Assembly (NCBI GenBank): GCA_035546615.1
Contig: DASZWM010000006.1
Location: 128,001 to 192,000, forward strand
Length of the DNA: 64,000 nucleotides
Reading direction: 5' to 3'
Source of the DNA: Minisyncoccota bacterium
GTDB taxonomy: Bacteria > Patescibacteriota > Minisyncoccia > Phycocordibacterales > SBAW01
Every line of letters starts with the position of its first letter. The stretch's first letter is position 1. The position numbers and the translations under genes are program-made. A model generated the notes under the pieces. That model had not been told where the DNA came from, searched no databases, and worked only from the letters and a program-made list of their open reading frames with translations. Positions 1 to 64,000 of this stretch are shown here, piece by piece.

Positions 1-880
1 GGCCGTATACCTCCTTCGCGATGCGGCGGTACAGCTCCTGCACGAATTGCATGCCCGCGCGCATATCCTTATAGGCCTCGTACGACTCCAGCTGCGTGTA
101 GTCCTGCAAATGCTCGCGCGACTGGCCTTCGTTGCGGAAAATGCGCCCTATCTCGAACACTTTCGGGAATCCGGCCACAAGCAGGCGCTTGAGCCAGAGC
201 TCAAGGCTGATGCGCAGGCTCACCTCGATATCGAGCGCGTTATGGTGCGTTTCAAACGGCCGCGCGTCGGCGCCGCCCGGAGTGGACTCGAGCGCCGGCG
301 TTTCCACCTCCAAAAATCCGCGCTCGCGGTAGAAATCGCGCACAACCTGCCAGAACGCGCTCTTGCGCTCGAACATCGCGCGCAGGTCCGGGTCGGTCAG
401 GATGTCGAGATACCGCTGGCGAAGCTTCAGCTCCGGGTCCTCAAGCCCGTGCCAGTTGTCGGGGAGCGGGGAGAGCGATTTGGCAAGCATACGCCAGCTC
501 TTGCACAGGAGCGATTGCTGGCCCTTCTTCGTAGTGAACGAGGTGCCGGATGCTTCTACAAAATCGCCCTGGTCGACGGCCGCGTCGAAGAGCTCGAAGG
601 TACCCTCGGCCATATCGGTCTTCTGGAGCACGAACTGGATGCGCCCCGTGCCGTCGAAAATGTCGGCGAAGGCGATGCCGCCCTGCTTGCGTATGGAAAG
701 GACGCGGCCGGAGAGCGTTTCGGCGCTTTCCGCATGCGATTCAAAATCCGCGAGAAACTCCGCGACACTTTGCGTTCTGTCGGAGTGAACAGGATAGGGG
801 TCTATGCCCGCCGAGCGCAGGAGCTCGAGCTTCTTGAGCCGCTCCGCGCGCATCTCTTCGCCGCTGGTCATGTATTGCAT
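1..880 (-). CDS. lysS: Lysyl-tRNA synthetase (class II), N-terminal part; the gene runs off the window start (C-terminus not in window)
   Basis: Manual reverse-strand translation gives MQYMTSGEEMRAERLKKLELLRSAGIDPYPVH...LRQRYLDILTDPDLRAMFERKSAFWQVVRDFYRERGFLEVETPALES...FEIGRIFRNEGQS (LysRS OB-fold plus class II motifs). The ATG is the reverse complement of 878-880. Absent from the ORF track because it has no in-window stop. Confidence 0.85.
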   Translation of the reverse strand, partial: MQYMTSGEEMRAERLKKLELLRSAGIDPYPVHSDRTQSVAEFLADFESHAESAETLSGRVLSIRKQGGIAFADIFDGTGRIQFVLQKTDMAEGTFELFDAAVDQGDFVEASGTSFTTKKGQQSLLCKSWRMLAKSLSPLPDNWHGLEDPELKLRQRYLDILTDPDLRAMFERKSAFWQVVRDFYRERGFLEVETPALESTPGGADARPFETHHNALDIEVSLRISLELWLKRLLVAGFPKVFEIGRIFRNEGQSREHLQDYTQLESYEAYKDMRAGMQFVQELYRRIAKEVYG

Positions 881-958
881 GATACCAGCACGTATAAAAA
901 GCGAAAGGGCGATGATCCGAAGACCATCGCCCCTTGTTCGCACAGTCTGATTGAAGAG

Positions 959-1384
959 CTAGTCGCAGTCGGTCAGCGAATCGCCGGCTATCGCAAGCGG
1001 CGGGCACGGAGCCCGTACCGCCCGGTAGACGTCGGCCGCCGAAAGCGCGCCGCCCAAGGCCTTGGGCTTCACGGGAAGCCGGTCGGCCTTCCTGCTCTCG
1101 ATCTCAGCCTGCAGAAGGCCGATGTCGAGCGCGGTAAGCGCCGCCTGATCTTCCGGCGAATGGTAATCGTCGTTGGCGATGCGGTCGCCGAGGACGTCAT
1201 TGCCCGGAGAGAGCGTCGGACGCAGGCGCGGCAGTGGCGGATTGAGCGCCGCCGCCTGCGTCAGCGCATGCGTCGCGTCGCCGACCGGGTCGTGTTGGAA
1301 AGCGGCGAAGAATGCCGTGCCCCCCAGGAAGGCGATAGAAGCGAGAAGCCCGATAGTGCCAAGTTTGCGAAAGAACGTGCGCAT
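959..1384 (-). CDS. Hypothetical secreted/membrane-anchored protein (141 aa) upstream of lysS
   Basis: N-terminal hydrophobic segment (MRTFFRKLGTIGLLASIAFLGGTAFFAAF), non-shadow-like composition, AAGGG ~10 nt upstream of the ATG; same strand as lysS. Confidence 0.5.
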   Translation of the reverse strand: MRTFFRKLGTIGLLASIAFLGGTAFFAAFQHDPVGDATHALTQAAALNPPLPRLRPTLSPGNDVLGDRIANDDYHSPEDQAALTALDIGLLQAEIESRKADRLPVKPKALGGALSAADVYRAVRAPCPPLAIAGDSLTDCD

Positions 1385-1574
1385 CTGATGTCTGCCCTTG
1401 GTTGGAGAAAGACACCCCTCTGTCGAATAGTTTTTATTATTTCAGTCCGATTTCAATTATACACCCATATACGCATTTTGTCAAGTAACCGCAGAAGAGA
1501 AAAAGCCCTGGCGGACGGCCTTTTTCGTGTCGAAATGTGTGGATAAAAACCATAGGAGTGGGGTAGAGTGGCGG

Positions 1575-1580
1575 TATACT
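1575..1580 (+). promoter_or_regulatory. Candidate -10 (TATACT) for the mraZ operon, ~57 nt upstream of the mraZ ATG in a locally AT-rich leader
   Basis: TATACT in a lower-GC intergenic stretch upstream of the first dcw gene; no clear -35. Confidence 0.3.
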
Positions 1581-1637
1581 ATCTATTAGTGGGATGAAGT
1601 GGGATAGAGAAAAAGATACGGAATAACCAGAACTGAC

Positions 1638-2072
1638 ATGCTGATCGGCGAATACCTCCATACTCTGGATTCCAAAAAGCGTCTTTCGCTCCCCGCCAAG
1701 TTCCGCAAGGAGGTCGGCCGCAAGGTCGTCATCACGCGCGGGCTCGACCAATGCCTCTTCATGTTCCCGGTCGCGACGTGGAGGGGAATAGCCGAGAAGC
1801 TCGAGAAGCTGCCGTTCGGGCAGGCCGACACGCGCGGCATGAGCAGGTTCCTGCTGGCGGGCGCGGCGGAGGGCGAGGTGGACGGCGCGGGCCGCATCCT
1901 CATCCCCGAGTTCCTCAAGGAGTTCGCGAGCCTCAAGGGCAGGGTGGTGCTGGCGGGCGTGTCGGACCGGGTCGAGATCTGGAACGACAAGACCTGGGAG
2001 GAATACAAGCGCCGCATTGAGAAGAGCGCCGAAGGAATGGCCCAGACCCTGGGCGACATGGGAATACTGTAG
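1638..2072 (+). CDS. mraZ: Transcriptional regulator MraZ
   Basis: Starts MLIGEYLHTLDSKKRLSLPAKFR...; duplicated MraZ/SpoVT-AbrB-like halves; sits in front of rsmH-ftsL-ftsI. Confidence 0.93.
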   Translation: MLIGEYLHTLDSKKRLSLPAKFRKEVGRKVVITRGLDQCLFMFPVATWRGIAEKLEKLPFGQADTRGMSRFLLAGAAEGEVDGAGRILIPEFLKEFASLKGRVVLAGVSDRVEIWNDKTWEEYKRRIEKSAEGMAQTLGDMGIL

Positions 2073-2077
2073 TTCTT

Positions 2078-3067
2078 TTGAAAAAGCACATGATACAGAC
2101 TTTGACTTCCGTTCACGCCAAGCGCCATCTCCGTCGAGAGGAGGATGGTACCCGGCATGAGCGGAAGCCAGAGCCGGTGCACGGCCACGCGAGCGTCCTC
2201 CTGAGCGAAACGCTCGCTTTGCTCGACCTCAAGAAGGGCGAGCTGGTGCTCGACGCCACAGCCGGCCGCGGCGGGCACTCGGAAGCGATACTCAGAGCCG
2301 CCCCCAACTGCCTCATCGCGATGGATGCCGACCCCGAGTCGGTCGCGGCGACGCGCGAGCGCCTCAAGAATTTCGGCGAGCGCGCGCTGGTGGTTGAAGC
2401 GAATTTCCGCGACGCCGCGGCGGTGCTCAAGCGCGAGCACATCAAGGCGGTCGACAAGGCGCTCTTCGACCTCGGATGGAACATGAGCCAGCTTGCCTCC
2501 GGCCGCGGGTTTTCCTTCATGCACGACGAGCCGCTCAGCATGAGCTACGGGCCTCAGCCCGCCTCCGGCTTTACCGCCGCCGAGATCCTCAACAACTGGA
2601 GCGAAAAGGTATTGGCCGATGTCATCTTCGGCTACGGCGAGGAGCGCTACGCGCGGCCCATCGCCCGCGCCATAGCCGCCCGCCGAGACATAGAGCCAAT
2701 CAAGACCACCCATGAGCTGGTTGAAATAATCCGCGACGCCGTGCCGGCACGCGCCCGCCGCGGACGCATCAACCCGGCAACAAAAACGTTCCAGGCCCTG
2801 CGCATCGCGGTCAACGACGAATTGGGCAGCATCGAGAAGGGGGTCCGCGGCGCGTGGCGGCATCTCAGCCCCGGCGGACGCATCGCGGTCATCAGCTTCC
2901 ACAGCATCGAGGACCGCGCCGTGAAGAACCTCCTGCGCGCGCTGGCCCGGGAAGAGGGCGGGAAGCTCATTACCAAGAAGCCGCTGGTCGCCTCGCGCGA
3001 AGAGGCGCTCGCCAATCCGTCGGCGCGCAGCGCCAAGCTGCGCGCCATAGAGAAGCCTATTAATTAA
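2078..3067 (+). CDS. rsmH: 16S rRNA (cytosine1402-N4)-methyltransferase RsmH/MraW. Start uncertain (TTG at 2078, ATG at 2090 or GTG ~2174)
   Basis: HASVLLSETL...LDATAGRGGHSEAIL...LFDLGWNMSQL...ISFHSIEDRAVKN motifs; dcw position. Confidence 0.9.
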   Translation: MKKHMIQTLTSVHAKRHLRREEDGTRHERKPEPVHGHASVLLSETLALLDLKKGELVLDATAGRGGHSEAILRAAPNCLIAMDADPESVAATRERLKNFGERALVVEANFRDAAAVLKREHIKAVDKALFDLGWNMSQLASGRGFSFMHDEPLSMSYGPQPASGFTAAEILNNWSEKVLADVIFGYGEERYARPIARAIAARRDIEPIKTTHELVEIIRDAVPARARRGRINPATKTFQALRIAVNDELGSIEKGVRGAWRHLSPGGRIAVISFHSIEDRAVKNLLRALAREEGGKLITKKPLVASREEALANPSARSAKLRAIEKPIN

Positions 3068-3078
3068 TTTTTATAGAT

Positions 3079-3405
3079 ATGAAAAGCATCGCCATCGCCT
3101 GCACCCCGTACCTCGCCCGCACAAGCGCCGTGCTTGCCGCCGTCATCGCGCTCAGCGTGCTTCTGTACGGCGTATTTTTGCTTGAGGCGGTAGCCAATAC
3201 CGCCAAGCGCACTGCCGCCGAGCGGACCGTGCGCGAGATAGCTTCGCGCGTCTCCGCCCTTGAAGGCCAATACCTGACGCATACCCAGGCGCTCACGCTC
3301 GCCCGCGCCACTGACCTGGGATTCGTCGTACCCGCCGACTCCACGACCGTCTTCGCCTCCGAAGGCGCCCGCACGCTCACTGCCTCCGCCGTGGGAAGCC
3401 GCTAA
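3079..3405 (+). CDS. ftsL: Cell division protein FtsL-like (small single-pass membrane protein)
   Basis: 108 aa, N-terminal TM helix (AVLAAVIALSVLLYGVFLL), located between rsmH and ftsI. Confidence 0.7.
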   Translation: MKSIAIACTPYLARTSAVLAAVIALSVLLYGVFLLEAVANTAKRTAAERTVREIASRVSALEGQYLTHTQALTLARATDLGFVVPADSTTVFASEGARTLTASAVGSR

Positions 3406-3410
3406 CGCGC

Positions 3411-4931
3411 ATGACGAGCTCCCGCTTCGCCGTGCGCATCCGGATAATCACCGCGCTGTGCGCGCTGTGCGCGCTTGTCATCGCGGGCCGGCTCTACGTG
3501 CTGCAGATAATGCACGGCGATATGTACGCGGCGCGGGCGCAGGTGCAGGCCGCGCCGCAGGCGGACCCGATTCTCGACCGCAACGCCATTCTTTTTACCG
3601 ACAAGGACGGCGAGCCGTGGACCGCGGCGTTCATGGACCGCGCCACGACCACAGGCGAATACAAGCGCTCATATCCGGGGGGCTCCTTGGCGGCGCAGGA
3701 GATAGGCTTCGTCGCGTACAACAACGACAACACGCAGAAGGGACGCTACGGGCTTGAGCGCTACTACGACCAGACATTGACCCGACCCGCCGACGACCTG
3801 TACGCCAACTTTTTCGTGGAACTGTTCGGCGCCGCGCGCGCGGCGCTGTCGGGCGACGACCTTTCCGGCAGCATCGTCACCACCTTGGAGCCCGGCGTAC
3901 AGGCCGAGCTTGAGCGCACGCTGAAGGGCTACGACAAGGTATGGCATCCGAAGCTCTCGGGCGGCATCATCATGGATCCGCAGAGCGGCGAGATATACGC
4001 CATGGCCGTATCGCCGACGTTCGACCTCAACGCGTTCAACCTGGAGACGGACCCGCTCATTTACGCCAATCCGCTGGTGCAGAACGTGTACGAGATGGGC
4101 TCAATCATGAAGCCGCTCACGGTCGCGGCCGGCATCGATTCCGGCGCGATAACACCCGCCAGCACCTACAACGACACCGGCTGCATCGAGGTGGACGAAA
4201 AGAGGATCTGCAATTTCGACGGCGTCGCGCGAGGCGTCATCCCCGTGCAGGAGATACTCAGCCAATCCCTCAACGTCGGCGCGTCGTTCGTGGCGACCAA
4301 GATGGGCCCGGACGTGATGCGCGATTATTTTTTGAACCGCTATAAGCTGGGCGAGGAGACCGGAGTGGACCTGCCGGGCGAGATCCACGGCCTCACCGAC
4401 AATATTAAAAAGAGCACGCGCGCGGTCGAATACGACACCGCGTCCTTCGGCCAGGGCATCGCCATCACGCCTATCGAGACCGTGCGCGCGCTCGCCACGC
4501 TGGGGAACGGCGGCAAGCTCGTGACCCCGCACCTGGTGCGCGCCATCCGCTACGACACCGGCATTACCCGCACGCTCACGTGGGGGCAGGTGCCCGCGCT
4601 CAAGCCCCAGACCGCCACGGATGTCAGCCGCATGCTGACGCAGGTGGTGGACAAGGCGCTCGCAAACGGCGACATCAGGCTGGAGCACTACTCCGTGGCG
4701 GCCAAGACGGGGACGGCGCAGATTGCTAACCCGGCGGGCGGCGGCTATTATGCGGACAGGTTCCTGCACAGCTTCTTCGGATATTTCCCCTCCTACGACG
4801 CGAAGTTCGTCATCTTCCTCTTCGCGGTGGAGCCCACCGGCGCGCCCTTCGCCTCCCAGACGTGGGCCGAGCCGTTCCATTCGCTCACGCAATTCCTTAT
4901 AAGCTATTACGACGTCCCGCCGGACCGCTAG
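3411..4931 (+). CDS. ftsI: Peptidoglycan D,D-transpeptidase FtsI / class B penicillin-binding protein
   Basis: N-terminal TM anchor; transpeptidase motifs SIMKP (SxxK), SLN (SxN), KTGTA (KTG); dcw context. Confidence 0.9.
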   Translation: MTSSRFAVRIRIITALCALCALVIAGRLYVLQIMHGDMYAARAQVQAAPQADPILDRNAILFTDKDGEPWTAAFMDRATTTGEYKRSYPGGSLAAQEIGFVAYNNDNTQKGRYGLERYYDQTLTRPADDLYANFFVELFGAARAALSGDDLSGSIVTTLEPGVQAELERTLKGYDKVWHPKLSGGIIMDPQSGEIYAMAVSPTFDLNAFNLETDPLIYANPLVQNVYEMGSIMKPLTVAAGIDSGAITPASTYNDTGCIEVDEKRICNFDGVARGVIPVQEILSQSLNVGASFVATKMGPDVMRDYFLNRYKLGEETGVDLPGEIHGLTDNIKKSTRAVEYDTASFGQGIAITPIETVRALATLGNGGKLVTPHLVRAIRYDTGITRTLTWGQVPALKPQTATDVSRMLTQVVDKALANGDIRLEHYSVAAKTGTAQIANPAGGGYYADRFLHSFFGYFPSYDAKFVIFLFAVEPTGAPFASQTWAEPFHSLTQFLISYYDVPPDR

Positions 4932-4943
4932 CCCGATTCAACC

Positions 4944-6233
4944 ATGCAAGCATTTTTCAAAAAATCAGTAGCGAGACTTTTAAAGCTCGAAGCGCGCCTC
5001 GTTCTGCGCAAATACAAGCCCCGCATCGTCGCGGTGACCGGCAGCGTGGGGAAGACCTCCACCAAGGACGCCATCTACGCGGTGGTGTCCAAGGGCGTAT
5101 ACGCGCGCAAATCGCAGAAGAGCTTCAACAGCGAGATAGGCCTGCCGCTGACCGTGTTGGGACAGCCTAACGCCTGGCGCAATCCTTTTCGCTGGATCGA
5201 GAACCTGTTCGACGGGCTCATGCTGTATGTGCTTCCGAGGCGCTATCCGGAATGGCTCGTGCTCGAGGCCGGCGCCGACCGGCCGGGCGACATCTCGTCG
5301 CTCTCTTCGTGGCTTCCGGTGGATATCGCGGTCATTACGCGCCTGCCGGAGGTGCCCGTACATGTTGAATACTTTGACTCGCCGGAGGCGGTAAAGGAAG
5401 AGAAGGCCTCGCTGATACGCGCGCTTAAGGAGGGCGGCTCCCTGGTGCTCTATGCCGATGATAAGGAGGTGGCCGGCTTGCGCGAGCGCGCTGCAACTGC
5501 CCGTGTCACAACGTTCGGCTTCCATGAGGATGCGGATGTCCGCGCGCACGACGCGCGCGTATCGTTGGACGAGCACGGCCGGCCCGCCGGCATGGTGTCG
5601 CAGATAACAATGGCGGGGAAGACCGCGGAACTGGTCGTGAAAGGCGCCTTGGGCGCGCACGCGCTTCTGCCCGCGCTCGCCGCGGCGGGCGTCGGTCTTG
5701 CGATGGGGAAGGGGGAAGGCGAGATACTGGAGTCGCTCAAGGGCTACGAGCCGCCGCACGGCAGGATGCACCTGATACCCGGCCTCAAGGGCACGCTCAT
5801 TATCGACGACACGTACAACTCAAGCCCCGCGGCGGTCGAAGCCGCGCTCGCTGCGCTGGCGCTTGTGCCGGGTCGCAAGATAGCGGTGCTGGGCGACATG
5901 CTCGAGCTGGGCCGGCATTCGGTGGACGAGCACCGCAAGGCGGGAGCGTGGGCGGCCAAGGTCGCTGACGCGCTCATTACCGTGGGCTTCCGCGCGCGCG
6001 ATATCGCCGAAGGCGCGCTTGACTCCGGCATGCGGGATTCGCAGATACTCCAGTTCGAGGATGCGGGCCCGGCCGGCAAGGAGCTTGAGCTGATGCTTCA
6101 GGCGGGGGATATCATTTTGATAAAAGGCTCGCAGAGCATGCGCATGGAGCGCATGGTCGAGGAGATAATGCTCAATCCCGAGCAGGCGCCGCATCTCCTC
6201 GTGCGCCAGGATGCGGAGTGGAAAAAACGCTAA
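4944..6233 (+). CDS. murF: UDP-N-acetylmuramoyl-tripeptide--D-alanyl-D-alanine ligase MurF (Mur ligase family)
   Basis: P-loop VTGSVGKTSTK; DDTYNSSP (cf. DDSYNANP); C-terminus GDMLELG...KGSQSMRMERMVEEI aligns with the MurF C-terminal pattern, not the MurE DNPR motif. Confidence 0.85.
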   Translation: MQAFFKKSVARLLKLEARLVLRKYKPRIVAVTGSVGKTSTKDAIYAVVSKGVYARKSQKSFNSEIGLPLTVLGQPNAWRNPFRWIENLFDGLMLYVLPRRYPEWLVLEAGADRPGDISSLSSWLPVDIAVITRLPEVPVHVEYFDSPEAVKEEKASLIRALKEGGSLVLYADDKEVAGLRERAATARVTTFGFHEDADVRAHDARVSLDEHGRPAGMVSQITMAGKTAELVVKGALGAHALLPALAAAGVGLAMGKGEGEILESLKGYEPPHGRMHLIPGLKGTLIIDDTYNSSPAAVEAALAALALVPGRKIAVLGDMLELGRHSVDEHRKAGAWAAKVADALITVGFRARDIAEGALDSGMRDSQILQFEDAGPAGKELELMLQAGDIILIKGSQSMRMERMVEEIMLNPEQAPHLLVRQDAEWKKR

Positions 6234-6400
6234 TTGATTACCGTTTTTTCCGATCTCGAGTCCGCGAGAGAATCGGCGATGTTTGTCATACAAACAGCCG
6301 ATAGGCGGGACACCACGGTAATTGCTTTTATTTAATAGCCGTGGTTTAATGCCTCCCGCTGCATTGGGCAGCATTCGATCTTTAACGGGGAGGAAAAGGA

Positions 6401-6718
6401 ATGCAGGTAGTCGCACGCGCGGCACGCAACGGTTTTTCGTTCAGCCAGACCCGCCAGGAAACGGCAGCACGCATTGCGGCCGCCGAAGCCGGGAAGAACG
6501 GTAAAAACACGCCTTCCGCGAAAGCGGAGCTTCGCGAACGGGTCGCCAAAGCCAAGGAGTTCAAGCCCGTCCCGGGCAAGAAGCGTCCGAAGGTTCTGGC
6601 CGGCGGAAAAATCTTCAGCGTCTCGCGCATCTGCGAGAACACGGGCACCGTGTTCCTGCTCGGGAAGAACGGCCATGAAAAGCCGTACAGCCCCGGCGTT
6701 CTCACTTCCATTTTCTGA
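6401..6718 (+). CDS. Hypothetical small basic protein (105 aa)
   Basis: Strong SD (GGGGAGG, 7 nt before the ATG) and terminators downstream. Lys/Arg-rich N-terminus, C-terminus KVLAGGKIFSVSRICENTGTVFLLGKNGHEK. No family recognised. Confidence 0.5.
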   Translation: MQVVARAARNGFSFSQTRQETAARIAAAEAGKNGKNTPSAKAELRERVAKAKEFKPVPGKKRPKVLAGGKIFSVSRICENTGTVFLLGKNGHEKPYSPGVLTSIF

Positions 6719-6740
6719 CCGTTTTCGCGGTCACTTGTGG

Positions 6741-6768
6741 CCGGCGCGTAAAGCGCCGGCCATTTTGC
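6741..6768 (+). terminator. Rho-independent terminator (GGCCGGCGCGTAAAGCGCCGGCC plus T-run), preceded by a second small hairpin at ~6719-6738
   Basis: Perfect GC stem followed by ATTTT. Confidence 0.7.
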
Positions 6769-6843
6769 ATAGTTGCGTGGAGGCTTGAACCGTTGTTAAA
6801 TATGGCATCTCCCCATTGCGGCGGAGACTGATCATTGGGAGGT

Positions 6844-7155
6844 ACTGTGAGCTATTGGCAGCAACCGGACTGGATCCGGCGGAGAAACGATATGGCATTG
6901 GCGCGGGTGATCGATGAGGCAGAACCTACGCCTCATCAGGACAGGATTGCCCGAGAGCGGGAGATCCTCCAGAAACTCATTCACGGGAAGGACTTTTTCG
7001 GGGGAGAGACCTTCTTCCGAAAAGGCAATCAGTCCTACTATGGCACGGTCAAAAGCGCTGACGTTCTCACGGGGCGTGTGCTCGTGGAGGAACAACTGAC
7101 GGGTCTCGGCATGTATGCGTGGCCGTCCGAGCTTAGCGTTTTCCGCGGGCATTAG
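6844..7155 (+). CDS. Hypothetical protein (~103 aa). Start ambiguous: TTG 6835, GTG 6844 after GGGAGGT, or ATG ~6892 after GGAGA
   Basis: SD-like GGGAGGT/GGAGA before the candidate starts; sequence ...DFFGGETFFRKGNQSYYGTVKSADVLTGRVLVEEQLTGLGMYAW. No family recognised. Confidence 0.45.
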   Translation, partial: TVSYWQQPDWIRRRNDMALARVIDEAEPTPHQDRIAREREILQKLIHGKDFFGGETFFRKGNQSYYGTVKSADVLTGRVLVEEQLTGLGMYAWPSELSVFRGH

Positions 7156-7162
7156 GGTTGGA

Positions 7163-7261
7163 AATGAACCAGCCGCATCGATGCCAGGACCGCACAAAGG
7201 TCCTTAAGCCGGCCAAGAAAAAGAGGCGGCGAGCCCGCATCAAGCCGGCGAAGAAGAAGTA
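7163..7261 (+). CDS. Candidate very small, highly basic peptide (32 aa: MNQPHRCQDRTKVLKPAKKKRRRARIKPAKKK)
   Basis: ATG 8 nt after the upstream stop, preceded by GGTTGGAA, and directly followed by a terminator. Below the ORF-track size cutoff. Coding status unproven. Confidence 0.25.
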
Positions 7262-7288
7262 GCCTGCCGGAACGGCAGATAATGATAG

Positions 7289-7322
7289 AGGGGCGCGGCA
7301 TTCTCCGCGCTCTTTCTTTTTC
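7289..7322 (+). terminator. Rho-independent terminator (GCGCGG...CCGCGC plus TTTCTTTTTCTC), preceded by a CTGCCG/CGGCAG hairpin
   Basis: GC stem plus a long T-rich tract. Confidence 0.65.
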
Positions 7323-7424
7323 TCTATTTTTGTTTTATATTCTTTACACGGCCCTTGGTGCAAAGCACCAAGGTAGTCGCTCGGGGCAAAAAGAAAAGCA
7401 AACTTTTCTTTTCTTCCTCGCTCC

Positions 7425-7496
7425 GGCCCTTTCGTCTAACGGTTAGGACAGTTCCCTCTCACGGAACAAATACGGGTTCGATTCCCGTAGGGGTCA
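7425..7496 (+). tRNA. tRNA-Glu (anticodon CTC)
   Basis: Cloverleaf folded by hand: acceptor GGCCCTT/AGGGGTC (two G-U pairs), D-arm GTCT/GGAC, anticodon stem GTTCC/GGAAC with loop CTCTCAC, T-arm ACGGG-TTCGATT-CCCGT, discriminator A, no encoded CCA. Strong similarity to E. coli tRNA-Glu (TTCGTCTA...AGGACA). Confidence 0.85.
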
Positions 7497-7507
7497 TGAG
7501 ACCGAAA

Positions 7508-7531
7508 AAAGCCCACTGCTGGGCTTTTTTC
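7508..7531 (+). terminator. Rho-independent terminator after tRNA-Glu (AGCCCACTGCTGGGCT plus TTTTTT)
   Basis: Stem-loop plus T6. Confidence 0.8.
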
Positions 7532-7556
7532 GTGTACTCATGACAGACGGAAGCAT

Positions 7557-7890
7557 GTTTCTTCAGCAGAAGAAACAGCTGAGTCAGGGTCGTGGAAATT
7601 CAATCGCGACGGCGAGTGAATTATCCATGACCACGTGTGACGGCCGGAGCCATGTTTTGTTAGCAAACAAAACAGGCGAGTCCGGGTCTGGAAAATTTCT
7701 GTTTGACGAAACAGAAATTATTGTGGACCACCCGTGAGGCCGCAGCCATGTCCCGCAACGGCGGGACGGCGAGGCGGGGTCGCGAGCGAAATTTCTGACG
7801 AGAAATTTCGACTTGTGACCACAAAAAGTCCTATAAGAGGTCGGGGCCGCGAGATTTTTCCGTCAGGAAAAATACTTGTGACCCCATGTG
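7557..7890. repeat. Degenerate tandem array of five AT-rich perfect palindromes (8-12 bp stems, 3-6 nt loops) interleaved with GC-rich spacers that share GCGAG...ACTTGTGACC(A/C)C flanks
   Basis: Palindromes at 7557-7576 (GTTTCTTC-AGCA-GAAGAAAC), 7653-7670 (TTTTGTTAGCAAACAAAA), 7691-7718 (AAATTTCTGTTTGACGAAACAGAAATT), 7786-7809 (CGAAATTTCTGACGAGAAATTTCG), 7853-7872 (ATTTTTCCGTCAGGAAAAAT). Recurring flanks ACTTGTGACCAC, ACTTGTGACCCC, ATTGTGGACCAC, CCATGACCACGTGTGAC. A coding frame through the region is implausible. Confidence 0.7.
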
Positions 7891-7898
7891 ACAGCCGG

Positions 7899-7907
7899 TG
7901 GTATTCT
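7899..7907 (+). promoter_or_regulatory. Extended -10 promoter (TGGTATTCT) 8 nt upstream of the mpg ATG; near-leaderless transcript predicted
   Basis: TGn plus TAnnnT hexamer; no SD before the ATG at 7916. Confidence 0.5.
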
Positions 7908-7915
7908 AGAGCCGT

Positions 7916-8446
7916 ATGAAGAAAGTCCTCGGTCCCGAATTTTTCAACCGCCCGACGCTCACGGTCGCCCGCGAGCTTGTGGGCAAATATCTGGTGCGCC
8001 GCTCCAACGGCAAAACCATAGCTCTGAGTATTACCGAAACGGAGGCGTATGACGGCTTTAAGGACCTTGCGTCCCACGCCCGCCGCGGCAAGACCCCGCG
8101 AAATCTCCCGATGTACGCTCCGGCCGGCACTATATATGTGTACTTCACCTACGGCATGCACTGGATGCTCAATCTGGTATGCGGGGAATCTGAATATCCC
8201 GCCGCCGTGCTTATTCGCGGCGCCGGAGAGGTAGTAGGACCCGCCCGGCTTACAAAAGCGCTGGGGATAGATAAAAGCCTCAACGCGATGATGCTGGGCA
8301 AAAAATCGGGCTTGTGGGTCGAAGACAGGGGAGAAACGGTACGGCCGAAAGATATCGAGCGCACGCCGCGCATCGGCATTGCATACGCGGGCGAGTACGC
8401 GTGCAAGCCCTGGAGGTTCGTGCTCAAAGGGGGCCAGCGAATGTAA
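7916..8446 (+). CDS. mpg: DNA-3-methyladenine glycosylase (Mpg/AAG family)
   Basis: LGPEFFNRPTLTVARELVGKYLV...TETEAYDGFKDLASHARRGKTPRN..MYAPAGTIYVY..YGMHWMLNLV matches the MPG family signature. Confidence 0.88.
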   Translation: MKKVLGPEFFNRPTLTVARELVGKYLVRRSNGKTIALSITETEAYDGFKDLASHARRGKTPRNLPMYAPAGTIYVYFTYGMHWMLNLVCGESEYPAAVLIRGAGEVVGPARLTKALGIDKSLNAMMLGKKSGLWVEDRGETVRPKDIERTPRIGIAYAGEYACKPWRFVLKGGQRM

Positions 8447-8481
8447 AAGCGCGGGCCGGGAATTCCCAGGCCCGCGCTGCC
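8447..8481. terminator. Bidirectional hairpin terminator between the convergent mpg and the 8495-8761 gene (GCGCGGGCC-GGGAATTCCC-GGCCCGCGC)
   Basis: 9-bp GC stem with a palindromic loop. Confidence 0.6.
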
Positions 8482-8494
8482 GGCGGAAACTACC

Positions 8495-8761
8495 TCATTG
8501 CGGTCGAGGCATATTCGGAATGGGGCATCCGTTACCGTTCCACACGCTCATCCAGGCTTTCTGTTCCTGGGCCGTGGCGGGAACCGCTGCCGTATCCGGG
8601 ATGCAGAAGGGTCGCACTGTTGCCGGCTCCCAGGTATCAACCACGGGATACACGAAGCTTCGCGAATAAAGCTCGGGGTCTTCCCTGGAGACAGAGGTCG
8701 ATGCGGCGAGAACAGGCGTGCAGACAGAAAGAAGAACTGCAGTGCTCAAGAACCTCCTCAT
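8495..8761 (-). CDS. Hypothetical small secreted protein (~88 aa), start at MRRFLSTAVLLSVCTPVLAAS
   Basis: Signal-peptide-like N-terminus; TAAGGAG SD 8 nt upstream of this ATG. The ORF-track version (to 8866) adds an unlikely N-terminal extension. Confidence 0.5.
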   Translation of the reverse strand: MRRFLSTAVLLSVCTPVLAASTSVSREDPELYSRSFVYPVVDTWEPATVRPFCIPDTAAVPATAQEQKAWMSVWNGNGCPIPNMPRPQ

Positions 8762-8864
8762 GGTACGGCTCCTTAGGCCACCGTGGCCTGCCGCTAGTAT
8801 GCTTCGCGCGCAATGAGCGCGCAATGTGCATATTCGCGATGCTATACTGGAGCTATAAGGATCC

Positions 8865-10544
8865 ATGAGCGCTCTTTCCGATGATCTGAAAAAGATTGTT
8901 CGCGGCGAGGTGGACGAAACGCCCGCCGCGCTGGAGGCCGCGTCGCGCGACGCGAGCCTCTTCGTGGTCCGGCCGGAAGTGATCGTGCGTCCGAAAGACG
9001 CCGCCGATGTGGCCGGCCTCGTGCGCTATGTGTCCGAGCAAAAGAAGACGCCCAAGACCCGCCTTTCACTTACCGCCCGCTCGGCGGGCACCGACATGTC
9101 CGGGGGCCCCTTGACCGACTCGATAGTGCTGGACATGACCGCGCACTTCAACCGCGTGCTGGAAGTCGGCAGCATGTCCGCCACAGTGGAGCCGGGCGTC
9201 TATTTCCGCGATTTCGACCGCGAGACCCAGAAGCAGAACCTCGAGCTTCCCAGCTACACCGCCAGCCGCGAGCTGTGCACCGTGGGGGGCATGGCCGCCA
9301 ACAACTCCGGCGGCGAGAAGAACCTCAAGTACGGCAAGACCGCGCGCTACGTGCAGGAGCTTGAGGTCGTGCTCGCCGACGGGCAGGTGCATACGCTGAG
9401 GAACTTGGAAGGCGAGGAGCTCAAGCGCAAACTGGCCGAAGAGTCCTTTGAAGGCGGCCTCTACCGCAAAATAGCCGCGCTGGTAAGCTCTCCGGAGCAC
9501 CGCGCGATAATAGAGGCGCACAAGCCGACGGTCGAAAAGAACTCCTCCGGCTATGCGCTGTGGGACATCGGCGACGGCGTGAACAGCCTCAACCTCGCGC
9601 GGCTCATGGTGGGCGCGCAGGGGACGCTCGGCATCATCACGAAAATAAAATTCGGCCTCGTGCATCCCAAGCCGTATTCGGCCATGACCGTCGTCTTCCT
9701 GAAGTCGCTGTCGCAATTGGGGACTATCGTGCCGCAGGTGCTCAAGTACGAGCCCGACAGCTTCGAGTCCTACGACGACCACACGTTCTATATCGCGCTG
9801 AAGTATTTCCCCGAATTCGCCAAGCAGATGAAGGCGGGGCTGCTTTCGCTCGCGATGCAGTTTTTGCCCGAGGTCTGGATGGCGCTCACCGGCGGGGTGC
9901 CCAAGCTTATACTCATGGTCGAGTTCCGCTCGCATTCCCAGCGCGAGGCGCTCGCGCGGGCAGAAAAGCTCGCGACGGAAATCGGGAAGAACAAAAGCCC
10001 CGTAAAGGTGCGCGTAGCGAAGGACGAAGCGGGCGCGCGCAAATACTGGACCGTCAGGCACGAGAGCTTCAACCTACTGCGCAAGAAGATACGCGGCCTG
10101 CGCACGGCGCCGTTCATAGACGACTTCGTGGTGGACCCGCTTCGGCTGCCGGAATTCCTGCCGGAACTGCAGAATATCCTCCTCAAATACAATCTCACCT
10201 ACACCATCGCGGGCCACGTGGGCGACGGCAACTTCCATATCATTCCGCTGGTCGACCCCAAAAAGCCCGGGACCGCGAAGGTCATAGACGAGCTCAGCCA
10301 CAAGGTCTACGACCTGGTCGCGCGCTATAAAGGCTCCATTTCCGGCGAGCATAATGACGGGCTCATCCGCACGCCGTATGTCGAGCAGATGTTCGGCCGC
10401 GAGATGTACGCGCTCTTCATGCAGGTCAATCAGATATTTGATCCATTGGACATTTTCAATCCCGGCAAAAAAGTGGGGACGACCTTCTCCGACGCGTTCG
10501 CGAAGCTCGACCTGCCGGGCGTTAAGCCTTCAGCTAAAACATAG
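8865..10544 (+). CDS. FAD-linked oxidase (FAD_binding_4 / GlcD / D-lactate dehydrogenase family)
   Basis: FAD-binding PCMH-type region [16 protein letters not shown]...; 559 aa typical for the family. Confidence 0.8.
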
Positions 10545-10567
10545 GAGGATAGAATATACTTCCCGGC

Positions 10568-11203
10568 ATGAAGATAACGAAATTCGGCCACTGCTGCCTT
10601 CTGCTCGACATCGACGGCGTGAAGATACTCACTGACCCGGGCTCTTTTACGACAGAGCAGAACGCCGTAACGGGCCTCAACGCGGTGCTCATTACCCACA
10701 GCCATGGCGATCACTATCACGCCGAATCCGTGCCCCAGCTTGTGAAAAACAACCCCGAGGCAGTATTCGTAACTAACGGCGAGGTGGGGAAGCTGCTTGA
10801 AACGCAAAGCGTTCCGTACACGAAAGTCGGCGACGGCGGATCGACGGGCATCAAAGGAGTGAAAATAGAAGGCTTCGGCGCCAAGCATGCGGAAATATAC
10901 GGCGAGATGGGCCAGGTCGAGAACACGGGCTACTTCGTGGGAGAGAAATTCTACTTCCCGGGCGACAACTTTTATGATCCGGGCAAGCCGATAGACGTCC
11001 TCGCGCTTCCGGTCGCCGCCCCGTGGCTCAGGATAAAAGACGTCATTGATTTCGCGAAAGCGGTGAAAGCCCGCACGGCCTTCGGCGTGCACGACGGCAT
11101 GATAGTGCCGTCCTTCCGCAGCTTTGCAGGGAACGCGCTCAAGATGTTCGTACCCGAGACCGAGTATGTGGCTATGCAAGATGGGGAAATAAGAGAGTTC
11201 TAA
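10568..11203 (+). CDS. Metallo-beta-lactamase (MBL)-fold metal-dependent hydrolase
   Basis: HSHGDH (HxHxDH) motif, ~210 aa; TATACT hexamer 7 nt upstream of the ATG (leaderless-type). Confidence 0.8.
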
Positions 11204-11243
11204 TTTGTGTACCGCAAAATAGCCAAAAGCGTATAGTAGTGGC

Positions 11244-12383
11244 ATGGAGCCGCTGGCTAACAAGATACGCCCCAAAACGCTTGATGAGTTTGTGGGCCAG
11301 GAGCACCTGGTCGGCCCCGGCAAGCCCCTGCGCGTGGCTATAGAGGAAGGGCACCTATTCTCTTTTATATTGTGGGGCCCGCCGGGCTCAGGCAAGACGA
11401 CGCTGGCGCGCATCTACGCCAATGCTCTGGACGCCGAGTTCTACGAGCTTTCGGCGGTCGACTCCGGCAAGGAGGACATCAAGCGCATCGTAGGCGAGAA
11501 GGGGGCGCTGGATTTCTCCACGAAGCCTAAAATCCTATTCATCGACGAGATACACCGCTTTAATAAGGCCCAGCAGGATTTTCTCCTGCCGTACGTGGAG
11601 CGCGGCGAGCTCACTCTCATTGGGGCAACGACCGAGAACCCCAGCTTCGAGGTTATCTCGGCGCTCCTGTCGCGCTGCCGCGTGTTCGTGCTCAATGAGC
11701 ACGGCGAAAGCGAGATGGATTCCATTATCAAGCGCACGAAGCTGAAGGTCCCGAAGGATGCGCGCGACTGGCTCGTGCAGATGGCCGGCGGCGACGCGCG
11801 GCAGGCCATTACGACGCTTGAGAATACGCAGAAGCTCTATGGCAAGATAACGGTGGATACCCTCAAGGAAAGCATACAGTCCGCGCACCTGCGCTACGAC
11901 AAGAAGGGCGAGGAGCACTACAACACTATCTCGGCGTTCATAAAGAGCATGCGCGCCAGCCAGCCCGACGCGGCGCTGTACTACCTGGCGCGCATGGTCG
12001 AAGCGGGTGAGGATCCGCTCTTTATTGCCCGGCGGATGGTGATATTCGCCAGCGAAGACGTAGGGCTGGCGCAGCCGACCGCGCTTGTAGTAGCCAACGC
12101 GGTGTTCGAAGCATGCGACAAGATAGGCTACCCCGAGGCGGCAATAAACCTGGCGCACGGCGTGGCGTATCTGGCGAGCTGTAAAAAGGACCGCAGCGCG
12201 TACGACGGATATTTCGACGCGCTGGACGACGTACGAAAATTCGGCAACCTCCCTATACCGCTCAAGATCCGCAACGCGCCGACGAAGCTGATGAAAGACC
12301 TCAAGTACGGCAAAGGCTATGAAAGATACGACAAGGAATCCTACCTGCCCGAAAAGCTGAAGGGCAAGAAATATCTGAAATAG
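11244..12383 (+). CDS. rarA: Replication-associated recombination protein A (AAA+ ATPase RarA/MgsA)
   Basis: Walker [12 protein letters not shown]; LADKIRP-like N-terminus ([19 protein letters not shown]); MgsA C-terminal domain. Confidence 0.9.
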
Positions 12384-12386
12384 CAA

Positions 12387-12425
12387 AGCCGCCGGATGCT
12401 TACGCGCATTCCGGCGGCTTCTTCT
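12387..12425 (+). terminator. Rho-independent terminator after rarA (AAGCCGCCGGA...TCCGGCGGCTT plus CTTCTGTTGT)
   Basis: 11-bp stem followed by a T-rich stretch. Confidence 0.65.
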
Positions 12426-12505
12426 GTTGTCGGTCGTATATCCGAAGGTGCTTTTGGGCCGGCTTCGTGCCGGTGCCTGCGCAATCCGTGCACTTCTTGT
12501 ACCAC

Positions 12506-12916
12506 TCACGGATCGGGCGGCCCCTCTCCGGCCGCAGCAGCCACCCCATGCCGCGGCATCGCCTGCAGATGCGCACGCGCTCTCCTTTCTTTCAGGTGAT
12601 GGCGGTGCTCTTCGTGGCCGACCCGGGCGGCGAGGATCGCTTCCGCCGCTTTGTGCCACACCAGGGTCCAGAGCTCGGGAGTGATACTCTCCTTGCGGTT
12701 CCATTGGCGCGGGACCAGCAGGAGCACGGGATTATCGGCCGACGGCTCGTCCAGGGAAAATTCCCAGGCATGACCCTCGACCAGCACCCGCGCCCTGTTC
12801 CTGGTCGCGAGATAGAGACGAATGATGCCGGGGAATCGCTCCTCGGCATCAAAGAGTTGCTCGTCCGTGAGGATGAACTCGCGGAGCTTTACTTGGGACG
12901 GCGAGGTGCTGCTCAT
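12506..12916 (-). CDS. Hypothetical protein (136 aa), second gene of a two-gene operon
   Basis: Protein-like composition on the minus strand (MSSTSPSQVKLREFILTDEQLFDAEERFPGIIRLYLATRNR...HEEHRHH), whereas the overlapping plus-strand ORF 12467-12922 is R/P-rich shadow. GGAGG 9 nt before the ATG. Confidence 0.5.
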   Translation of the reverse strand: MSSTSPSQVKLREFILTDEQLFDAEERFPGIIRLYLATRNRARVLVEGHAWEFSLDEPSADNPVLLLVPRQWNRKESITPELWTLVWHKAAEAILAARVGHEEHRHHLKERRARAHLQAMPRHGVAAAAGEGPPDP

Positions 12917-12918
12917 CG

Positions 12919-13134
12919 CTAGTCGCCTCCGATTTTCCGCGTGCGCTCGAGATCATTGCGGGTGTATCCCCGCTTGCGATACCGGGCGTACTGGCGGTTT
13001 TGCTCGCGCTCCTGCGACACCTGCCGGGGATCAGGAAGTTCGCGGGGCGACTGCGGCTGCTGCCGCGGCGCGCCGTGAGGCGAGTAATCAAGCGGCGTCG
13101 AGCCGCTCGCCCATTTGCTTGTGTGATGGTCCAC
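12919..13134 (-). CDS. Hypothetical small basic/Gln-rich protein (71 aa, GTG start), first gene of the two-gene operon
   Basis: GCGGAGG SD 6 nt before the GTG. Ends 2 nt before the downstream gene's ATG. Low-complexity R/Q/P-rich sequence. Confidence 0.4.
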   Translation of the reverse strand: MDHHTSKWASGSTPLDYSPHGAPRQQPQSPRELPDPRQVSQEREQNRQYARYRKRGYTRNDLERTRKIGGD

Positions 13135-13186
13135 TGCGGGCCTCCGCGTTGACTGTGAAATGAACGGATGAAATTGCGACCGGTAC

Positions 13187-13195
13187 TCTAATATC
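13187..13195 (-). promoter_or_regulatory. Extended -10 promoter (TGATATAAT on the minus strand) driving the 13134..12506 operon, ~60-nt leader with an SD
   Basis: Reverse complement reads TTTTGTGATATAATAG. Confidence 0.5.
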
Positions 13196-13263
13196 TATTA
13201 TATCACAAAACTCCCTAAATTGCAAGTGAAGCGGGGAGGGAAGTGGATAACCCTGAAAAAGCC

Positions 13264-13716
13264 TTATGAGAAGAGGCTTTCAACGATGCCTTTGACGACG
13301 GTGCCGTCGGCTTTGCCCTTGAGGTCCTTCATGAGGGCGCCCATAACCTTGTTGGCGCCGGATTTGTCGGTAACGCCCATTTCAGCGGCCTTGGCTTTGG
13401 CGGCGGCGGTTATTTCGTCATTGGACATCTGTGCGGGGAGGAAGCCTTCGAGTATCGCGAGCTCGGCCTTCTCGCCCTCAGCGAGTTCCGGGCGGCCGCC
13501 CTTCTCGAACTGCTCAATGGAATCTTTGCGCTGCTTGGAGGCGCGGATGATAACGCTCATAAGCTCGTCGTCGGTGAGCATGGCGTCCGGGCCTTTGCCC
13601 CTGGTTACCGCCTCGTTGGTCGCGGCGGCGGAAAGCCCGCGCAAAACCGAAAGGCGCACGGCGTCCTTGGCGCGCATCGCGTCCTTAATGGCCTCCTTGA
13701 GTTCTGGGTGTGTCAT
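13264..13716 (-). CDS. yqeY: GatB/YqeY domain protein (start at MTHPELKEAIKDAM)
   Basis: MTHPELKEAIKDAMRAKDAVRLSVLRGLSAA...EGFLPAQMSNDEITAAAKAKAAEMG matches the YqeY family. The first 18 codons in the track ORF are unlikely. Confidence 0.8.
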   Translation of the reverse strand: MTHPELKEAIKDAMRAKDAVRLSVLRGLSAAATNEAVTRGKGPDAMLTDDELMSVIIRASKQRKDSIEQFEKGGRPELAEGEKAELAILEGFLPAQMSNDEITAAAKAKAAEMGVTDKSGANKVMGALMKDLKGKADGTVVKGIVESLFS

Positions 13717-13753
13717 ATGATTACAAATTTGTGTACCTGAACTATAGCAAAAA

Positions 13754-13762
13754 TGGTACCAT
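13754..13762 (+). promoter_or_regulatory. Extended -10 (TGGTACCAT) 6 nt upstream of the rmuC ATG; leaderless-type promoter
   Basis: TGG plus TACCAT (TAnnnT), then ACCGCC, then ATG 13769; part of the palindrome ATGGTACCAT. Confidence 0.45.
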
Positions 13763-13768
13763 ACCGCC

Positions 13769-14872
13769 ATGGACCCGCTCGTGTTACTTCTTATCGTCCT
13801 GGTGCTTGGAAACGCCGCGACTATCTATCTGCTGTGGAAGCGCACGCAGACTACTGACGAGGGCGGCCCTGCCGACACCCAAGGCTTTATGCTTCTGCAA
13901 AACCAGCTGTCGGAGCTATCGCGCGCGATGGAGAACAAGCTGGGCGAGGGCACGAACCGCATGTTCGAGGGCATGAAGACGCAGTCCGAGCAGTCGGAGC
14001 GCCTTATCGCCACCATCAGCCGCCAGGTAACCGAACAGCTGGTCGAAGTCACTAAGGGCGTTACCGCGACGCAGGAGTCCACCAAGCAGGTGTTTACCAT
14101 CGCAGAGCAGCTCCAGAATCTGGAAAAGGTGCTCAAGCATCAGAAGCAGCGCGGCAACCTGGGCGAAGCGAGTCTCGAGCTCATTCTGGCCAACATCTTG
14201 CCGCCGGGGGCGTATCAGATGCAGTACGAGTTCCCGGGCGGGGAAACGGTGGACGCCGTCATACAGACCAAAGAGGGCGTTATTCCGATAGACGCCAAGT
14301 TCAGCCTCGACAACTACCAGCGGCTCATCAATGCGATAGACGATGTGCAGAAGGCGGAGCTTGAAAAGCAGTTCAAGAACGACCTCAAGCTGCGCATCGA
14401 CGAAACGAGCAAATACGTGCGCCCCAAGGACGGCACCCTGCCGTTCGCCTTCATGTACATTCCGGCCGAGGCCATCTACTACGACCTGCTTATAAACGAA
14501 GTCGGGTCGGTCAAGGTGAACACGCGCAATCTCATCGATTACGCGTACAACGAGAAGAAAGTCATCATCGTTTCGCCGACGACCTTCGCCGCGTACCTGC
14601 AGTCGGTCCTGTACGGCTTCAAGGCGTTCAAGATAGAGGAACAGGCAAAGGACATCGCCAAGAACGTGGAGGCGCTCGGCCGCCATATAAACGCGTACCA
14701 GGACTTCTATAAGAAGCTCGGCGCGTCGCTCTCGACCACGGTGAACCACTTCAACGCGGGCAGCAAAGAATTGGGCAAGATTGAAAAGGACGTCCTGCGC
14801 ATCGACGCCTCGTCGGAACTGGCGATAGACATCCCCATGCTCGACAAGCCAATCCTGGAAGGGAAGGACTAA
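13769..14872 (+). CDS. rmuC: DNA recombination protein RmuC
   Basis: N-terminal TM helix, long coiled-coil, conserved RmuC C-terminal region (GNLGEASLELIL...IPIDAKFSL...FAFMYIP). Confidence 0.88.
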   Translation: MDPLVLLLIVLVLGNAATIYLLWKRTQTTDEGGPADTQGFMLLQNQLSELSRAMENKLGEGTNRMFEGMKTQSEQSERLIATISRQVTEQLVEVTKGVTATQESTKQVFTIAEQLQNLEKVLKHQKQRGNLGEASLELILANILPPGAYQMQYEFPGGETVDAVIQTKEGVIPIDAKFSLDNYQRLINAIDDVQKAELEKQFKNDLKLRIDETSKYVRPKDGTLPFAFMYIPAEAIYYDLLINEVGSVKVNTRNLIDYAYNEKKVIIVSPTTFAAYLQSVLYGFKAFKIEEQAKDIAKNVEALGRHINAYQDFYKKLGASLSTTVNHFNAGSKELGKIEKDVLRIDASSELAIDIPMLDKPILEGKD

Positions 14873-14965
14873 AAAGAAAAACGGCCGCTCCCGGGAGGAA
14901 CGGCCGCCAGTGCCCTGGTTCTCGGCCAGGGCATTCGGGCAGGGGAGCGACCCGCCTGCCGAAAT

Positions 14966-15073
14966 TCATTGAATCCGATGGTCTTTCACCTCGGGCATTC
15001 CTTTTGCGCGGAAAGCCCAGATGACAAGGCCGCCCACCATCGCGAGGAACAGCAGTAATGCAAGGTCAAACAT
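14966..15073 (-). CDS. Candidate 35-aa single-TM small protein (MFDLALLLFLAMVGGLVIWAFRAKGMPEVKDHRIQ)
   Basis: Perfect SD GGAGGT 5 nt before the ATG. Candidate promoter TTGAAC-N16-TACTCT upstream (15120-15147 on the minus strand). Hydrophobic helix. Below the ORF-track cutoff. Confidence 0.4.
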   Translation of the reverse strand: MFDLALLLFLAMVGGLVIWAFRAKGMPEVKDHRIQ

Positions 15074-15170
15074 GCCGACCTCCCGCCTTTCGCGTTGATG
15101 CACCTTCAGTACCGCCTATAGAGTACTCCTCTCCGGCGGGAGTTCAAGAGCGCAATCCACTCGCCGCGAA

Positions 15171-15198
15171 TTGCAGTTTTTATATTTTGTGGTATGGT
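15171..15198 (+). promoter_or_regulatory. Sigma-70-type promoter TTGCAG-N16-TATGGT with TGG extension (TGTGGTATGGT) for the MaoC-like gene; ~58-nt leader ending in a GGAGGAG SD
   Basis: -35 at 15171-15176, -10 at 15193-15198. Confidence 0.5.
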
Positions 15199-15256
15199 AT
15201 TCCCGGATGCGGCGCATTCCGCGCGTATCGTTTCTCGATAATAGTGGAGGAGAATT

Positions 15257-15847
15257 ATGGTCATCGAAGCGCCGGGAATGCCGACAAAGGCTGGGACAGG
15301 ATCGTGTCCGTGGCAGCCGGGGTATGAGTTTTCCTTTGATCTGGGCGCATTCAGCCGAGTCGAGGTTGCGGAGTATGTGCGGCGGGTCAGAGATCCCAAT
15401 GCCATCCATATCGATGCCGAAGCGGCTCGCAAATTCTGCGTTGCCCGCGGCATCGCGGTCCGAATGCCTAAGGAATGGATCGTTCCCGGCATGGCGCCTC
15501 TGGATCGCCTGCCCGGCCTCTTCGTCGACAAGTTCGGTCAGAACACGCACCTGGTCGAGATCAAACGTACGCTCTTTGTGCAGCCCTGCTTTACGGGCGA
15601 AATGCTCCGCGCCGACTGCGCTATCGCGGATGTCCGCAGCGTCGGTCAGGCGGACTGGCATATTTCGTGCCGGATACGCATTTCGGTTGCGGATGCCGAA
15701 GAAGATATCGTGACGGTCACAGGCTCGGCCGCCTTCAGAACGCCGAAGACGGGCTTACGCGCCGATGACCCGGCACTCGATAGAACCGGCATTCCGGCGG
15801 CCGAGAAGCTGCTGGAAGACGACCATGGCGGCGTCTCGAAGCACTGA
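15257..15847 (+). CDS. MaoC-like (R)-specific enoyl-CoA hydratase / hot-dog fold protein
   Basis: DPNAIHIDAEAARKFCVARGIAV (MaoC dehydratase motif); SD GGAGGAG before the ATG. Confidence 0.7.
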   Translation: MVIEAPGMPTKAGTGSCPWQPGYEFSFDLGAFSRVEVAEYVRRVRDPNAIHIDAEAARKFCVARGIAVRMPKEWIVPGMAPLDRLPGLFVDKFGQNTHLVEIKRTLFVQPCFTGEMLRADCAIADVRSVGQADWHISCRIRISVADAEEDIVTVTGSAAFRTPKTGLRADDPALDRTGIPAAEKLLEDDHGGVSKH

Positions 15848-15933
15848 AGCGTCGGCAGCTCAAGGCCCGAGGAGGAATCTCCCCGGGCCTTGCTTTTTTC
15901 CTTATATCGGGCTATATTTTCCCCACAACAGCC

Positions 15934-16257
15934 ATGGCACAGGAATTCGCTATCATAGAGACCGGCGGGAAGCAGTATATGGTTTCCGAGGGCGACACCG
16001 TCAAAATCGAGAAGATCTCGGGCACCTTCGCCGAGGGCGATACGGTAGCCTTCGACAAGGTCCTCATGCTCGACAACGGCGCCGATACGACCGTCGGCGA
16101 GCCGTATATCAAGGGCGCCAAGGTGTCCGCGCAGATACAGAAGATAGCGAAGGCCAAGAAGGTCGTCGTCATCAAGTACAAGGCAAAGAGCAACTATTTC
16201 AAAAAGCGCGGCCATCGCCAGCCGTTCTTCGAGGTCAAGATCTCGAGCATCCGGTAA
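15934..16257 (+). CDS. rplU: 50S ribosomal protein L21
   Basis: FAIIETGGKQYMVSEGDTVKIEKI...FDKVLML...RGHRQPFFEVKI. Confidence 0.95.
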   Translation: MAQEFAIIETGGKQYMVSEGDTVKIEKISGTFAEGDTVAFDKVLMLDNGADTTVGEPYIKGAKVSAQIQKIAKAKKVVVIKYKAKSNYFKKRGHRQPFFEVKISSIR

Positions 16258-16269
16258 AGAAGCCGCCCC

Positions 16270-16297
16270 GAAGGGCGGCTTTCTCCTCGCTATAGCA
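16270..16297 (+). terminator. Rho-independent terminator directly after rplU (AAGCCGCCCC-GAA-GGGGCGGCTT plus TCTCC)
   Basis: Perfect 10-bp GC stem. Confidence 0.7.
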
Positions 16298-16311
16298 TGA
16301 GCGCAGGCCGG

Positions 16312-16476
16312 TCAGCGGGCGGACATGCCGTACTTCCAGCCGAAAAACACGCCCGCCGCGATCAGGATCACGGCCAAAAGCGGGGCGGAATATAAAAGGC
16401 GGCCCCACGTTCTTCTGTACTCCTCGGCCTGGCCTTTATCCCAAGCCGCGAGGTCGTCTTCGTCTACGGCACGCAT
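16312..16476 (-). CDS. Hypothetical small membrane protein (54 aa from MRAVDEDDLAAWDK...), downstream of recR
   Basis: GGGAGG SD 6 nt upstream of this ATG; C-terminal TM helix LLAVILIAAGVFFGW. Confidence 0.45.
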   Translation of the reverse strand: MRAVDEDDLAAWDKGQAEEYRRTWGRLLYSAPLLAVILIAAGVFFGWKYGMSAR

Positions 16477-16532
16477 GCGTACCTCCCTTCGTTTCTCCTG
16501 CGGGCAACTATACAGCATTTTCGGGAACTCTT

Positions 16533-17150
16533 CTAGCTGCGCGAGCTAAGCGCGCTGGCGATAGTGTCCGGGTCGGCGTATTCTATCTCGCTGCCGGTCG
16601 AGAGGCCGCGGCCGAGGCTTGAGAGCCTGAAGTTGAACCCTTGGCTCATGGGGCGAAGCTTCTCGCTCAGAAGCTGGCGGGTATGGTCGCCCTCGGTCGT
16701 GGCGGAGAGGCCCAAAATAAGTTCGGTCAAAACCAGGTCGCTGCCGTCCCGCTCTACCCGTGCTACCAGCTCGCGCATGCGGATGTGGCTTTGGGGCTCC
16801 TCGGCCGCCAGCGGCACGGTGCCGCCCAGCACGAAGTACACGCCCTTGAAGCCGCTTCTCTCAACGTTGTCGATATCCGCGTCCTTTTCGACGACGAACA
16901 GTATCCCTTTCTCGCGCCTGGAGTTGCCGCAGATATTGCAGAGGACGGTGTCGTCGGCGCTTTTGACAGACCAGCGGAAACACTCCGAGCACTGAAAGGT
17001 GTTGGCGCCCAGCTTGCCCAAGTCCTGCGCGAGCGCCGCGCGAAAGGCGCCCGGCTGAACCAGGAGGAACTGCACGAACCGCCGCGCCTGCCGGGGCCCT
17101 ATGCCGGGAAAGCGCTCGAATGCCTGGGTTAGCCGGTCTATCGGGTTCAC
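16533..17150 (-). CDS. recR: Recombination protein RecR (GTG start)
   Basis: LTQAFERFPGIGPRQARRFVQFLL (HhH), Cys4 zinc finger CSECFRW...CNICG, Toprim region. Confidence 0.92.
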   Translation of the reverse strand: MNPIDRLTQAFERFPGIGPRQARRFVQFLLVQPGAFRAALAQDLGKLGANTFQCSECFRWSVKSADDTVLCNICGNSRREKGILFVVEKDADIDNVERSGFKGVYFVLGGTVPLAAEEPQSHIRMRELVARVERDGSDLVLTELILGLSATTEGDHTRQLLSEKLRPMSQGFNFRLSSLGRGLSTGSEIEYADPDTIASALSSRS

Positions 17151-17165
17151 CCTTCTATTTTACAG

Positions 17166-18578
17166 CTAAAAGTCGTGTTTGGCTTCCTCGAAAACGCCGA
17201 AGTCGGTCTTTGAAAGCGATTCGAAGTTGGCGTGCTTGTCGTTGAACATGAGCTCCACCTTGCCCACGGGGCCGTTGCGGTGTTTTTCTATCAGAATCTC
17301 AGCGATGCCGGTCGGCTCGGCGCCGTCCCCGCGCTGCTGCTTGTCTTCGCGGTGGATGAACATCACCACGTCGGCATCCTGCTCGATGGAGCCGGAGTCG
17401 CGCAGGTCCGAGAGTCTGGGCTTGCCGCCGCGCTGCTCCACCGCGCGGGAAAGCTGCGAGAGCGCAAGCACCGGCACGTCGAGCTCGCGGGCGAGTATTT
17501 TGAGCGAGCGGGAAATTTCCGTTATCTGCTGGACCATTGAGTCCGACGCGCGCGTAGTGGTGGGCATCATGAGCTGGAGATAGTCCACGACCAGGAGCCC
17601 GAGGCCGTTTTCGCGCTTGAGGCGCCGCGCCACCGCGCGCATCTTGAGGATATTGTTGCCCGCCTGGTCGTCTATGAAAATCGGGGCGGAGGAGAGGCGG
17701 TCGTACGCGTCACGGATGCGCTCAAAATCCTCGCTGTTCTCCTTTATGCGGCCGACGCGCCAGTCCCACGCGCTTACGCGCGCCTCCGAGGCTATCATGC
17801 GGTCCACGAGCTGCTGGGCGGACATCTCAAGCGAGAAGATGCCCACGGTCGTGCCGTGCTTTACCGCGGCCTGGCGGGCGATATCGAGCGCCAGCGCGGT
17901 CTTTCCGACTGACGGCCGGGCGGCGAGGATGATGAGGTCGCTTTTCTGAAGGCCGGCGAGCATGTTGTCGAGGTCAGGGAAGCCGGTGCGCACGCCCCTG
18001 ATCTCGCCCTGGTGCTCCTGCAGGTGCGCGTAGTGCTCCCATGCCTTGCCGAGGCTCTCGCGCAGTGACGTGAACTTGGTGAGGCTCGGCATATCGGTCA
18101 CCTCGTAGATGCGCTTCTCGGCCTTGTCGAGCGTCTCCTCAAGCTCGCCGCTTTCGTCGAAGCCAAGCTCCGCCACGAACTCGCCGGCGTCTATCAGGTT
18201 GCGCAGCATGTACTTCTTCTGCACCTGGTTGGCGTAGTGGCGGGCGTTGGATGCCGCGGGCACTTCGCTCACGAGCTCCGCGAGGTACGCGACGCCGCCG
18301 ACGCCTTCAAGCTGCTTGCTGTCGGCCAGGCACGCGCGCACGCTCTCGATGTCGATGGGCTCGTTCTTGCCCCAGAGCCCGACCATCGCGCGAAAGATGA
18401 TGCGGTGCTTTTCGCTGTAAAACGCGTCCGCCGAAATGATGTCCACCGACTCGGCCATGCCTTCCGGCCGCACCATAACGGCGCCCAGGAACGCGCGCTC
18501 GGTCTCTATCGTCTGCGGCGGCATGCGCAGCGGGTCTATCTTTTTCGGTTTCGGCGCCTGGGGAGGAAACTTTGCCAT
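17166..18578 (-). CDS. dnaB: Replicative DNA helicase DnaB (start at MAKFPPQAPKPKK; the track's 73-codon extension to 18797 is probably non-coding)
   Basis: GFPDLDNMLAGLQKSDLIILAARPSVGKTALALDIA (Walker A), DnaB N-domain ERAFLGAVMVRPE; RecA-like C-terminus. Confidence 0.9.
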   Translation of the reverse strand: MAKFPPQAPKPKKIDPLRMPPQTIETERAFLGAVMVRPEGMAESVDIISADAFYSEKHRIIFRAMVGLWGKNEPIDIESVRACLADSKQLEGVGGVAYLAELVSEVPAASNARHYANQVQKKYMLRNLIDAGEFVAELGFDESGELEETLDKAEKRIYEVTDMPSLTKFTSLRESLGKAWEHYAHLQEHQGEIRGVRTGFPDLDNMLAGLQKSDLIILAARPSVGKTALALDIARQAAVKHGTTVGIFSLEMSAQQLVDRMIASEARVSAWDWRVGRIKENSEDFERIRDAYDRLSSAPIFIDDQAGNNILKMRAVARRLKRENGLGLLVVDYLQLMMPTTTRASDSMVQQITEISRSLKILARELDVPVLALSQLSRAVEQRGGKPRLSDLRDSGSIEQDADVVMFIHREDKQQRGDGAEPTGIAEILIEKHRNGPVGKVELMFNDKHANFESLSKTDFGVFEEAKHDF

Positions 18579-18742
18579 GCCCTTATGGTACCCCCTTTGC
18601 CCCCGCGCAAAAAGCCGCCCGCAAGAGGCCTCACCTGTGGGTATGTGTATAGAAGGGGGATAGCCGAAAGGCCCTACCAAAACCCTGATTCGTGTGGTAT
18701 ATCTTCGGACAGAGGTGGGAGTGCTACCCGCGTGAGGAGCGC

Positions 18743-19243
18743 ATGATAATGAAAGCAGGACACGAGGAATCGGGAAAGCCGGAACGGATTCTGTCACCCG
18801 AACAGCTGTATCAGACGCTATGCCGAGAGTTCGGAGCGCAAGCGCCGGTAGGCGACATGCCCGCGTTCCAGCAGGATGGGGTCTGGTTTTCGATCAATTT
18901 CCTGGATGCCGGCAGCCGGGACGTCGCAATCAAAATCCACGACTATCGTACGCGTGAATCGGTCACGCCGGAATCTGTGGCGGAGCAGGAGCACATCGAC
19001 GCAATAGTCGCTGCATTGAAGGCTGACAAGAAGGAGGCGGGGATGATATGGTTCTTCCCCGCAAACCCGGGTTCGGAGAAGCTGAAGCCTGTTCTGATGG
19101 TTGTCATGGGCCGCAGCGGCGACACCATCCGCTATGATCCGACTGCCGACGTCGCGGCGCTTCGTGACCGGGTACTCGGCCTGCTTTTGAAGAGGCGGCC
19201 GAAATGCTTTTCACACATGGCTGCGTTCTCGGACCTAGTCTGA
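18743..19243 (+). CDS. Hypothetical protein (~166 aa), divergent from dnaB
   Basis: GAGGAG SD before ATGATAATG. Upstream TGTGGTATATC extended -10-like element at ~18693-18703. No family recognised. Confidence 0.5.
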   Translation: MIMKAGHEESGKPERILSPEQLYQTLCREFGAQAPVGDMPAFQQDGVWFSINFLDAGSRDVAIKIHDYRTRESVTPESVAEQEHIDAIVAALKADKKEAGMIWFFPANPGSEKLKPVLMVVMGRSGDTIRYDPTADVAALRDRVLGLLLKRRPKCFSHMAAFSDLV

Positions 19244-19267
19244 TCCAGTCGTCTATAAAGGCAAACT

Positions 19268-19306
19268 CCAAGCTCCGCACGTCCCTTGGCTGCGGAGCTT
19301 GTTTTT
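19268..19306. terminator. Bidirectional terminator between the 18743 gene and cysS (AAGCTCCGCA...TGCGGAGCTT plus GTTTTT)
   Basis: 10-bp stem with T-tracts in both orientations. Confidence 0.7.
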
Positions 19307-20777
19307 ATCTTTTCATCAGCTGAGCGCCGCCAGCCGTGTCTTTTATATCGTAGCCGGCTTCTTCTATTTTTTTGCGCAGGTCGTCCGCTTTTGTAAAATC
19401 CTTCTCTTTCCGCGCCTCCTCGCGCTGGCGCATCAGGCTTTGCACGTCCTGCGGCAGGTCAGATTCTTCGACCACGGTCAGGCTTGCGGAGGGCCGCGTG
19501 TCGGATAGGCCGAGCCCTAATACCTTGTCGGCAAATAAGAGAGCGCTGCGCTTTGCCGCGGGGGAGACGGCCGTATCCTTCACTAGCTCCCACATTCGCG
19601 CTATAACGCGCGGCGTGTCGAGGTCGTTTGAAAGCGCTCCGTGGATGTCACGCTTGAACAGTACCACGGCCGCATCATCCGGCGCCGTCGCGGTTCCCGC
19701 TTCCAAAAACGCGCGGGTGAGCCGGTTGAGCGCCTGGTTAGCGCCTTCTATTGCTTCCCATGTGAAGTTCATCTGCGTGCGGTAATGGCCGGTCAGATAC
19801 CAGTAGCGGAACGCCCGGGCGGAGAAACCGCGGTCGGTAATATTGTGGAGGTATACCGTATTGCCGAGCGACTTTGATATCTTCTTGTTCTCGATCGTGA
19901 TGTGCGCGTTGTGGAGCCAGTACTGCACGTACTGCTTTCCGGTTATCGCCTCCGCCTGCGCTATCTCGTTGTTGTGGTGTATCGGAATGTGCTCGATGCC
20001 GCCGGTGTGGATGTCTATCTGTTTGCCCAACAGCTTGAATATCATCGCCGTGCACTCGATATGCCATCCAGGGAACCCTTTGCCCCAGGGCGACGGCCAC
20101 CCAAAGGTCGTACTCAGCTTCCAGAGCACGAAATCCTGAGAATTCTTCTTCTCCGCCTTTTCCTCTACCCGCGCGCCTTCCTTTTGGCCCGCAAGATTGA
20201 TATGCCCCAGCTTGCCGTAGCCTGCGAACTTCGCCGTGTCGTAGTAGATGCCGTCGCTTATCTTGTACGCGTAGCCTTTCTGCTCCAGCGATTTTATAAG
20301 AGCGACCTGCTCGGGGATATAGTCGCTCGCGCGCGGGTAGGTAACCAGGCTCGTGTTCACGCCGAGCTTGGAGATATCGTCAAAGAAAATAGCGGCGTAC
20401 TTCTCGGCAAGCGCGCGCATGCCCTTCATCGTAAAGGGGAGCCCGTCGCGCTTGAGGCCGCGCACCATCTTGTCGTCGCCGTTGTTCGGGTCGTCCTCGT
20501 TGTCGCCGGTCAGGTGCCCGAAGTCGGTGATGTTCATTACCTGCTTCACCTTGTATCCCCAGAGGTTGAGCGTCCGGCGGATTGTGTCGGCCAAAATGGC
20601 GGGGACCAGGTTGCCGATATGCATCTGGTCGTACGGCGTCGGCCCGCAGTTGTACATTTTTACCTCCCGCGGCGACAGCGGCGAGAATTCCTCAAGCGCG
20701 TTTGAAAGCGTGTTGTGGAAGCGAAGCGGCGGCAGGTCGACCGCCGGTTTTTTGCTGAAGAAGGAAAAGATGCTCAT
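19305..20777 (-). CDS. cysS: Cysteinyl-tRNA synthetase
   Basis: HIGH (CGPTPYDQMHIGN) and KMSKS (KISKSLGN) motifs; zinc-binding Cys. The minus-strand extended -10 TGGTAGGTT lies 6 nt upstream of the ATG (20784-20792). Confidence 0.93.
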   Translation of the reverse strand: MSIFSFFSKKPAVDLPPLRFHNTLSNALEEFSPLSPREVKMYNCGPTPYDQMHIGNLVPAILADTIRRTLNLWGYKVKQVMNITDFGHLTGDNEDDPNNGDDKMVRGLKRDGLPFTMKGMRALAEKYAAIFFDDISKLGVNTSLVTYPRASDYIPEQVALIKSLEQKGYAYKISDGIYYDTAKFAGYGKLGHINLAGQKEGARVEEKAEKKNSQDFVLWKLSTTFGWPSPWGKGFPGWHIECTAMIFKLLGKQIDIHTGGIEHIPIHHNNEIAQAEAITGKQYVQYWLHNAHITIENKKISKSLGNTVYLHNITDRGFSARAFRYWYLTGHYRTQMNFTWEAIEGANQALNRLTRAFLEAGTATAPDDAAVVLFKRDIHGALSNDLDTPRVIARMWELVKDTAVSPAAKRSALLFADKVLGLGLSDTRPSASLTVVEESDLPQDVQSLMRQREEARKEKDFTKADDLRKKIEEAGYDIKDTAGGAQLMKR

Positions 20778-20806
20778 GGCTGAAACCTACCAACTGCGCG
20801 GCCCTT

Positions 20807-21718
20807 TTACAACCATCCGCGGTGGCGGAAGTACATGAATATGCTGATAGCCATAAGCCCCATGACGCCCACCACCATCCAGAAGCCGTAGGGGTTGTGC
20901 ATAAGCGGCAGGTACTGAAAGCTCATGCCGAACAACTGCCCGACGAACGTCAGCGGCAGGAAGACGAACGCGGTCACGGTGAGCGTCTTCATTATCTCGT
21001 TCTGCTTGGTCGAGAGCAGGGAGTTGTTCGTTTCGCGCAGTTCCAGCAGGGAAGTGTGCAGGTTCTCAATGGTTCGCTCGACGCGCTCCTCGGTGCCGAT
21101 GAGGTCGCGCAGGTAGTAGGCGAACTCCGGGCCGAACAGGCGCGTGGCGACCGGCTCAAGCGAGGTAAGCATTTCCTTATGCGGGGCGAGCGCCTCGCGG
21201 AAGTCGTGCAATACGCGGCCCATCTGGGATATCTCGATGACCATCTGGCGCTCGCGGCCGCTGAAGACGCGCTCCTCAATGTCCTGAAGCCGCTGAGACA
21301 CGGTGTGCGACTCGCTTATAAGCGCCTCATACAAGGAGCGCGCCATGGAAGTAAAGAGATGCCCGCCGTGCTGGTGGGTAATGGGGCGGCCGAGCACGGT
21401 CGTTACCTCGAACGCCTGCGCGAAGGCGTGGAGCGGGTCTACGGTGCCGTAGCGCGTGGTAATAAGGAAGTTCTTCCCGATGACGAAGTCTATTTCCTGC
21501 TCCTGCCGCTGGTTCATGCCCCGCAAGATAGGGAAGTGGAGGATAACGTAAATGATGTCGCCGCGCCGCTCCACCTTCGGCTTGAAGGAGGGCACCAGAA
21601 GCTCCTCGGCAATAAGCGGGTCGATGCCGAATTCCTGCATGAGCGCGCGCACTTCCGCCGGCGTAGGCGCGACTAAGTCTATCCAAGCAGCATGCTTCTG
21701 CCCGTAGCGGGTTAACAT
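20807..21718 (-). CDS. corA: Magnesium/cobalt transporter CorA (start at MLTRYG; the track ORF extends to 21937)
   Basis: C-terminal two TM helices with a GMNF-variant GMSF and YGFWMVVGVMGLMAI...FRHRGWL; ~300 aa fits CorA. TGGTATAAT sits 6 nt upstream of this ATG. Confidence 0.85.
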   Translation of the reverse strand: MLTRYGQKHAAWIDLVAPTPAEVRALMQEFGIDPLIAEELLVPSFKPKVERRGDIIYVILHFPILRGMNQRQEQEIDFVIGKNFLITTRYGTVDPLHAFAQAFEVTTVLGRPITHQHGGHLFTSMARSLYEALISESHTVSQRLQDIEERVFSGRERQMVIEISQMGRVLHDFREALAPHKEMLTSLEPVATRLFGPEFAYYLRDLIGTEERVERTIENLHTSLLELRETNNSLLSTKQNEIMKTLTVTAFVFLPLTFVGQLFGMSFQYLPLMHNPYGFWMVVGVMGLMAISIFMYFRHRGWL

Positions 21719-21724
21719 GTGCAA

Positions 21725-21770
21725 ATTATACCAGGGAATTTTCTTGGGCCATGACGCGCTGTGATATACT
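21725..21770. promoter_or_regulatory. Back-to-back divergent extended -10 promoters: TGGTATAAT (minus strand, 21725-21733) for corA and TGATATACT (plus strand, 21762-21770) for ctpA, each 6 nt from its ATG
   Basis: Both genes lack an SD; the hexamer-to-ATG distance equals the typical -10-to-TSS distance, so leaderless mRNAs are predicted. Confidence 0.5.
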
Positions 21771-21776
21771 ATGTGC

Positions 21777-23006
21777 ATGTCAAAGCAGAAGTTGTGGGCG
21801 CTTGGAGGCTCGGCAGTTGTTGCGCTCGCCTTTGTGGCGGGCGTATACACCGGCCTGGGCGAGCGCGTTGCCAATACCGTTTCCGCCCAGTCGGTCAATT
21901 TCCTCGAGCCGACAAATGCGCCGGCCGATGTCGACATGCAGAAGCTCTGGAAGGCGTGGTCTCTTTTGCGCGACGATTACGTCCCGACGCACGCCTCGAC
22001 CACGTACCCGACCGCCGAAGAACAGCTCTGGGGCGCCATCGGCGGCCTTACCGACAGCTTCGGCGACCCGTACACGGTTTTCCTGCCGCCGGCGGAAGCC
22101 AAGACCTTTCAGGAGGACATCAGCGGCGCGTTCGAGGGCGTGGGCATGGAGATGGGAACTAAAGACGGCCAGCTGGTGGTCGTGGCGCCGCTTAAGGACT
22201 CTCCCGCGGAGAAGGCCGGCATTCACAGCGGCGACGCGATACTTTCAATAGACGGCAAAGACACGGGCGGCATGTCTGTGGACGACGCAATCAAGCTCAT
22301 CCGCGGCAAAAAGGGCACGGTCGTGACACTCAGCATTGGCCGCGAAGGCAGCGCGACCCCGTTTGAGGTCAAGATAACGCGCGACACCATCAGCATCCCG
22401 GTGCTCAAGAGCTACATGCGCGAGGACGGCATCTACGAAATCGACCTGTACAGCTTCTCCGCCAACTCGGCCGACCTGTTCCGCGGCGCCCTGCGCGAGT
22501 TCATCAAGAGCGGCTCGAACAAGCTCATGTTCGACCTGCGCGGCAATCCGGGCGGCTACTTGGAAGCGGCCGTTGATATGGCGAGCTACTTCCTTCCGGT
22601 AGGCGACACGGTCGTAAGCGAGGATTTCAAGGGCAAGCGGCCGGCCAACGTGCACCGCAGCGCGGGCTACAACGTGTTCGCGGGCAAGAACCTCCATATG
22701 GCAATCCTGGTGGACCAGGGCTCCGCCTCGGCTTCGGAGATTCTTTCAGGCGCGCTCCAGCAGCACAATGTCGCCAAGCTCGTCGGCACCCGCACGTTCG
22801 GCAAGGGCTCCGTCCAGCAGCTCATGGAGCTCGGCGGCGGGGCGGAGCTCAAGATAACTATCGCTCGCTGGCTTACCCCGAATGGCTCGTCCATCTCCGA
22901 CGGCGGCCTCACGCCCGACATTCTGGCGACAACCACCCCCGAGCTCATCAAGGCCGGCAAAGACGTGCAAAAGGATGCGGCAGTGAAGTGGCTTCTCTCG
23001 CAGTAA
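21777..23006 (+). CDS. ctpA: Carboxyl-terminal processing protease (S41 family, PDZ domain)
   Basis: N-terminal anchor, PDZ region, catalytic region GSASASEILSGAL...GTRTFGKGSVQ; the start may be 21771 or 21777. Confidence 0.9.
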   Translation: MSKQKLWALGGSAVVALAFVAGVYTGLGERVANTVSAQSVNFLEPTNAPADVDMQKLWKAWSLLRDDYVPTHASTTYPTAEEQLWGAIGGLTDSFGDPYTVFLPPAEAKTFQEDISGAFEGVGMEMGTKDGQLVVVAPLKDSPAEKAGIHSGDAILSIDGKDTGGMSVDDAIKLIRGKKGTVVTLSIGREGSATPFEVKITRDTISIPVLKSYMREDGIYEIDLYSFSANSADLFRGALREFIKSGSNKLMFDLRGNPGGYLEAAVDMASYFLPVGDTVVSEDFKGKRPANVHRSAGYNVFAGKNLHMAILVDQGSASASEILSGALQQHNVAKLVGTRTFGKGSVQQLMELGGGAELKITIARWLTPNGSSISDGGLTPDILATTTPELIKAGKDVQKDAAVKWLLSQ

Positions 23007-23088
23007 CTCAGCAATTGTGTACTTCTCCCTAAGGTGATAGTGTCTTACCGGTGTTCTTAAGGCAGGACCTGACACAGGAGGAGACGCA

Positions 23089-23328
23089 ATGCCGCTTTGG
23101 ATAATTATCTTGGCCGCCCTACTCGTCGTGGCGCTCATCTACCTACTGCTTGGCTACTTTACCCTTCGCATGAGGGTTGGTCTGCAGGGACAGGGACTTC
23201 CTGTGCAGGTCGGAACCACGGTCTGGCACTTCTGGTTTTGGTGGGTAACGATCTTCTGGGTTTTACCGGCCTTCCTCGCGTACAAGCAAGGTGCTGAAGT
23301 GGTTCAAACCCAATACAGCGTTTTTTGA
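23089..23328 (+). CDS. Hypothetical small membrane protein (79 aa, 2 TM, Trp-rich)
   Basis: AGGAGGAG SD 7 nt before the ATG; two hydrophobic helices. Confidence 0.55.
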
Positions 23329-23390
23329 AGCCCGATGCTGCGCGCCCGACCAGGATTGTCGGGCGCGCATTAATTTTGTATAGTCATCGC

Positions 23391-23837
23391 ATGAAAGTAA
23401 TACTGCTTAAGGACGTGCGCGGGGTGGGTGCGCACGGCGACGTAAAGCACGTAGCCGACGGCTACGCGCTTAACTTCCTCTTTCCGCACCGGATGGCGGA
23501 GGCCGCGACGGAAGACAAGATACAGAAAATAGCCGCGCAGAAGGCGGCGCACGAGGCCGAGGCTCAGAAGGCCGAAGCCGAGCTGACGGACAAGATAATG
23601 GGCCTGCGCGGCAAGCGCGTCGCTCTTTCCGCCCGCGCCACCGAAAAGGGAGGGCTTTTCAAGGCGCTCGCGGCCAAGGACATTGCCCGCGCCATCAAGG
23701 CCGAGCACGATATCGATATTCCCGAGGATTCCGTCTACCTTCCGGACCCCATAAAGACAGTAGGGGAGCACCAGGCGCTCCTTAAGAGCAAGACCCAGAA
23801 GGTCGAGCTCGCCGTCTCTGTAGTCGCTGCTGCCTAA
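23391..23837 (+). CDS. rplI: 50S ribosomal protein L9 (start at MKVILLKDV)
   Basis: [38 protein letters not shown] hexamer 6 nt upstream of the ATG; upstream hairpin GCGCGCCCGAC...GTCGGGCGCGC (23345-23368). Confidence 0.92.
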
Positions 23838-23856
23838 TCGAACAGAGGTTCAAAAT

Positions 23857-23888
23857 CAAAAGGCCCGCCTTACCGGCGGGCCTTTTGC
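23857..23888. terminator. Bidirectional terminator between the convergent rplI and rpmA (AAAAGGCCCGCC-TTAC-CGGCGGGCCTTTT)
   Basis: Symmetric hairpin with A/T tracts on both sides. Confidence 0.8.
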
Positions 23889-23901
23889 GTATGTATTTAA
23901 A

Positions 23902-24180
23902 TTACTTGGCGATAACGTCAACGACCGGGCGGGTGGAAGTGGTGCCGTTGAAATTCTGCTTGCGGGCGGTGCGGAAGGAGACAATGCCGCTGATCAGCGA
24001 GAAGATGGTATGGTCGCGGCCCAAGCCGACATTCTTGCCTACCATGTAGCGGGTGCCGCGCTGGCGGACGATAATGGCGCCGGGCTGGGCTGCTTCGCCG
24101 GCATAGAGCTTAACTCCCAGGAATTTTGCCTGTGAGTCGGTAAGGTTTTTCGCTGATCCGCCTGCTTTCTTATGTGCCAT
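23902..24180 (-). CDS. rpmA: 50S ribosomal protein L27 (with a ~10-aa C-terminal extension)
   Basis: [12 protein letters not shown]...LGVKLYAGE...IIVRQRGT...[13 protein letters not shown]. Confidence 0.93.
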
Positions 24181-24204
24181 GGTATGGTATGTTTAAGCCC
24201 CAAC

Positions 24205-24384
24205 ATGATAGCAGATTTAGGGAAACAAGGCAAGCGATGGCTCGACTTCCTCCTTATACCGGCTATAGTTATCCTAGTCGGGGCAGCCTGCTTCGGCTTG
24301 GGGCGCCTTTCGGCCCTGAGCGAGCAGAAGCCCGGCCTCGTCATACACCCCGCCACGGGCCAAACCAATGATGAAAACCACTAA
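24205..24384 (+). CDS. Hypothetical small membrane protein (~59 aa from MIADLGKQGKRW...). Start uncertain (the track uses 24172)
   Basis: Single TM helix LLIPAIVILVGAACFGL; upstream TGGTATGGTAT extended -10-like element at 24181-24191. Overlaps DUF454 by 17 nt. Confidence 0.35.
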   Translation: MIADLGKQGKRWLDFLLIPAIVILVGAACFGLGRLSALSEQKPGLVIHPATGQTNDENH

Positions 24385-24616
24385 ACGCGCCGTCGTCCTC
24401 ATAATCGCCATCCTCTTCCTCATACTGGGGGTAGTGGGGCTTGTCCTTCCGTTCCTGCAGGGCCTTCTATTCCTCGCGGTCGGGTTCATCCTCCTGTTCT
24501 TCCTCTTTCCGTCTCTGCGCGAGAAGACCCAGAAGCACACGGTAAAGTACCCGAAGTTCCACGCGATGATGCTCAAGGTAGAGGACTTTATCGGCCGCAT
24601 CTTGGGAGACATCTAG
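24368..24616 (+). CDS. DUF454 / YbaN-family small inner-membrane protein
   Basis: GVVGLVLPFLQGLLFLAVGFILLFFLFPSLREK matches the YbaN-like G..G..LP.LP pattern. Confidence 0.65.
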   Translation: MMKTTKRAVVLIIAILFLILGVVGLVLPFLQGLLFLAVGFILLFFLFPSLREKTQKHTVKYPKFHAMMLKVEDFIGRILGDI

Positions 24617-24617
24617 T

Positions 24618-25220
24618 ATGCTTGCCGTTGACGTAGAATCCTCCGGCACGGAGGCCCACAAGCACTCCATTTTGAGCCTCGGCGCCGTCGACCTCGGCAA
24701 TCCGTCCAGGCCCTTTTTCTACGAAGAGTGCCGCGCCTGGGACGGCGCCAAGCTCGAGCCCGAGGCATTTGCGGTGAACGGCTACACCGAAGCGACCGCG
24801 ACCGACCCGACCAAACAGTCCGAAGCCGACCTGGTGCATAAGTTCAAGGAATGGGCTATGCAGTCCGACGACCGCACCTTTGCGGGGCAAAACGTTTCCT
24901 TCGACCGCGATTTCCTTAAGTACGCCGCCGAGCGCGCGGGGCATACCGACTGGCCGTTCGCACACCGCACCATCGACACGCATACCCTGTGCTGGATGCA
25001 CATGGTAAAGCGTGGCCTTACGCCGCCTCTGGACCCGGTAAAGAAGCGCTCCGCGCTCGATTTGGACGCCATTCTGGTCTACTGCGGCATTCCGGACGAG
25101 CCGACGCCGCACAATGCTCTCACGGGCGCCAAGTCCCATGCCGAAGTCATCTCGCGCCTGTTGTACGATAAGAAGCTCCTGCCCGATTTCGAGCAGTTCG
25201 ACATACCCTGGCTCTCATAG
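24618..25220 (+). CDS. 3'-5' exonuclease, DEDDh (DnaQ-like) family
   Basis: Exo I AVDVESSGT, Exo II FAGQNVSFDRDFL, Exo III HNALTGAKSHAEV. Confidence 0.8.
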   Translation: MLAVDVESSGTEAHKHSILSLGAVDLGNPSRPFFYEECRAWDGAKLEPEAFAVNGYTEATATDPTKQSEADLVHKFKEWAMQSDDRTFAGQNVSFDRDFLKYAAERAGHTDWPFAHRTIDTHTLCWMHMVKRGLTPPLDPVKKRSALDLDAILVYCGIPDEPTPHNALTGAKSHAEVISRLLYDKKLLPDFEQFDIPWLS

Positions 25221-25239
25221 CCGTTCTTTGGTAGGGTCA

Positions 25240-25741
25240 AAATAGAGCAACCGCTCTGTCAAAAAGAAGGAATATCCGATGACAGGAATAGTCGATACAC
25301 GCCGCGCATGTCTAAGATGCGGTAGCCCCATCTCATCCGCAAGCAGCCCGCTTGTTGTGCAAGAGCGAGGCTTCAGCGCAGAAGCGTGCGTGCCCGCTGC
25401 GATATGTCGCAATTCGGCCTGTGGCCAGGTCACTGCGGATCGCGCAAGTGTGGCGAACTCATCGTTGCGGTGGATGTACGGGCGCACCCCGGTCACTTTC
25501 GTTCCGGGCCCGATTTCCCGGTCTAATGAGTTTTTGCTTACTCCTACGGCCGCGCAGCTCCATCGGGCGTAAGGCTCAACGGAAACGTCACCTCCCCGTC
25601 GCGTCCAGTACAGGATGCGACGGTTTTGCTTCGCAAACCCGCGACCCCGCCTCACAATCGCTTTAGCGATATGTTCCGGCCTTCAATTCCGGGCGCAGGC
25701 AAAGCAGTTTACCTGCTCGGCCCTCCTTCGTTAACACTCAG
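25240..25741 (-). other. ~500-nt region with low coding potential between the exonuclease and tRNA-Pro; candidate structured non-coding RNA (or pseudogene). Strand is guessed from a minus-orientation terminator-like hairpin at 25244-25258
   Basis: The only ORFs here are a Cys/Ser/Arg-rich 97-aa frame and a 146-aa GTG frame whose GC3 (~60%) equals bulk GC, versus ~75-80% in neighbouring real genes. Many local hairpins; no RNase P, tmRNA or SRP consensus found by eye. Confidence 0.25.
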
Positions 25742-25812
25742 TCGGGCCGCCGGGAATTGAACCCGGTCTACATGCACCCCATGCATGTGTACTGCCGGTA
25801 TACTACGGCCCG
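25742..25812 (-). tRNA. tRNA-Pro (anticodon GGG)
   Basis: Folded by hand on the minus strand: acceptor CGGGCCG/CGGCCCG, D-arm GTAT/GTAC, anticodon stem CATGC/GCATG with loop ATGGGGT, variable loop TAGA, T-arm CCGGG-TTCAATT-CCCGG, discriminator A. Confidence 0.8.
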
Positions 25813-25891
25813 TTTCTTCCAGTATTTACTACCATACCTCACTCTGTTAGTGTTGCGCTAGTAACGTACCTCAATAACCGGAGACTGCGCC

Positions 25892-26674
25892 ATGGCTGAC
25901 AAGCCGCTTATTCCGAGTGCCGCATTCCATATCGACGAGATCAAGAAGCTCCGGGCCTCCAAGGAGGAGCGGAGGAAGACCTATGAGGCGGGTCTCGCCG
26001 AGGATCAGCAGGATATCGACGAGCACCTCGAATACCTGCGCGATAATCTCAAAGCCGGGGATACTACTGGCGACCGCATAACCGACCATGTACTGACCCA
26101 TTGGGGCGGCGACCCCGAGCGGGAAGAGTGGTATCGGGCTGCAGACGCCCGGCTCAAGGGCCACGGAGGGCAACTCGTACTGACCTTCGCGACCCAGCTG
26201 GTCGCAGAAGGTCCGTTCATCCGGCACATGGAGCACCCCGGGGCCAAACACATCATGGCCCCGCCGCGTCCGGCCAAAAAGCTGGTTACGCATTATCAGC
26301 TGGCGGTCCTGACCGGCGAGGAGCTCGTCTTGACCGATGCCTCGCCGCGCCTGCCGACCAAACAGTACATCGTCTGGTCGGTAAAAGAGGGTAACTCAAG
26401 CCCCCCGACCGTCGTCAACAGCCTCATTCCGAACGAGATGTTGCCGCTGCCGGCGAAGCCGGTATCAGGGGCGAGACCTCCCCAGTTCTCCCATCTTCTT
26501 GTCGACATCGACGACGTCGACGAAGACGTGCCGGTCGACAACCCGCTTTTTGTGGGCGACGAAGAGGTGGGCGAGCTCTTCAAGAAGAACGGCTGGCCCG
26601 AGAGCTTCTGGATACAATGCCTCAACAAGCTGGGCCGCTACGATCTCGTAGCGCCCGACCATCAGACTGCGTAA
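25892..26674 (+). CDS. Hypothetical protein (260 aa)
   Basis: GGAGA 8 nt upstream of the ATG; acidic, protein-like composition; no family recognised. Confidence 0.5.
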   Translation: MADKPLIPSAAFHIDEIKKLRASKEERRKTYEAGLAEDQQDIDEHLEYLRDNLKAGDTTGDRITDHVLTHWGGDPEREEWYRAADARLKGHGGQLVLTFATQLVAEGPFIRHMEHPGAKHIMAPPRPAKKLVTHYQLAVLTGEELVLTDASPRLPTKQYIVWSVKEGNSSPPTVVNSLIPNEMLPLPAKPVSGARPPQFSHLLVDIDDVDEDVPVDNPLFVGDEEVGELFKKNGWPESFWIQCLNKLGRYDLVAPDHQTA

Positions 26675-26687
26675 GCGGTCTCTAACG

Positions 26688-26722
26688 ACAACCCCCGCCG
26701 GGTCATACCGACGGGGTTTTTC
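26688..26722 (+). terminator. Rho-independent terminator after the 25892 gene (CCCCG...CGGGG plus TTTTTCTTT)
   Basis: Stem plus T-run. Confidence 0.6.
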
Positions 26723-26734
26723 TTTGCCAGCAAA

Positions 26735-26776
26735 AAAGAAAAACCGCGCGTCCCCGGTGCCAGGGAACGCGCGGCT
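26735..26776 (-). terminator. Rho-independent terminator for the minus-strand gene 26819-27160 (CCGCGCGT...ACGCGCGG; T-run on the minus strand)
   Basis: 8-bp GC stem; the minus strand reads stem plus TTTTTCTTTTTT. Confidence 0.6.
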
Positions 26777-26818
26777 CTTGCTTCGGCGTCGGTTGCCGAA
26801 CTTCCGCCGAAGCGAATG

Positions 26819-27160
26819 TCATGACTCAAGCAGAGGCTCCAGCAGCACTATGCTGAACCCGTCGTCCTTGGGGACGAAGTAGTGCAGCAGATACCACTGC
26901 CCGCCGTGCTTGAAGCGGACGACGGTCCTGGGGCTCCATGCCTCGGGTCCGTCGCCAACCATGATCGTGTCCGCCCCGCACGGCTCCGGAGGAATCACGT
27001 CGCCCTTCAGGTCTACCGCCAGCGCAATGGCGTCCGGCGCGTTCGGGCAGACGTAGCCCGTCATTTCCACTGGAGGCGGCGTCGGGGGGAGGCATGATAG
27101 CACGCCCATACCTGCCGATAGCACGGCGCCGCAGTACATGACTATCCCTGCTGTCATCAA
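26819..27160 (-). CDS. Hypothetical secreted / lipoprotein-like small protein (113 aa)
   Basis: Signal peptide MMTAGIVMYCGAVLSAGMGVLSC with a lipobox-like LSC; GGGAGGT SD 6-7 nt upstream. Promoter TGCTATAAT on the minus strand at 27201-27209. Confidence 0.55.
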   Translation of the reverse strand: MMTAGIVMYCGAVLSAGMGVLSCLPPTPPPVEMTGYVCPNAPDAIALAVDLKGDVIPPEPCGADTIMVGDGPEAWSPRTVVRFKHGGQWYLLHYFVPKDDGFSIVLLEPLLES

Positions 27161-27337
27161 AGAACCTCCCGTACGCTCGGGCCTCCGAGCTCGTACACAA
27201 ATTATAGCACCGGGTGAATCTTGAGTGAATAGAGGGCATGGAAGGTCGGCAAAACCCCTAAAAAGCTTTAAAACAAAGGCATATCGCCGTCAATTCACGC
27301 GTGTTTCAGGACCCTGTTTTTTGTCAAGGGACCCCTA

Positions 27338-27367
27338 TTGACCCTATTGACAAAAGTATGCTATCAT
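27338..27367 (+). promoter_or_regulatory. Candidate promoter TTGACC-N18-TATCAT, within a tandem CCTATTGAC x2 repeat, upstream of the SLT-like gene
   Basis: -35 at 27338-27343, -10 at 27362-27367; direct repeat CCCTATTGACCCTATTGACA. Confidence 0.4.
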
Positions 27368-27375
27368 TATCTTAT

Positions 27376-27406
27376 CTCCGGCGTCGAACCGGAGCTTTTG
27401 TTTTCT
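27376..27406 (+). terminator. Intrinsic-terminator-like hairpin (CTCCGG-CGTCGAA-CCGGAG plus CTTTTGTTTTCT) immediately downstream of the candidate promoter and ~45 nt upstream of the ATG. Possible attenuator or short transcript
   Basis: Perfect 6-bp stem plus T-rich tract on the plus strand inside a 5' leader. Confidence 0.4.
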
Positions 27407-27447
27407 AGGTCCCTAACCCGTTCCCGTGCCCCGTTCCCACGCCCCTT

Positions 27448-27885
27448 ATGAACATCACTGCTAGCGTCGCTATCGCAGTCTCCGCAGCGTTCAATGTGAC
27501 CCCTGCGCAGATGCCGCCCCTGCCGGCTCCGATGCCCCAGGTGCAGACCGTTAAGGAGTATGTAGAACAGTACTTTGCCGACGAGCCCATCCTTGCCGCT
27601 ATCGCGTCCTGCGAGTCGCAGTACCGCCAGTTCGACAAGAACGGCGACGTTCTCAAGAACAGCGCGGGCAGCTCGGCGGTAGGTCTCTTCCAGATTATGT
27701 CGTCCATCCACTCGGACTTCGCTGACGACAAGCTCGGCCTCGACATCAATACGCTCCAGGGTAACGCCGCCTACGCGCGCTACCTGTACGACAAGCAGGG
27801 CCTCAAGCCTTGGGAAGCGTCCAAAGCGTGCTGGTCCAAGAGCCAGGCATACAAGAATATGCAGGCTCTCGCCCTCAATAAGTAA
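27448..27885 (+). CDS. Transglycosylase-like (SLT / lysozyme-like) secreted protein
   Basis: AIASCESQYRQF...SSAVGLFQIMSSIHS...GNAAYARYLY resembles the SLT/transglycosylase-like catalytic motif (E-S ... GLxQI ... Y). Confidence 0.6.
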   Translation: MNITASVAIAVSAAFNVTPAQMPPLPAPMPQVQTVKEYVEQYFADEPILAAIASCESQYRQFDKNGDVLKNSAGSSAVGLFQIMSSIHSDFADDKLGLDINTLQGNAAYARYLYDKQGLKPWEASKACWSKSQAYKNMQALALNK

Positions 27886-28099
27886 AACAGCATAAGTAAT
27901 CTAAAACAAAAACCGTCCGGCTAACCCCGGGCGGTTTTTGTATAGTAAGGGTCAAAAAGGAAAGGGGCCGGTCCGAAGACTGGCCCCATACATGGTAAGA
28001 CGTCGAGACGTCCCGCGCCCTGAACGCTTTCAAAGCGGCCCACGCACCTTTATAGCGTACTGCATGCGGCACACAATCGCCAAGCGGGGATAGTGGATA

Positions 28100-28108
28100 T
28101 GCTAGAAT
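28100..28108 (+). promoter_or_regulatory. Extended -10 (TGCTAGAAT) 6 nt upstream of the ATG at 28115; leaderless-type
   Basis: TGn plus TAGAAT; no SD. Confidence 0.45.
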
Positions 28109-28114
28109 ACGGGT

Positions 28115-28630
28115 ATGAAAAAGCATCTTGCCTTGTTCGCCATTGGCGCCGTGTTCCTGCTTCCTCAGCCGGCCGCCGCCGCTTCTCTTACTCAGGCGCA
28201 GGTAATCGCCATCGTGAGCCTGCTCCAGTCCTTTGGCGCGGATTCCTCCGTTATCGCCAACGTCCAGAAGTCGCTGGGGGGCACTTCCATAACCGTTTCC
28301 AATACCTGCAAATCGAACCTGGTCGTTACGGCCGACACCGATACGGTCAATCTCAAGGTAGATAATTCCAAGGACCGCGGCAACGTGGTATTCACCCTCG
28401 ATATAACCTCCTGCAAGTCCTTCACTTCAAGTGCTGTACATATGCTCTTCGACAAAAGGGAAGCGTATCTGCCTATAGACACCAGCGGCACCAAGCAAAG
28501 CGACGGCACTTGGCGCTCCACCACCGACGCTACCGCAAGCGGCTCGATGTTCCGCACGACAGGGGAGCATCTGGTCATCTTCGACTACCAAGGCCTCACC
28601 ACGAGCCTCGTCATCAACGTCAAACCGTAA
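28115..28630 (+). CDS. Hypothetical secreted protein (171 aa) with a Sec signal peptide
   Basis: MKKHLALFAIGAVFLLPQPAAAAS; Thr/Ser-rich mature part. Confidence 0.6.
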   Translation: MKKHLALFAIGAVFLLPQPAAAASLTQAQVIAIVSLLQSFGADSSVIANVQKSLGGTSITVSNTCKSNLVVTADTDTVNLKVDNSKDRGNVVFTLDITSCKSFTSSAVHMLFDKREAYLPIDTSGTKQSDGTWRSTTDATASGSMFRTTGEHLVIFDYQGLTTSLVINVKP

Positions 28631-28642
28631 TACGTTAAAATA

Positions 28643-28672
28643 TTGACGATTCCACATATTTTGTGGTATTTT
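28643..28672 (+). promoter_or_regulatory. Promoter TTGACG-N18-TATTTT with TGTGG extension (TGTGGTATTTT) for the tautomerase-like gene
   Basis: -35 at 28643-28648, -10 at 28667-28672. Confidence 0.45.
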
Positions 28673-28716
28673 GTCCCTTGGCTAGATTTAACCAAGCGCC
28701 GAAGGACGCATAGTAA

Positions 28717-29076
28717 ATGCCGCAGATTACGCTTTGGTGCCTTCCGCATATGTCGGAAGGAAAACTGCGCGAGCTTCATAAGAGTGTCGTTGCAGCAGCG
28801 GTCAGCATCAAGGAGCTCGGACTCAAGGACGAGAACGATTTCCTGACCGTTTTTCCGGTCGATATGATGGAATACGGTCTCGGTACCGAGATCATGGTCC
28901 AGGTGTCGGAGCTCTGGGACAAGCCGGAGCGTACGCCTGAGGTCCGCAACCGCCTCGCTCAAGCGCTGGGCAAGGCGGTCAAGGAACTGTTCCCAGGTGC
29001 GCTCGTTGCAGCCCGCATCGACCCGCCCTTCAGCCCGAAAGAACATGGATTCTGGGCGTCAAATATGCCGGAATAA
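28717..29076 (+). CDS. Hypothetical protein, possibly tautomerase-like (N-terminal Met-Pro)
   Basis: Begins MPQITLW...; 119 aa. Assignment weak, based only on the MP start and size. Confidence 0.45.
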   Translation: MPQITLWCLPHMSEGKLRELHKSVVAAAVSIKELGLKDENDFLTVFPVDMMEYGLGTEIMVQVSELWDKPERTPEVRNRLAQALGKAVKELFPGALVAARIDPPFSPKEHGFWASNMPE

Positions 29077-29080
29077 TACC

Positions 29081-29140
29081 GGCCGACGAATGAAAAGCCT
29101 TCCGGCGATTCACTTCGTCGGCCGGCTTTTCTTTTATATA
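29081..29140 (+). terminator. Strong rho-independent terminator (ACCGGCCGACGAA...TTCGTCGGCCGGC plus TTTTCTTTT)
   Basis: 13-bp stem plus T-run; marks the left edge of the low-GC island. Confidence 0.75.
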
Positions 29141-29272
29141 AGCAGGGAAGTGGCTTCCCTCTTTGTGGCGAGAAAATAGAGTAGGTGGAAATCCCGCTTT
29201 ATAATTTTAGATTATTCCCAGATCTTTGAGTTTCTAAGGTAAGAATCCCTACCTGTCTTTATCGTAGAAACC

Positions 29273-30331
29273 CTATCCGTTCTTGGCAAGCTTGTCGGTG
29301 TTGGAAGGGTTTCCCGCACCACTGTTCTTAGGGGGTTTATTGTCAGATCCTCCACCGTCACTAACTTTATCTTTTTCTTTTCCATTTTCGTTACCCGGTT
29401 TAATTATACTTGCTTTATCTTGTTTTTGTAAAAGTTTATCAATAAAGCCTGTTATATCATCACTCCCATCATCTACGAGCATAAGATGGATAGAAAGTTT
29501 TTCCAGAGACTTCTTATATTCTTCACTAAATGGCATCTCATCAGCTTTAATTACATTAGGTAAATAGGACTTGAGAAGGCTATAGTCTACGACGTATCCG
29601 TGGTCAGGGCAGTCGTATGCTAGGAAATCAATAAAGTTATCGACCTTAGCTTGCTCCATCTCACTGTATTGAGTAAGAATCCGCTTAGCATACATTCTCC
29701 CAACATCTAGAGAGCGAGTCATTGTGCCGAGCTCTATTGTTTCCACTTTCTGAAGAAGGGGTTGATAGAATTTTGCAGAATAATCCAGCAACATTTCGGC
29801 AAGGGGTTTTCTCCCGATTTTCAATATCTCCTCAGTGACTTTCTTTTTAGAACGAAGTTGGTTGAACATTTCGAGCATACCTTGTCTTGAGCGAGCCTCA
29901 ATTTGTAAGAGACTGGCTTGTACATTCAAAGCGGATGACCACTGGCCTTCGGGGTCTGTGTCATCATCCTTCTTGACTTGTACGTCAATTGGTCCAAGTT
30001 CGCCGAAGTCACCAAGAACGACTCGGCTCGCGCCGAGAGTAAATATAGTGGCGGCGCTTTTTGCCCAAAACGGGATTACGACATTTACAATATCGAACTT
30101 CTCACGAAATGTTCTTATTAACCGATAGGCATCGTCAGCTTGTCCTCCTCCAGATTGAAGGATTATATCTACTTCTGCGCTATGTGGGGTGTCTTGCAGA
30201 CTCCTTCGGACTCTTACTACATTGATGCCACCGATTCCACCAAAGTAGACAAAAGTAGGTATTTCTCCTCTTAAATTTTGCAACACTTTAACCTCGGTGA
30301 GTACTTTTGGAATATCTCTCATCTCGGACAT
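29273..30331 (-). CDS. SDH-family (serine dehydrogenase proteinase, S49/ClpP-fold) putative peptidase with a Lys/Gly/Asp-rich C-terminal tail
   Basis: VDIILQSGGGQADDAYRLIRTF...VIPFWAKSAATIFTLGASRVVLGDFGELGPIDVQV parallels the SDH/S49 pattern (HTPGG ... AMSGGT ... LGPVDPQ). AT-rich codons. Confidence 0.6.
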   Translation of the reverse strand: MSEMRDIPKVLTEVKVLQNLRGEIPTFVYFGGIGGINVVRVRRSLQDTPHSAEVDIILQSGGGQADDAYRLIRTFREKFDIVNVVIPFWAKSAATIFTLGASRVVLGDFGELGPIDVQVKKDDDTDPEGQWSSALNVQASLLQIEARSRQGMLEMFNQLRSKKKVTEEILKIGRKPLAEMLLDYSAKFYQPLLQKVETIELGTMTRSLDVGRMYAKRILTQYSEMEQAKVDNFIDFLAYDCPDHGYVVDYSLLKSYLPNVIKADEMPFSEEYKKSLEKLSIHLMLVDDGSDDITGFIDKLLQKQDKASIIKPGNENGKEKDKVSDGGGSDNKPPKNSGAGNPSNTDKLAKNG

Positions 30332-30717
30332 AATATCTCTGTAGAGGCGCCTTGTAAATCAACATGCGTTTTGAGAAGGGAAATGGATTATGCTGTAAAG
30401 ACTTTATGATCCCGAGTTCATTGATAAACAAAAGGATTCTATCCGGGGAAGGGGTGCGGATTATTCTAGCCGAGATTCCCGGCCCTCTCTAGGTTAAAAG
30501 GTATATATAGGTCGCAAAAGGTATATTGTGCGACGTATCTACCCTTTAACTAATCCCGCACGCGGCGGGCTTCCCCATTTGATTTGCATCACTCAATTAA
30601 GTTTCCGCAGCGTATCAGTTTTTAACAATCTCCTTCCAGATCTGCGCTGTGCTTTTTCAACGAACTGGGTACTCCCCTGAACACAATAGTCGGACAGGGG
30701 AGCAAGTCCAGTTTTAA

Positions 30718-30726
30718 GGGGGGGGG
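30718..30726. repeat. Homopolymeric G9 (C9 on the minus strand) tract in the island's non-coding arm
   Basis: GGGGGGGGG at 30718-30726; an unusual simple-sequence repeat for this sequence and a potential slipped-strand site. Confidence 0.6.
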
Positions 30727-30773
30727 TATAAACTCCTCCTTTGCTTCCCTGCCCCAGCTTTCCCTTATGCCTA

Positions 30774-30803
30774 TTGACATACTTTATAATGATATGTTAT
30801 GAT
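30774..30803 (+). promoter_or_regulatory. Near-consensus promoter TTGACA-N18-TATGAT, followed by a leader hairpin (TGAAC-GGAAA-GTTCA) and a perfect SD (AAGGAGGTGA)
   Basis: -35 at 30774-30779, -10 at 30798-30803, GGAGGT at 30827-30832. Confidence 0.55.
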
Positions 30804-30836
30804 ACATGAACGGAAAGTTCATTGAAGGAGGTGACT

Positions 30837-31088
30837 ATGACGGAACGTCGCAGGAACATCCCGAAGGGCAAGACGAGAGTCATCGGCTGCGATCTCTTCG
30901 ATCGCAGCGATTACTTGGTCGGCGACTATCACAAGCGTGAAGACGCTTTCAAGATCGCCGACGAGAAGAACCGCGCTCGCACCGGCTCGATGGATGATGT
31001 CTATTACGTCTACGACGACACCGGCAAGTACATTCGCGGCGAGGAAGCCGTGAAGGAGCTGACCGGCGGCCTCGGCATCAGTCCGTAG
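30837..31088 (+). CDS. Hypothetical small protein (83 aa, MTERRRNIPKGKTRVIGCDLFDRSDYLVGDYHKREDAFKIADEKNRARTGSMDDVYYVYDDTGKYIRGEEAVKELTGGLGISP)
   Basis: Strongest expression signals in the window (consensus promoter, perfect SD, terminator); high-GC native codon usage; no family recognised. Confidence 0.6.
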   Translation: MTERRRNIPKGKTRVIGCDLFDRSDYLVGDYHKREDAFKIADEKNRARTGSMDDVYYVYDDTGKYIRGEEAVKELTGGLGISP

Positions 31089-31117
31089 GTCGAAGATGGG
31101 GCGATAGCGTAGCATTA

Positions 31118-31148
31118 GGCGGGAGAGAAATCTCCCGCCTTTTCTTTT
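31118..31148 (+). terminator. Rho-independent terminator (GGCGGGAGAGAAATCTCCCGCC plus TTTTCTTTT)
   Basis: 8-bp stem plus T-run. Confidence 0.75.
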
Positions 31149-31234
31149 GATACGTTTTGCGACGCCGCTTCAGATAATTGAATTTGTGCGACACTTATAA
31201 CCTCGCGACCCGGCTGGTACAATGACTGGTACGC

Positions 31235-31903
31235 ATGCGGTACAAAGATCAGATCCGGGCCCTTCTCTCCCCTGCGGAGCGCGCCGTCTTTAAAAAGTTA
31301 AAGACTCCAATGCTTGTACAGGACTACATTGAGGCCCTCCCCCAGAATTTTTCTTACAAGGCGGGGGACACCTGCCGCTCGGCGCGCCGGATATTGAAGG
31401 AAAAGAAGGCCTACTGCTTTGAGGGGGCGGTATTCGCCGCTGCCCTGCTCGCCTACCATGGCCGCACGCCGTGGCTCCTTGATCTCCAGACCACCAACGA
31501 CGACGAGGACCACGTGCTCGCGCTCTTTAAAGAGAACGGGCTGTGGGGCGCCGTCAGCAAGACCAATCATCCGGTCCTGCGCTGGCGCGACCCGGTGTAC
31601 AAAACGGTGCGCGAGCTTGCGATGAGCTTTTTCCACGAATACTTTCTGCCCGACACGGGGAAGAAGACGCTCCTTGCGTACTCCAAGCCTTTTGATCTTT
31701 CAAAATATAAGCCGGAGCTGTGGGTCACCTCAGAGAAAAGCCTGGACTGGCTGGCGGAGGACATGGACGCCTCAAAGCACTTCCCCATTGCAGACAAAAT
31801 CTCGCTTAAGCGAGCGCGCAAAGCATCGAAGCTTGAGCGCAAGGCACTGATGCTCGAAGAATGGAAACCGAAAACTAATTCTTCATCCCTATCCCCTTTT
31901 TGA
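31235..31903 (+). CDS. Hypothetical protein, possibly transglutaminase-like cysteine-peptidase fold
   Basis: KAYCFEGAVFAAALLAYHG...DDEDHVLALF suggests a Cys...His...Asp arrangement. Weak. Confidence 0.45.
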   Translation: MRYKDQIRALLSPAERAVFKKLKTPMLVQDYIEALPQNFSYKAGDTCRSARRILKEKKAYCFEGAVFAAALLAYHGRTPWLLDLQTTNDDEDHVLALFKENGLWGAVSKTNHPVLRWRDPVYKTVRELAMSFFHEYFLPDTGKKTLLAYSKPFDLSKYKPELWVTSEKSLDWLAEDMDASKHFPIADKISLKRARKASKLERKALMLEEWKPKTNSSSLSPF

Positions 31904-32648
31904 ACAGCGTGAGGATTATGATGAGGAACGCGGCGGTGAGCGCCAGCAATATGCCGAAGGAAAGCCCGACGGGCACGTCCGACTGCCCCAGGAATCCGTA
32001 GCGGAACGCGTTGACCATATAGAGTATGGGGTTGAAGAGCGACACGGTCTGCCAGAACGGCGGGAACTGCTCTATCGAGTAGAACACTCCCCCGAGGAAC
32101 GTAAGCGGCGTCAAAATGAACGTCGGCACGATGGAAATGGAATCGAACGTATTGGCGAACATCGCGTTGAGGAATCCGGCCAGCGAAAAGAGCACGCAGG
32201 TAAGCACGAAGGCGGCCAGCACGATGAATACGTTGTGGACAACCAGATGCGTGAAGAAGAGCGCCGTTATGAGCACCAGGACCCCGATGACGCAGCCGCG
32301 GATGATGCCGGCGGTGACGTAGCCCGCCACTATCGTCCAGTTGGGCATCGGCGAGACCATCATTTCCTCGAGGTTCTTCTGGAACTTGGCCATGAACAGG
32401 GCGGTGGAGGTATTGCTGTAGGCGTTCATGATTATCTGCATCATCACCAGGCCCGGGACGATGAACATAATGTATGAAACGCCGTGGACGGCCGGCAGCT
32501 GGGAGCCGATGAAGGTGCCGAAGACCAGGAAGTAGAGCGACGTGGTGATGACGGACGGCAGGAACGTCTGCTGCCACAGGCGGAACATGCGCCATGAGTC
32601 CTTGCGGACGACCGTGAGATACGCGATGAATATTTTTTTAGGGGTCAT
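31875..32648 (-). CDS. ABC-2 type transporter permease
   Basis: Six predicted TM helices, ABC-2 signature region; sits just downstream of the ABC ATPase gene (2-nt gap). Confidence 0.85.
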   Translation of the reverse strand: MTPKKIFIAYLTVVRKDSWRMFRLWQQTFLPSVITTSLYFLVFGTFIGSQLPAVHGVSYIMFIVPGLVMMQIIMNAYSNTSTALFMAKFQKNLEEMMVSPMPNWTIVAGYVTAGIIRGCVIGVLVLITALFFTHLVVHNVFIVLAAFVLTCVLFSLAGFLNAMFANTFDSISIVPTFILTPLTFLGGVFYSIEQFPPFWQTVSLFNPILYMVNAFRYGFLGQSDVPVGLSFGILLALTAAFLIIILTLFKKGIGMKN

Positions 32649-32649
32649 A

Positions 32650-33399
32650 TTATATATTTTCCTTCGGGCCGTCGGAATCGATCATCGAGACGAATATGTC
32701 CTCCAGGCTCTGGTCGCCGTGGCGCTTCAAGAGCGACTCCATGCTCTCGCTTGCGAGTATCGCGCCCTTGTTGATGATGGCGATGTTGCGGCACAGGGCC
32801 TCGGCCTCCTCCAGATAATGCGTGGTGAGGATGATGGTAGTCCCTTCTTTGTTGATGCGGCGCAGATAGTCCCACATCGAGCGGCGCAGCTCAACATCTA
32901 CGCCCGCCGTCGGCTCGTCCAATATCAGGAGGCGCGGCTTGTGGATGAGCGCGCGGGCTATCATGAGCCGGCGCTTCATGCCGCCGGAGAGCTTTTGGCC
33001 CATCTGGTCCTTCTTGTCCCACAGCCCGAGCTGCTTGAAGAGCCCTTCCGCCTCCTTGAGCGCCTCGCGGCGCGGGATGCCGTAGTAGCCGGCCTGGTTG
33101 ACGACGATATCGATGGCCTTCTCGAAGATGTTGAAGTTGAACTCCTGCGGCACGACGCCGATGTACGATTTCACCTTTTCCGGCTCCGCGTCTATCGAGG
33201 CGTCGAAAACCCGCACCTCTCCCCCGCTCTTTACCACGAGGCCGGTAAGCACCCCGATAATGGTGGTCTTCCCCGCCCCGTTGGGGCCCAGAAGCGCGAA
33301 AAAGTCGCCCTCCGTCACGGAAAGGTCTACGCCCCTGAGGGCCTGCGTGCCGCCCTTATAGGTCTTAGTGAGTCCCTTGATAGATACCGCTTCGGACAT
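32650..33399 (-). CDS. ABC transporter ATP-binding protein (start likely at MSEAVSIKG)
   Basis: Walker A GPNGAGKTT, signature LSGGMKRR, Walker B LLILDEPT. TGCTATACT extended -10 8 nt upstream (33408-33416 on the minus strand). Confidence 0.9.
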   Translation of the reverse strand: MSEAVSIKGLTKTYKGGTQALRGVDLSVTEGDFFALLGPNGAGKTTIIGVLTGLVVKSGGEVRVFDASIDAEPEKVKSYIGVVPQEFNFNIFEKAIDIVVNQAGYYGIPRREALKEAEGLFKQLGLWDKKDQMGQKLSGGMKRRLMIARALIHKPRLLILDEPTAGVDVELRRSMWDYLRRINKEGTTIILTTHYLEEAEALCRNIAIINKGAILASESMESLLKRHGDQSLEDIFVSMIDSDGPKENI

Positions 33400-33465
33400 G
33401 AAGTCCCAGTATAGCAAAAATCCCCCGGCAGGGGGATTTTTGCGAGAGGATAGTCCCGAACGGGA

Positions 33466-33675
33466 TTACATCATCTTCTTCCAGTCCAGCAGCGCCCAGA
33501 CGCCGGCGAGGCCGACGAGGACATAGACTACTGCCTCAACCTGCATCCACGCCCCGAGGAGCAGGTGGACGACGTTCCAGTCCGCGCCGCCAACGAGCCA
33601 GCCGAGGCCCACAAGGCCCCAGTTAAGCGCGCCGACCACGAGAAGGAGGGTTGCGATAGGTTTAAGTGCTTTCAT
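33466..33675 (-). CDS. DUF378-family small membrane protein (start at MKALKPIATLLLVVGALNWGLVGL)
   Basis: Matches the DUF378 consensus (IA..LL..G.LNWGLVG...). TATACA hexamer 7 nt upstream of the ATG. Confidence 0.7.
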   Translation of the reverse strand: MKALKPIATLLLVVGALNWGLVGLGWLVGGADWNVVHLLLGAWMQVEAVVYVLVGLAGVWALLDWKKMM

Positions 33676-33791
33676 AGCAGTTTGTATACGGAAATAGTGA
33701 GAGTGTAGGTAAGAATCGCGGCTCGACCGCCCGCTCACATCAGTATGAAGCTTTCAGGATGGATTGAAAGGGAGCGCTGTTGATATCTATC

Positions 33792-35063
33792 TTAAAGCGC
33801 CGGCAGGTACGACAGCGGATTGAGATACGCGTTAAGCGGCACTATGGGAATGAATGCGGTGGCTCCGCTGTTGCAGGTGTACTGCTTGAAGGTGACGGCG
33901 CTGGCGATATACACGGTCAGGTGCAGGTGCGGGCCGGTGGCGTAGCCCGTGTCGCCCGAGTAGCCGAGCAGGCTCCCCGTATCGACCCGCTGGCCCTTGG
34001 CGACGGCGATGTTCGAAAGATGCGCGTAGAGGGTCGAGAGGCCGTTGTCATGGCGCACAAGCACCCACTTGCCGTACTGGCAGTACTTCACCGCGCCCTG
34101 ATTTATCTCCTGCACGGTGCCCGAAAGCGCGGCTTTGACCGGCGTGCCTATGGATGCTCCGAAGTCTACGCCGTTGTGCCCCTGCCCGCTGTAGGCGCCC
34201 GATTGCGCGAAGGCGGTGTTGCCGAAGTACTGCGTGATGCGGATGCTATCAAGCGGCCAGGCAAGTATTCCCTTCTGCGGCGCCGGCGCGCTGCCGGTGT
34301 CCGCGGGGCCCAGGCCCTGCGCGAGCTTGATGAGCGCGGCCTCGAAGCTCGCCTCTTCCGCCTGCTTCTGCGCGATAAGCGCCTGGTACGCGCTTTCCTT
34401 GCTCTTGGTCTGCTCGAGCAGGGTGCTCTGCTGGGTTTTTGCCAGCGTGAGGCCCTGCTTCTGCTGGCCGAGGTTGCTGTTGAGGCTTGATAGCTCCTTG
34501 CGCTTGCTCTCCGCCGCGCTCTTGTTCACTTCAAGATCGGTCTTCAGGCCCGCGAGCGTGTGGATATGCTCCTGCAGTCCCGTGCGCACGGCCTCAAGCG
34601 TCGCCGCGTCGTCGAAGAACGACGACAGCGTGCCGTTGCCCAGGAGCGTCATGAGGAACGGCTGGTAATCAAGCGTCTGGAGCTCGCGCAAAGAATCCGC
34701 CACCTGCGTCTGCGATTCGGCGATGCGCTGGGCGGTGGTCTGTATGGTGCCCGAGAGCTGGCCTATCTCGCCGTCCTTCTGCTTTATCTGCGTCTGGGTC
34801 AGCGTGATGCTCTTAGTCAGCTTCTGGATATTGAGGTTGAGCGCGTTGATGGCGTTCTGGAGCGTCTGTTTCTGCTCGGTGGTTGCGTTGAGGTCTTTCT
34901 GAAGCGCGGCTATCTCGTCGCGCAGCTTGGCTATCTGGGCGTTGCTCGCGTCTATCTGCGCCTGGACTTCCTCGTTGGTATCGGCGTGGATGTAGGATAT
35001 CCCCCCGCCCATGATGGCGAGCGCAAAAAATCCCGCCGCAATAGCCTTCCCAGCCTGTCGCAT
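33792..35063 (-). CDS. M23-family peptidoglycan metalloendopeptidase with an N-terminal coiled-coil (EnvC-like)
   Basis: Long Gln/Ala-rich coiled coil, then HNGVDFGA...GYSGDTGYATGPHLHLTV (HxxxD and HxH motifs). Confidence 0.88.
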   Translation of the reverse strand: MRQAGKAIAAGFFALAIMGGGISYIHADTNEEVQAQIDASNAQIAKLRDEIAALQKDLNATTEQKQTLQNAINALNLNIQKLTKSITLTQTQIKQKDGEIGQLSGTIQTTAQRIAESQTQVADSLRELQTLDYQPFLMTLLGNGTLSSFFDDAATLEAVRTGLQEHIHTLAGLKTDLEVNKSAAESKRKELSSLNSNLGQQKQGLTLAKTQQSTLLEQTKSKESAYQALIAQKQAEEASFEAALIKLAQGLGPADTGSAPAPQKGILAWPLDSIRITQYFGNTAFAQSGAYSGQGHNGVDFGASIGTPVKAALSGTVQEINQGAVKYCQYGKWVLVRHDNGLSTLYAHLSNIAVAKGQRVDTGSLLGYSGDTGYATGPHLHLTVYIASAVTFKQYTCNSGATAFIPIVPLNAYLNPLSYLPAL

Positions 35064-35067
35064 CCGC

Positions 35068-36402
35068 TTATTTTACCACAGAGAGCGCTTTGGTAAGCCG
35101 GGCCAGGGTTTTTTCACGCCCAAGCAGGCCCGCGAGCGTAAACGGATCGGGCGATTTCTCCTTTCCTGAAAGCGCTACGCGCATGGGCCAGAGCGCGGCG
35201 CTCCTTCCGACTTCGGTCGCATACGGAAATACCGCTTCCTTGACCGCTTCGGCCGTGAACGATTCGTCGCCCATGCCTGAAAGCGTCTCGATGACCTTTT
35301 CCAAATGCTTAGAAACGTCCGCGGCCTCAGCCTTCGCTCCCTGAAGCAATAATTCTTTCGTCGGGGCGGGTTCGGTATCAAGAAAATCAAACTCATTCTT
35401 GAGCATCTCCGCCGCCTCGCCAAGCGTCTGCGCCCGGTCCTTTATCAAAGGCGCCAAAGCCGGGATATCCCGCCCTCCGGCATATTCTGGACTTCGTAAG
35501 TCCAGATATTTCTTCAGTTGGTCGGCAAAGGCTTCGTTTGACAGGCGCTTCAAGTACTCCTGGTTGAACCATTTGAGCTTTACCTCGTCGAATATGCCGC
35601 TCCCCTTCTGGATGCGCTCGAGGCTGAATGCCTGCACTAGCTCGTCCACGCTGAATAGTTCCTGCTCCCCTTCCGGGTGCCAGCCCAGGAGCGCGAGATA
35701 GTTGATGAGCGCCTCCGGAAGGTATCCTTCGTCGCGATACTGGGTCAATGCTTTGGCGCCGCGGCGCTTGGAAAGCTTGGTGCGGTCCGGCCCGAGCACC
35801 AGCGGCAAGTGCGCGTAGGTCGGAATAGGCAGGCCGAGCGCCTGCATGATAAGTATCTGGCGCGGGGTGTTGGAGATATGGTCTTCGCCGCGCACGACGT
35901 GCGTCACGCCCTCGTCGGCATCATCCACCACGACCGCGAAGTGGAACACCGGCTCGGTCTCCGAGCGCGCAATGACAAAATCGCCTAGGTCGGTCGTGTC
36001 CACGGTTATAGGCCCGCGGATAACATCGGTAAAAGTGAGTGTCGTCTTCGGATTTCGAAAGCGTATGACCTCCGCACGCTGGCCGGGCTCCTTCGGCTCT
36101 TCTTTCGATACGTACGCGAGGTCCTTGGCGATAAGCTCTTTCAAAAGCGCCTGGTGGCGCGGCGCGTTCTCGCTCTGGCGGTAGAACTTGTCGTGCTTGA
36201 GGCCAAGCCACTGAAGCGTCTCCAGAATATTGTCCTCGTACTCCTTCTTGGAGCGCTCGCGGTCGGTGTCCTCGATGCGCACGATAAACTCGCCCCCGGT
36301 CTTCTTGGCGTACAGGTACGCAAATACTGCCGTGCGGTAATTGCCGCCGTGGAGCAAGCCCGTGGGACTGGGTGCGAACCGGGTTACGACCCTCTGTGTC
36401 AT
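35068..36402 (-). CDS. gltX: Glutamyl-tRNA synthetase
   Basis: HIGH region PSPTGLLHGGN; KMSKS-like LSKRRGA. TGGTAGTAT extended -10 6 nt upstream of the ATG (36409-36417 on the minus strand). Confidence 0.92.
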   Translation of the reverse strand: MTQRVVTRFAPSPTGLLHGGNYRTAVFAYLYAKKTGGEFIVRIEDTDRERSKKEYEDNILETLQWLGLKHDKFYRQSENAPRHQALLKELIAKDLAYVSKEEPKEPGQRAEVIRFRNPKTTLTFTDVIRGPITVDTTDLGDFVIARSETEPVFHFAVVVDDADEGVTHVVRGEDHISNTPRQILIMQALGLPIPTYAHLPLVLGPDRTKLSKRRGAKALTQYRDEGYLPEALINYLALLGWHPEGEQELFSVDELVQAFSLERIQKGSGIFDEVKLKWFNQEYLKRLSNEAFADQLKKYLDLRSPEYAGGRDIPALAPLIKDRAQTLGEAAEMLKNEFDFLDTEPAPTKELLLQGAKAEAADVSKHLEKVIETLSGMGDESFTAEAVKEAVFPYATEVGRSAALWPMRVALSGKEKSPDPFTLAGLLGREKTLARLTKALSVVK

Positions 36403-36450
36403 ACGAAGATACTACCAAAAAAAGCCTTATATAGCTTGGCAGCTACTGTA

Positions 36451-36479
36451 TTGACAAGTATAGTATTTGGGTGTATAAT
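36451..36479 (+). promoter_or_regulatory. Perfect-consensus sigma-70 promoter TTGACA-N17-TATAAT with the palindrome GGAACGGTTCC at the predicted transcription start
   Basis: -35 at 36451-36456, -10 at 36474-36479; inverted repeat at 36485-36495. Confidence 0.6.
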
Positions 36480-36513
36480 AGTTAGGAACGGTTCCGAAAC
36501 TAAACCCTCGAAT

Positions 36514-36819
36514 ATGGAGGCTGTCTTGAACGGCAAGATATATAAGGACTCTGCTGATTTCACAACGGCCATGAAGGCGGCCGCGTGGGAAACGCAAATG
36601 ATCTGGCGCGGTGCAGGCAAGCGGCGCAAGTTCAATTCTGCGGCAACCGCCGCGATACAGTTGAATCTTACCGATAGCATCGCCGTGCGCGGACTCAACG
36701 AGGAGATCGTTAAGAGCCTCCGCGCTCTTGCGTTCGATGAGCCAGACAGCGTGACGACGGACGTGGAAGTCGGTCATGCTTGGGGCGCTTATTGCCAACG
36801 CGTTCAGCAGACTGCCTGA
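36514..36819 (+). CDS. Hypothetical protein (101 aa)
   Basis: ATG 27 nt downstream of the predicted start; MEAVLNGKIYKDSADFTTAMKAAAWETQMIW.... The track's longer ORF (36154-) is antisense to gltX. Confidence 0.5.
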   Translation: MEAVLNGKIYKDSADFTTAMKAAAWETQMIWRGAGKRRKFNSAATAAIQLNLTDSIAVRGLNEEIVKSLRALAFDEPDSVTTDVEVGHAWGAYCQRVQQTA

Positions 36820-36882
36820 ACCAGTTCGAACCCCGACAGTTGTTTGCTCACGCAAACGCTGCCGGGGCTTTCGTTTTTATAC

Positions 36883-38013
36883 CTACGCTTCGTGGCTTAA
36901 GGAGATATCTATCAGCGCATTTGCTATCGTTTTTGCGGCGTCGGGGCGGCCGAAGTTCCTTGCGGCTTCGGACATGCTGTGGACGAGGTCGGGCTTGCTT
37001 AAAATGCGGTCAACTTCCGCTACCAAAAGGCCGGGCGTGAGATTATTCTGCTCCACCACCACCGCGGCGCCCGTGCGCGCGTAGGCGAAGGCATTGCGCG
37101 TTTGGTGGTCCTGCGCGGAACCCTCAAGCGGCACCAGTATGGACGGCAAGCCCCAGGCGGCTATTTCGAATATGCCGCCGGCTCCCGCGCGGGAAATGAC
37201 AAGCGACGATACGCCCGCCGCCATGCGTATGGCGAGGTCGTTGAGGTACGCGAATGGCTTGTACCGCTCCGGGTACGCGGAGTTCTGAAGCGCGATGCGC
37301 GAGCGGCCCTCCACCTCGGTAAAGTTCGCCTGGCCGGTCTGGTGGAGCACCTGGTACTTCTCAACCAGATGCGGAATTGCCCCTAGCACCACCTCGTTGA
37401 GCGCCATGGCCCCTTGCGAGCCCCCAACGATGAATATGGTCGGCAGCTCCCGCTTGAGCTTGAGGAACTCGTGCGCGCCTTCGCGAAGCGGAATGAGCGC
37501 CCCCTTGCGGATGGGGTTGCCGGTGTAGGCCACTTTGTCCTTGGGGAAATACTGCGCGGCCTCCTCGAACGACACTGCTATTTTCTCAGCGAATTTGCCT
37601 GCCCAGCGGTTGACGCGGCTCGGCTCGATGTCGGTGGCATAAATAACGACCGGAATGCGGAAGAGCCTGGCGGCGAACAGGGTCGGGAACGACGCTCCCC
37701 CGCCGGTGCCGAATACGACGTCAGGATACAAAAAGAAGATGCGGAAGACCGACTTCGTAATGCCCCACGCGGTCTTAAAGAAGTCGATGAAGTTGAGGAT
37801 GGAGAAATAGCGGCGCATCTTGCCGGCCGAAGTGGGCACGAAGGTAATGGCGTTGGCGATGAGCATCTCGCGATCAAACGGCTCGGGAGCGGCGTAGTAC
37901 AGCTGCGGCTCCAGGAGCTTGCGCTCGCGCACGAGGTCGCTGATGGCCTCGGCCACCGCGATGATGGGGTAAAAGTGCCCGCCCGAGCCGCCCCCTGTAA
38001 ATAAAATCTTCAT
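36883..38013 (-). CDS. murG: Undecaprenyldiphospho-muramoylpentapeptide beta-N-acetylglucosaminyltransferase MurG
   Basis: MKILFTGGGSGGHFYPIIAVAEAI and the C-terminal GT-B fold region. Confidence 0.92.
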   Translation of the reverse strand: MKILFTGGGSGGHFYPIIAVAEAISDLVRERKLLEPQLYYAAPEPFDREMLIANAITFVPTSAGKMRRYFSILNFIDFFKTAWGITKSVFRIFFLYPDVVFGTGGGASFPTLFAARLFRIPVVIYATDIEPSRVNRWAGKFAEKIAVSFEEAAQYFPKDKVAYTGNPIRKGALIPLREGAHEFLKLKRELPTIFIVGGSQGAMALNEVVLGAIPHLVEKYQVLHQTGQANFTEVEGRSRIALQNSAYPERYKPFAYLNDLAIRMAAGVSSLVISRAGAGGIFEIAAWGLPSILVPLEGSAQDHQTRNAFAYARTGAAVVVEQNNLTPGLLVAEVDRILSKPDLVHSMSEAARNFGRPDAAKTIANALIDISLSHEA

Positions 38014-38019
38014 AGTGGT

Positions 38020-39126
38020 TTAAGCCGTGTGCCGCATCCTTCTGGACACGCTTAGTATAACGCCCGCTTCGGCCAGCGCCATGGCGAGCGCCGTGCCGCC
38101 GTGGGAGACGAATATAAGCGGCACGCCGACAAGCGGCACGAGGCCAAGGGTAGAGGCGATATTAAAGAAAGACTGTCCCACCATTAGGACCACAAGTCCG
38201 ACTACCAAAAGGCCGCCGAAGGGGTCCGGCGCGCGCGCGGCGATGCGCAGGCCGAGCAGGCCAAGCGTCAGAAACAGTCCCACTAAGAGGACGCTGCCGA
38301 CAAAACCGAACTCCTCGCCTGCCACGGCGAATATTGAGTCGCCCACCGGCTCGGGAAGGTAGGAAAATTTCTGGATGCTTTGGCCCAGTCCTTTGCCGAC
38401 AAATCCGCCCGAGCCTACCGCAATAAGCGACTGCTGTATCTGCCAGCCCGCGCCCTTCGGGTCCTGCGACTGGTTAAGGAATGTCTCGATGCGCTCGGAG
38501 ACGTGCGGGTACACCATCGCCGCTCCGGCTATCGCGGCGACTCCTATGAGCGCGAGCAGGCCCAGATGCATGACGCGTCCTCCTGCGGCGAACAGCACGC
38601 TCACTGACGCGGCGCCTATCATGACCACGCCAGCGGTGTTCGGCTGTGCCAGAAGGATGAGCGCCGCCGGGCCCGCAATGGCCAGAAGCGGAAGGATGCC
38701 GCCCTTGATAGTTTGGACCGCCTTCATGCGTCCGGCATACCATGCGGCGAGCATGGCGACGGTCGCAAGCTTAAGTATCTCTTCCGGCTGGAATGAGACG
38801 GGTCCCAGGTCTATCCACCTTGAGGCGCCTTTAAGCTCTAGCCCGATGTGCGGTACGAAGGTAAGGAGCGTCAGGCCGATGGCGAATGCGAAGAAATGCG
38901 GCGTGTACGGCCGCCAAGCGCGGTAATCGAGCCGGGAAATGACGAAGCACGCGACCGAGCCGCAGATGAGGCCCAGAAGCAGCTGGCTTACCGCCACGGA
39001 AGAGAATGAAGCGCCGTTTCGCGCGAGAAGGCCGAGCGCGGCGGAAGTGAATATAAGCAGGCCGAAGGCGACTATCGCGCATAGCACGAGCAGGAACGGC
39101 GTATCGGGGGACTTTTTCGTACTCAT
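38020..39126 (-). CDS. ftsW: SEDS-family peptidoglycan glycosyltransferase FtsW/RodA
   Basis: ~10 TM helices; conserved GDSIFAVAGEEFGFVGS region. Confidence 0.9.
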   Translation of the reverse strand: MSTKKSPDTPFLLVLCAIVAFGLLIFTSAALGLLARNGASFSSVAVSQLLLGLICGSVACFVISRLDYRAWRPYTPHFFAFAIGLTLLTFVPHIGLELKGASRWIDLGPVSFQPEEILKLATVAMLAAWYAGRMKAVQTIKGGILPLLAIAGPAALILLAQPNTAGVVMIGAASVSVLFAAGGRVMHLGLLALIGVAAIAGAAMVYPHVSERIETFLNQSQDPKGAGWQIQQSLIAVGSGGFVGKGLGQSIQKFSYLPEPVGDSIFAVAGEEFGFVGSVLLVGLFLTLGLLGLRIAARAPDPFGGLLVVGLVVLMVGQSFFNIASTLGLVPLVGVPLIFVSHGGTALAMALAEAGVILSVSRRMRHTA

Positions 39127-39132
39127 GATGAC

Positions 39133-40185
39133 CTACAGCAGCGCTATCGCCATGCCGACGATGCCGCACACGATGCCCACAACCCAGTAGCGCATGGTCA
39201 CCTTGTAGGGCGGCCAGCCTATCGCCTCGAAATGGTGGTGGAGCGGCGCGACACGCAGGAGTTTGCGATGCAGGAGCTTCTTGCTTGCTATCTGGGCAAG
39301 CACCGACAGCACGGTTACCACCAGTAAGAATGCGATAATGGGAAGCGCCAAAAGGCCGCGGCCGAGGCCGTGCAGGTCGGTAAGGAACACGATTACGACG
39401 AGCGCTAGCGTAAGCCCCATCGTGCCGGTTTCCGACATATAGAACCGGGCGGGGGGAATGTTGAACCACAAGAACGCCAGCAAGGCTCCCACGATAGCAG
39501 CGCACAGCGCCGCAATATTGAATTGCCCCTGAAAGAATGCGATGCCCGCGTACGCGGCGAATATGCTGCCGTACACGCCTCCCGAAAGCCCGTCGATGCC
39601 GTCTATGACCGCGCCCGCATACAAGGACAGCGCCACCAGCATAAAGAACGGGATAAACAGGATGCCGAGATCAAGCGGTCCGGAGATGAACGGGAACGAA
39701 ATGGCCGACACGCCGAGCTTGGAGTAGAACCACCACGCGGAAAGGAAGGAAACGAGCGCCACGACCCCCAGGCGCATGCGAAGCGGTATCCCGCGATGCC
39801 CGCGCACCTCATAGAGGTCGTCGATAAAGCCGACCAGCGCGCCTGCCGCGAGCGCCGCCAGAGGCAGCCACGTTTCCGCGCGGCTAATGAAGGCGAAGTT
39901 GCCGAACGTGTCCGGCATAAGCGCGGCCAGCGCGGCGAAGATTCCCGCGGTTACAAGCACGCTCCCCCACACCAGGATGCCGCCTGCGCGCGGGGTGCCG
40001 GTCTCGCGCTTCTCGTGCAGCTTGTTGAAGGTTTCTGCGGGCGTGCCGTCGAGCGACACTTTGTTCGCGCCGGCCTTCCAGAATTTATATTTGTACAGGA
40101 AATGGCTGAGGGTCGGCGTGGCCGCGATGCCCAGCACGAATGCGGCTGTCGCGGGCAAAAATATGCGCATGATGTCGAGTGTCAT
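39133..40185 (-). CDS. mraY: Phospho-N-acetylmuramoyl-pentapeptide transferase MraY
   Basis: MraY motifs (DDLYE..., IDGIDGLSGG, HHHFE). Confidence 0.93.
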   Translation of the reverse strand: MTLDIMRIFLPATAAFVLGIAATPTLSHFLYKYKFWKAGANKVSLDGTPAETFNKLHEKRETGTPRAGGILVWGSVLVTAGIFAALAALMPDTFGNFAFISRAETWLPLAALAAGALVGFIDDLYEVRGHRGIPLRMRLGVVALVSFLSAWWFYSKLGVSAISFPFISGPLDLGILFIPFFMLVALSLYAGAVIDGIDGLSGGVYGSIFAAYAGIAFFQGQFNIAALCAAIVGALLAFLWFNIPPARFYMSETGTMGLTLALVVIVFLTDLHGLGRGLLALPIIAFLLVVTVLSVLAQIASKKLLHRKLLRVAPLHHHFEAIGWPPYKVTMRYWVVGIVCGIVGMAIALL

Positions 40186-41093
40186 AACGAGGGTTGAGGG
40201 TGCGCTGCGGCGGCGCGGCGTGCCGCTTCTATCAAAGCCTTCACGTCCTCGAACCGCCCGTCGCGGCTGGAGCCCAGGACGGCAATGATGATGGGATGGC
40301 CGATATGGATATCGAATGCGGCGACCAGGTTGCCGCCCGCCAGATCAGTGTACCCCGTTTTGGCGGCTATAAGCCCGGGGATGCTCTGGAGCGGTACCGA
40401 CGTAGAGTCCGCCGTCAGCACGTGCTCGCCGGAGCGGATGGTTACCGACGGATTGGCTGTGGCCTCGAACAAGCCCGGATGCTCGCTCAGGAACGAGGCG
40501 ACAAGCACTGCCATGTCGCGCGCCGAGCCGTACGCACCGGCGGTCTCGAGGTCCACATCAAGGCCGGTCGGATTGCTGAAATAGGTGCGGGTAAGGCCCA
40601 GCTGGGCCGCGCGGAGGTTCATGGCGGCGATGGCTCCCCCGGGCACCGCATCAGCCGCAGCGGCCATCGCGTCGTTGCTCGAAGCGACAAGGCCGAACAC
40701 GAGCAGGTCGTGAATGTTCCACGTTTCGCCCGGGATAAAGCCCCAGTCCCCTTCGGGCTTGAGGTCGTCGGTCGTAATGGTTACTTGCGCGCCGGGCTTG
40801 GCAGCCGCAAGCACCGCCTCCGCCGACATGAGCTTGGTAAGGGACGCGAGCGGCAAAGGCGCATCCGCGTTCTTGGCATAGAGCATCTTCTTGTCGGTCG
40901 GATCGTACACGACGGCCGCCTTGGCGCTGATATCCACCGAATCGAGGCTCATCACGGTAGTGGCAGGCAAGGTGGGGAGGGTCGGATACAAAGGGTTCCC
41001 GCTGGCGTAGAGGCCGGTCAGCACAACGGCGCACACGAGGCTGGCGCCCGCAAGCGTATACAGTACCGCGGTGCTGTCAGGCATTTGTTTCAT
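40182..41093 (-). CDS. D-alanyl-D-alanine carboxypeptidase (S11, PBP5-like)
   Basis: SxxK (ASLTKLM), SxN (SSND), KTG (KTGYT); N-terminal anchor. Confidence 0.85.
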   Translation of the reverse strand: MKQMPDSTAVLYTLAGASLVCAVVLTGLYASGNPLYPTLPTLPATTVMSLDSVDISAKAAVVYDPTDKKMLYAKNADAPLPLASLTKLMSAEAVLAAAKPGAQVTITTDDLKPEGDWGFIPGETWNIHDLLVFGLVASSNDAMAAAADAVPGGAIAAMNLRAAQLGLTRTYFSNPTGLDVDLETAGAYGSARDMAVLVASFLSEHPGLFEATANPSVTIRSGEHVLTADSTSVPLQSIPGLIAAKTGYTDLAGGNLVAAFDIHIGHPIIIAVLGSSRDGRFEDVKALIEAARRAAAAHPQPSL

Positions 41094-41646
41094 TGTTCTG
41101 GCTTTCTTTCAGGCGGTACGCGGCTTCAAGTTCCGCAAGCTTGCCGCGCACGATCTCGAACTCGGGCAATTCGTCGCGATGCTCCACGCCCAGCTGGGAC
41201 AGAAGCTCCGTGGTCGGTTCGTAAAGCCATTGACGCGCATCCTTGGGGTTCTCTATCTTGCGGACGAGCCCGCGCATAAGGAGCGTGCGGAGCGTCTGGC
41301 TTGAATTCACGCCGCGGATGAAATCGATTTCCGAGCGCGTAAGCGGCCCGCGATAGAGTATTGCCGACAAAGCTTCCAGGCCCGCGCGGCCGATATCGCG
41401 GCTGAGCTCCTCCTTGCGGACTTCTTCGACAAGGGCCGAGGTTTCCGGCGAGGCGCGCAGCTCCAGCGTTGTTCCGTCGTCAACGCACACGATGCCGCCG
41501 CTCCTAGCCTCGCGCAGATGCCGTATCGCAAGCTCAAGCTCGTCGCTCGTACATGTAAGCTTGGCTATAAGCTCTTTACGCGCTATAGGGCCGCCAAGGG
41601 CGAACAACAGCGCCTCTATCTTGTTGGATAGTTCCTGATCATTCAT
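41077..41646 (-). CDS. scpB: Segregation and condensation protein B
   Basis: ScpB winged-helix repeats (IEALLFALGGPI...LEALSAILYRGPLTRSEIDFIRGVNSSQTLRTLLMRGLV). Confidence 0.9.
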   Translation of the reverse strand: MNDQELSNKIEALLFALGGPIARKELIAKLTCTSDELELAIRHLREARSGGIVCVDDGTTLELRASPETSALVEEVRKEELSRDIGRAGLEALSAILYRGPLTRSEIDFIRGVNSSQTLRTLLMRGLVRKIENPKDARQWLYEPTTELLSQLGVEHRDELPEFEIVRGKLAELEAAYRLKESQNNETNA

Positions 41647-42355
41647 ACGTCGGTGTCGAAACCTGGTCGGATTGCAGCTGAATATCGCCGAACTCTTTCT
41701 CCTGGCTTGCCATGATTATACCCTGCTTTACCAGCTCCAAAAGGGCCAAAAAGCCCACTATTATCTCGCCTTTTTCCCTTTTGCCGGCGAACTCGCGGAA
41801 CGACAGCCGCATGGCCGAGGAGATGCGCTTGGAGAGGCTCTCTATCATGTCCTCCAGCGACATTATTTTCTTTACCTCCACTTTCGGAAGCGCGGCAAGC
41901 TGCGGGAAGCCCTGGATGAGCACCTGCGCGGCGGCTCTGAGCGACTCTTTTGTAACGGAGTCATCCGGCAGGAACATGGGCTCCGGCGCCTGCGGCGTGC
42001 CTTCCCAGAGCATTGGGCCGTTAAACGACTGCCTGAGTCCTTTGGCGGAGTCTTTAAGCAATTGGTAAACCGCAAGGCGGTACTGAAGCTCCTTGATGTC
42101 GCGCTCCTCGTCGCCCGATAGTTCAAGATTCGGCAGAAGCGAGCGGGATTTGATGAGGAGCAGTGTAGCCGCGAGCGAAACGAACTGCGCCGTCTCGCCG
42201 ACGGGTAGCGTTTCCATCGCATTGACGCTCGCAATGTACTCGTCCGCTACTTGTGCCAAAGAAATATCGTTTATGAGGAGCTTGCGCTTCTCGATAAGCT
42301 CGAGCAACAGGTCCAGCGGACCTTCATACACGGGAGTTTTGACGTTCAGAGGCAT
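41639..42355 (-). CDS. scpA: Segregation and condensation protein A (kleisin)
   Basis: VYEGPLDLLLELIEKRKLLINDISLAQVADEY... canonical ScpA N-terminus. Confidence 0.9.
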   Translation of the reverse strand: MPLNVKTPVYEGPLDLLLELIEKRKLLINDISLAQVADEYIASVNAMETLPVGETAQFVSLAATLLLIKSRSLLPNLELSGDEERDIKELQYRLAVYQLLKDSAKGLRQSFNGPMLWEGTPQAPEPMFLPDDSVTKESLRAAAQVLIQGFPQLAALPKVEVKKIMSLEDMIESLSKRISSAMRLSFREFAGKREKGEIIVGFLALLELVKQGIIMASQEKEFGDIQLQSDQVSTPTYE

Positions 42356-43581
42356 TACAGTGTGAACTGCCCGTTATCGTAGATAACTTTCTGCGTGCCG
42401 TCGGTCAGATGCGCGGTAACGCGGCGTTTCGTAGTTGTGATGATATCGGTATGCACCGAAGAATCGTTATAGCCCAGCGCCGCCGACTGCTTTTTAGTGA
42501 GTTTGCTCACGTCGCCGGTGTAGGTGTCTTCATAGGCGGAACCCAACGCGATGTGCGAATTGCCCTGCGGGCCGCCCATGTTCTCGTCGAACAGGGTCTC
42601 GGCCATGAACTTCGTGATGCGCGAGTGGCGGCGGTCGGTCATCGAGAACTCGCCGATGCGGTCGGCACCGGGCGTGCGTATCATTTCGTGCAGGAGCTTC
42701 TGGCCGGTCTTGGCGCGGCTCTTTACGACCCTGCCGTTTTTGAACCATAGCTCGATGCCGGTTATCTTGCTGCCGTAGCGGTAGAGCGGCTGGTTGAATC
42801 GTATCCAGCCGCTGGTCCCCCGCCAGTCGGGAGAAGTGAATATCTCAAAGCTCGGAATGTTTGCGCCGCGGCCGGAAAGCCATTTGCGGCTTTCGCCCAG
42901 CGTAATCCAAAGGTCGGCGTCTTCCCCTTCTATATGCAGGCGGTCTATTTTCGGCGAGAGGTCGTTGAGCTTCTTGTTGTACTTATGGATGTCCTTATAT
43001 ACGTCGTTCCACTTTTTTATAGGGTCCTTCTCATCAAGAAAGCATGCCTGGATTATCTCGTGCCAGTACTCTTGTATGGAAAGCCCCGCTTCTTTGGCCA
43101 TACCCTCGGTGCCATAGAGCGCGATGGACCAGGACAGCTTGCCCTGATTCTCCTTGTCGCGGCGCCAGTCCATGAACTGCTTCATGGCCTTGCCCCGGCG
43201 CATAATCTTCTTCGGATCTACGTTCTTGAGCGCCTGAGAATCCACATCGGCCAGGATAAAAAGGATATGGTCCATCTGATCTACAAGCCCTTTAAAGTAG
43301 TGCGCCGGAAAAAAGTCGAGCTGGTGGTCCTTCGCGCGCTCAAAAAAATCGGCGCTGAAGTTGTACCGGTCGTCGCCGTTTGGCTGGTAGAGCATGATGG
43401 TGTGCCCTCCCGCCTCAAGCACCGCATTGCGCACCGCGATAAAAAGCGGACGGCATGATTCCATGCCGTTTATGCAAACCACGTCGCCTTTCTTGATTCC
43501 CCTGCCGTGGCCCAGAGCGAAATTCACCAGCACGTCCGCGTAGCGCTTTAGGACCACCGGACTAGGCGTATACCCCTTCAT
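42355..43581 (-). CDS. Aminopeptidase, M29 family (AmpS/PepS-like)
   Basis: M29 thermophilic metalloprotease pattern and size (408 aa). TAAAAT hexamer 8 nt upstream of the ATG. Confidence 0.8.
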   Translation of the reverse strand: MKGYTPSPVVLKRYADVLVNFALGHGRGIKKGDVVCINGMESCRPLFIAVRNAVLEAGGHTIMLYQPNGDDRYNFSADFFERAKDHQLDFFPAHYFKGLVDQMDHILFILADVDSQALKNVDPKKIMRRGKAMKQFMDWRRDKENQGKLSWSIALYGTEGMAKEAGLSIQEYWHEIIQACFLDEKDPIKKWNDVYKDIHKYNKKLNDLSPKIDRLHIEGEDADLWITLGESRKWLSGRGANIPSFEIFTSPDWRGTSGWIRFNQPLYRYGSKITGIELWFKNGRVVKSRAKTGQKLLHEMIRTPGADRIGEFSMTDRRHSRITKFMAETLFDENMGGPQGNSHIALGSAYEDTYTGDVSKLTKKQSAALGYNDSSVHTDIITTTKRRVTAHLTDGTQKVIYDNGQFTL

Positions 43582-43613
43582 ATGGGCCCATTTTAGCGCA
43601 AATACAGGCTATT

Positions 43614-44228
43614 TTAAAGGCTCTTGATGTCCTTAACTATCTCCGGAAACTGCTCTTGATTCTGGTGTTTCCTGTCTTCGAATATTCGAACGGTAGCGTT
43701 GGGAAGCAAGTTACGATACTTCTCAAGCTCGTCGATATTTACGATAGGATCATCTTTACTGTGGTATAGGAATATCTTTCCGGCTTGTTTTTCGAATTTC
43801 TCAAGAGAGCTGGGCAGGACGAATTCGCTTACGACCCTCTGAGTCTCTCCTTTTCCGCGCATCTCAAATGGAGCTGCGACTAGAAATACTCCATTTATCT
43901 TTTTTGGGAACTCCTCTTCGGACAAGTATCTCGCCAAGAATATGCCTCCAAGCGAATGGCCTACCAATATAACTCCATGTTCTATGAAAGGAATGAATCT
44001 TTCGAACCATATCTTCCACTCCGGATATCGGGCATTTTCCTTATTGGGCATGCCGGGATATATAACCTCGTATTCATCGCCAAGGCTCTGAGGAAGCCTG
44101 CTTTTCCAGTCCCCACCGCCTTTGAACTTATCGATATAAATCGGCTTAGTCTTGAGATTGTTAAGAAAATCCTCGTAAGTTGGAAAAGCAGAACTGCCAC
44201 CATGTATGACTACAACTTGTTTTTTCAT
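43614..44228 (-). CDS. Alpha/beta hydrolase, RBBP9/YdeN-like serine hydrolase (DUF1234)
   Basis: VVVIHGGSS...ILVGHSLGG (GxSxG) ... HSKDDPIV pattern; 204 aa. Confidence 0.7.
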   Translation of the reverse strand: MKKQVVVIHGGSSAFPTYEDFLNNLKTKPIYIDKFKGGGDWKSRLPQSLGDEYEVIYPGMPNKENARYPEWKIWFERFIPFIEHGVILVGHSLGGIFLARYLSEEEFPKKINGVFLVAAPFEMRGKGETQRVVSEFVLPSSLEKFEKQAGKIFLYHSKDDPIVNIDELEKYRNLLPNATVRIFEDRKHQNQEQFPEIVKDIKSL

Positions 44229-45490
44229 TATAGTATCTTATTAGCTGCGTCTAATCCTGTTGCTAAGGCTGCTTCGACAGTGGCTGCCTCTCTACCTTGA
44301 TATAACGCTTCGCCTGCGAAAAATATCTTGTTATCTATTGGCTCCAAAAGTTCCGTTTTTGCTGCCGCGGTAGACGGCTTTGCGTAACTATAAGCGCCTT
44401 TTGCATAGGGGTCAGCAGACCAATTTATCACGCGAAAGTGCTTAAGCTCGCTTTGCAGCATTTCTTTCGAAACTTTCAAGATGGTTGCAAGCGTATCAAG
44501 AGAGCGACTTACCACTATTTCGTCGCTTAACCCTTCGAATTCCTTAACCTTAGGGCCCGCAAGCCAGCCGGTAAGCATTGGAATCTCTTCCGGGTACTGC
44601 GTCCACCATGCCCCGAACTCCTCGTTAGTAAGCAGCAATATCATCTTGCTCAGATCATGTTCATTCGCCTGTGCCCACCAGCGAGATTTGAACTTCAAGA
44701 GCACTTTTATTACGCCGCCAAATCCGATGTTTTGTGCTGCCTGGATCTTTTCCGGCTGCTCCGGCGTAAAGGAAATATTTGGCAAAATCGAAGTCGGCAC
44801 GGTTACAAGGACTTTCTGGGCCTCAAATATTTTTCCATCAGAGCACGTTATTTTTATAGTGTCGGTCGATGTATCTATTCCCTGTACTACAGTATGCAAC
44901 TGTATCTCTACTCCAAGTCTTTTGCACTCATTTTGTAAAAACTTCACAAGCGCTCCATACCCCTCCTTCAATTTTGCCTGCTCTCCCATGCCTTCGCTCA
45001 TCCACTCGTCGCGCAGCATGTACATGCTTACTTCCGCCGGGTCGGCTGCGTCGTACCCTTCAGCCATCCGCGTTACCGCATTGCGTAGACCTTCGTATTT
45101 TTCTTCCAAAAAATGCGTATCCAGGAATTTGGCAAGCGGCATATCTTCCTCAAGGACTTTTAACTTCTCCTGCAGTGCGTCCATATCGGGAACGATAAAG
45201 GGAGCCTGCGAAAGTTCGCCGTTGCGGGCATTCCAAATTTCTCCATCGCGCACTAATACCGTTAGCCCAGCGTCTTGTGCGAGAGCCCTGGTAACAGGAG
45301 TAGCTCCGTGTATAAACTCTGCACCGGCTTCTGCAGGAAAGCCGAATTCATCGGCAGGTAAAGTGTAAATGCGCCCTCCGACGCGATCGCGCGCTTCCAG
45401 AATAGTCACTTTCTTTCCGGCCTTCGCGAGCTCTCGCGCAGCCATAAGTCCCGCAGCTCCGGCGCCTACAATAATTACCCCAGTATCCAT
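44228..45490 (-). CDS. FAD-dependent amine oxidase family oxidoreductase
   Basis: Dinucleotide-binding IIVGAGAAGLMAARELAKAGKKVTILEARDRVGGR; amine-oxidase fold length. Confidence 0.8.
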   Translation of the reverse strand: MDTGVIIVGAGAAGLMAARELAKAGKKVTILEARDRVGGRIYTLPADEFGFPAEAGAEFIHGATPVTRALAQDAGLTVLVRDGEIWNARNGELSQAPFIVPDMDALQEKLKVLEEDMPLAKFLDTHFLEEKYEGLRNAVTRMAEGYDAADPAEVSMYMLRDEWMSEGMGEQAKLKEGYGALVKFLQNECKRLGVEIQLHTVVQGIDTSTDTIKITCSDGKIFEAQKVLVTVPTSILPNISFTPEQPEKIQAAQNIGFGGVIKVLLKFKSRWWAQANEHDLSKMILLLTNEEFGAWWTQYPEEIPMLTGWLAGPKVKEFEGLSDEIVVSRSLDTLATILKVSKEMLQSELKHFRVINWSADPYAKGAYSYAKPSTAAAKTELLEPIDNKIFFAGEALYQGREAATVEAALATGLDAANKIL

Positions 45491-45521
45491 GTTCTAGATA
45501 AGTTTGAAAAAACTTAGGACT

Positions 45522-45896
45522 CTAGATTTTTTTAACAGTAAAGTAAGAACTAGCGACAGTCTTCTCACCAATGAGAATTTCTACATCGTAGCGACCTTCT
45601 TTCTCAACGGGGAACCCTTGAAGTCTATGTATAAATTGATGACGAAAGTTTTTTGGTTCAAAAGTTGTTGAATCCCTTCCAATTTCTTTTCCTTCACAGG
45701 AGATCCTAAATGATTCCATATATTGCTTATTTTGTTGGTCAGCCGGTATTTCAATATTGACAACAATGCACATACTGCTATGTATTGCAGGAAAGCCAGG
45801 TACATTTATAGAATCAAACACACCTCTGATATTTAATTTTTTGTCGTTCTCAGAAATTTCGGCCGAATCACACAAAAGAATGAAATTTGGTTTCAT
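45522..45896 (-). CDS. Hypothetical protein (124 aa), AT-rich
   Basis: ORF on the same strand and with the same composition as its island neighbours; no family recognised. Confidence 0.45.
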   Translation of the reverse strand: MKPNFILLCDSAEISENDKKLNIRGVFDSINVPGFPAIHSSMCIVVNIEIPADQQNKQYMESFRISCEGKEIGRDSTTFEPKNFRHQFIHRLQGFPVEKEGRYDVEILIGEKTVASSYFTVKKI

Positions 45897-45935
45897 AAAA
45901 ACTATTTTAGCATGTAAAAAAATATTTGTCTAATT

Positions 45936-47381
45936 TCATTTTATTTCCTTTTCTGTGGAACTATTCTCAGTCTCAAAAGAATTAGAAGAAGAAGGCAAGG
46001 TAAAGTCTTTCGTAGTTTGCGTTACCCCTAACTCATTGTAATCAATCTCTGGATTTGAGTTAATACGTTGATCAATCCGGTTCATATCGCGTGGGAAGGC
46101 GGACGCTTCTTTAACGTTCGCGAGGTTAAGCATTTTCATCGTGAGGCGCTCGAGCCCGGTTGAGCAGCCGCCGTGCGGCGGCATACCGTACTTGAAGGCC
46201 TGGAGATAGAAGGCGAACTTCGCTGTGTCCATACCGCGCAATTTCATCTTCTCGATCAATTCATCGTAGTTATGGATGCGCTGCGAGCCGGAGTTGATCT
46301 CGAGCCCGCGGAAGAGGAGGTCGAAGCTACGGCTAAACTCCGGGTCCTCCGGGTCGGGGTAGGTGTAGAACGCGCGCTTCTTGGTCGGGAAGTGCGTAAT
46401 AAAGATAAAGTCGGAGCTGAGCTTCTCCTTGGCGTATTGGCAGATCTGGCGCTCGTGCTCGGGCTCAAGGTCGAGCTCTCCTACTGCCTTGCCGCCGAAC
46501 TCTTTCTCGATTATTTCTTGTGCTTCGCGCAAGGTGAAGGTTGGGAATGGTCCCTGCGGCAGCAGCGCCGGCTCCACCTTGAAGCGCTTCAGCGCGTCGA
46601 TATGCTTCTCAGCAACAGTCGTCGATATAGTTCGTATCACCTTCTCGAGCATCGCCATCACGTCCTTGTGCGAATCGACGAAGCCCATTTCGAACTCAAG
46701 CTGCGTCAGCTCGGCCAAATGCCGCGTCGTTGCGCTTTTCTCGGCGCGGAAGGTCTTGGCTACGGTCATCGAGCGCTCGAACGGCCCGACCATTATCTGC
46801 TTATAGAGCTGGCCGCTGGTCGCCAAGTACGCCTGCTTGCCGTAGTAGTCTTCTATCTTGAATACCGCCGCGCCTCCTTCGGCGTCGCCGCCCACCAGGA
46901 CCGGCGCTTGGAATTCGGTAAAGCCTTCATCGCGCAATGCGTTCCTGAACGCGTTGACGATGGTTGCCTGCACGGTAAAGATGTCGCGCGTGCGCTCGAT
47001 GCGCAGCGTGAGCGGCAGATTGTCGAAATGCGTGTCGATATTGAGCTCCGCGTCCATCGCAAACGGCAGCGAGTGCGCTTCCGAAAGCACTTTTATGCCC
47101 GTAATTTCAAGCTCGATGTTGCCGTTGGGGACGTCGCGGCGCATCTTCTCCGGCCGCTCGTTCACCTTGCCCTCGATGCGCACGACCCACTCTTGCTTTA
47201 GCTTCTGCGCCACCTCAAGCACCTCCGGCTTGCCGAATACGACGCCCTGTACCTTGCCGGAGCGGTCGCGGAAGTCGAAAAAGGCCATCTTGCCCTGGTT
47301 GCGCGCGACATCCACCCAGCCGCCGATGGATACGGTTTCTCCGATATGCTTGCTCAAATCTCCAATTAAAGTCCGTTCCAT
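45936..47381 (-). CDS. aspS: Aspartyl-tRNA synthetase, archaeal/eukaryal type (class IIb; possibly non-discriminating), with a ~45-aa low-complexity C-terminal tail. Start likely MERTLIGDL (the track uses 47450)
   Basis: OB-fold N-terminus, motif 2 FRAE, motif 3 GGCSTGLERL, FPRD near the canonical end, then an AT-rich-encoded tail ...NSNPEIDYNELGVTQTTKDF.... AspRS versus AsnRS cannot be fully resolved by eye. Confidence 0.8.
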   Translation of the reverse strand: MERTLIGDLSKHIGETVSIGGWVDVARNQGKMAFFDFRDRSGKVQGVVFGKPEVLEVAQKLKQEWVVRIEGKVNERPEKMRRDVPNGNIELEITGIKVLSEAHSLPFAMDAELNIDTHFDNLPLTLRIERTRDIFTVQATIVNAFRNALRDEGFTEFQAPVLVGGDAEGGAAVFKIEDYYGKQAYLATSGQLYKQIMVGPFERSMTVAKTFRAEKSATTRHLAELTQLEFEMGFVDSHKDVMAMLEKVIRTISTTVAEKHIDALKRFKVEPALLPQGPFPTFTLREAQEIIEKEFGGKAVGELDLEPEHERQICQYAKEKLSSDFIFITHFPTKKRAFYTYPDPEDPEFSRSFDLLFRGLEINSGSQRIHNYDELIEKMKLRGMDTAKFAFYLQAFKYGMPPHGGCSTGLERLTMKMLNLANVKEASAFPRDMNRIDQRINSNPEIDYNELGVTQTTKDFTLPSSSNSFETENSSTEKEIK

Positions 47382-47418
47382 ATGTATTTTGTGTTTTTGC
47401 AAAAAGCTAAAATGATTT

Positions 47419-48360
47419 TTATAGAGCCACGCCGACTTTTTGCCTGACATCCGCCATCTTAGCCGATGCTATCGCGCGGGCCTTTTCGGCTCCTTCGCGC
47501 AGGATCTGCTTAACCTGCTCGTCGGTTATATTTGCGCGCCTTTCCCGCATAGGGTCAATCGCAGCCTCTATGTCTTCCACAAGCGCGTCTTTCAGAACTT
47601 TGTAGCTGCCCTTATTCGCCGCATACAAGCTTTCAAGCTCGCTTTCGCTCTTAAAGAGCTTATGGATCGCGTACACATGCTCGGGGCGCTCGCCAGAGGA
47701 GTCGGTCACGATGCTCATGACCGCTTTCGATATCTCGTCTTTGGTGCCGAAGAGTGGAATGGTGTTCTTATAGCTCTTGCTCATTTTCTGACCGTCGGTG
47801 CCGGGCACAGTGGCAACCTCTTCGGAGATCTTTTCTTGCGGTTCTTTGAACGTTTGTCCGTATGCATTATTGAACTTGCTCGCCGCCTCGCGAGCGTATT
47901 CAACATGCTGGCGCTGGTCGGCCCCTACCGGCACGATATCGGTATCATACAGAAGGATATCGGCAGCCATAAGCATTGGGTACGTAAAAAGGCCCGCGTT
48001 CGCCTCGAGTCCTTTCGCTACCTTGTCCTTATATGAGTGCGCCTGCATCAAAAATGGCACGGTAACCAAACAATCAAATATCCACGCCAGTTCTGTGTGC
48101 TCCTGCACATCTGACTGCTTGAATATGATAGCCTTGCTCGGATCTACTCCTGCAGCGACATAGTTCTTTACCACATCAATAATGTTCTGCTTCAGCACCG
48201 CCGGGTCTTTAAGGCTCGTGAGCGCGTGGTAATCAACGACCATGAGGAAGCTTTCGTACTGCTCGTATTCGCTCACAAAGGGCTTGAGCGCGCCGAAATA
48301 GTTGCCGATATGCAAGGTGCCGGAAGGCTGAAGGCCCGTCAAAAGCCGCTTTTTTGCCAT
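47419..48360 (-). CDS. trpS: Tryptophanyl-tRNA synthetase
   Basis: HIGH-like TLHIGNYFGA, KMSKS (QKMSKS); 313 aa. Confidence 0.93.
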   Translation of the reverse strand: MAKKRLLTGLQPSGTLHIGNYFGALKPFVSEYEQYESFLMVVDYHALTSLKDPAVLKQNIIDVVKNYVAAGVDPSKAIIFKQSDVQEHTELAWIFDCLVTVPFLMQAHSYKDKVAKGLEANAGLFTYPMLMAADILLYDTDIVPVGADQRQHVEYAREAASKFNNAYGQTFKEPQEKISEEVATVPGTDGQKMSKSYKNTIPLFGTKDEISKAVMSIVTDSSGERPEHVYAIHKLFKSESELESLYAANKGSYKVLKDALVEDIEAAIDPMRERRANITDEQVKQILREGAEKARAIASAKMADVRQKVGVAL

Positions 48361-48411
48361 ATGGCACTTAGTGTATCAGAAAATCCTTCCCTACCAAGGC
48401 TATTTCTATAC

Positions 48412-48440
48412 TTGACTTTCTACTTAAATAGGAGTATAAT
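48412..48440 (+). promoter_or_regulatory. Consensus promoter TTGACT-N17-TATAAT, 4 nt upstream of the ATG at 48445 (leaderless-type)
   Basis: -35 at 48412-48417, -10 at 48435-48440. Confidence 0.55.
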
Positions 48441-48444
48441 TAAC

Positions 48445-48843
48445 ATGAAACTGAACATTGGAGTACTAAAGATGCCAAAGTCAGAGAAGCCCAACGGTCT
48501 TACCGTCCTCCAGCGTTTTGTGACGGAGGAGATTTTCAAGGTCAGCGCAGAGATCGCCAAGAGATCACAGCAGACGGGAGTGAAGTCCCACACAGCTGCC
48601 TTTACTGCCGTCTTTGGGAAGCGTCTTGCGGTGCTTGATGCAATCTTGCTGGTGGTGAACCACCACCAGCACCGCCACAAAGGCTTATCGGAGAAGACTC
48701 GCCTCAATCTGATTCAGGCGGCAGAGACTTCTTTGTGGTCCTCCTCTCTTTCTGCAGACGGCGAGGAGGTGTCGCGCTATGTACCTCCCATGATGGAAGA
48801 AGACAAGATGCGCGAGTTGTTCCGTCTGATCCGTGCTGCCTAA
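48445..48843 (+). CDS. Hypothetical protein (132 aa; MKLNIGVLKMPKSEKPNG...HHQHRHKG...)
   Basis: The track ORF 48226-48843 is trimmed to the first ATG after the promoter; no family recognised. Confidence 0.5.
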   Translation: MKLNIGVLKMPKSEKPNGLTVLQRFVTEEIFKVSAEIAKRSQQTGVKSHTAAFTAVFGKRLAVLDAILLVVNHHQHRHKGLSEKTRLNLIQAAETSLWSSSLSADGEEVSRYVPPMMEEDKMRELFRLIRAA

Positions 48844-48846
48844 CCC

Positions 48847-48890
48847 GCCCGCAGAAGCCGTTCCGGCTCTGTCGGGCGGTTTCTGTTTAT
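48847..48890 (+). terminator. Terminator hairpin (CCGCCCG...CGGGCGG plus TTTCTGTTT)
   Basis: GC stem plus T-rich tract. Confidence 0.55.
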
Positions 48891-48892
48891 AT

Positions 48893-48950
48893 GACAACTA
48901 GAGTCATAGATAATTTAGTTGTCGTCACAACTAAATTTCTGCCGACCCCG
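48893..48950. repeat. Cluster of three ACAACTA(A) elements forming two nested inverted repeats (GACAACTA...TAGTTGTC...ACAACTAA) between the convergent genes
   Basis: Seen directly; no T-tract, so not a simple terminator. Confidence 0.5.
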
Positions 48951-49034
48951 CCTCAGCTATTTTGCTTGCTGGCAAAATATGCTTCCGGCCCGTGTAAGTG
49001 CAGCAAAAAGTAAAGCAGTTTACTTTTTTCAGCC

Positions 49035-50117
49035 TTACACGCCTTCTTCCTTGAGTTTCTCTATCAGTCCTTTAGCTGTTTTGGAGAGTTTTTGTGGCAG
49101 GATTATTTTAACGCGCACTATTAAATCGCCGCGCTTGCCCCGGCCCATAACTACGCCGCGGCCCTTTACCGAAATAGTCTCGCCATGCGTGATGCCGGGT
49201 GGAATAGAGAGGGCCTCTTCCCCGTCGAGTGTTTGAATTTTATATTCTGCACCCAAAAGCGCGTCGGAAAGCTTTACCGAAAGGTCGGTCATGATATGCG
49301 CGCCTTCTTTCTTAAAGCGCGGATCGGGGCTGACGTGCACTTTTACGTACAGGTCGCCTGAGGCTCCGCCCGCCACCGCCTCCCCCGAGCCGGTAAGGCG
49401 TATCATCTCGCCGCCCTCAATGCCCGCGGGCACGACTATCTCTATCTCTTCCTGCTTCTTGTAGACGCCTTCGCCGCGGCAGGTGTGGCATTTTTCCTTC
49501 GGAACTTTGCCGGTGCCGTGGCATTGCGGACAGACCCGCGTCATCGAGATGGAACCGAAGAACGAGTTGTTGGTCTCGTGGATCTTGCCCGCGCCGTTGC
49601 ACTTGTTGCAGGTCTCGAGCTTGGTGCCCGGCTCGGCGCCGGAGCCGCCGCAGGTCTCGCATTGCGCGGTCTTGGCAAGAAGCACGCGGCGGGTCGTGCC
49701 GAATACGGACTCCTTAAAGGAGATCTCTAAATCTATGGAAATGTCGCGGCCGCGGCGCTGGCGCGTGCCGCCGCCCTGAAAGAGGTCGCTGAATACGTCG
49801 CTAAAGTCGAAGCCTCCCATGCCGCCGTTGAATGCGTCCTGGAATTGCGAGAAGTCGAAGCCCTGTCCGCCGCCGAAACCGCCCTGGTTGGGATTGCCGC
49901 CGCTGAACGTGCGGCCGTAGGAATCGTACTCGGCGCGCTTCTTTTCGTCGGAAAGTATTGAGTATGCTTCGGAAACCTCTTTGAATTTGTCGGAATCACC
50001 GGAGCTTTTGTCCGGGTGGAATTTATGCGCGAGCTTGTGGAACGCTTTCTTTATCTCATCCTTGGTGGCCTTTTTATCGACTCCCAGGATCTCGTAATAG
50101 TCGCGGTTCCCTGCCAT
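49035..50117 (-). CDS. dnaJ: Chaperone DnaJ
   Basis: J-domain with HPD (FHPDK), Gly-rich linker, four CxxCxGxG repeats. Confidence 0.95.
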   Translation of the reverse strand: MAGNRDYYEILGVDKKATKDEIKKAFHKLAHKFHPDKSSGDSDKFKEVSEAYSILSDEKKRAEYDSYGRTFSGGNPNQGGFGGGQGFDFSQFQDAFNGGMGGFDFSDVFSDLFQGGGTRQRRGRDISIDLEISFKESVFGTTRRVLLAKTAQCETCGGSGAEPGTKLETCNKCNGAGKIHETNNSFFGSISMTRVCPQCHGTGKVPKEKCHTCRGEGVYKKQEEIEIVVPAGIEGGEMIRLTGSGEAVAGGASGDLYVKVHVSPDPRFKKEGAHIMTDLSVKLSDALLGAEYKIQTLDGEEALSIPPGITHGETISVKGRGVVMGRGKRGDLIVRVKIILPQKLSKTAKGLIEKLKEEGV

Positions 50118-50135
50118 AATTCCATTATTCTACCG

Positions 50136-51980
50136 CTATTTTTCGTCTTCCGCAAGCTCCTCCTCTTCCGGGGCTTCCTTCAAAGCTGCCTCGGCATCAT
50201 CATCAATTATGAAACCGCCCGCCTGTATGCTCCAGAGCTTATGGTACAAACCTTTCTGCTGCAGAAGCTCCTCGTGCGTGCCTGACGCCACGACTTTGCC
50301 GTTTTCAAGTACGACGATGCGGTCCATTTTCATGATAGTGCTGAGGCGGTGCGCGATAACGATGACGGTCTTGCCGCGCATAAGCACCTCAAGCGCGTCC
50401 TGAATGAGCGCTTCCGACTCGGAGTCGAGGCTCGAAGTCGCTTCGTCGAGCACCAGTATCGGTGCATCCTTCAGTATTGCGCGAGCAATAGCAACGCGTT
50501 GGCGTTCGCCGCCTGAAAGCTTGATGCCCCGCTCGCCCACGAATGTGTTATAGCCTTCCGGCAGATGCGCGATGAACTCGTGGCAATGCGCTTTGCGCGC
50601 CGCCTCGATGACTTCCTCGTCAGAAGCGTCGCGGCGGCCGTAGCGGATGTTCTCCATAAGCGTCCGGTGGAAAAGAATCGGCTCCTGCGGGACGAAGGAA
50701 ATAGCGTCGCGCAGGCTCTCTTGCGTGACATCCGCGATGTTCTGGCCGTCCACTTCTATAGACCCGCCCTTAAGATCGTACAGGCGCAGCAAGAGCTTCG
50801 TGATGGTCGTTTTCCCCGCTCCGGAGGGCCCGACAAGCGCGATCTTCTCCCGCGGCGCGATGCTAAGCGTGAAATCCTCCAATATGCTGCGGTTGTCGTG
50901 GAAGCGGAACTGGACATTCCTGAAAGAGACCTGTCCCTCCGCAACCTTCAGCGCCTGCGCGCCCTTTTTGTCCCGGATCTCATGCGGCGTTATGAGGATC
51001 TCCACCATTTCGCTGGCGTCCGCGAACGCATCGTAGAAGCGCCGGAGCTCGCGGTTGATGCCCACCAGGCGGTCGAACGTGGTCAGAAGGTACGATTGGA
51101 TAAGCACGAAGTCGCCGATGGTGAGAAGCCCTTCCTGCCACAGCAGAACGCCGCCGTAGAGAAGGCCTATCTCGATGACGGTCATAAAGAGCCCGATGCC
51201 GGCCCAGATCCAGTCGTCCGTCATCCAGGAGCGCAGGCTCGCCTTGCGCCATGCGTCTATCGCCTCGCCGTAGCGCTTATTCTCGTACGACTTGCCGGAA
51301 AACAAATCGATAGTCGCCTGGTTGGAGACCGCGTCCGCCAAGGCTGCCGTAGTGCGCGTCTCCGCCTCGGAGCGGGCGATGCGGACAGGCTGGCGCAGGT
51401 GCGCGACGAACACCTGGAACGTTATAAAGCAGACAGCCCATACGGCAAGCGCGATGCCCAGCATGTGGCTGCGCATGAACAGAACCGTTACCGCGCCGGC
51501 CACGAACAGGAAGGTGGGAAAGAACGATATGACCACGTTGTCGAACAGCATTTCGAAGGAGCGCACGTACTTGCTCAGCTTATGCGTGAGCGAGCCCGCG
51601 AAGTGGGAAACGAAGAAATTGTAGGAGTGCCCGATAAGGTAGGAGAAGGACGACGAATACAGGCTGGTCATCACCTTCGCGGTGAAATAATTATTGCTCT
51701 GTCCCTGCACGCGCCTGGCCGCCCACTCGCCCAGATAGATGAGGGTTACGATGGCGAGTATGCCGCCCAGCGTATGCACGGTTTGGGCGTCCGGATGCGG
51801 GGTGGTGGCCAGTATGTTGAAGAAGTTGCGCAGGTACCAGGGCGCCGCCAGGCTTGCGAGCTGGATGCCGACGCCGCCCAGGATGATAAGCGATAGAAGC
51901 CCGGGGTATGCCCTGACTTCCGTAAAATACGCGCGGAACACCGCGCCGGCTTTCGCCCGCTTTTTCTCCTGTTTCGGCAT
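50136..51980 (-). CDS. ABC exporter, fused permease-ATPase (MsbA/multidrug-exporter type), encoded between dnaK and dnaJ
   Basis: Six-TM ABC_membrane domain plus Walker A GPSGAGKTT, LSGGERQR, ILVLDEAT. Confidence 0.9.
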   Translation of the reverse strand: MPKQEKKRAKAGAVFRAYFTEVRAYPGLLSLIILGGVGIQLASLAAPWYLRNFFNILATTPHPDAQTVHTLGGILAIVTLIYLGEWAARRVQGQSNNYFTAKVMTSLYSSSFSYLIGHSYNFFVSHFAGSLTHKLSKYVRSFEMLFDNVVISFFPTFLFVAGAVTVLFMRSHMLGIALAVWAVCFITFQVFVAHLRQPVRIARSEAETRTTAALADAVSNQATIDLFSGKSYENKRYGEAIDAWRKASLRSWMTDDWIWAGIGLFMTVIEIGLLYGGVLLWQEGLLTIGDFVLIQSYLLTTFDRLVGINRELRRFYDAFADASEMVEILITPHEIRDKKGAQALKVAEGQVSFRNVQFRFHDNRSILEDFTLSIAPREKIALVGPSGAGKTTITKLLLRLYDLKGGSIEVDGQNIADVTQESLRDAISFVPQEPILFHRTLMENIRYGRRDASDEEVIEAARKAHCHEFIAHLPEGYNTFVGERGIKLSGGERQRVAIARAILKDAPILVLDEATSSLDSESEALIQDALEVLMRGKTVIVIAHRLSTIMKMDRIVVLENGKVVASGTHEELLQQKGLYHKLWSIQAGGFIIDDDAEAALKEAPEEEELAEDEK

Positions 51981-52003
51981 GTTTTCTACAGTAGCACGAA
52001 CCT

Positions 52004-53914
52004 TTACTTGGCCTCCGGATTATCGTTGGGGGCTGATTGTGAGCCTGCTTCGCCCGGCGGAGGCGTTTGACCGTCCTGGGGAGCGGATTGAGAGCCTGCG
52101 GCCTTCTGCACCGCTTCGTAAACCTTCGAGAGTTCCTTTGAAAGCTCCTCGGCGGCCGATTTGAGCGCGGCTGCGTCGTCGCTTCCCTTCTTGCCCTCAA
52201 CTGCGGCGATTTTCTCGTTTATAGAAGCCTCGAGCTCCGCCGGAACCTTGCCCTTGTTGTCGGCAAGCGCCTTTTTGGCGCCGTAGACCAGCTGTTCGGC
52301 CTGGTTGCGGGCTTCGGCTATCTCCATTTTCTGCTTGTCGCTGGCGGCATTGGCCTCCGCGTCCTTCTTCATGCGCTCAATATCGGCGTCGGAAAGGCCC
52401 GAGCGGGCTTCGATGCGAATGGTCTGCTCCTTGCCGGTCGCCTTGTCCTTTGCCTTGACCGAAAGGATGCCGTTTGCGTCCACGTCGAAGGTGACCTCTA
52501 TTTGCGGCAGGCCCCGGGGCGCCGGCGGAATGCCGTCAAGCACGAACTGGCCAAGCGACTTGTTGTCGGATGCCATGGCGCGCTCGCCCTGGGTGATGTG
52601 TATCTCTACGGACGTCTGGTTGTCGGCTGCGGTCGAGAAGGTCTGCGATTTGCTGGTCGGAATAGTGGTATTGCGCTCAATAAGCTTGGTTGACACGCCG
52701 CCCATGGTCTCGATGCCGAGGGAAAGCGGAATAACGTCCAAGAGGAGCACGTCCTTCACTTCGCCACCCAAGATGCCGCCCTGGATGGCGGCGCCTATTG
52801 CCACCACTTCGTCGGGGTTGACCGACATATTCGCCTTGCGGCCGAAGAACTTCTCTACCGCCGCCTGGAGCGCCGGCATCCGGGTCTGGCCGCCCACCAG
52901 AATGACCTCGTTGATATCGCCGACCTTAAAGGGAGAGGCTTCCATGGCGCGCTTGGTTATGGCCATAGCGCGGTCGACGAACTCCGCGGCGAGCTCCTCG
53001 AGCTTCGCGCGGGTCATCTTGATAAGCAGGTGGCGCGGGCCCGAAGCGTCGGAGGTGAGGAACGGGATGTTTACCTCGGTCTCAACGGCCGTTGAAAGCT
53101 CGATCTTGGCCTTTTCCGCCGCCTCGTCGAGGCGCTGGCGCGCGAGCGGGTCATTGCGCACGTCGATGCCGGACTCCTTCTGGAACTCGGTCGCGAGGAA
53201 GTCGATTATCTTCTGGTCGATATCCTTGCCGCCCAGGTGCGCATCGCCGTCGGTGGACTTAACCTCGATGGCGCCCTCGCCCTCGGTGGACATGCCGACC
53301 TCGAGGATGGAGATGTCGAAGGTGCCGCCGCCGAAGTCGAACACCGCTATCTTTTCGTCCTTTTTCTTGTTGAATCCGTACGCGAGCGCGGCCGCGGTCG
53401 GCTCGTTGATGATGCGCTTTACGTCCAGGCCCGCTATTTTGCCGGCGTCCTTGGTCGCCTGACGCTGGGAGTCGTTGAAGTATGCCGGAACGGTGATGAC
53501 CGCTTCGGTAATAGGCTCGCCGAGGCGCTTTTCAGCGTCCGCCTTGAGCTTGGCGAGGATCATCGCCGAAACCGCTTCAGGCGTGTACCATTGGTCGCCC
53601 ATCTGCACCTCTATGCCGCCGCTTGAGGTCTTGCGCATCTCGTAGGGCACCGCGCCTTTGTCCTTCTGAACCGCCGGCTCGTCGAACGTGTGGCCGATGA
53701 AGCGCTTTATCTGATAGACCGTGTTCTTGGGGTTGGTAACTCCCTGGCGGCGGGCGATGAGGCCCACCAGGCGCTCGCCGGTCTTGCTGGTTGCCACGAC
53801 CGAGGGCATAGTGCGCGCCCCTTCCGAAGTTTCAAGAATGGTCGCTTCGCCGCCCTTCATCACCGCCATTGCGGAGTTAGTGGTGCCCAGGTCTATGCCG
53901 AGAATTTTTGCCAT
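52004..53914 (-). CDS. dnaK: Chaperone DnaK (Hsp70)
   Basis: [15 protein letters not shown]..., DLGGGTFD, canonical Hsp70. Confidence 0.97.
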
Positions 53915-53941
53915 AGTATTTTATAGATTAATTGCTAAATT

Positions 53942-54454
53942 TTAAGATTGTTTGTAGCTGCCTACCGACACTTGCGCCGGTCTGATGACGAAATCACCAA
54001 TACTATATCCGGAGCGTTCTACCGAGACAATAGTGTGCTCTTTTTCTGCCGAATCCACCGCGACTTCGCGCAGCGCCTCGTGCTTGTGCGGGTCAAATTT
54101 CTCGCCCGCGGCGCCATATTGCTCTATGCCCATGCGCTTAAGGGTGCCGAGGAGCTGCTTGTAGAGCACTTCAAGCTCCTTTGAGGCCCCATGCTTGGCT
54201 GACATCTCGAACGAGTCGAGTACCGGGATAAGCTCCTCCGCAAGGCCGGCCTTCGTGCGCTCCTGCATGTACTGGCGCTGCGTAGCCTCATCCTTTTTGT
54301 AGTTGGCGAGGTCCGCCTGCGAGCGCTGCCAGCCCTCAAGGTTGGTCTTTGCTTCCTCTTCTGCCTTCGAGGCGCGGTCGCGGAGCTTCTTTATCGCCCC
54401 TGCGGGATTTTCCGCGTCTTCTTCCGGCACGAACTCATCGTCGATGTCGGACAT
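53942..54454 (-). CDS. grpE: Nucleotide exchange factor GrpE
   Basis: GrpE coiled-coil and C-terminal beta domain (...FDPHKHEAL...). Confidence 0.9.
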   Translation of the reverse strand: MSDIDDEFVPEEDAENPAGAIKKLRDRASKAEEEAKTNLEGWQRSQADLANYKKDEATQRQYMQERTKAGLAEELIPVLDSFEMSAKHGASKELEVLYKQLLGTLKRMGIEQYGAAGEKFDPHKHEALREVAVDSAEKEHTIVSVERSGYSIGDFVIRPAQVSVGSYKQS

Positions 54455-54463
54455 AGTGAAAAC

Positions 54464-54491
54464 ATTATACTCAAAATTTGAGATTGGTCAA
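54464..54491 (-). promoter_or_regulatory. grpE promoter TTGACC-N16-TATAAT (minus strand) with a 13-nt palindrome CTCAAAATTTGAG embedded in the spacer; ATG 9 nt downstream of the -10
   Basis: Reverse complement of 54464-54491; palindrome at 54470-54482. Confidence 0.55.
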
Positions 54492-54498
54492 GAAAAAA

Positions 54499-54520
54499 CC
54501 GGCTTTCGCCGGCTTTTCTT
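54499..54520. terminator. Bidirectional terminator (AGCCGGCGAAAGCCGGCT with A/T tracts) between rpsI and the grpE promoter; a second 10-bp inverted repeat CGAGTTTAGC-N4-GCTAAACTCG lies at 54551-54574
   Basis: Stem-loop with TTTTTT on the minus strand. Confidence 0.65.
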
Positions 54521-54747
54521 GAAGTATAGTTAGCGCTTGCGGCCACATGTCGAGTTTAGCCGTCGCTAAACTCGCACGCGGTCAGGCGTCGTTTTCTGCT
54601 GAAAACGCGCACGACCCTGGCTCGCGCCGTCGCGCTCCGCCTCTGAATCCTTCAGGTGTTCGGATTCAGCCCGCCTCGCCATTTTGCAAGTGCAAAATAT
54701 GGCTCCGGCCGTCTCGCGTTTAATAAAAGCAAAACTGATTGCTTTTA

Positions 54748-55161
54748 TTAGCGCTTCGACCACTGCTTGCGCTTGCGGGCTTTTCTGAGGCCGAACTTGC
54801 GGCGCTCTTTAGCGCGAGGGTCGCGCTTGAGGAAGCCCTCCTTCTTGAGGACGCCGCGCAGGTCGGCCTGATAGTCGACGAGCGCGCGGGAAATAGCATG
54901 GCGTACCGCGATAGCCTGCCCCGCGATGCCGCCGCCGCGGACAACGATGGTAACCGCGAACTGAACCGGCAAATTTACCTTGAGGAACGGCTCCATAGCC
55001 GCTATGCGAAGGGCTTCGGTATCAAAATACTTGTTCGCGTCCATGTTGTTTATGGAAACGATGGTGCGCGGGCCCGGCGTAAGGCGGGCGCGGGCGATAG
55101 CCGTCTTGCGGCGGCCGATGGTCTCTATATAGCGGTCTGTTTCTTTGGGTTTGGTTGCCAT
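54748..55161 (-). CDS. rpsI: 30S ribosomal protein S9
   Basis: ...GGGIAGQAIAVRHAISRAL... C-terminal KR-rich tail. Confidence 0.95.
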   Translation of the reverse strand: MATKPKETDRYIETIGRRKTAIARARLTPGPRTIVSINNMDANKYFDTEALRIAAMEPFLKVNLPVQFAVTIVVRGGGIAGQAIAVRHAISRALVDYQADLRGVLKKEGFLKRDPRAKERRKFGLRKARKRKQWSKR

Positions 55162-55163
55162 AA

Positions 55164-55505
55164 CTATTTTTGTATCGTAAGCAGCTTGATGCGCTTCGCC
55201 TGCAGCTTGTTCTTGGGGAGCATGCCCAGCACCGCGCGGCGGATGGCTTCTCCATGGCCGCGGCGCGCCGTGAGCATACTATAGTTCTCGAACTTTTGCC
55301 CGCCCGGATAGCCGGAGTAGCGGACGTACTCCTTCTGGAGTTCCTTGGCGCCGGAGATCTTTATCTTGGAAGCGTTCGTGACGGTTACCTCCTCGCCCAT
55401 GACGGCGTTCTTGGCGAAGGTCGGCTTGTGCTTGCCGAGCATGACCTTTGCCGCCTCCGAGGCGACACGGCCGAGCGTCTTATTTGTTGCGTCGATGGTA
55501 ATCAT
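55164..55505 (-). CDS. rplM: 50S ribosomal protein L13 (short, 113 aa)
   Basis: MITIDATNKTLGRVASEAAKVMLGKHKP... Confidence 0.9.
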   Translation of the reverse strand: MITIDATNKTLGRVASEAAKVMLGKHKPTFAKNAVMGEEVTVTNASKIKISGAKELQKEYVRYSGYPGGQKFENYSMLTARRGHGEAIRRAVLGMLPKNKLQAKRIKLLTIQK

Positions 55506-55538
55506 ATTATGAATTCACTTTTTGATTGATCGAGTTTG

Positions 55539-55886
55539 CTACACAAACTCGATTAGCGCCATTGGGGATGCGTCGCCCTTGCGCGGCACCATCTTGACGA
55601 TGCGGGTGTATCCGCCCGCGCGTTCCTTGTAATTCTGTGCCGTCTTGATGAGCTTGTTGGCGGTTTTAATGTCGCCGAGCTGCGCCACCAGCAGGCGGCG
55701 GCTGGCGACGCTGTCGGTCTTGCCGCGGGTGAGCATTTTCTCAACGAGCGGGCGGATCTCCTTGGCCTTGGCCTCGGTGGTAGTGATGCGGCCGCGGATG
55801 ACGAGCGAGCGGGCAAGGGACTTAAGCAGCGCCTCACGTGGGCCCTTCATGCGTCCGAATTTTCTGTTGTTGTTGCCGTGTCTCAT
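55539..55886 (-). CDS. rplQ: 50S ribosomal protein L17
   Basis: MRHGNNNRKFGRMKGPREALLKSLARSLV... Confidence 0.93.
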   Translation of the reverse strand: MRHGNNNRKFGRMKGPREALLKSLARSLVIRGRITTTEAKAKEIRPLVEKMLTRGKTDSVASRRLLVAQLGDIKTANKLIKTAQNYKERAGGYTRIVKMVPRKGDASPMALIEFV

Positions 55887-55908
55887 GGGTTTAGTACTTC
55901 AGGTCGGA

Positions 55909-56868
55909 CTACTTAAGGATGATACCGAAGTTCGCAAGCGCGCGCTTGACCTCCTGTATAGCTTTCGGGCCCATGCCCTCTATCTCAAGCAGGTCATCCT
56001 CCTTCTTGCGGGCGAGGCCTCCGACAGTGCGGATGTTCGCCTTTTCGAGCGCGGAAATAGTGCGGCTGGAGAGCTCGAGGTCCTCGATGCGGGTCTTCAT
56101 GACCTCGGCCGAGCTGTCGGGGCTGAGAGCGGCGTCAGCTGCGGCCGCCTGAGGTGCAGCCTCCGGAGCCTCTTCCTCGCGGAAGCCGACAATGGACTTG
56201 AGCTGGGTGATCATTATTTCGATGGACTGCTCGAGCGCTGCGCGCGGGGCGACGGTGCCGTCGGTCTCGATGGAGATGCGGAGGCGGTTGAAGTCGGTGC
56301 GGTCGCCGACACGCATGTTCTCCACCTCGTAGTTCACGCGGCGGATGGGGCTGAAAATAGCATCGACGGAGATCTCCCCTATCTCGACGCGCTCCTTCTT
56401 AAGCGCCTCGCGCGGCACGTAGCCCAGGCCGCGCTCGATGTGGAACTCCGCCTCTATGGAAGCGTCCTTGGAGGTAAGCTCGCAGATATAGGAATCAGGA
56501 TTGAGGAGGCGCACCTGGCCGGGAACCTGGAGGTCCGCGCCGGTCACCTTCTTGGCGCCCTTTGCGGAAAGCGTAACCACCTGCGCCTCGCCGCCGATTA
56601 TCTCGAAGCGGAGCTTCTTGAGGTTGAGCAAAAGAGTGACGACATCCTCCTTCACGCCGTCCATGGTGGAGAACTCGTGCTCGACGCCCTCTATCTTAAC
56701 GGAAGTAACCGCCGCGCCGGGGAGCGAAGAAAGGATGATGCGGCGCAAGGAATTGCCAAGCGTGTGGCCGTAGCCCGGGTAGAGGCCGTCTATCTCGTAG
56801 ACGCCGGACTGGTCCTCCTCGTTAACGACGCGAGGCTTCGACGGCAATGTGATTGAATACTCCATCAT
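55909..56868 (-). CDS. rpoA: DNA-directed RNA polymerase subunit alpha
   Basis: N-terminal dimerisation domain and C-terminal alpha-CTD (...DLELSSRTISALEKANIRTVGGL). Confidence 0.95.
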   Translation of the reverse strand: MMEYSITLPSKPRVVNEEDQSGVYEIDGLYPGYGHTLGNSLRRIILSSLPGAAVTSVKIEGVEHEFSTMDGVKEDVVTLLLNLKKLRFEIIGGEAQVVTLSAKGAKKVTGADLQVPGQVRLLNPDSYICELTSKDASIEAEFHIERGLGYVPREALKKERVEIGEISVDAIFSPIRRVNYEVENMRVGDRTDFNRLRISIETDGTVAPRAALEQSIEIMITQLKSIVGFREEEAPEAAPQAAAADAALSPDSSAEVMKTRIEDLELSSRTISALEKANIRTVGGLARKKEDDLLEIEGMGPKAIQEVKRALANFGIILK

Positions 56869-56921
56869 AAAATTATTTTTAAAATTAATTCTTTTTAATT
56901 GTGTCTCGTAAACTCGACGTC

Positions 56922-57536
56922 TTAACGGCTGTAGAACTGGATAACCACTCCGGCGTTGAACGGAAGCTCGGTTTCAGAAAGGGTGGGCTCGGCCTTTACG
57001 GTAACGCCAAAGCCGTCTTCGGACGGGGCGAGCCAGTTCGGAAGCTTCGTTTCGGCGGCGGCCTCGGCGCGGTTCGCGAAAAGCGGGCTCTGGCGGCTCT
57101 CCTGGCGCACCGCGATGACCTCGCCCGGAGCGACCTTATATGAAGGGATGTTCACGCGGCGGCCGTTCACCGTCACATGGCCGTGGCCCACCAGCTGGCG
57201 GGCGGCGCGGCGGGTCTTTACCAGGCCGGCGCGGAAGACCGTGTTGTCGAGGCGCGCCTCAAGGCGCGAAAGGAGCGCGAGGGATGAATCCTTGCCGTGC
57301 TTCTCCATAGCCTCGCTCGCGTAGCGGTAGAACTGCGACTCGGTGAGCCCGTAGGTAAACCGGGCCTTCTGCTTCTCGAGAAGCTGGGCGCCGTAGTCGG
57401 AGCCGCCGCCGCGCTTGCCGCGGGAAATTTTCCGCGGTGCGCGGGCCTCGGCAAGCTGGTATTTCTGCGTCTGGCACTTCTCGAAGACCGATGCTCCAAG
57501 GCGCTTGCAGATCTTATATTTTGGTCCAATCAACAT
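56922..57536 (-). CDS. rpsD: 30S ribosomal protein S4 (start ATG 57536 or TTG 57554)
   Basis: MLIGPKYKICKRLG... S4 N-terminal zinc-ribbon-like region and S4 RNA-binding domain. Confidence 0.92.
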   Translation of the reverse strand: MLIGPKYKICKRLGASVFEKCQTQKYQLAEARAPRKISRGKRGGGSDYGAQLLEKQKARFTYGLTESQFYRYASEAMEKHGKDSSLALLSRLEARLDNTVFRAGLVKTRRAARQLVGHGHVTVNGRRVNIPSYKVAPGEVIAVRQESRQSPLFANRAEAAAETKLPNWLAPSEDGFGVTVKAEPTLSETELPFNAGVVIQFYSR

Positions 57537-57594
57537 AAATTTATTTATGTTCAATTAAAAGAGGCATAGTAAAAAGGGTCATACAAATGATGGA

Positions 57595-58026
57595 TTACAC
57601 GCGGCGGGGCTTGGGCGGGCGCGGGCCGTTGTGCGGCACCGGCGTGCGGTCCTGGATGGAAGAAATATGGATACCCTTGCTCGTGAAAGCGCGGATGGAG
57701 GACTCGCGGCCGGCTCCGACGCCCTTCACCACAACCGAAACCTCGCGCAGGCCCATGAGCGCCGCCTTATCGGCCAGGAGCTCCCCTACCTTGGCGGCCG
57801 CGAACGGGGTGCCCTTCTTGGCGCCCGCAAAGCCCAAAGAGCCGCTTGAGGACCACAACACGACGTTGCCGGACGGGTCCGCCACGGAGATCTTGGTGTT
57901 GTTATAGGTGGCCTCCACCATAAGGATGCCGGTATCGAGCTTGCGCTTGGATGCGCGCGAGGAAGAACCCCGGTTTTCGCCCGACCCCGCCTCACCCCCC
58001 TTTTTGACTATTCGTTTCTTACCCAT
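57595..58026 (-). CDS. rpsK: 30S ribosomal protein S11
   Basis: ...GILMVEATYNNTKISVADPSGN... Confidence 0.95.
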   Translation of the reverse strand: MGKKRIVKKGGEAGSGENRGSSSRASKRKLDTGILMVEATYNNTKISVADPSGNVVLWSSSGSLGFAGAKKGTPFAAAKVGELLADKAALMGLREVSVVVKGVGAGRESSIRAFTSKGIHISSIQDRTPVPHNGPRPPKPRRV

Positions 58027-58055
58027 AGGTATAGTCTGCTAGATTACAATATATT

Positions 58056-58436
58056 TTATGTCTTTTCAACCTTGCGGCGGCCGGAACCCATGGTCTTGCG
58101 GACATTGCCGCGGACGGTGCGGGAGTTGGTCTTGGTGCGCTGGCCGCGAACCGGCAGTTTCTTGCCGTGGCGAAGGCCGCGGTACGCGCCGATATCCTTG
58201 AGGCGCTTGATATTGCCGGCCACTTCGCGCTTGAGGTCGCCCTCGAGCTTGAAGGATTCGACGATGCGGCGGATGTCGTTCTCGTCATCCGGCGTGAGGT
58301 CCGCGATCTTCTTCATCGGGTCCACCTTCGCGTCTTTGCAAATTTGGGCGGCGCGAGGCTGGCCGATACCGTACAAAGTGGTCAGGCCGTAGACGAGGCG
58401 CTTGTTATTGGGAAGTGTGATGCCGGTTATACGCAT
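58056..58436 (-). CDS. rpsM: 30S ribosomal protein S13
   Basis: MRITGITLPNNKRLVYGLTTLYGIG... Confidence 0.95.
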   Translation of the reverse strand: MRITGITLPNNKRLVYGLTTLYGIGQPRAAQICKDAKVDPMKKIADLTPDDENDIRRIVESFKLEGDLKREVAGNIKRLKDIGAYRGLRHGKKLPVRGQRTKTNSRTVRGNVRKTMGSGRRKVEKT

Positions 58437-58448
58437 AAAATATCTTCG

Positions 58449-58562
58449 CTAGCCCTGCTTTTGCTTGTGGCGCGGGTTGCTGCAGGTAACGTAAATGCGG
58501 CCCTTGCGGCGGACCAGCTTGCAATTCGCGCAGCGCTTTTTGATGGATGCTTTTATCTTCAT
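58449..58562 (-). CDS. rpmJ: 50S ribosomal protein L36 (37 aa; missing from the ORF track)
   Basis: Manual translation: [37 protein letters not shown] (C-x2-C...C...H zinc ribbon). Confidence 0.9.
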
Positions 58563-58566
58563 TGCG

Positions 58567-58776
58567 TTACATTCTCCTGGTGATCCTGCCCTTTCCCCCG
58601 TAGGGGTCAAGCTTGACCGTCACCTTGTCGCCTACCAGGACCTTTATCCGGTGAAGGCGCATTTTGCCGGCCAGGTACGCAAGAATAGTTTCGCCCCCAT
58701 CAAGGTTGACCTTGAAGAGGGTGTTTGGGAGCGCTTCTTCGACTACTCCCCCTACTTCCTTATCCGACGTATCCAT
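58567..58776 (-). CDS. infA: Translation initiation factor IF-1
   Basis: ...[29 protein letters not shown]... S1-like OB fold. Confidence 0.95.
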
Positions 58777-58841
58777 TAGCGACAGCGTTTTCTATAGTAA
58801 CAAGTAGGCCCGCGGATGTCAATTTAGCCCTGAGCGGAGCC

Positions 58842-60143
58842 CTACTTTTGGGTGCCGGAAACCACGGTTATCTTGTCCGGATCGGCCGGGAAGCTCCCCT
58901 GCCAGAACGGACGGACCTTCGCCTCGGCGCGGCTAATGGCCGGCGCGAACGACTCAACTATGGCCTGGAAGGTGTCTTTTTTCTTGCCTACCAGCGCCGC
59001 TTTGAGGCCCGCCTGGTCGTACTGCCATACGAGGGTCGGGCTGCCGCCGAGCGTTATCGTAATATCCGCTCCCGGTTTCGTAGTGGTCGCGGCCGCAAGC
59101 GTCAGCTGGGAAACGTCCGCAAACGCGACCGGTTCGCCGTTGTAGGCGGACACTGAAGCGCGCGCGACAGCGGCGGCGAGCGCATCCACCTTCACTATGG
59201 CGCCCGTCATCGTTGCCGATTGCGCAAGAGTGGCGTTATTGGCGCCCGCGGGCGTCTGCGATGTATTGCTGAAGGTCAGCTGGAGGCTTCCGGGAATGAC
59301 GACGTAGTCTGCGGGGATCTGGGAGGTAAGCGAGGACTGAGCCGCCTGGCTCAAGCCCTGCTTGAGCGTGTCGGTGCCGCGGGCAAGATCGGCAGACGCG
59401 ACGGACGGCTCCGGCCCGACATATCCGCCGGAAATCGCCGAGGCCTGGGCATAGAACTTGTCGTAGCGCGGGTCGCTCTTGAAGCCGGGGATAGTGAAGC
59501 GCGTCTCGCCGCGATTGTACGCCTCGCCAGGCGAGTCCGCGTAGACGGTGGCGGTGGCCGAGCCGGGGGTAATAGTGCCGTCTGCGGCCTTCGTGCCGCC
59601 CGGTACCACGACGGAATCATGAATGCGGTAGATCTTGCCGTCCGGAGCCTCGAAGCGCGTATTGGCGATAAGGCGCTGGACATCGGTTCCCGCGGCATTG
59701 TAGATGGTGATGACGCCGGAGGCGCTGCGCGACACCTGCTTGGTGCCCGAGGCCGTAACGGTGGTGCTTGCCGAGCGCGTAACGGTCATCGTCTCGTAGC
59801 CGAGCTCGCCGCCCGCGGGATGCAGTTTTGCGGTAAGGGTAGCGGGCGGTGTTACCGGTTCCTGCTTCGGATACACGGTAACGGTCGCCCCCGCGAAAAG
59901 GGTCGAAAGGAGGAGGCCGGCCAGAGCGCACACCACGACGACCGCGGCTGCGATTATCACGAACAGGCGGCGGTTGCCCCGCGGGTGGCGGCGTATCATA
60001 GCAGGGCGTTCTTGGGGCATAGGGGTATCGATTTCGTCGTCCATATCCTGCGCGGGCGCGGCGCCGGTTTCGTGCCGGCGGCGCGAGGGAGATACCGGGA
60101 TGTTTCGGATAGAACGTCGCTCCGGGGGCACCATGTCGCGCAT
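58842..60143 (-). CDS. Hypothetical bitopic membrane protein (433 aa): Arg-rich cytoplasmic N-terminus, one TM helix, large Thr/Ser/Ala-rich extracytoplasmic domain
   Basis: TM helix LFVIIAAAVVVVCALAGLLLSTLF at ~residues 60-85; no catalytic motifs seen. Confidence 0.55.
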   Translation of the reverse strand: MRDMVPPERRSIRNIPVSPSRRRHETGAAPAQDMDDEIDTPMPQERPAMIRRHPRGNRRLFVIIAAAVVVVCALAGLLLSTLFAGATVTVYPKQEPVTPPATLTAKLHPAGGELGYETMTVTRSASTTVTASGTKQVSRSASGVITIYNAAGTDVQRLIANTRFEAPDGKIYRIHDSVVVPGGTKAADGTITPGSATATVYADSPGEAYNRGETRFTIPGFKSDPRYDKFYAQASAISGGYVGPEPSVASADLARGTDTLKQGLSQAAQSSLTSQIPADYVVIPGSLQLTFSNTSQTPAGANNATLAQSATMTGAIVKVDALAAAVARASVSAYNGEPVAFADVSQLTLAAATTTKPGADITITLGGSPTLVWQYDQAGLKAALVGKKKDTFQAIVESFAPAISRAEAKVRPFWQGSFPADPDKITVVSGTQK

Positions 60144-60189
60144 ACGTATAAGTAATTATACCGTAAATTTTTTGCCCGCCTAGGGCTTA

Positions 60190-61164
60190 TCAGGCGTAGC
60201 GTGACTTATCCACAAAAAGGGCCTCCAGCATAAGGGGCAAGTCAGGCCGCGCCCCGTGCCCGCCCATGAACGGCTGCGCGTGCCCAGTACGCACCGCGCG
60301 CACGCTGGCCCCGTCCTGAAAGAGTTCCGAAAGCGAGTCGTTGTCGCCGAGCGCGCGGGCGAACCACGTCTCGGAAAGCTGGGGCGCCAAAACGAATACG
60401 CTCTGCGCCGGAGCGACCCTGAGAAGCGGCTTGGCGACATCCGCGAACTCTTCCGCAAAATGGGCGGCCGCGTGGCGCAGCGGCTCCGGGGCCGGATGGC
60501 CACTGGCCCCGCGGCCTTCAAGGCTCAGATACGAGCGGGCCTCCTCCGGGCTCATGCCGCCGTGGGATATGAGCGTCCGCAGCAGCGTGTGGAGGCCCAG
60601 CGGCAGGGTCGCGCGGGCCTTCAGGGAGTTGTCGGCGACAAGCAGGAGCTCTGTCGCCTCCCCGCTCACGATGCATATAAGCGCCGGCCCTTCATCGGGA
60701 AAAAACGACAGCGCTCCGTGCAAGGCGGCGGCGCCGTATGGGTGCAGGCTCAGCTTCTGCTCGCCCAAAGTCGCCCGCGCCGCCGAGCGCAGCGTATCGC
60801 GCATATGCGGCATGAAGGTCGGGGTTCCCGCAAGTTCTATAGAGGCCCACGGGACGGAAAAGAACCCGGCAATATGGGCTACCTCGCCCTCGGTGCCGAG
60901 CGTTTCGTGCAGGCGCATGCGGGACGAAACCTCGCTTATGTGCGCGAGAGCTTCCTCAAGCGCCTTTTCCGTCTGGCGCGCCAGCAGCGCCGGATTATGG
61001 GTGCGCGACAGCGGCAAGAGGACGCGCTTTTCGGCGAACAGGCGCGGCGCCTCGCCGGGTGCAAGGCGCACGAGCGCCGCGGCAACGCTGCCGTTCTCGA
61101 TATCGGCTATCGCGACGGTCTTGCCTGCGCGTTTTTTCTTCCCGAACATAAAATAAGTATACAC
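60190..61164 (-). CDS. Hypothetical actin-fold (ASKHA) ATPase-like protein, PilM/FtsA-like
   Basis: N-terminus GKKKRAGKTVAIADIENGSVAAALVRL resembles the PilM/FtsA phosphate-1 region (G.D.G...K.V); second Gly-rich segment ICIVSGEATELLLV. Weak. Confidence 0.4.
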   Translation of the reverse strand: MYTYFMFGKKKRAGKTVAIADIENGSVAAALVRLAPGEAPRLFAEKRVLLPLSRTHNPALLARQTEKALEEALAHISEVSSRMRLHETLGTEGEVAHIAGFFSVPWASIELAGTPTFMPHMRDTLRSAARATLGEQKLSLHPYGAAALHGALSFFPDEGPALICIVSGEATELLLVADNSLKARATLPLGLHTLLRTLISHGGMSPEEARSYLSLEGRGASGHPAPEPLRHAAAHFAEEFADVAKPLLRVAPAQSVFVLAPQLSETWFARALGDNDSLSELFQDGASVRAVRTGHAQPFMGGHGARPDLPLMLEALFVDKSRYA

Positions 61165-61295
61165 CCTGTCGGCGCGCGCGTTTTTTATAGTATGAAAAGC
61201 AAAAGGGCACCTGACGGTGGGTATTGCAGAATCATTTCTGATCGCGCGTGCACCACCAGGTGCCCGGATAGGTTACGGAATATCAGCCGTTTCGA

Positions 61296-61706
61296 CTACG
61301 TCGCCTGCTTCCTGTCCCGGCTGAGCCGGTCAAAGAAGACGCTCCCATCCTCGACGAAATTCGCGAGGAAGACGATCAGCGCGATAACGAACGCGCTGAC
61401 GAAGGGATTGGTAAGCCCGTTTCCGACCGTGAGGTCGACCATGCCGGCGTAGAGGCCAAGCAGGAGGATCTCGGCATAGGTGACCAGCCGAAGCGCGATT
61501 CCGCCGACGGATGTTGCAGCCTGCGAGTTACCCCGCACGACCCTGACACCCAGAACGACGAGACCGGCGACGATGAGCACCAGACCGATACCGAATTGGA
61601 CCGACCATTCCTGATAGCCCGGAATCGCCCGACCCAGAGGGTAGAACGAGAGGGCGATGAGGAGAGCGGCGACGTTGTAAAATACGAGCTTGCCTTGGTT
61701 TGGCAT
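61296..61706 (-). CDS. Hypothetical multi-pass membrane protein (start likely MPNQGKLVFYN)
   Basis: Four predicted hydrophobic helices. Confidence 0.5.
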   Translation of the reverse strand: MPNQGKLVFYNVAALLIALSFYPLGRAIPGYQEWSVQFGIGLVLIVAGLVVLGVRVVRGNSQAATSVGGIALRLVTYAEILLLGLYAGMVDLTVGNGLTNPFVSAFVIALIVFLANFVEDGSVFFDRLSRDRKQAT

Positions 61707-61891
61707 TTTCGTAAAACCTTTCCTTACCAGAGTTACGTTACTTGGAACGAACAAACAACCGTTCCATATACTATTATATCATATATGCCTGTCTGATGTC
61801 AAGAACCTAAAAAAAGAGCTGTGCAGCTAGTTACCGTAGCGTAGCGCAAAAAAGAAAGCGTCCGGCAATGGATTGCCGGACGCTTTGGTAC

Positions 61892-62176
61892 TTAGGCTTT
61901 CTTCTTCTGTTTTTCTTCGAGTTTCCTCAAGATGTGCTCGACGAGGTGATCCGGTTGCTGTCTTGCTGTCGCCGCAACCGCTTTTGCCCATGCCGCAACG
62001 GGCTTATCTTTCCGGGTTTTTCTTTGCGCCGCGGCACGTTTTGCCATCTCCATGAAACGCTCAAGGGTAGCCTGGGGGTCCTGGACACCGCCGCTTCCCG
62101 ACGTCATCATGTCGAACTCATACGGGCCTATCGGCCCCAGACAGTCGCCATAGCGCATACATCTTCTCCCGGGCAA
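61892..62176 (-). CDS. Hypothetical small protein (94 aa, Lys-rich C-terminus)
   Basis: Minus-strand frame has protein-like composition; the overlapping plus-strand ORF 61868-62206 is Cys/Arg-rich. Confidence 0.4.
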   Translation of the reverse strand: MPGRRCMRYGDCLGPIGPYEFDMMTSGSGGVQDPQATLERFMEMAKRAAAQRKTRKDKPVAAWAKAVAATARQQPDHLVEHILRKLEEKQKKKA

Positions 62177-62219
62177 TGTGAGGGTTCAGTCCTTCTGCAA
62201 CGGTAACAGAAACAGCCGC

Positions 62220-64000
62220 TTATTCAAGCACCGCTTTTATGCGGCGGACACCCGCGGAAACGGCTTCTTCTTTGAGTATCTTGAATGTTCCCGACTCTGA
62301 AAGTTGCCCCGTATGCTCTACATGCGGCCCGCCGCAGAACTCTATCGAAAACGCGTGGTCGAGCGGGCCAATGGAATACACTGAAACGCGCTCCGGATAT
62401 TTGGCGCCGAACTCGTGCTCGGCGCCGAGCTTCTCCGCCTCTTCCTTCGGCATCTCAGTGCGAACGACCTGCATATCCTCTTTTATTTTCTCGTTCACGA
62501 TGCGCTCCACCTCTTTTTTCTGCTCGTCGGTCATCTTAGCGCCCCAGTTAAAGTCGATGCGGAGGCGCTCCTGCGTGATGTTGCTGCCGCGCTGATGGAC
62601 CTCGGGGCCAAGCACGGTCTGAAGCGCTTTGAGGAGGAGGTGGTGCGCGGTGTGAAGCCGCGTCGTCTTCTCGCTGGTGTCAGCCAGGCCGCCCTTAAAC
62701 TTTTGTTCTGATCCGGCACGGGAAAGGTCCTGATGCTGGCGCAAAAGTTCTTTGAAGCCTTCGGTATCTATCTGCTTGATGCCCTTCTCCCCCGCTTCTT
62801 CAAGTATGAGCTCAAGCGGAAAGCCATAGGTCGTAACAAGCTGGAACGCGTCCTGCGCCGAAAGGTTGCCGTGGCCGGCGAAGCGCTCGAGCTCGCGCAT
62901 GCCACGGGCGAGCGTGGTGCGGAACCGGGCCTCCTCGTCGGCAATAGCTTTCTCGATGCGCTCGCGCTGTTCGCCTACTTCCGGGTAGCTGTCCTGATAC
63001 ATATCGGCGACCGCGCCGACTATCTGGAAGAGGGCGCCCTCATGCAGGCCGAGCTTATCGGCATAGCGCACCGAGCGGCGCAGAAGGCGGCGGACGAAAT
63101 ATCCCTGGTCGGTATTGGACGGCTGGACTCCCGCGGCGATAAGAAATACCGCGGCCTTGGTATGGTCGGCCACGATGCGGAACGCTTTTGTCTCTTGCGG
63201 ATTCTGACCGTAGGCTTTGCCCGTTGCGCCCGCGAGGAAATGGACGATAGACGCATGCGCGGCGATAAAAATGTCGTTGACGTCGCGTTTGGCCATCGCG
63301 ATGCGCTCAAGGCCGCCGCCGAAATCCACGTTCTGCTTCGGGAGAAGCGCGAAGGAGCCGTCCTCTTTCTTTATATATTGCATAAAGACCGAGTTCCCTA
63401 TCTCAAGGAAGCGGCCGCAATCGCAGTTAGGATGGCATTCCGGGCCGAATTTGGTGTCATGCGGCGTGCCGAAGTCATAAAATACTTCCGAGTCAGGTCC
63501 GCCCGGCTCGCCCGCAGGCATCTTGTCCGGAGTGCCTGCTCGGGACCACCAGTTCTTCTTTGCGTCGTAGTAAAAGATGCGGCCGCCTTGCATGCCGACC
63601 TGGTAGCCGTTCTCTTCAGAGCCTATCTCAACTACTTTCGCTTCAATGCCTTTGTCGCCAAAGAGCTTCTTCCAAATCTCCGCTGATTCGGTATCGCGCG
63701 GAACATTATTTTTTTCATCACCCAGGAAGGCCGTTACATACAGCTTCTGCGGGTCGAGCCCGACGACGCCGGTCAGGAACTCGAAGAAGAACGGCAATTG
63801 CTCATCCTTAAAATAATCGCCGAGGCTCCAGTTGCCGAGCATCTCGAAGAAGGTCGTGTGGCGGTTGTCGCCTATCTCCTCTATATCGCCGGAACGGAAG
63901 CACTTCTGCGAGTCTACAAGCCGCGTACCCGCCGGATGGTTCTTGCCGAGCAAGTACGGAACGAGCGGCTGCATGCCTGAACCGGTAAAGAGCGTGGTCG
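62220..64000 (-). CDS. alaS: Alanyl-tRNA synthetase; the gene runs off the window end (N-terminus not in window)
   Basis: ...TTLFTGSGMQPLVPYLLGK (class II motif region), tRNA-binding and editing domains (HTAHHLL, CGGPHV), C-terminal region. Confidence 0.9.
   Translation of the reverse strand, partial: TTLFTGSGMQPLVPYLLGKNHPAGTRLVDSQKCFRSGDIEEIGDNRHTTFFEMLGNWSLGDYFKDEQLPFFFEFLTGVVGLDPQKLYVTAFLGDEKNNVPRDTESAEIWKKLFGDKGIEAKVVEIGSEENGYQVGMQGGRIFYYDAKKNWWSRAGTPDKMPAGEPGGPDSEVFYDFGTPHDTKFGPECHPNCDCGRFLEIGNSVFMQYIKKEDGSFALLPKQNVDFGGGLERIAMAKRDVNDIFIAAHASIVHFLAGATGKAYGQNPQETKAFRIVADHTKAAVFLIAAGVQPSNTDQGYFVRRLLRRSVRYADKLGLHEGALFQIVGAVADMYQDSYPEVGEQRERIEKAIADEEARFRTTLARGMRELERFAGHGNLSAQDAFQLVTTYGFPLELILEEAGEKGIKQIDTEGFKELLRQHQDLSRAGSEQKFKGGLADTSEKTTRLHTAHHLLLKALQTVLGPEVHQRGSNITQERLRIDFNWGAKMTDEQKKEVERIVNEKIKEDMQVVRTEMPKEEAEKLGAEHEFGAKYPERVSVYSIGPLDHAFSIEFCGGPHVEHTGQLSESGTFKILKEEAVSAGVRRIKAVLE

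Follow-up and report, generated by a model that had tools for sequence, protein, structure and literature searches.

The REP/BIME repeats of enterobacteria and the REPINs of Pseudomonas are dispersed extragenic hairpins that lie in the 3' regions of transcription units and occur as modular tandem copies; REP/BIME sequences carry strand-specific imperfections and act as stabilisers or terminators in RNA though they spread as DNA. The BOX element of Streptococcus pneumoniae (boxA-boxB(n)-boxC) is a modular intergenic repeat with variable tandem modules and predicted stable RNA structures. In integron attC and in the CTX-phage attP(+) site, inverted segments around a centre fold to a hairpin with conserved strand-specific mismatches. 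Other systems are tied to tRNA genes: tRNA-operon small RNAs, such as the E. coli 3'ETS of leuZ and the internal spacers, lie 3' of or between tRNAs and are released from tRNA precursors by processing, and tRNA-gene integrative elements (attL/attR) leave a direct repeat of the tRNA 3' end around the insert. For the Parcubacteria and the CPR bacteria, whose genomes are tiny and which are uncultured, non-coding RNA and mobile DNA are nearly uncharted.

The array described here occupies positions 7541-7888 of a 64,000-nt stretch of DNA (the window), where three full units of about 97 nt and one half unit (3.5 copies, holding seven hairpins) separate a tRNA gene from mpg. The features are as follows.

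7425-7496, + strand: tRNA-Glu(CTC), called by ARAGORN and by the Rfam tRNA model (60 bits); the array lies downstream of it
7497-7540, + strand: trailer, TGAGACC (7497-7503) and a CTGC-loop hairpin (7503-7532)
7541-7637, + strand: unit U1, hairpin A1 7553-7579 (loop AGCA), junction GCTGAGTCAGGGTCG, hairpin B1 7587-7632 (loop GACG)
7638-7734, + strand: unit U2, hairpin A2 7649-7677 (loop AGCA), junction GGCGAGTCCGGGTC, hairpin B2 7684-7729 (loop GACG)
7735-7827, + strand: unit U3, hairpin A3 7745-7770 (GC-rich, loop AACG), junction GGCGAGGCGGGGTCGCGAG, hairpin B3 7776-7820 (loop GACG)
7828-7888, + strand: half unit U4, lacking hairpin A; hairpin B4 7843-7885 with the inverted loop GTCA
7889-7915, + strand: partial unit and promoter-like site, by direct reading of the sequence
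7916-8446, + strand: mpg, methylpurine-DNA glycosylase (Pfam PF02245, E = 5e-54), the downstream neighbour, outside the element

Each full unit consists of a hairpin A (loop AGCA or AACG) and a hairpin B (loop GACG), so that direct repeats with a period of 97 nt contain two hairpins each. All units run head-to-tail on one strand, and hairpins A and B are linked by the conserved sequence CGGAGCC..GGCGAG-NC-GGGTCG..TGTGACC. The preliminary description had placed the start of the feature at 7557 and had parsed it as five AT-rich palindromes; the start is at 7541 (or at 7497, with the trailer), and the palindromes proved to be the variable stem tips of the two-hairpin element. Its observation that the hairpins are real was borne out beyond chance by the folding energies given below. 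The flanks it had recorded, GCGAG and ACTTGTGACC(A/C)C, are also real: they are the opposing sides (GGTCGCGAG / CTTGTGACC) of hairpin B's conserved lower stem, whose pairing uses G.U wobbles and is confined to the + strand. Tandem Repeats Finder did not detect the array, whose units have diverged too far and carry indels relative to one another.

The units are about 73% identical, abut one another without unique spacers, and have self-complementary variable parts, in agreement with the earlier judgement that this is not a CRISPR array. Tandem structured repeats would also be expected of a type III toxin-antitoxin-like or CRISPR-like processed array, and two ORFs of 61-65 aa (7540-7737 and 7734-7919) span the array, as a small protein-coding repeat might. 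We nevertheless regard this group of explanations as extremely improbable: the downstream gene is mpg (PF02245) and not an endoribonuclease toxin, the neighbours of the other copies are unrelated, the repeats are diverged and spacers are absent, and stem variation is compensatory, not codon-like. In addition, a unit of 97 nt is not divisible by 3, and successive units are therefore read in different frames.

At its 5' border, the trailer opens with TGAGACC, a degenerate reverse complement of the terminal bases GGGGTCA of tRNA-Glu (inverted repeat I1). The CTGC-loop hairpin, an eighth hairpin immediately 3' of the tRNA, has a 13-bp perfect stem with an A-tract and a T-tract; these tracts pair with each other, so that the hairpin is terminator-like by eye only. 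The same hairpin module recurs in the window at 25695-25716 and 49003-49030 (both - strand) and at five loci of other genomes. Hairpins A and B lack a T-tract and thus differ from intrinsic terminators (GC-rich stem and U-tract), and a promoter and terminator scan found no site inside the array and called no terminator within 7497-7890. At the 3' border, TGACAGCCGG (7889-7898) corresponds to the opening 10 nt of one more unit and is followed by a -10-like TATTCT (7902-7907), 8 nt upstream of the mpg ATG. The GTGACC at the 3' end of the last unit (7878-7883), 18 nt 5' of TATTCT, might be taken as a weak -35 element; the putative mpg promoter has 8 of 12 matches by eye and was not called by the scan. 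The position of TATTCT makes the earlier proposal of a leaderless mpg plausible, as does the distance of only 1-16 nt between tRNA-Glu and the start of mpg in those relatives in which the two genes are directly joined. An exact lookup of the MPG protein returned one 1-kb contig.

Folding of the + strand of 7541-7890 (350 nt) gave -169.8 kcal/mol, compared with -105.2 +/- 5.4 kcal/mol for 100 dinucleotide shuffles (z = -12.0), and the + strand of the array was 24 kcal/mol more stable than the - strand. Seven of the 29 perfect stems of at least 8 bp in the 64-kb window fall inside 7353-7810. In the short-form alignment, 39 of 40 sequences have G.U at one basal pair of hairpin B, and a further pair is split evenly between G-C and G.U (19:19); two G.U pairs are fixed on the tRNA-sense strand. 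The variable stems are about 97% Watson-Crick and about 1.4% G.U, an unusually "DNA-perfect" composition for an RNA family. Counts of G.U against A.C in these stems (11 vs 4 and 13 vs 7) are too few for a decision between RNA and DNA, and GC skew did not separate the direction of replication from that of transcription.

The pairing is maintained across the family while the sequence changes. In the short form (about 40 sequences), 98.1% of 916 cells were paired and double-sided changes occurred in 12 of 23 pairs; none of 500 shuffles reached the observed number of paired cells, the double changes or the covariation score, and 4 of 500 reached the observed value for pair types. Controls with a slid register were 30-50% paired. 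When both forms were combined, 91.7% of cells were paired and 34 of 36 pairs showed double changes, and one junction pair takes three Watson-Crick states (A-U, G-C and C-G). Sorting the P3 variants according to their tRNA context gave no information, since the stem of the short form is under constraint itself.

These data bear on the earlier suggestion of an operator array, in which a dimeric transcription factor would bind double-stranded DNA to control mpg or the tRNA. Palindromes of the AAATTTC/GAAATTT type do lie just 5' of the promoter-like TATTCT. However, complementarity is kept over sequences that differ between units and genomes, the helices covary, and the lower-stem G.U pairs, confined to one strand, become A.C on the other. 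The element also follows dnaJ, rpsI and tRNA-Pro and lies between tRNAs, with an orientation that tracks the adjacent gene and with no common downstream gene, and relatives carry the tRNA-Glu/mpg junction without it. We therefore consider an operator array very improbable.

Other copies were found only with covariance models; a simple search of the window for the flank motifs gave matches at chance level. The long-form model R1 was seeded on U1 and U2 only, with a structure written by hand because MAFFT misaligned the hairpins, and model R2 was built solely from other genomes plus window positions 54580-54642. R2 matched all four array units (27-40 bits, E = 1e-3 to 6e-7) and three further window loci. 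For U1, the R1 score of 109.7 bits holds by construction, the independent R2 score was 39.9 bits (E = 6e-7), and folding agrees. U2, which shares the 97-nt register of U1, scored 27 bits with R2 (E = 1e-3); U3 scored 46.1 bits with R1 and 35.4 bits with R2 (E = 9e-6), and U4 scored 31.8 bits with R2 (E = 7e-5). The additional window copies are as follows.

25617-25723, - strand: nearly canonical copy, 18 nt downstream of tRNA-Pro(GGG) (25741-25812, - strand)
48901-49030, - strand: single long-form unit (48901-48995) with a preceding CTGC-loop hairpin (49003-49030), after dnaJ
54541-54714, - strand: composite array after rpsI, by R2 (88.1 bits, E = 5e-19) and by sequence

The copy after tRNA-Pro begins with GGGCCG (25718-25723), antisense of the acceptor 3' strand, followed by the CTGC-loop hairpin, CCCGGAATTGAA (25682-25693, antisense of the T-stem/T-loop) and the core (25617-25681); it is weak by score (R2 16.4 bits, E = 0.04-0.5), and its architecture was read from the sequence. 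The locus of the unit 48901-48995 (R1 60.4 bits, E = 2.5e-10; R2 22.4 bits), with its preceding hairpin, lies directly 3' of the dnaJ stop codon and ahead of a convergent terminator. The rpsI composite comprises a long-form half unit (54643-54714), a canonical short-form core (54580-54642) and an extra GACG-loop hairpin (54541-54579), and is followed by a strong terminator (54493-54517) and then the grpE promoter. The units after dnaJ and rpsI are thus located between stop codon and terminator; the identities of dnaJ, rpsI and grpE were assigned from the Pfam domains DnaJ, S9 and GrpE. A further weak R2 match at 36831-36880 is an ordinary terminator. In total, the window contains four loci with about nine units, both of its tRNAs have a copy, and the copies occur on both strands, each matching the strand of its neighbouring gene.

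Beyond the window, 7 of the 80 related Parcubacteria loci and about 50 contigs from metagenomes carried copies, and R1 matched long-form units in L088, L097, L104, L096, L130, L127, L099 and L012. The condition set earlier for rejecting the array, an absence of further copies and of conservation among relatives, does not apply, since further copies and conservation were both found. Of the copies that lie no more than 300 nt from a tRNA, 54 of 57 share the strand of that tRNA (36 downstream and 18 upstream of it). Several lie 9-25 nt ahead of the next tRNA in a cluster, and some clusters hold several copies. L096, L104 and L143 carry copies on both strands, and in L096 each follows the strand of the neighbouring gene. 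Upstream of mpg, none of the 80 relatives has a counterpart of the array; the tRNA-Glu/mpg junction is variable, being either direct or occupied by unrelated genes, and three relatives were noted in which the element is absent from it. In the larger inserts at this junction, reading of the ORF translations revealed no recognisable integrase, and the ORFs look ordinary. The degenerate, truncated, tandem and patchy copies resemble the dynamics of selfish repeats.

A scan of window positions 7000-8400 against Rfam 15 (E <= 10) gave nothing but tRNA above noise; no family matched the element in the whole window at gathering scores or in ten canonical-core loci at E <= 1. The junction lengths and loop register do not fit the hammerhead, K-turn or guanidine-II (ACGR loop) motifs, for which there was likewise no Rfam match, and literature searches found no description of the element. 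The family is conserved, adjoins tRNAs in many genomes of Parcubacteria (Paceibacteria-type CPR bacteria), its host group, and lies outside every RNA family catalogued in Rfam 15.

The 63-nt core has a mean identity of about 86% over about 40 contigs and many tRNA contexts, the 22 nt used as bait for the metagenome copies being conserved by construction. Four genomes share an orthologous tRNA-Lys/tRNA-Leu(tag) spacer in which conservation of the core roughly equals that of the tRNAs, and the preceding hairpin and linkers are unalignable. Such conservation is difficult to reconcile with the view that the units have no function and merely result when template switching and slippage, in a genome poor in repair, make terminator hairpins grow, duplicate and decay. 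That process is on record (PMC8794818) and would account for the perfect stems, for palindromes mirrored well past functional need, and for tandem duplication with decay (half unit U4 and vestigial frames). It fails on the core identity, on the invariant unpaired nucleotides and loops (GACG, AGCA and CTGC), on the conservation at an orthologous site beside unalignable flanks, and on the strand bias of the tRNA-linked copies; we consider it improbable.

The sequence around the core is copied from the neighbouring tRNA. Canonical copies run from the tRNA through a hairpin, an antisense copy of its 3' end and the core to a direct copy of that end (t-h-t'-core-t); the direct repeats measure 13-21 nt, and the order is seen for at least 15 tRNA species. 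After the core, 47% of tRNA-downstream units repeat 10 nt or more of the tRNA 3' end exactly, compared with 0.1% for non-cognate tRNAs; before the core, an antisense copy of at least 10 nt was found in 32%, compared with 2%. The direct repeat begins in the T-loop and bounds the insert in L023 (17 nt), L120 (18 nt), L012, L131 and others; it measures 19 nt in L100 and 5 nt in the window array. In complete copies, the antisense and direct copies (tRNA positions ~57-73) form a third, closing helix, P1, and a conserved CTGC-type hairpin interrupts the antisense strand exactly where acceptor and T-stem meet (positions 64-66), as seen in L126, L104, L088 and L143 and at the window tRNA-Pro. The result is tRNA-like in having stacked acceptor-like and T-like stems with a side arm at the junction. 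It has neither a T-loop elbow, the core taking the place of the T-loop, nor a free discriminator and 3' end; the discriminator and the next base are often paired by the antisense strand (as in L143, L104 and L120), so P1 is no faithful mimic of an RNase P/Z substrate. Long perfect palindromes in L143, L104 and L133 start within the tRNA and mirror even the spacer, a feature without obvious RNA rationale. The frame is mismatched to the adjacent tRNA in the second unit of L130 and in the window array, where GTG..CAC beside tRNA-Glu does not fit that tRNA; the array frame has decayed to a few bases, leaving the units as "naked" cores between tRNA-Glu and the putative promoter of a probably leaderless mpg.

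This arrangement raises the possibility of a mobile or integrative element working as folded single-stranded DNA, like REPINs, integron attC and the CTX-phage attP hairpin. A small circle S-hairpin-AS-core would fold to a dumbbell, with the 3' end of a tRNA gene copied as the duplex of its stem; a single strand exchange within the tRNA gene would yield exactly the observed order, and tandem arrays would arise via repeated integration or unequal crossing over. Besides the t-h-t'-core-t order at so many tRNA species, this explanation would accommodate a first-hairpin palindrome that also mirrors the spacer, the almost purely Watson-Crick stems, the multi-copy, decaying, tandem-forming and patchy occurrence, the frames that do not fit the adjacent tRNA, and the variable tRNA-Glu/mpg junction in relatives. 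The ends of IS200/IS605 elements and attC sites likewise typically have mismatches that are fixed on one of the strands. On the other hand, the inserts are just 100-250 nt, no recombinase or transposase was found in or beside any insert (Pfam check of 10 window ORFs), and 2.9 million viral contigs contained 0 copies. Stems specific to each tRNA would require one element variant per tRNA, and a single insertion cannot give the interleaved AS-acceptor, CTGC hairpin, AS-T, core and S2. Moreover, the core is kept at an orthologous site where the supposedly co-mobile hairpin has fully diverged, and the copies 3' of dnaJ and rpsI have no tRNA target. We consider a mobile DNA element rather unlikely, though it is the main rival to the explanation that follows.

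The explanation that we favour, at about even confidence, is that the array is a local tandem amplification of a structured RNA module of Parcubacteria tRNA-operon transcripts. On the tRNA-sense strand, the module consists of two adjacent hairpins, ..CGGAGC[hairpin]GCGAG-NC-GGGGTCG[hairpin]TGTGACC, whose tips vary provided they pair. Judging from its position and orientation, the module would be part of a read-through transcript of the upstream tRNA or gene, or of the spacer between two tRNAs, and tRNA-processing enzymes acting on the flanking tRNAs would excise it. The product would be a stable RNA, probably bound by protein, which would punctuate or insulate tRNA transcripts. Since the unit is usually 3' of a terminator-like hairpin, its transcription may be rare. 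Replication template switching and unequal recombination could generate and maintain both the near-perfect stems and the tRNA-derived frame; that template switching produces perfect stems and compensatory changes of several bases is documented (PMC8794818). The earlier suggestion of stacked RNA hairpins beside a tRNA came closest to this structured RNA module, and had missed the two-hairpin unit and the family-wide linkage to tRNAs.

That the frame itself has a function and is more than a by-product we think unlikely. It could belong to a new class of RNA, a mimic or masked antisense of the local tRNA, customised to the acceptor/T helix of its neighbour, which might recruit, titrate or gate processing or targeting factors for that particular tRNA; or it could belong to a new kind of miniature tRNA-rewriting mobile element, a folded single-stranded "dumbbell" that could enter tRNA genes and adapt its own arms to the local tRNA.

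The family is abundant, conserved at about the level of tRNAs, missing from Rfam and built on copies of the local tRNA. If it acts as RNA, it would represent an unrecognised layer of tRNA-operon processing or control and a new motif for structural and protein-partner studies; if it acts at the DNA level, it would represent a new route by which a miniature element targets tRNA genes. In either case, it provides an annotation model for unexplained tRNA-flanking sequence and a natural example of stems that stay perfect as their sequence drifts.

Compared with known systems, the family shares with REP/BIME its many dispersed, extragenic, imperfect palindromes, its location in 3' regions of transcription units, its modular tandem clusters and its strand-specific imperfections. 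The REP/MITE-like character proposed earlier holds as far as dispersed multi-copy extragenic hairpins are concerned; it does not extend to a GTAG motif, alternation, shared terminal inverted repeats or a short target duplication. Here the stems vary and the junctions and loops are conserved, whereas the reverse is true of REP; the hairpin feet carry no GTAG/CTAC motif, the units are head-to-tail and not alternating, no RAYT transposase was seen in a Pfam scan of 10 window ORFs, and, unlike REP/BIME, the family is tRNA-linked with a frame copied from the neighbouring tRNA. The flanking inverted segments, almost absent from the window units, are locus-specific and match the adjacent tRNA, unlike those of MITEs. 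BOX resembles the family in being a modular intergenic repeat with a varying number of internal modules and a predicted stable RNA fold; it is unrelated in sequence and has neither tRNA linkage nor a target-derived frame. Integration by one-strand exchange, as for attC and attP(+), would reproduce t-h-t'-core-t; however, neither R''/R' boxes (RYYYAAC/GTTRRRY) nor a dif-like site could be read in the units, the ORFs examined included no integrase, the arms copy the local tRNA, and a conserved centre between variable arms is the opposite of attC. In relatives, the insert is bounded by directly repeated tRNA 3'-end sequence, as in tRNA-gene integrative elements; the window copies lack this repeat, and the inserts are small, free of ORFs and integrases, and carry an extra inverted tRNA copy. 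With the tRNA-operon small RNAs the family shares a position 3' of or between tRNAs and, presumably, release from tRNA precursors by the processing enzymes; the 3'ETS-type RNAs are single-locus, weakly structured sponges, whereas the present family is a multi-copy, structured and conserved module at many tRNAs.

The 420-nt gap between tRNA-Glu(CTC) and mpg, which encodes a methylpurine-DNA glycosylase (MPG), contains a tandem array with the following layout.

7425-7496, tRNA-Glu(CTC)
7503-7532, hairpin with a CTGC loop, directly 3' of tRNA-Glu
7541-7637, unit U1, full
7638-7734, unit U2, full
7735-7827, unit U3, full
7828-7888, unit U4, half
7916, start of mpg (Pfam PF02245)

Direct repeats at 97-nt spacing and folding divided the array into three complete units followed by a half unit, and not into five separate palindromes as in the preliminary description. 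The palindromic character recognized there was real and significant: the + strand folds at -169.8 kcal/mol (z = -12.0 versus shuffles) and the - strand at -145.6 kcal/mol (z = -9.3). Each full unit comprises two hairpins, A and B. Hairpin A is bordered by ..GGAGCCATG on one side and GGCGAG.. on the other, and its loop is AGCA or AACG. The loop of hairpin B is GACG, inverted to GTCA in U4; its upper stem is AT-rich, perfectly paired, and variable in sequence between units, and its conserved lower stem (GGTCGCGAG / CTTGTGACC) needs G.U wobbles and therefore pairs on the + strand only. The segments GCGAG and ACTTGTGACC, previously described as flanks, are the two strands of this lower stem.

A covariance model seeded on U1 and U2 (R1) matched U3 and two other sites in the window.

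48898-48995, minus strand, unit after dnaJ (R1, 60 bits)
54541-54714, minus strand, composite array after rpsI (R1)

Among 80 related loci fetched through MPG (Parcubacteria/Paceibacterota, Adlerbacteria, Kaiserbacteria, and Zambryskibacteria), R1 matched L012, L023, and L041 (L-numbers denote loci or contigs from related genomes or metagenomes). The rpsI and L041 copies were approximately 90% identical, whereas the MPG proteins of the two were only 62% identical. A 22-nt pattern from the part common to these copies retrieved 72 metagenome contigs, approximately 50 of which were true members, the remainder being GC-rich coding matches. A second model (R2), built from 39 metagenome cores and the rpsI copy, recovered all four array units (27-40 bits) and the dnaJ copy; since R2 lacks array sequence, the array is a member of the family. 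Two core forms were found. The short form (63 nt) reads AGACGGAGCGC-GACG-GCGCGAG-TC-GGGGTCGCG-(stem with loop AGCA)-TGTGACC. The long form (approximately 90-100 nt), present in the window array and in units of L088, L096, L097, L099, L104, L127, and L130, has a long, AT-rich hairpin 1 with an AGCA loop and a hairpin 2 with a GACG loop.

The core fold is conserved on one strand, and its structure is under selection. Standard pairs occupied 98.1% of the 916 pair cells of the short-form alignment, and 12 of 23 pairs were changed on both sides; the 22-nt search pattern is conserved by construction, and the covariation rests on the other positions and on degenerate positions of the pattern. Across 500 shuffles the observed values for covariation score, double changes, and paired cells were never matched, and that for pair types was matched four times; in a slid-partner control pairing fell to 30-50%. 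When both forms were combined in an alignment fitted to the model, 34 of 36 pairs showed double changes and 91.7% of cells were paired, with poor support for the outermost helix of R1 (71% paired). A junction pair occurred in three states (A-U, G-C, and C-G), a basal pair of hairpin B was G.U in 39 of 40 sequences, and a second was divided 19:19 between G-C and G.U. Within the tRNA-Lys/tRNA-Leu(tag) spacer of four genomes, the core was conserved at the orthologous site; the hairpin ahead of it and the linkers could not be aligned.

Copies are co-oriented with tRNAs and other genes. Fifty-seven matches had a tRNA gene no more than 300 nt away, and 54 of them shared the strand of that tRNA; 36 followed a tRNA and 18 preceded one, often 9-25 nt ahead of the next tRNA of a cluster, and at least 15 tRNA species adjoined family copies. 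L096, L104, L143, and the window carry copies on both strands, and because those of L096 and the window match the strand of the neighbouring gene, orientation there tracks the local gene rather than replication direction. Some copies lie in inter-tRNA spacers, which are necessarily transcribed. Conservation, strand bias, and context contradict the operator array proposed earlier, as they do pure by-product palindromes and toxin-antitoxin or coding readings. The earlier suggestion of stacked RNA hairpins or a dispersed family was right in part.

Around the core, the canonical order on the tRNA-sense strand is tRNA, short terminator-like hairpin, antisense tRNA copy, core, and direct tRNA copy. 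Reverse-complemented tRNA positions ~73 to 57, plus GAA, make up the antisense segment, and the direct copy covers positions ~57-73. The pairing between these segments in L120 is 19 bp long and perfect, and surrounds the core. An exact direct copy of at least 10 nt followed the core in 47% of tRNA-downstream units (0.1% for non-cognate tRNAs), and an antisense copy of at least 10 nt preceded it in 32% (2% for non-cognate tRNAs). A conserved hairpin often interrupts the antisense strand at precisely the acceptor/T-stem boundary (AGCAAG..CTGC..CTTGCG in L126 and L098, with related forms in L104 and L088). R2 also matched, with a weak score, a copy 59 nt 3' of tRNA-Pro, the sole other tRNA in the window; read by eye, its architecture is canonical, and its boundary hairpin is GCAGGTAAA-CTGC-TTTGCCTGC. 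The frame shrinks to GTGCG..CAC where the tRNA ends in ..GCGCAC, and units upstream of tRNA-Ser have a copy of that tRNA's first ~17-25 nt in front of them. Tandem arrays in L097, L100, L126, and L130 repeat the block of tRNA 3' end, hairpin, antisense, and core. Only vestiges of the frame remain in the window array, whose inter-unit junction (..GACC-AC-GTG-TGACGG..) is of the GTGCG/CAC type and not that of tRNA-Glu, suggesting that the units arrived by copying, or were amplified, with no adaptation to tRNA-Glu; the window array is a decayed tandem amplification.

The same frame encloses partly different inner hairpins in L016, L025, and L044. Two identical 186-nt tandem units lie 3' of tRNA-Glu in L025 (7488-7887), each with three inner hairpins of a different kind and an antisense copy of the tRNA T-arm inside, and each terminating in the tRNA 3' end copied in direct orientation; in L016 and L044 a unit of like design occurs singly. 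Long perfect palindromes with arms of 20-40 nt (L143, 8490-8600; L104, ~590-680; L133, 195-260; L124, ~2330-2390) start within the tRNA 3' end, centre on the terminator-like hairpin, and mirror even spacer bases.

We give an even chance to the interpretation that the family is a structured RNA module of tRNA-operon or read-through transcripts, with stems and arms kept by template switching. The module would be made as RNA from such transcripts and freed by the same enzymes that cleave the tRNAs on either side. It would then serve as a stable spacer or trailer RNA, probably bound by protein, with a role in punctuating or insulating these transcripts. Template switching, a documented source of reverse-complement copies and of compensatory changes spanning several bases (PMC8794818), would during replication create and maintain the perfect stems and tRNA-derived arms, and unequal recombination between direct copies would produce tandem arrays. 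The main rival, which we consider rather unlikely, is that the family is a miniature element working in the form of folded single-stranded DNA: an S-hairpin-AS-core circle would fold into a dumbbell, and a single strand exchange within a tRNA gene would yield exactly the order tRNA, hairpin, antisense, core, and direct copy. Such an element would accord with stems that are ~97% Watson-Crick, long palindromes that mirror the spacer too, the decay seen in the family, and frames that in some units mismatch the adjacent tRNA. However, no recombinase was found among 10 window ORFs and small inserts, viral contigs gave no match to the 22-nt pattern, conserved and tRNA-specific segments interleave, the core is kept at an orthologous site, and some copies occupy non-tRNA sites.

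The mpg start codon lies 1-16 nt past the 3' end of tRNA-Glu in L024 (5927-6001), L017 (3330-3405), and L015 (1351-1439), which suggests that processing at the 3' end of the tRNA yields a leaderless mpg mRNA, in the manner of mitochondrial 'tRNA punctuation'; the window counterpart of this junction is 7496-7916. Elsewhere among the relatives, tRNA-Glu and mpg are separated by 0.3-3 kb of unrelated genes. L004 has no tRNA within 6 kb upstream of mpg, and GTGGTCACAAACAG-ATG immediately before the gene (5900-6003) resembles a remnant of the tRNA-Glu 3' end (GGGGTCA), as if a large insertion had split the two. Upstream of mpg in L012 (~5700-5960) is a fragment that by eye resembles the end of an rve-type (IS481/IS3-like) transposase; the same locus has three tRNA-Asn-framed units (11300-12250). 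In the window, the last unit closes with the conserved GTGACC, 18 nt upstream of TATTCT (7878-7907), itself 8 nt ahead of the mpg ATG; the element may give leaderless mpg a weak -35 box, which a promoter scan did not call. Just 5' of tRNA-Glu, after a terminator at 7288-7315, are two perfect hairpins, CCTTGGTGC-AAA-GCACCAAGG (7353-7373), similar to one ahead of the core in L126, and AAAAGAAAAG-CAAA-CTTTTCTTTT (7389-7412). Two stretches with a GC content of 0.49-0.50 (28000-32000 and 42000-48000), against ~0.59 elsewhere, may be acquired DNA.

A search of Rfam 15 returned no matching family, and nothing relevant to the element was found in the literature. REP/BIME fails on motif and alternating orientation, and defining tests excluded MITE, attC, intrinsic terminator, and type III antitoxin array, as well as CRISPR, which had already been discounted. 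Together the copies make up a family of structured, tRNA-linked repeats in Parcubacteria that has not been described before. Its fit to tRNA-targeting integrative elements is only partial: it has the direct repeat, but no integrase and an additional inverted copy.

Follow-up and report, generated by a model that had tools for sequence, protein, structure and literature searches.

The window, that is, the whole stretch of 64,000 nucleotides analyzed here, carries many genes in which a TAnnnT hexamer lies a few bases before the start codon. The distance from the last base of the hexamer to the start codon is called the gap below. The genes with this leaderless-type layout are as follows.

7899–7918, plus strand: mpg; TGGTATTCT, 8 nt, ATG 7916; Pfam Pur_DNA_glyco from residue 8
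10555–10570, plus strand: MBL-fold hydrolase; TATACT, 7 nt, ATG 10568; Lactamase_B_3 profile position 1 = residue 2
11232–11246, plus strand: rarA/mgsA; TATAGT, 6 nt, ATG 11244
13754–13771, plus strand: rmuC; TGGTACCAT, 6 nt, ATG 13769
17148–17162, minus strand: recR, doubtful; TAAAAT, 6 nt, GTG 17150; non-ATG, purine at −1, 15 nt after dnaB
18576–18590, minus strand: dnaB; TACCAT, 6 nt, ATG 18578, 73 codons after the start of the longest ORF
20775–20792, minus strand: cysS; TGGTAGGTT, 6 nt, ATG 20777
21716–21733, minus strand: corA; TGGTATAAT, 6 nt, ATG 21718; its promoter and that of ctpA stand back to back
21762–21779, plus strand: ctpA (S41 peptidase); TGATATACT, 6 nt, ATG 21777
23339–23393, plus strand: rplI; hairpin 23339–23369 and T run, then TATAGT 23379–23384, 6 nt, ATG 23391
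28100–28117, plus strand: 171-aa signal-peptide protein; TGCTAGAAT, 6 nt, ATG 28115
30320–30335, minus strand: SDH-type protease; TATTAT, 7 nt, ATG 30322; TTTACA 17 nt upstream
33397–33436, minus strand: ABC ATPase; terminator hairpin 33436–33422, then TGCTATACT, 8 nt, ATG 33399
35061–35078, minus strand: M23 peptidase; TGGTAAAAT, 6 nt, ATG 35063; overlaps the gltX stop codon
36400–36417, minus strand: gltX; TGGTAGTAT, 6 nt, ATG 36402
43579–43595, minus strand: pepS (M29); TAAAAT, 8 nt, ATG 43581
45894–45912, minus strand: DUF6941; TGCTAAAAT, 7 nt, ATG 45896; TAGACA 17 nt upstream
48358–48378, minus strand: trpS; TGATACACT, 9 nt, ATG 48360; predicted leader 0–3 nt
50115–50132, minus strand: dnaJ; TAGAAT, 9 nt, ATG 50117
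51978–51996, minus strand: ABC exporter; TGCTACTGT, 7 nt, ATG 51980
54452–54469, minus strand: grpE; TTGACC-16-TATAAT, 9 nt, ATG 54454; TAATGT at 7 nt; predicted leader 0–3 nt
61147–61161, minus strand: 319-aa protein; TATACT, 6 nt, ATG 61149

A preliminary description of this DNA had put forward 15 motif and spacing examples. We re-read every one of them in the sequence as described, and two of the 15 proved weak. The other 13 are exact (mpg, rmuC, corA, ctpA, the ORF at 28115, gltX, cysS, rplI, rarA, the MBL hydrolase, dnaB, the ABC ATPase and pepS). In front of DUF378 (33675, minus strand; position 1 of its Pfam profile adjoins the Met at 33675) the hexamer TATACA is present, but its final base is A, not T. 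The gene at 48445 does have a TATAAT, but at only 4 nt from its ATG, too short a distance for transcription to begin at the A; there is also an AGGAG 10 nt upstream. The layout extends beyond 48445, where that description ended, with starts at 51980, 54454 and 61149 (all minus strand).

Start codons were checked independently by Pfam N-terminal alignments and by orthologue N-termini, which agree within about 2 codons. In several examples the ATG used is well within the longest ORF, and Pfam alignments back such starts. The DnaB N-domain starts 20 residues past the Met at 18578, and position 1 of the L9_N profile is the Met at 23391 (rplI). The dnaB, corA, ctpA and ABC ATPase starts had initially been chosen by motif, and Pfam alignments are compatible with them. 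The rmuC promoter contains a palindrome, ATGGTACCAT, common to rmuC and the divergent yqeY. The promoter of the M23 peptidase sits within the end of the upstream gene gltX, and in the closest relative (L001) TGTTAGAGT-6-ATG occupies the equivalent place.

A second class of starts, led by GGAGG Shine-Dalgarno (SD) words, had also been proposed. It is real: strong GGAGG or GAGGAG words stand 4–9 nt before the starts listed below, a class of 9–10 small ORFs without Pfam hits.

6389–6403, plus strand: 105 aa, without Pfam hit; GGAGG, 7 nt, ATG 6401
12914–12930, minus strand: 136 aa; GGAGG, 9 nt, ATG 12916
13132–13145, minus strand: 71 aa; GGAGG, 6 nt, GTG 13134
15188–15259, plus strand: 196 aa; promoter TGTGGTATGGT at 15188, leader of ~50 nt, GGAGGAG, ATG 15257
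16474–16486, minus strand: 54 aa, one transmembrane stretch; GGAGG, 5 nt, ATG 16476
18693–18745, plus strand: 166 aa; promoter TGTGGTATATCT at 18693, GAGGAG, ATG 18743
23077–23091, plus strand: 79 aa, membrane protein; GGAGGAG, ATG 23089
27155–27229, minus strand: 112 aa; TTCACT-17-TATAAT (27229–27201), leader, GGGAGG, ATG 27157
30774–30839, plus strand: 83 aa; TTGACA-18-TATGAT (30774–30803), leader, GGAGG, 5 nt, ATG 30837
36451–36528, plus strand: 97 aa; TTGACA-17-TATAAT (36451–36479, perfect), leader of ~40 nt, GGAGG, 5 nt, TTG 36526

The MaoC match of the 196-aa protein (ATG 15257) is weak (E = 0.003). The 97-aa ORF (TTG 36526), which was absent from the earlier list, has a terminator near 36825–36870. 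As had been noted, TGTGGTAT promoters also occur upstream of leadered genes; those at 15188, 18693 and 28662 precede leaders of about 30–50 nt.

Among the 54 non-abutting window genes, 18 are of the leaderless type and 9–10 are led by GGAGG; 24 lack both signals. The sequence supports the claim of leaderless mRNAs, but with 18 of 54 genes the word "dominated" overstates their share in the window. The reported absence of SD sites holds, as none of the words GGAG, GAGG and AGGA occurs at 3–12 nt before any gap 6–8 gene of the window. The ribosomal-protein operon at 54748–58776 has AT-rich spacers.

Hexamer position in the window and in related loci

TAnnnT-N6-ATG occurs 17 times on the two strands of the window, and 11 of these lie at plausible gene starts, compared to 152 of all 1788 ATGs (8.5%; odds ratio 21, p = 9.4e-9). 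The total of 17 is not above whole-sequence shuffles (12 ± 3.9), so the case rests on the position of the hexamer relative to genes and not on its frequency. At the 70 curated starts, TAnnnT was found at gap 6 in 13 genes and at gap 6–8 in 23. The comparison with shuffled controls that the preliminary description had suggested bears this out: shuffling the upstream regions 2000 times gave 1.4 ± 1.2 and 4.2 ± 2.0. Under a motif-blind longest-ORF rule, gap-6 TAnnnT is still present in 8 of 66 genes, while most other gaps give 0–4. Twelve of the 13 gap-6 genes start with ATG. Gaps 7, 8 and 9 are each weak in the window (4/21, 4/22 and 3/11 at plausible starts).

For comparison we used the gltX neighbourhoods of the best 80 gltX relatives, all of which are Patescibacteria/Parcubacteria MAGs. 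The top match has 71% identity, and the nearest named relatives are Adlerbacteria (59–63%). The public assemblies gave no exact copy of the window protein that was searched for. This set of 80 loci holds 1209 genes in 422 families; since all the loci are gltX neighbourhoods, gene families repeat. Thirty percent of its 840 TAnnnT-N6-ATG occurrences lie at plausible starts, versus 5.5% of all ATGs (p = 2.6e-113). Gap 6–8 hits outnumber control-gap hits in 59 of 64 loci, and a gap-6 member is present in 61 of the 422 families. The leaderless excess over baseline amounts to about 26% of all genes, a sequence-based estimate for gltX neighbourhoods and not for whole genomes. The layout is conserved among orthologues: the hexamer stands at gap 6 in 20 of 29 trpS, 32 of 79 gltX and 5 of 12 corA genes, and 10 of the 12 corA orthologues have it at gap 5–8.

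Counting SD words, a further check that had been suggested, showed SD 4-mers at a flat 3–7% in the 80 loci, enriched at no spacing. The same script applied to E. coli found SD words in 39–44% at gaps 5–8 and no gap-6 hexamer peak. SD-led initiation as the general mode was rejected on these figures.

The pattern could in principle be an artefact of chance AT-rich hexamers, of TAA/TAG stop codons read as "TA", or of starts fitted to the motif. Indeed, the hexamer opens with an in-frame TAG in three window examples (28115, gltX and cysS), gap-7 TAnnnT is inflated in E. coli (11/37), apparently because genes ending just upstream contribute their stop codons, and the unremarkable total count given above points the same way. 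However, if the third base is limited to C or T (TA[CT]nnT), so that no stop codon can be involved, the hexamer still peaks at gap 6, with 8% of genes in the 80 loci and 1–2% at other gaps, and spurious ORFs inside genes, chosen by the same rule, have a flat hexamer profile. The peak is already there under the motif-blind rule and exceeds the local upstream shuffles, and such an artefact could not produce the flanking promoter features described below or the conservation among orthologues. These controls largely refute this reading, which we consider barely credible.

Promoter features around the hexamer

We built a promoter profile from the 174 gap-6 genes of the 80 loci, looking at positions that had not been used in selection. 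It shows T at −15 in 62% and G at −14 in 55%, a TATAAT-like interior, TTG at −35 to −33 with a 17-nt spacer, and a pyrimidine at −1 in 73%. These unselected features agree with the earlier assignment of the hexamers as −10 elements. Window promoters favour TGGTA, and a consensus scan of the window recovered TTGTCG-17-TATAGT (rplI), TAGACA-17-TAAAAT (DUF6941) and TTTACA-17-TATTAT (protease), each ending 6–7 nt from the ATG. The start codon is ATG in 159 of the 174 gap-6 genes (91%), compared to 68% of motif-less genes. The gap-6 layout thus reads as the geometry of a sigma-70 promoter whose predicted +1 is the A of the ATG.

The surroundings of the genes were also informative. Gap-6 frequency is 19–22% where the same-strand upstream spacer exceeds 20 nt and 10% where it is 20 nt or less. 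For divergent genes, whose starts the longest-ORF rule predicts least reliably, it is 13%. In rplI and the ABC ATPase the −10 box abuts a Rho-independent terminator hairpin, and in many gltX orthologues a terminator hairpin stands directly before it, so that no leader would fit in between.

We also considered TAnnnT as an A/U-rich translation signal within longer leaders, comparable to the non-SD site of Bacteroidetes (group B of GeneMarkS-2). Motif-less genes are A-rich (45–49% A) and G-poor (about 10% G) at −8 to −3, again without SD, as in group B, and operon-internal genes show some gap-6 excess (10% versus a background of ~3%). Yet TG at −15/−14 and TTG 17 nt further upstream are promoter features without a role in translation, terminators end right at the motif, and the motif is tied to ATG and about twice as common behind a spacer of more than 20 nt as at abutting genes. 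In group B, first and internal genes share one motif, which therefore does not qualify as a promoter (PMC6028130), whereas the localised motif described here behaves as one, enriched at first genes and depleted at abutting genes. Only the diffuse A-rich, G-poor composition is common to both, and the candidate was rejected. A translation signal is therefore a very improbable explanation of the hexamer.

A third possibility accepts the −10 elements but lets transcription start slightly upstream of the ATG, so that leaders would be 1–5 nt long, mainly in gap 7–9 genes. Gaps of 7, 8 and 9 are found for mpg, the ABC ATPase, pepS, trpS, dnaJ and grpE, and the usual discriminator of 6–7 nt would put the start 1–3 nt upstream of the A in gap 7–9 genes, which may thus have leaders of that length. 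The trpS hexamer, exactly at gap 6 in most orthologues, stands at gap 9 in the window copy. Against this, the window and the clade alike show their dominant, sharp peak at exactly 6 nt, and a leader of 1–3 nt is too short for a ribosome-binding site, so that such mRNAs would behave like leaderless ones. We regard this possibility as unlikely, and in any case it would refine the main explanation more than compete with it.

Comparison with known modes of initiation

GeneMarkS-2 group C is defined by a Pribnow box 6–8 nt from the start codon; leaderless transcription accounts for 25–50% of operons in this group, described mostly for Actinobacteria and Deinococcus-Thermus in a paper that says nothing of candidate phyla (PMC6028130). 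Like its members Mycobacterium tuberculosis, Streptomyces, Corynebacterium, Deinococcus deserti and Thermus, the genes described here have TAnnnT 6–8 nt before first genes without SD. We found the hallmarks of the group, namely a sharp motif at 6–8 nt, a preference for first genes, a share of at least about 25%, no SD and a preference for AUG. The share is comparable, both in the window and in the related loci. What differs is the lineage, the strong reliance of Parcubacteria promoters on the extended −10 TG, and the remaining genes, which are mostly SD-led in group C, while the 80 Parcubacteria loci show no SD enrichment.

The promoters themselves resemble extended −10 (TGn) sigma-70 promoters, with the same TG at −15/−14 beside TAnnnT, a −35 that is weak or missing, and a pyrimidine at −1 followed by a purine at +1. 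Their sole difference is the placement directly against the start codon. By analogy with E. coli, they would depend on sigma region 3.0. A high share of leaderless transcription units is also seen in archaeal group D. There, about 26 nt separate the promoter box from the start codon (PMC6028130), whereas the element found here is a bacterial −10 box at 6–8 nt.

Proposed explanation and its meaning

Our analysis suggests that the window very probably belongs to a Parcubacteria genome near Ca. Adlerbacteria in which many transcription units are expressed from extended −10 promoters that give leaderless mRNAs. These units would use sigma-70-type promoters, mainly of the TGnTAnnnT form with a weak TTG at −35, and the last T of the element would lie 6 nt, sometimes 7–8 nt, before the start codon. 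With the last T at 6 nt, RNA polymerase should initiate at the A of the ATG. The resulting mRNA would begin with 5′-AUG, without 5′ UTR or SD, and the ribosome together with the initiator tRNA would recognise this terminal AUG directly. Such recognition of leaderless mRNAs is established in Actinobacteria, in Deinococcus and for model mRNAs in E. coli. Downstream operon genes would start where their start codon overlaps or closely adjoins the preceding stop codon, or else behind A-rich, G-poor spacers, and a minority of small lineage-specific ORFs would use a classical promoter, a leader and GGAGG.

The known leaderless type (group C) is thereby matched in Parcubacteria, a huge uncultured clade. 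The same layout in 80 related genomes indicates that a known bacterial habit extends to this lineage, for which we found no description of leaderless-type starts in the literature. A broader proposal, which we hold tentatively and with slightly more doubt than belief, is that Parcubacteria as a whole have given up general SD pairing for a two-part regime, with leaderless first genes and with re-initiation or A-rich spacers downstream. If true, Parcubacteria would form a third large group with non-canonical initiation, besides Actinobacteria/Deinococcus-Thermus and Bacteroidetes.

Tsurumaki et al. (2022; RNA 28:1041; PMC9297842) reported loss of the anti-SD in a subgroup of Parcubacteria, detected the motif in only 48% of Parcubacteria 16S rRNAs and called the consequence unclear. 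Leaderless mRNAs are unmentioned in that paper, which is absent from the literature matches for "leaderless". The leaderless layout fits this loss, observed in the same clade. Loss of the anti-SD predicts just such an absence of SD enrichment as the 80 loci show, and the two-part regime, if true, would be its functional counterpart. The window differs in that it keeps 9–10 GGAGG-led ORFs. Given these good sites, the anti-SD of its own organism is probably still present, and lineages like this one would, if the proposal holds, confine SD to a set of small genes specific to them. Neither the window nor the 80 loci contain a 16S gene. In an unlabelled metagenome contig (L144), the 3′ end of the 16S reads GGATTGAATCAAGG, without CCUCC.

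Position of the hexamer relative to gene starts

The window has about 59% G+C and carries roughly 70 protein genes and 2 tRNA genes, the latter being the only families recovered in an Rfam scan. Pfam agrees with the preliminary description on mpg, rarA, rmuC, dnaB, cysS, corA, ctpA, rplI, gltX and pepS, as well as on the DUF378, ABC ATPase and MBL-fold hydrolase genes, and also identifies a cell-wall/scpAB operon, grpE-dnaK-dnaJ and an infA-rpsM-rpsK-rpsD-rpoA-rplQ-rplM-rpsI cluster. A search with the gltX product gave the 80 related loci, that is, the neighbourhoods of its 80 best relatives, all from Patescibacteria/Parcubacteria metagenome-assembled genomes (MAGs). The top match shares 71% identity and the nearest named relatives, Ca. 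Adlerbacteria, 59-63%. The 16S rRNA gene is absent from the window and from all 80 loci. G+C is near 0.50 in two stretches, at about 28000-32000 and 43600-48000, compared to 0.59 elsewhere. These stretches, possibly acquired by horizontal transfer, carry an SDH/ClpP-like protease, small ORFs of no known family, an amine oxidase, an alpha/beta hydrolase and DUF6941.

The preliminary description reported TAnnnT hexamers a few nucleotides before the start codon. Re-reading its 15 examples, we found the hexamer and the spacing as described in all of them, two being weak: the hexamer of DUF378 is TATACA, and at the gene at 48445 TATAAT lies only 4 nt from the ATG. With a motif-blind rule (first start codon after a stop), the hexamer ends 6 nt before the start codon (gap 6) in 8 of 66 genes, compared to 0-4 genes at most other spacings. 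Shuffling the whole sequence revealed no excess of TAnnnT-N6-ATG (17 observed vs. 12 ± 3.9), and TGGTAnnnT occurred 18 times vs. 10 ± 3. As the raw number of TAnnnT-N6-ATG sites is not above shuffles, the test must ask where the sites sit; the whole-window shuffle counts were dropped as uninformative and tests conditioned on gene starts were used instead. Plausible gene starts account for 11 of the 17 TAnnnT-N6-ATG sites vs. 152 of all 1788 ATGs in the window (odds ratio 21, p = 9.4e-9); in the same test, gaps 7, 8 and 9 each contribute 3-4 further genes and are weakly supported when taken singly. When the upstream region of each of 70 curated starts was shuffled, gap 6 was found 13 times vs. 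1.4 ± 1.2, and gaps 6-8 in 23 of the 70 vs. 4.2 ± 2.0.

By definition, an in-frame stop lies ahead of any longest ORF, and the TA of the hexamer can be imitated by TAA or TAG; an in-frame TAG does supply the hexamer start in 3 of the window examples. This artefact was excluded in the 80 loci, where the gap-6 peak persists for TA[CT]nnT, a form incompatible with a stop codon (8% of genes vs. 1-2% at other gaps), and 4368 spurious ORFs inside real genes, called by the same ORF rule, show no gap-6 peak. When the same script was run on 100 kb of E. coli K-12, 39-44% of plausible starts had a Shine-Dalgarno (SD) word at gaps 5-8, over a baseline of 5.9%, and the hexamer gave no peak at gap 6. The control does have a rise at gap 7, apparently due to the stop codons of ribosomal-protein genes lying just upstream.

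The 80 loci span about 1.3 Mb and contain 1209 ORFs of at least 90 aa. Of their 840 TAnnnT-N6-ATG sites, 30% coincide with plausible gene starts vs. 5.5% of all ATGs (p = 2.6e-113), while SD 4-mers stay at 3-7% at every spacing, with no enrichment. All G+C classes from 0.30 to 0.62 show the gap-6 peak, and the excess over baseline at gaps 5-9 amounts to about 26% of all genes. Among the 64 loci that have 10 or more genes, matches at gaps 6-8 outnumber those at control gaps in 59. Gene families recur, since every locus is a gltX neighbourhood: the 1209 genes represent 422 protein families, 61 of which have a gap-6 member. An independent set of 65 unlabelled metagenome contigs, encountered through the tRNA-linked element described in the last section, also has the gap-6 peak (21% vs. 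5.5%, p = 1.8e-20). SD enrichment is present in this set too, so the script is able to detect SD signals in such contigs.

We then projected starts from protein alignments. Among 29 species, 20 have the trpS hexamer at exactly gap 6 and 25 have it at gaps 5-8; for corA the corresponding counts are 5 and 10 of 12. For gltX, gap 6 is found in 32 of 79 orthologues, and those without a hexamer abut an upstream gene. Orthologues of rplI and rpmA mostly have A-rich leaders without SD. Genes of the related loci without the hexamer have 45-49% A and about 10% G at -8 to -3, and the commonest same-strand junction is a 4-nt overlap.

Promoter anatomy and start codons

To read positions unused in the selection, 174 gap-6 genes of the related loci were aligned at the start codon. 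T and G reach 62% and 55% at -15 and -14, and T/A/A at -10/-9/-8 reach 51%/63%/66%. Further upstream, T/T/G at -35/-34/-33 (48%/48%/32%) correspond to a 17-nt spacer, and a pyrimidine occupies -1 in 73%. The start is ATG in 91% of gap-6 genes vs. 68% without the motif. Judged from these aligned sequences, the anatomy is that of a sigma-70 extended -10 promoter, with its predicted +1 at the A of the start codon. The extended -10 reading of the preliminary description thus gains support from the TG, -35 and -1 positions, all outside the selection. In the window, TGGTAnnnT is the preferred form and 10 of 13 gap-6 genes have a pyrimidine at -1.

Terminators abut the -10 box at two window genes:

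23339-23369 (+), rplI: hairpin plus T run, a strong terminator ending at the -10 box (TATAGT at 23379, ATG at 23391)
33436-33422 (-), ABC ATPase: hairpin, a strong terminator ending directly at the -10 box

Many gltX orthologues have the same order of hairpin, TTTTTGCTATAAT, N6 and ATG. As the terminator ends at the -10 box, upstream transcripts would stop there and the new transcript would have a few bases at most before the ATG. The M23 peptidase promoter of the window lies inside the last gltX codons, with TGGTAAAAT overlapping the stop codon, and is retained in the closest relative as TGTTAGAGT-6-ATG.

Six examples require an ATG internal to the longest ORF, namely dnaB (18578), corA (21718), ctpA (21777), rplI (23391), the ABC ATPase (33399) and DUF378 (33675). 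Pfam alignments are compatible with all six internal starts and decisive for rplI, since position 1 of the L9_N profile is the Met at 23391. Compared to Pfam-supported starts, the longest-ORF rule adds the following stretches:

18578-18797, dnaB: 73 excess codons
21718-21937, corA: 73 excess codons
23325-23391, rplI: 22 excess codons
33675-33738, DUF378: 21 excess codons
13716-13770, yqeY: 18 excess codons

Automated start calling in such genomes is therefore likely to be error-prone, and SD-trained gene callers likely misplace many starts in candidate-phyla MAGs.

Some very short spacers hold back-to-back divergent promoters (21716-21779 and 13716-13771). In the first, corA (-) and ctpA (+), both leaderless-type, have a common 58-nt intergenic region; in the second, rmuC (+) and yqeY (-) have 52 nt in common, with a palindrome ATGGTACCAT that reads as TGGTACCAT on either strand. 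The 11-mer AATTTGTGTAC has three exact copies, each adjoining a promoter:

11202-11212 (+), at rarA
13726-13736 (+), at rmuC/yqeY
27193-27203 (-), at the 112-aa ORF at 27157

With at most one mismatch, TTTGTGTAC has 11 matches in the window vs. 5 ± 2 expected. We rejected it as a promoter part, its spacing and orientation to the -10 box being variable and the related loci showing no enrichment. The AATTTGTGTAC/TTTGTGTAC motif might serve as a binding site for a regulator; both rarA and rmuC belong to DNA repair.

Initiation classes in the window

We classed as leaderless-type any of the 70 curated genes with an ATG start, a hexamer at gap 6-8 and no same-strand gene within 12 nt upstream. Eighteen genes qualify, with ten, five and three at gaps 6, 7 and 8, respectively. 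Two more, trpS and dnaJ, have the hexamer at gap 9, and recR has it at gap 6 before a GTG start. Sixteen of the 70 abut or overlap the upstream gene (spacing -17 to +12), four of them, M23 included, also with a hexamer. A strong GGAGG/GAGGAG at 4-9 nt precedes nine genes, and a tenth, at 36526, was found on reading the gap beside gltX. Neither signal is present in 24 of the 70, including the ribosomal-protein cluster, where the AT-rich spacers of these genes measure 22-130 nt. The leaderless-type signal claimed in the preliminary description is thus real and the commonest recognisable one for housekeeping genes, but its claim that leaderless mRNAs dominate initiation overstates their share.

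The ribosomal-protein/rpoA/infA cluster (54748-58776, -) has AT-rich spacers of 2-130 nt and no SD. The start of rpsD seems to be TTG, and infA combines TTGACA-17-TACTAT with an SD-less leader of about 10 nt.

The 9-10 SD-led genes are all small ORFs of 54-196 aa without Pfam hits, with no relatives in the 80 loci or among each other, and their GC1/GC2/GC3 profile is normal and coding-like. They often have a canonical -35/-10 promoter, a leader and a terminator. The "MaoC" label for the ORF at 15257 was dropped, as it stood on a sub-threshold Pfam match alone (E = 0.003). The SD-led regions are:

6389-6718
12506-13145
15188-15847
16312-16486
18693-19243
23077-23328
26819-27229
30774-31088
36451-36870

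Several are stand-alone units with a near-consensus promoter (e.g., TTGACA-17-TATAAT at 36451), a 30-50 nt leader and a terminator. Rfam returned nothing in the gap 36380-36900, which carries the SD-led 97-aa ORF. SD use was never seen in housekeeping genes of the window, and the small SD-led ORFs set against SD-less housekeeping genes look like a two-tier arrangement.

Proposed mechanism, known systems and a tRNA-linked element

Leaderless-mRNA initiation is established in Actinobacteria, Deinococcus and E. coli model systems. The best-supported reading here is a three-step mechanism, its first step drawn from promoter geometry and the later ones from analogy. RNA polymerase with the primary sigma factor would bind TGnTAnnnT and start at the A of the ATG, the mRNA would have no 5' UTR, and the ribosome would recognise the 5'-terminal AUG without SD/anti-SD pairing, as in known leaderless mRNAs. 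For downstream cistrons, ribosomes may rely on termination-reinitiation where genes overlap, or on A-rich spacers that lack structure.

The window and the related loci match the definition of GeneMarkS-2 "group C", in which a Pribnow box precedes the start by 6-8 nt and leaderless operons make up 25-50% of the total (PMC6028130). Group C is described as mainly Actinobacteria and Deinococcus-Thermus, and candidate phyla are unmentioned (PMC6028130). Unlike in Actinobacteria, SD use seems nearly absent across the sampled Parcubacteria clade. A literature search on Patescibacteria, the candidate phyla radiation, Saccharibacteria and Parcubacteria, incomplete in coverage, found no account of a leaderless regime; within that coverage, our data match a known leaderless type in a lineage where it had no description. 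The NCBI annotation pipeline may already model these genomes as leaderless, unpublished.

Tsurumaki et al. (2022) could detect the anti-SD motif in no more than 48% of the 16S rRNAs of Parcubacteria and did not resolve what follows from this (PMC9297842). Our finding offers a concrete answer to how start codons could be found in Parcubacteria without anti-SD. It also suggests a design for expression constructs (TGnTAnAAT, 6 nt, ATG, no ribosome-binding site) to be used in the first genetically tractable Patescibacteria, and brings a deep-branching lineage with a reduced genome into the debate between an ancestral origin of leaderless initiation and its return as the translation machinery simplifies.

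As a side observation, the 12-mer GAGGCGGGGTCG, with three intergenic copies in the window and an exact copy inside rpsK (57982-57993, -), pointed us to a structured element roughly 125 nt long. Its layout is GGTGAG, hairpin, GCAAGGCCGGAA, hairpin, TGAGGCGGGGTCG, hairpin, GTGACC, with the core strings GGCCGGAA ... GAGGCGGGGTCG ... GTGACC; the three hairpins vary in sequence and keep their pairing. In the window it occurs as follows:

7540-7880 (+), array of 3-4 degenerate units arranged head to tail, following tRNA-Glu and immediately ahead of the mpg promoter
25590-25735 (-), single copy after tRNA-Pro
48895-49035 (-), single copy after dnaJ

No Rfam family matches the element, and a literature search found its motif strings in no paper. 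One unlabelled metagenome contig with the element, L144, carries a 16S rRNA 3' end (663-714) reading ...GGATTGAATCAAGG... where E. coli has GGATCACCTCCTTA, and therefore has no CCUCC anti-SD. We found at least 77 relatives of the element in low-to-mid G+C metagenome contigs; just one viral contig carries it. Aligning 64 copies (61 from metagenome contigs, 3 from the window) revealed compensatory changes in 16 of 23 predicted pairs. In the metagenome contigs, a tRNA gene (12 identities in all) is usually found 45-120 nt upstream of the element, and in 13 cases the element is followed by a copy of the 3' end of that tRNA, as at an integration site. Two candidate identities for the element are a miniature integrative element and a small RNA gene.

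Follow-up and report, generated by a model that had tools for sequence, protein, structure and literature searches.

Background

In Bacillus, the '-44 AGCA' element of Spx and the alpha-subunit C-terminal domain is an upstream element read through a polymerase-bound factor or -35-replacing activator. In Actinobacteria, whose genomes are rich in leaderless genes, PafBC controls DNA-repair genes through the RecA-NDp motif, tTGTCRgtg-N8-TAnnnT. CRP and FNR sites are 22-bp palindromes, the DnaA box (TTATNCACA, reverse complement TGTGNATAA) follows the 9-mer TGTGNA(T/A)AA, and MraZ boxes are GTGGG repeats. The operator of the controller protein HsdC in Mollicutes is TTTGTGTTAAAATAGTGTTAAC, in which GTGTTAA recurs as a direct repeat with an 11-bp period (PMC5282649).

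The element described here, AATTTGTGTAC (core TTGTGTA or TGTGTA), recurs in a 64-kb stretch of DNA, the whole of which was analysed and is called the window; related loci are given by L numbers. The host is an uncultured ultra-small bacterium of the Patescibacteria, with a Paceibacteria/Kaiserbacteria-like genome. Like the Spx and PafBC elements, the motif is short, asymmetric, specific in strand and position, placed next to or instead of a -35 and confined to a subset of promoters, and its core begins with TTGT, as does RecA-NDp. The sequence is otherwise different, however, the -10 follows at 19-20 nt rather than the 8 nt of RecA-NDp, the target genes have only a partial link to DNA metabolism, and no Spx, PafBC or WYL gene was identified. 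The placement at -43 to -32 (-47 to -37 in relatives) is similar to that of class II activator sites of CRP and FNR, near -41.5 at promoters with a weak or absent -35; the TGTG core is close to the CRP-type half-site TGTGA, and a CRP-type site over the -10 and +1, as the motif lies at site 4, would serve as an operator. Against this likeness, the window copies are centred at about -37 rather than -41.5 and lack a second half-site such as TCACA, whether spaced by 6 nt or otherwise. No gene of the CRP/FNR family was seen in the window.

The DnaA box is likewise an asymmetric 9-mer with a TGTG core, and canonical boxes occur in relatives at similar places upstream of rarA and rmuC. The 9-mers of the motif (TGTGTACCG, TGTGTACCT, TGTGTACTT and TGTGTACGA) nevertheless fail the consensus, with CCG, CCT, CTT or CGA instead of TAA at positions 7-9, and the conserved AATT flank of the motif is foreign to the box; canonical TGTGGATAA boxes occur elsewhere in the window. 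Palindromic operators (LexA/SOS, CRP/FNR, Rex with TTGTGAA-N4-TTCACAA, NrdR) were rejected, as inspection revealed no inverted partner with fixed spacing at the copies. Compared with MraZ boxes (at least three GTGGG-type direct repeats, 10-11 bp period), the motif is a single GTGT unit with no periodic partner, and GTGGG-type repeats do lie upstream of the window's own mraZ. A REP or MITE was rejected because there is no longer common unit and the hairpins that follow some copies are dissimilar to each other. Rfam gave no match at the motif, and only two tRNAs exceeded the gathering thresholds in the whole window. The HsdC operator also runs from TTTGTGT into an A-rich stretch and is likewise found at a promoter, in a reduced genome poor in regulators (PMC5282649). 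Its second repeat, however, is absent at site 1 and weak at site 2 (CTATAGC, 4/7), and the motif has no restriction-modification context.

Motif copies and their promoters

A word search of the window found exact copies of AATTTGTGTAC at 11202-11212 (+), 13726-13736 (+) and 27193-27203 (-), and no others at up to one mismatch. Searching with the 8-mer TTGTGTAC added 23015-23022, which gives AATTGTGTAC, shorter by one T, at 23013-23022 (+). All four copies are intergenic and oriented towards the downstream gene, as the sequence-only reading of this DNA had claimed. A further partial match reported there, TATATATGTGTACTTC, does fall inside the mpg coding sequence and is coding in L163 too, although its position is about 8130-8145, not 8142-8157. 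The four copies lie within 16 kb, leaving the other 48 kb of the window empty, and their flanks are unrelated beyond 10-12 nt. No clear functional theme is common to the downstream genes.

Most promoters of this genome are leaderless, with TGnTAnnnT, 6 nt and ATG and no -35 signal. Site 1 (11202-11212, plus strand) shares bases with the TAA stop codon of the MBL-fold gene before it and ends 31 nt before the ATG (11244) of rarA, identified by Pfam as MgsA/RarA. The leaderless rarA promoter core (11232-11246, plus strand) consists of the -10 TATAGT (11232-11237), 6 nt and the ATG, a TAnnnT-6-ATG geometry found in most rarA orthologues. Site 2 (13726-13736, plus strand), extended as AAATTTGTGTACCT, ends 32 nt before the rmuC ATG (13769). 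Here two promoter cores stand back to back on opposite strands (13741-13771): the extended -10 of rmuC, TGGTACCAT (13754-13762), followed by 6 nt and the ATG, and on the minus strand that of yqeY, TGCTATAGT, from 13749 down to 13741, so that on the opposite strand the motif lies between the yqeY -10 and its ATG (13716). Both YqeY and RmuC are identified by Pfam. Relative to the predicted leaderless starts, the motif occupies -42 to -32 at rarA and -43 to -33 at rmuC (centre about -37/-38), a near-fixed geometry at two unrelated genes.

The other two copies have only the 10-11 nt in common with these. Site 3 (23013-23022, plus strand) begins 7 nt past the stop of an S41 peptidase gene and ends 66 nt before the ATG (23089) of a 79-aa membrane protein gene; a candidate extended -10, TGaTAGTGT (23035-23043), follows its TTGTGT at a distance of exactly 17 bp. 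The 79-aa gene and its intergenic stretch matched nothing in the database except their own genome, and both are missing from L091 and L093, where rplI follows the peptidase directly. Site 4 (27193-27203, minus strand) ends 35 nt before an ATG at 27157; the codon at 27160, formerly given as the start, is the TTG just before that ATG. The motif covers the final three bases of a TATAAT together with the predicted start, at -9 to +2. This strong promoter, TTCACT-17-TG-c-TATAAT (27229 down to 27201), has 10/12 sigma-70-like matches, tied with two others for the best such site in a scan of 10.5-28 kb. The predicted 5' UTR (27155-27196, minus strand) holds a hairpin, GUACGAGCUCGG...CCGAGCGUAC (27196-27171), a Shine-Dalgarno GGAGG (27169-27165) and the ATG; its folding (-14.1 kcal/mol, z = -0.7) is unexceptional. 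The product has 112 aa and a signal-peptide-like N-terminus, and a search for homologues found none.

The position relative to the -10 thus varies, as had been noted before: about -38 for both rarA and rmuC, -35 for the gene of the membrane protein, and -9 to +2 for the 27157 gene. Such variation favours a factor-binding site over a core-promoter hexamer. As a sigma-70 -35 hexamer (TTGACA-like, 16-18 bp from the -10), the motif fits in spacing at site 3 only (17 bp), the TTGTGT spacer being 21 bp at rarA and 22 bp at rmuC, while at site 4 it overlaps the -10; the leaderless promoters of the clade, moreover, carry no -35 information. The initiator or discriminator earlier suggested fits at site 4, the only copy between a -10 and a predicted start. 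The rarA and rmuC copies stop 19-20 nt short of the -10, 30 or more nt upstream of the leaderless start.

Enrichment of the core in leaderless promoters

In a position matrix built from 351 TAnnnT-N6-ATG promoters, T and G stand out at -15/-14 and -35 carries zero information, which places the motif outside the general promoter core. An enrichment test set beforehand was restricted to relatives: the core TGTGTA was counted at -50 to -29 of 302 non-redundant leaderless promoters and compared with 300 shuffles. It occurred 9 times (shuffle mean 1.47, maximum 6) and not once at the control positions. De novo, the three most enriched hexamers of the -50 to -29 region were TGTGTA, ATTTGT and AATTTG. 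From -150 to +100, 12 of the 21 TGTGTA occurrences sit in -50 to -31, whereas the reverse complement TACACA has no positional peak and the DnaA-like sister words TGTGGA, TGTGCA and TGTGAA are not enriched at -50 to -29. The relatives' copies lie at -47 to -37, and the carriers, about 4% of promoters, include those of rarA, dnaB and membrane proteins.

The strict strand and position bias relative to leaderless starts, in a clade that lacks a general -35 signal, would also be expected if the polymerase holoenzyme itself read the motif and no separate regulator were involved. The motif would then be a distal element, -35-like or 'minus-40', or else the -35 recognised by an alternative sigma factor, and would make up for the lack of a -35 at some of the extended -10 promoters. 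The 17-bp spacing at site 3 fits this explanation, as do four independent promoters in which TGTGTA begins exactly at -47 (29 nt from the -10) and an encoded alpha subunit with its C-terminal domain. Over all instances, however, TGTGTA stands anywhere from 14 to 34 nt away from the -10 (20-21 nt at rarA and rmuC, 16 at site 3), a distance too variable for sigma contact and a better fit to a bound factor than to a sigma-contacted hexamer. The -10 regions of carriers resemble all others, with TGn in about half, the carriers are few, the site-4 motif lies over the -10 and start rather than upstream, and UP elements are A/T tracts unlike TGTGTA. Direct reading by the holoenzyme is therefore unlikely in our judgement.

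Action at the start region or in RNA was also considered, with the motif a discriminator or 'start' element, or its opposite strand GUACACAAAUU a 5'-UTR element of divergent transcripts such as yqeY. The predicted start at site 4 is the A of GTAC, 7 nt past TATAAT. At site 2, on the other strand, 4 nt separate TGCTATAGT from the GTACACAAATT downstream of it, which puts the predicted start of yqeY on the A of a GTAC too. A similar GTATACAAAC (33679-33689) precedes the ATG of a DUF378 gene, and L107 and L131 have the reverse motif immediately next to a divergent start codon. Yet rarA has no divergent gene, and its putative antisense -10, CTATTT, is unconserved (plus strand ATAGCC in the window, GTAGGT in L163). 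Site 3 lacks a -10 at the right distance on either strand, and of the hexamers just upstream of the sense motif only that of site 4 has the conserved A at position 2. The clade enrichment concerns TGTGTA lying 30-40 nt ahead of starts rather than on them, and does not extend to the reverse complement. We regard such an action as very improbable.

Recurrence, conservation and turnover

Within the window, AATTTGTGTAC at up to one mismatch was observed 3 times against 0.25 expected, and TTGTGTAC 4 times against 0.54; in neither case did any of 100 shuffles reach the observed count. The window contains 213 11-mers present at least three times, nearly all GC-rich and coding, and 131 of 1000 dinucleotide shuffles (13%) of its roughly 11 kb of intergenic DNA hold some 11-mer at least three times. 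The claim that four copies are far above chance was thus overstated for the window alone. Stronger support comes from the relatives, through conservation at orthologous promoters and the pre-specified enrichment test.

Upstream of rarA, the window, L163 (93% RarA identity) and L165/L082/L083 (92%) all carry the block TAATTTGTGTACCGCAAA unchanged, while flanking bases vary. Upstream of rmuC, AAATTTGTGTACCT is identical at 14/14 positions in L081 (91% RmuC identity) and L107 (76%) and forms the longest invariant run in the yqeY-rmuC intergenic alignment; the neighbouring TATAGCA/TATACCA block is widely conserved. Three lineages place the motif 0, 8 or 11 nt from the yqeY ATG. Elsewhere among the relatives, the copies at rarA and rmuC carry mutations, are interrupted by a 33-nt insertion or are lacking through a 20-nt indel. 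The yqeY-rmuC block is missing as a clean indel of about 20 nt in L163, L171 and L090; the rarA copy of L171 is split by a 33-nt GC hairpin inserted exactly inside the motif, with the promoter core kept; and L164, the closest relative with data (96% RarA identity), has lost both sites. By these alignments, close relatives differ through gain and loss of sites, and the L164 loss and the L171 split with an intact core mean that the element is dispensable.

Some of these observations suit an origin without dedicated function, by chance in AT-rich intergenic DNA and local copying between neighbouring promoters, the orthologous identity merely reflecting the general constraint on compact promoter regions. 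Apart from the shuffle frequency, the confinement to 16 kb and the loss in L164, the rarA and rmuC promoters are 12/19 identical at -31 to -13, tied for the top of 66 pairs, a likeness downstream of the motif that suggests common descent or conversion, and conservation in relatives spans whole promoter regions beyond the motif. Chance and copying would not, however, account for a significant, strand-specific result in promoters of other lineages and other genes, nor for the lack of anything in common between sites 3 and 4 and sites 1 and 2 beyond 10-11 nt. No invariant run in either orthologous alignment is as long as the motif, next to which the bases vary, and the conserved block is sharply bounded, at a varying distance from the yqeY ATG. 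We consider this explanation doubtful, though it retains a real share of the probability.

The clean indel, the hairpin within the L171 motif and the GC-rich hairpins directly after TTGTGTAC at site 4, L130 and L147 could instead mean that a small module, mobile or duplicative, spreads between intergenic regions and has left the motif as its footprint or end; a miniature insertion or a target site of GC-hairpin insertions would be examples. The site-4 hairpin has GTAC on both sides, and lineage-specific genes adjoin sites 3 and 4. GTAC is not unusually frequent, however; likeness is limited to 10-12 nt, with no common flanks, terminal inverted repeats or related hairpins; no transposase is nearby; and a position bias relative to promoters is unexpected for a mobile element. 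A mobile origin seems to us barely probable.

Proposed function

Its maintenance at the same spots in some relatives and the enrichment of its core about 40 bases upstream of starts make a regulator docking site the most likely role of the motif. It is intergenic, biased in orientation and position relative to predicted starts and conserved at orthologous promoters, as transcription-factor sites are. We give about an even chance to AATTTGTGTAC being a genuine strand-specific cis element, most likely the asymmetric site of a sequence-specific transcription factor or polymerase-associated factor; protein binding, the identity of the protein and the sign of regulation are what we infer from this pattern. 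Enrichment and conservation thus favour the transcription-factor site that the sequence-only reading had proposed, and the analysis adds to it the leaderless extended -10 promoters without a -35, the gain and loss of sites and the clade-wide, position- and strand-specific enrichment of TGTGTA. The palindromic partner and conserved regulator sought as its hallmarks were not found, so the assignment stays provisional. Inspection of the window and relatives' copies gave no inverted or direct partner of the 11-mer, a single relative promoter, that of L131 dnaB, having TGTGTA-N7-TACACA; Pfam scans of essentially all window genes returned no DNA-binding protein besides MraZ, whose boxes are of another type. 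A lone asymmetric 11-mer without a partner is unusual among the sites of bacterial regulators, which counts against the binding-site reading, as do the dispensability of the element, the want of a common theme among the downstream genes and the weak statistic from the window alone.

If a protein does bind, at about -43 to -32 of rarA and rmuC it would occupy the usual contact region of sigma region 4 or the alpha subunit, and could recruit or stabilise polymerase from a position comparable to that of a class II activator. The same protein over the -10 and start at site 4 (-9 to +2), which at one of the three best-scoring sigma-70-like promoters would be a classical operator position, may block initiation, as it may just downstream of the predicted yqeY start. 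Because the copies are confined to 16 kb and each 16-21 kb locus of the motif-bearing relatives holds one copy only, no large regulon is evident. The regulon would rather be small and evolutionarily fluid, comprising rarA, rmuC/yqeY and two lineage-specific envelope proteins in the window, and rarA, dnaB and membrane proteins in relatives.

Copies of the motif in the window

A word search of the window found three exact copies of the 11-mer AATTTGTGTAC, at 11202-11212 and 13726-13736 on the plus strand and at 27193-27203 on the minus strand, and allowing one mismatch gave no additional copies. The shorter word TTGTGTAC occurs four times, the extra copy being AATTGTGTAC at 23013-23022. All four copies are intergenic and each is oriented toward its downstream gene: rarA (site 1, ATG at 11244), rmuC (site 2, ATG at 13769, with yqeY running divergently from 13716), the gene for a 79-aa membrane protein (site 3, ATG at 23089) and an orphan gene for a 112-aa secreted or lipoprotein-like product (site 4, ATG at 27157). 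They lie inside 16 kb, with none in the remaining 48 kb of the window. A further partial match, which the sequence-only reading had placed at 8142-8157, actually falls at about 8130-8145 in the mpg coding sequence.

The same reading had held the recurrence to be far above chance. For this chosen word that is correct, as the observed counts were reached in 0 of 100 shuffles. Over all words the claim fails, since, when the approximately 11 kb of intergenic DNA was dinucleotide-shuffled 1000 times, 131 of the shuffled sets yielded some 11-mer at three copies; the window itself contains 213 11-mers with at least three copies, nearly all of them GC-rich and coding. Judged on all words, the window by itself does not persuade, and the case must therefore rest on independent data. 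The only other non-low-complexity intergenic word with at least three copies in the window is the 12-mer CGACCCCGCCTC, found at 7771 (minus strand) and at 25642, 48943 and 57982 (plus strand), with three of its four copies intergenic.

Anatomy of the four sites

Upstream of rarA the motif occupies -42 to -32, and 19 nt separate its end from TATAGT (11232-11237); the ATG comes 6 nt after that hexamer. Upstream of rmuC it occupies -43 to -33, with 20 nt from its end to TGGTACCAT. Extended homology between these two sites, 12 of 19 positions identical, is suggestive but tied with another pair, and a shared promoter cassette was set aside. On the opposite strand of site 2, TGCTATAGT forms the extended -10 of yqeY and is followed by 4 nt and GTACACAAATT; the motif therefore also spans the predicted yqeY start and its short 5' UTR. 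A reminiscent arrangement is present at 33679-33689, where AGTTTGTATAC, with two mismatches to the motif, adjoins the start codon of a DUF378 membrane-protein gene (33675, minus strand) and the reverse strand reads GTATACAAACTGCT-ATG.

At site 3, TGaTAGTGT lies 17 bp downstream of TTGTGT and is followed by a leader with AGGAGG. Downstream of this gene, rplI probably starts at 23391 rather than 23325 and has its own TATAGT-6-ATG promoter directly 3' of a strong hairpin at 23339-23369, where transcription of the 79-aa gene would end. At site 4 the motif covers the final three bases of TATAAT within TTCACT-17-TGcTATAAT, one of three promoters tied for the best sigma-70-like score between 10.5 and 28 kb, and extends to the predicted +1, the A of GTAC. 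The predicted transcript carries a hairpin at its 5' end, which is not exceptional (z = -0.7), then GGAGG and the ATG. The CorA-like and S41 peptidase genes (21718, minus strand, and 21777, plus strand) form a divergent leaderless pair with 58 bp between them and back-to-back extended -10s; the CorA-like promoter reads TATAATTTGCAC-ATG, and TATAATTTG is common to it and site 4.

Counted from the predicted starts, the motif thus lies near -38 at two sites, at -35 at one and at -4 at one, which bears out the earlier remark that its position relative to the -10 varies between copies.

Enrichment in related promoters

By its RarA homologues the window belongs to Patescibacteria/Paceibacteria and is Kaiserbacteria-like; RarA is 100% identical to a protein encoded on a 208-kb NCBI MAG contig, and a relative at 96% lies on a 311-kb JGI contig. 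Extension at the window edges gave about 1.5 kb of further sequence. Genes of the window and its relatives are mostly leaderless, with a TAnnnT hexamer, 6 nt and then ATG. A position matrix built from 351 leaderless promoters of the window and 160 related loci showed an extended -10 (T and G at -15/-14) and a pyrimidine at -1, with essentially zero information at -35, so that a general -35 role of the motif is excluded. Across the window and the numbered comparison loci L001-L172, the consensus for -16 to -1 of leaderless genes is (A/G)TGnTAnaaT, 6 nt, ATG, and leaderless mRNAs dominate. A literature search for promoter motifs of the Candidate Phyla Radiation (CPR) found none beyond a 49-species core-promoter survey.

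In 312 non-redundant leaderless promoters, TGTGTA, ATTTGT and AATTTG were the top three enriched hexamers at -50 to -29, with TGTGTA, the core of the motif, observed 11 times against 0.7 to 1.5 expected. With TGTGTA fixed beforehand and the window and its orthologues left out, the word occurred nine times in 302 promoters, compared to 300 shuffles that averaged 1.47 and never exceeded 6; at control positions TGTGTA was found 0 times, and its reverse complement occurred twice. Between -150 and +100, 12 of 21 TGTGTA occurrences fell within -50 to -31, while TACACA had no peak. The word starts at -47 in four independent promoters and at -45 to -37 in the others. No enrichment was seen for TGTGGA, TGTGCA or TGTGAA. 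This strand and position specificity argues for recognition by a protein that is asymmetric, and against an effect of base composition or DNA flexibility. Over 2.1 Mb, TGTGTA was associated with downstream TGnTAnnnT sequences in general to a modest degree, which was not distinctive.

Genes with the core include rarA (L007, L041), dnaB (L131), an FAD oxidase, mnmA (variant TGTATA) and several membrane proteins. The distance from motif to -10 ranges from 14 to 34 nt overall (20-21 at rarA and rmuC, 16 at site 3 and 29 in the -47 group, with overlap at site 4), and this variability argues against sigma contact and for a bound factor. In two related lineages, L005 and L007, the rarA promoter carries A(A)TT(T)GTCAA at -35 to -26, placing TTGTCA just 14 bp ahead of a TG-extended -10; in L007, ATTGTGTAA lies directly upstream of it.

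Conservation at orthologous loci

At rarA, the window, L163 (RarA 93% identical) and L165, L082 and L083 (92%) all carry an unchanged TAATTTGTGTACCGCAAA upstream of the gene, and the next bases differ. In L164 (96%) the motif positions have diverged (6 of 12 identical) and the -10-proximal part is retained. In L171 (90%) the motif is split as ATTTGTG[33-nt GC hairpin]TACCGCAAAATAGG, and the promoter core is unbroken: the GC-rich imperfect hairpin CCCGTCTCGCCGAAGACGCCGAGTCGAGGCGGG (L171 9927-9975) sits exactly within the motif, and taking the hairpin out regenerates ATTTGTGTACCGCAAAATAGG. L107 has no motif upstream of rarA. Of these loci, L163 comes from ERZ27254241 (k141_266658), L107 from Ca. 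Adlerbacteria RIFCSPHIGHO2_12_FULL_53_18, L164 from GCA_035546075.1 and L171 from GCA_035546575.1.

Between yqeY and rmuC, AAATTTGTGTACCT is identical at 14 of 14 positions in L081 (RmuC 91%) and L107 (76%) and is the region's longest invariant stretch. Across the three lineages the motif stands 8, 11 or 0 nt from the yqeY ATG. L163, L171 and L090 lack the block through a clean indel of about 20 nt. L091 and L093 have neither site 3 nor its gene. For the site-3 protein the search returned no homologue except the same genome in Logan run SRR12170516, a contig of which is 100% identical to window 21616-24953, and for the site-4 protein none among 5.8 billion proteins. The surroundings of site 4 (25741-32000) hold tRNA-Pro and then orphan or poorly conserved genes (25892-26674; 26819-27157, with zero homologues; an SLT-domain protein at 27448); this region, with its low-GC stretch at 28-32 kb (0.49-0.51), and a second low-GC patch at 44-46 kb are possible acquired islands.

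From these comparisons the element is modular; its sequence is conserved where it occurs, and close relatives gain or lose it. In the closest relative both sites are lost, and motif-bearing relatives have one copy per 16-21 kb. Together with the confinement of the four window copies to 16 kb, this sparseness would fit a recurring word with no function, and by the same figures a large regulon is not demonstrated. The relatives-only TGTGTA test, however, supplies data independent of the window count, and we consider a non-functional explanation rather unlikely.

Alternative identities

A canonical -35 hexamer was rejected for wrong spacing at three of four sites, and the initiator or discriminator element proposed as an alternative in the sequence-only reading fits site 4 alone. 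An antisense promoter with its start at GTAC is attractive for yqeY, and the rarA antisense geometry is identical (TGGCTATTT, 4 nt, GTAC), but L163 does not preserve the antisense -10 of rarA, and no such -10 exists at sites 3 and 4. An N-terminal extension of YqeY through the motif was dismissed because among relatives the spacing between motif and ATG shifts by 8 and 11 nt. GTAC is not a depleted restriction site (observed/expected 1.03). The copies share no flanks, unlike a REP or MITE element, and an Rfam scan of the whole window returned two tRNAs only, so the motif is not a known RNA.

Among known binding sites, the palindromic operators of LexA, CRP, FNR, Rex and NrdR were rejected since the motif has no partner half-site. 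A DnaA box was rejected on its wrong 3' half, on canonical boxes elsewhere (1538, 60206) and on the lack of enrichment of sister words. In other Paceibacteria, canonical DnaA-box-like 9-mers (TGTGGATAA, GTGGACAA, TGTGGAAAA), single or tandem, lie 10-25 nt upstream of the -10 of rarA (L004, L008, L012) or rmuC (L120, L151, L156, L158), which suggests DnaA control or a nearby origin. MraZ boxes were set aside, as MraZ's own are GTGGG repeats upstream of mraZ. Those GTGGA/GTGGG/GTGGC repeats (1538-1600, 10-bp period, flanking a TATACT -10, upstream of mraZ at 1638-2072) are MraZ autoregulatory boxes of the textbook kind, here in a CPR genome. Apart from MraZ, no regulator gene was found close to the sites or elsewhere in the window.

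Proposed role and significance

The motif is probably functional, a real cis-element of a known general kind, namely an upstream regulatory or factor-binding site, and one previously undescribed for this radiation. The most economical mechanism would be a regulator with two modes: bound near -40 it would aid polymerase at promoters that have no -35, and bound over the -10/+1 region, as at site 4 and the yqeY start, it would block polymerase. That a protein binds, which protein it is and whether it activates or represses are all inferred, and we hold this mechanism to be an even proposition.

A broader reading, which we think quite improbable, is that (AAT)TTGTGTA is a clade-wide 'minus-40' promoter element of Paceibacteria. 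Its reader, either a factor associated with polymerase or a divergent surface of polymerase, would stand in for the absent -35 at a defined group of leaderless extended -10 promoters. If true, a major uncultured radiation would have a new core or proximal promoter element here and not an ordinary local operator; should the motif prove to be no more than a dispensable local operator, there is nothing unusual in the finding.

CPR organisms are uncultured, with tiny genomes that encode very few regulators, and to our knowledge almost nothing is known of their transcription control. The leaderless, extended -10, -35-less promoter architecture described here is one handle on it, and a strand- and position-specific short motif kept at some DNA-maintenance promoters (rarA and rmuC, and dnaB in a relative) is a second. 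Both could offer a route toward a CPR regulator and its regulon.
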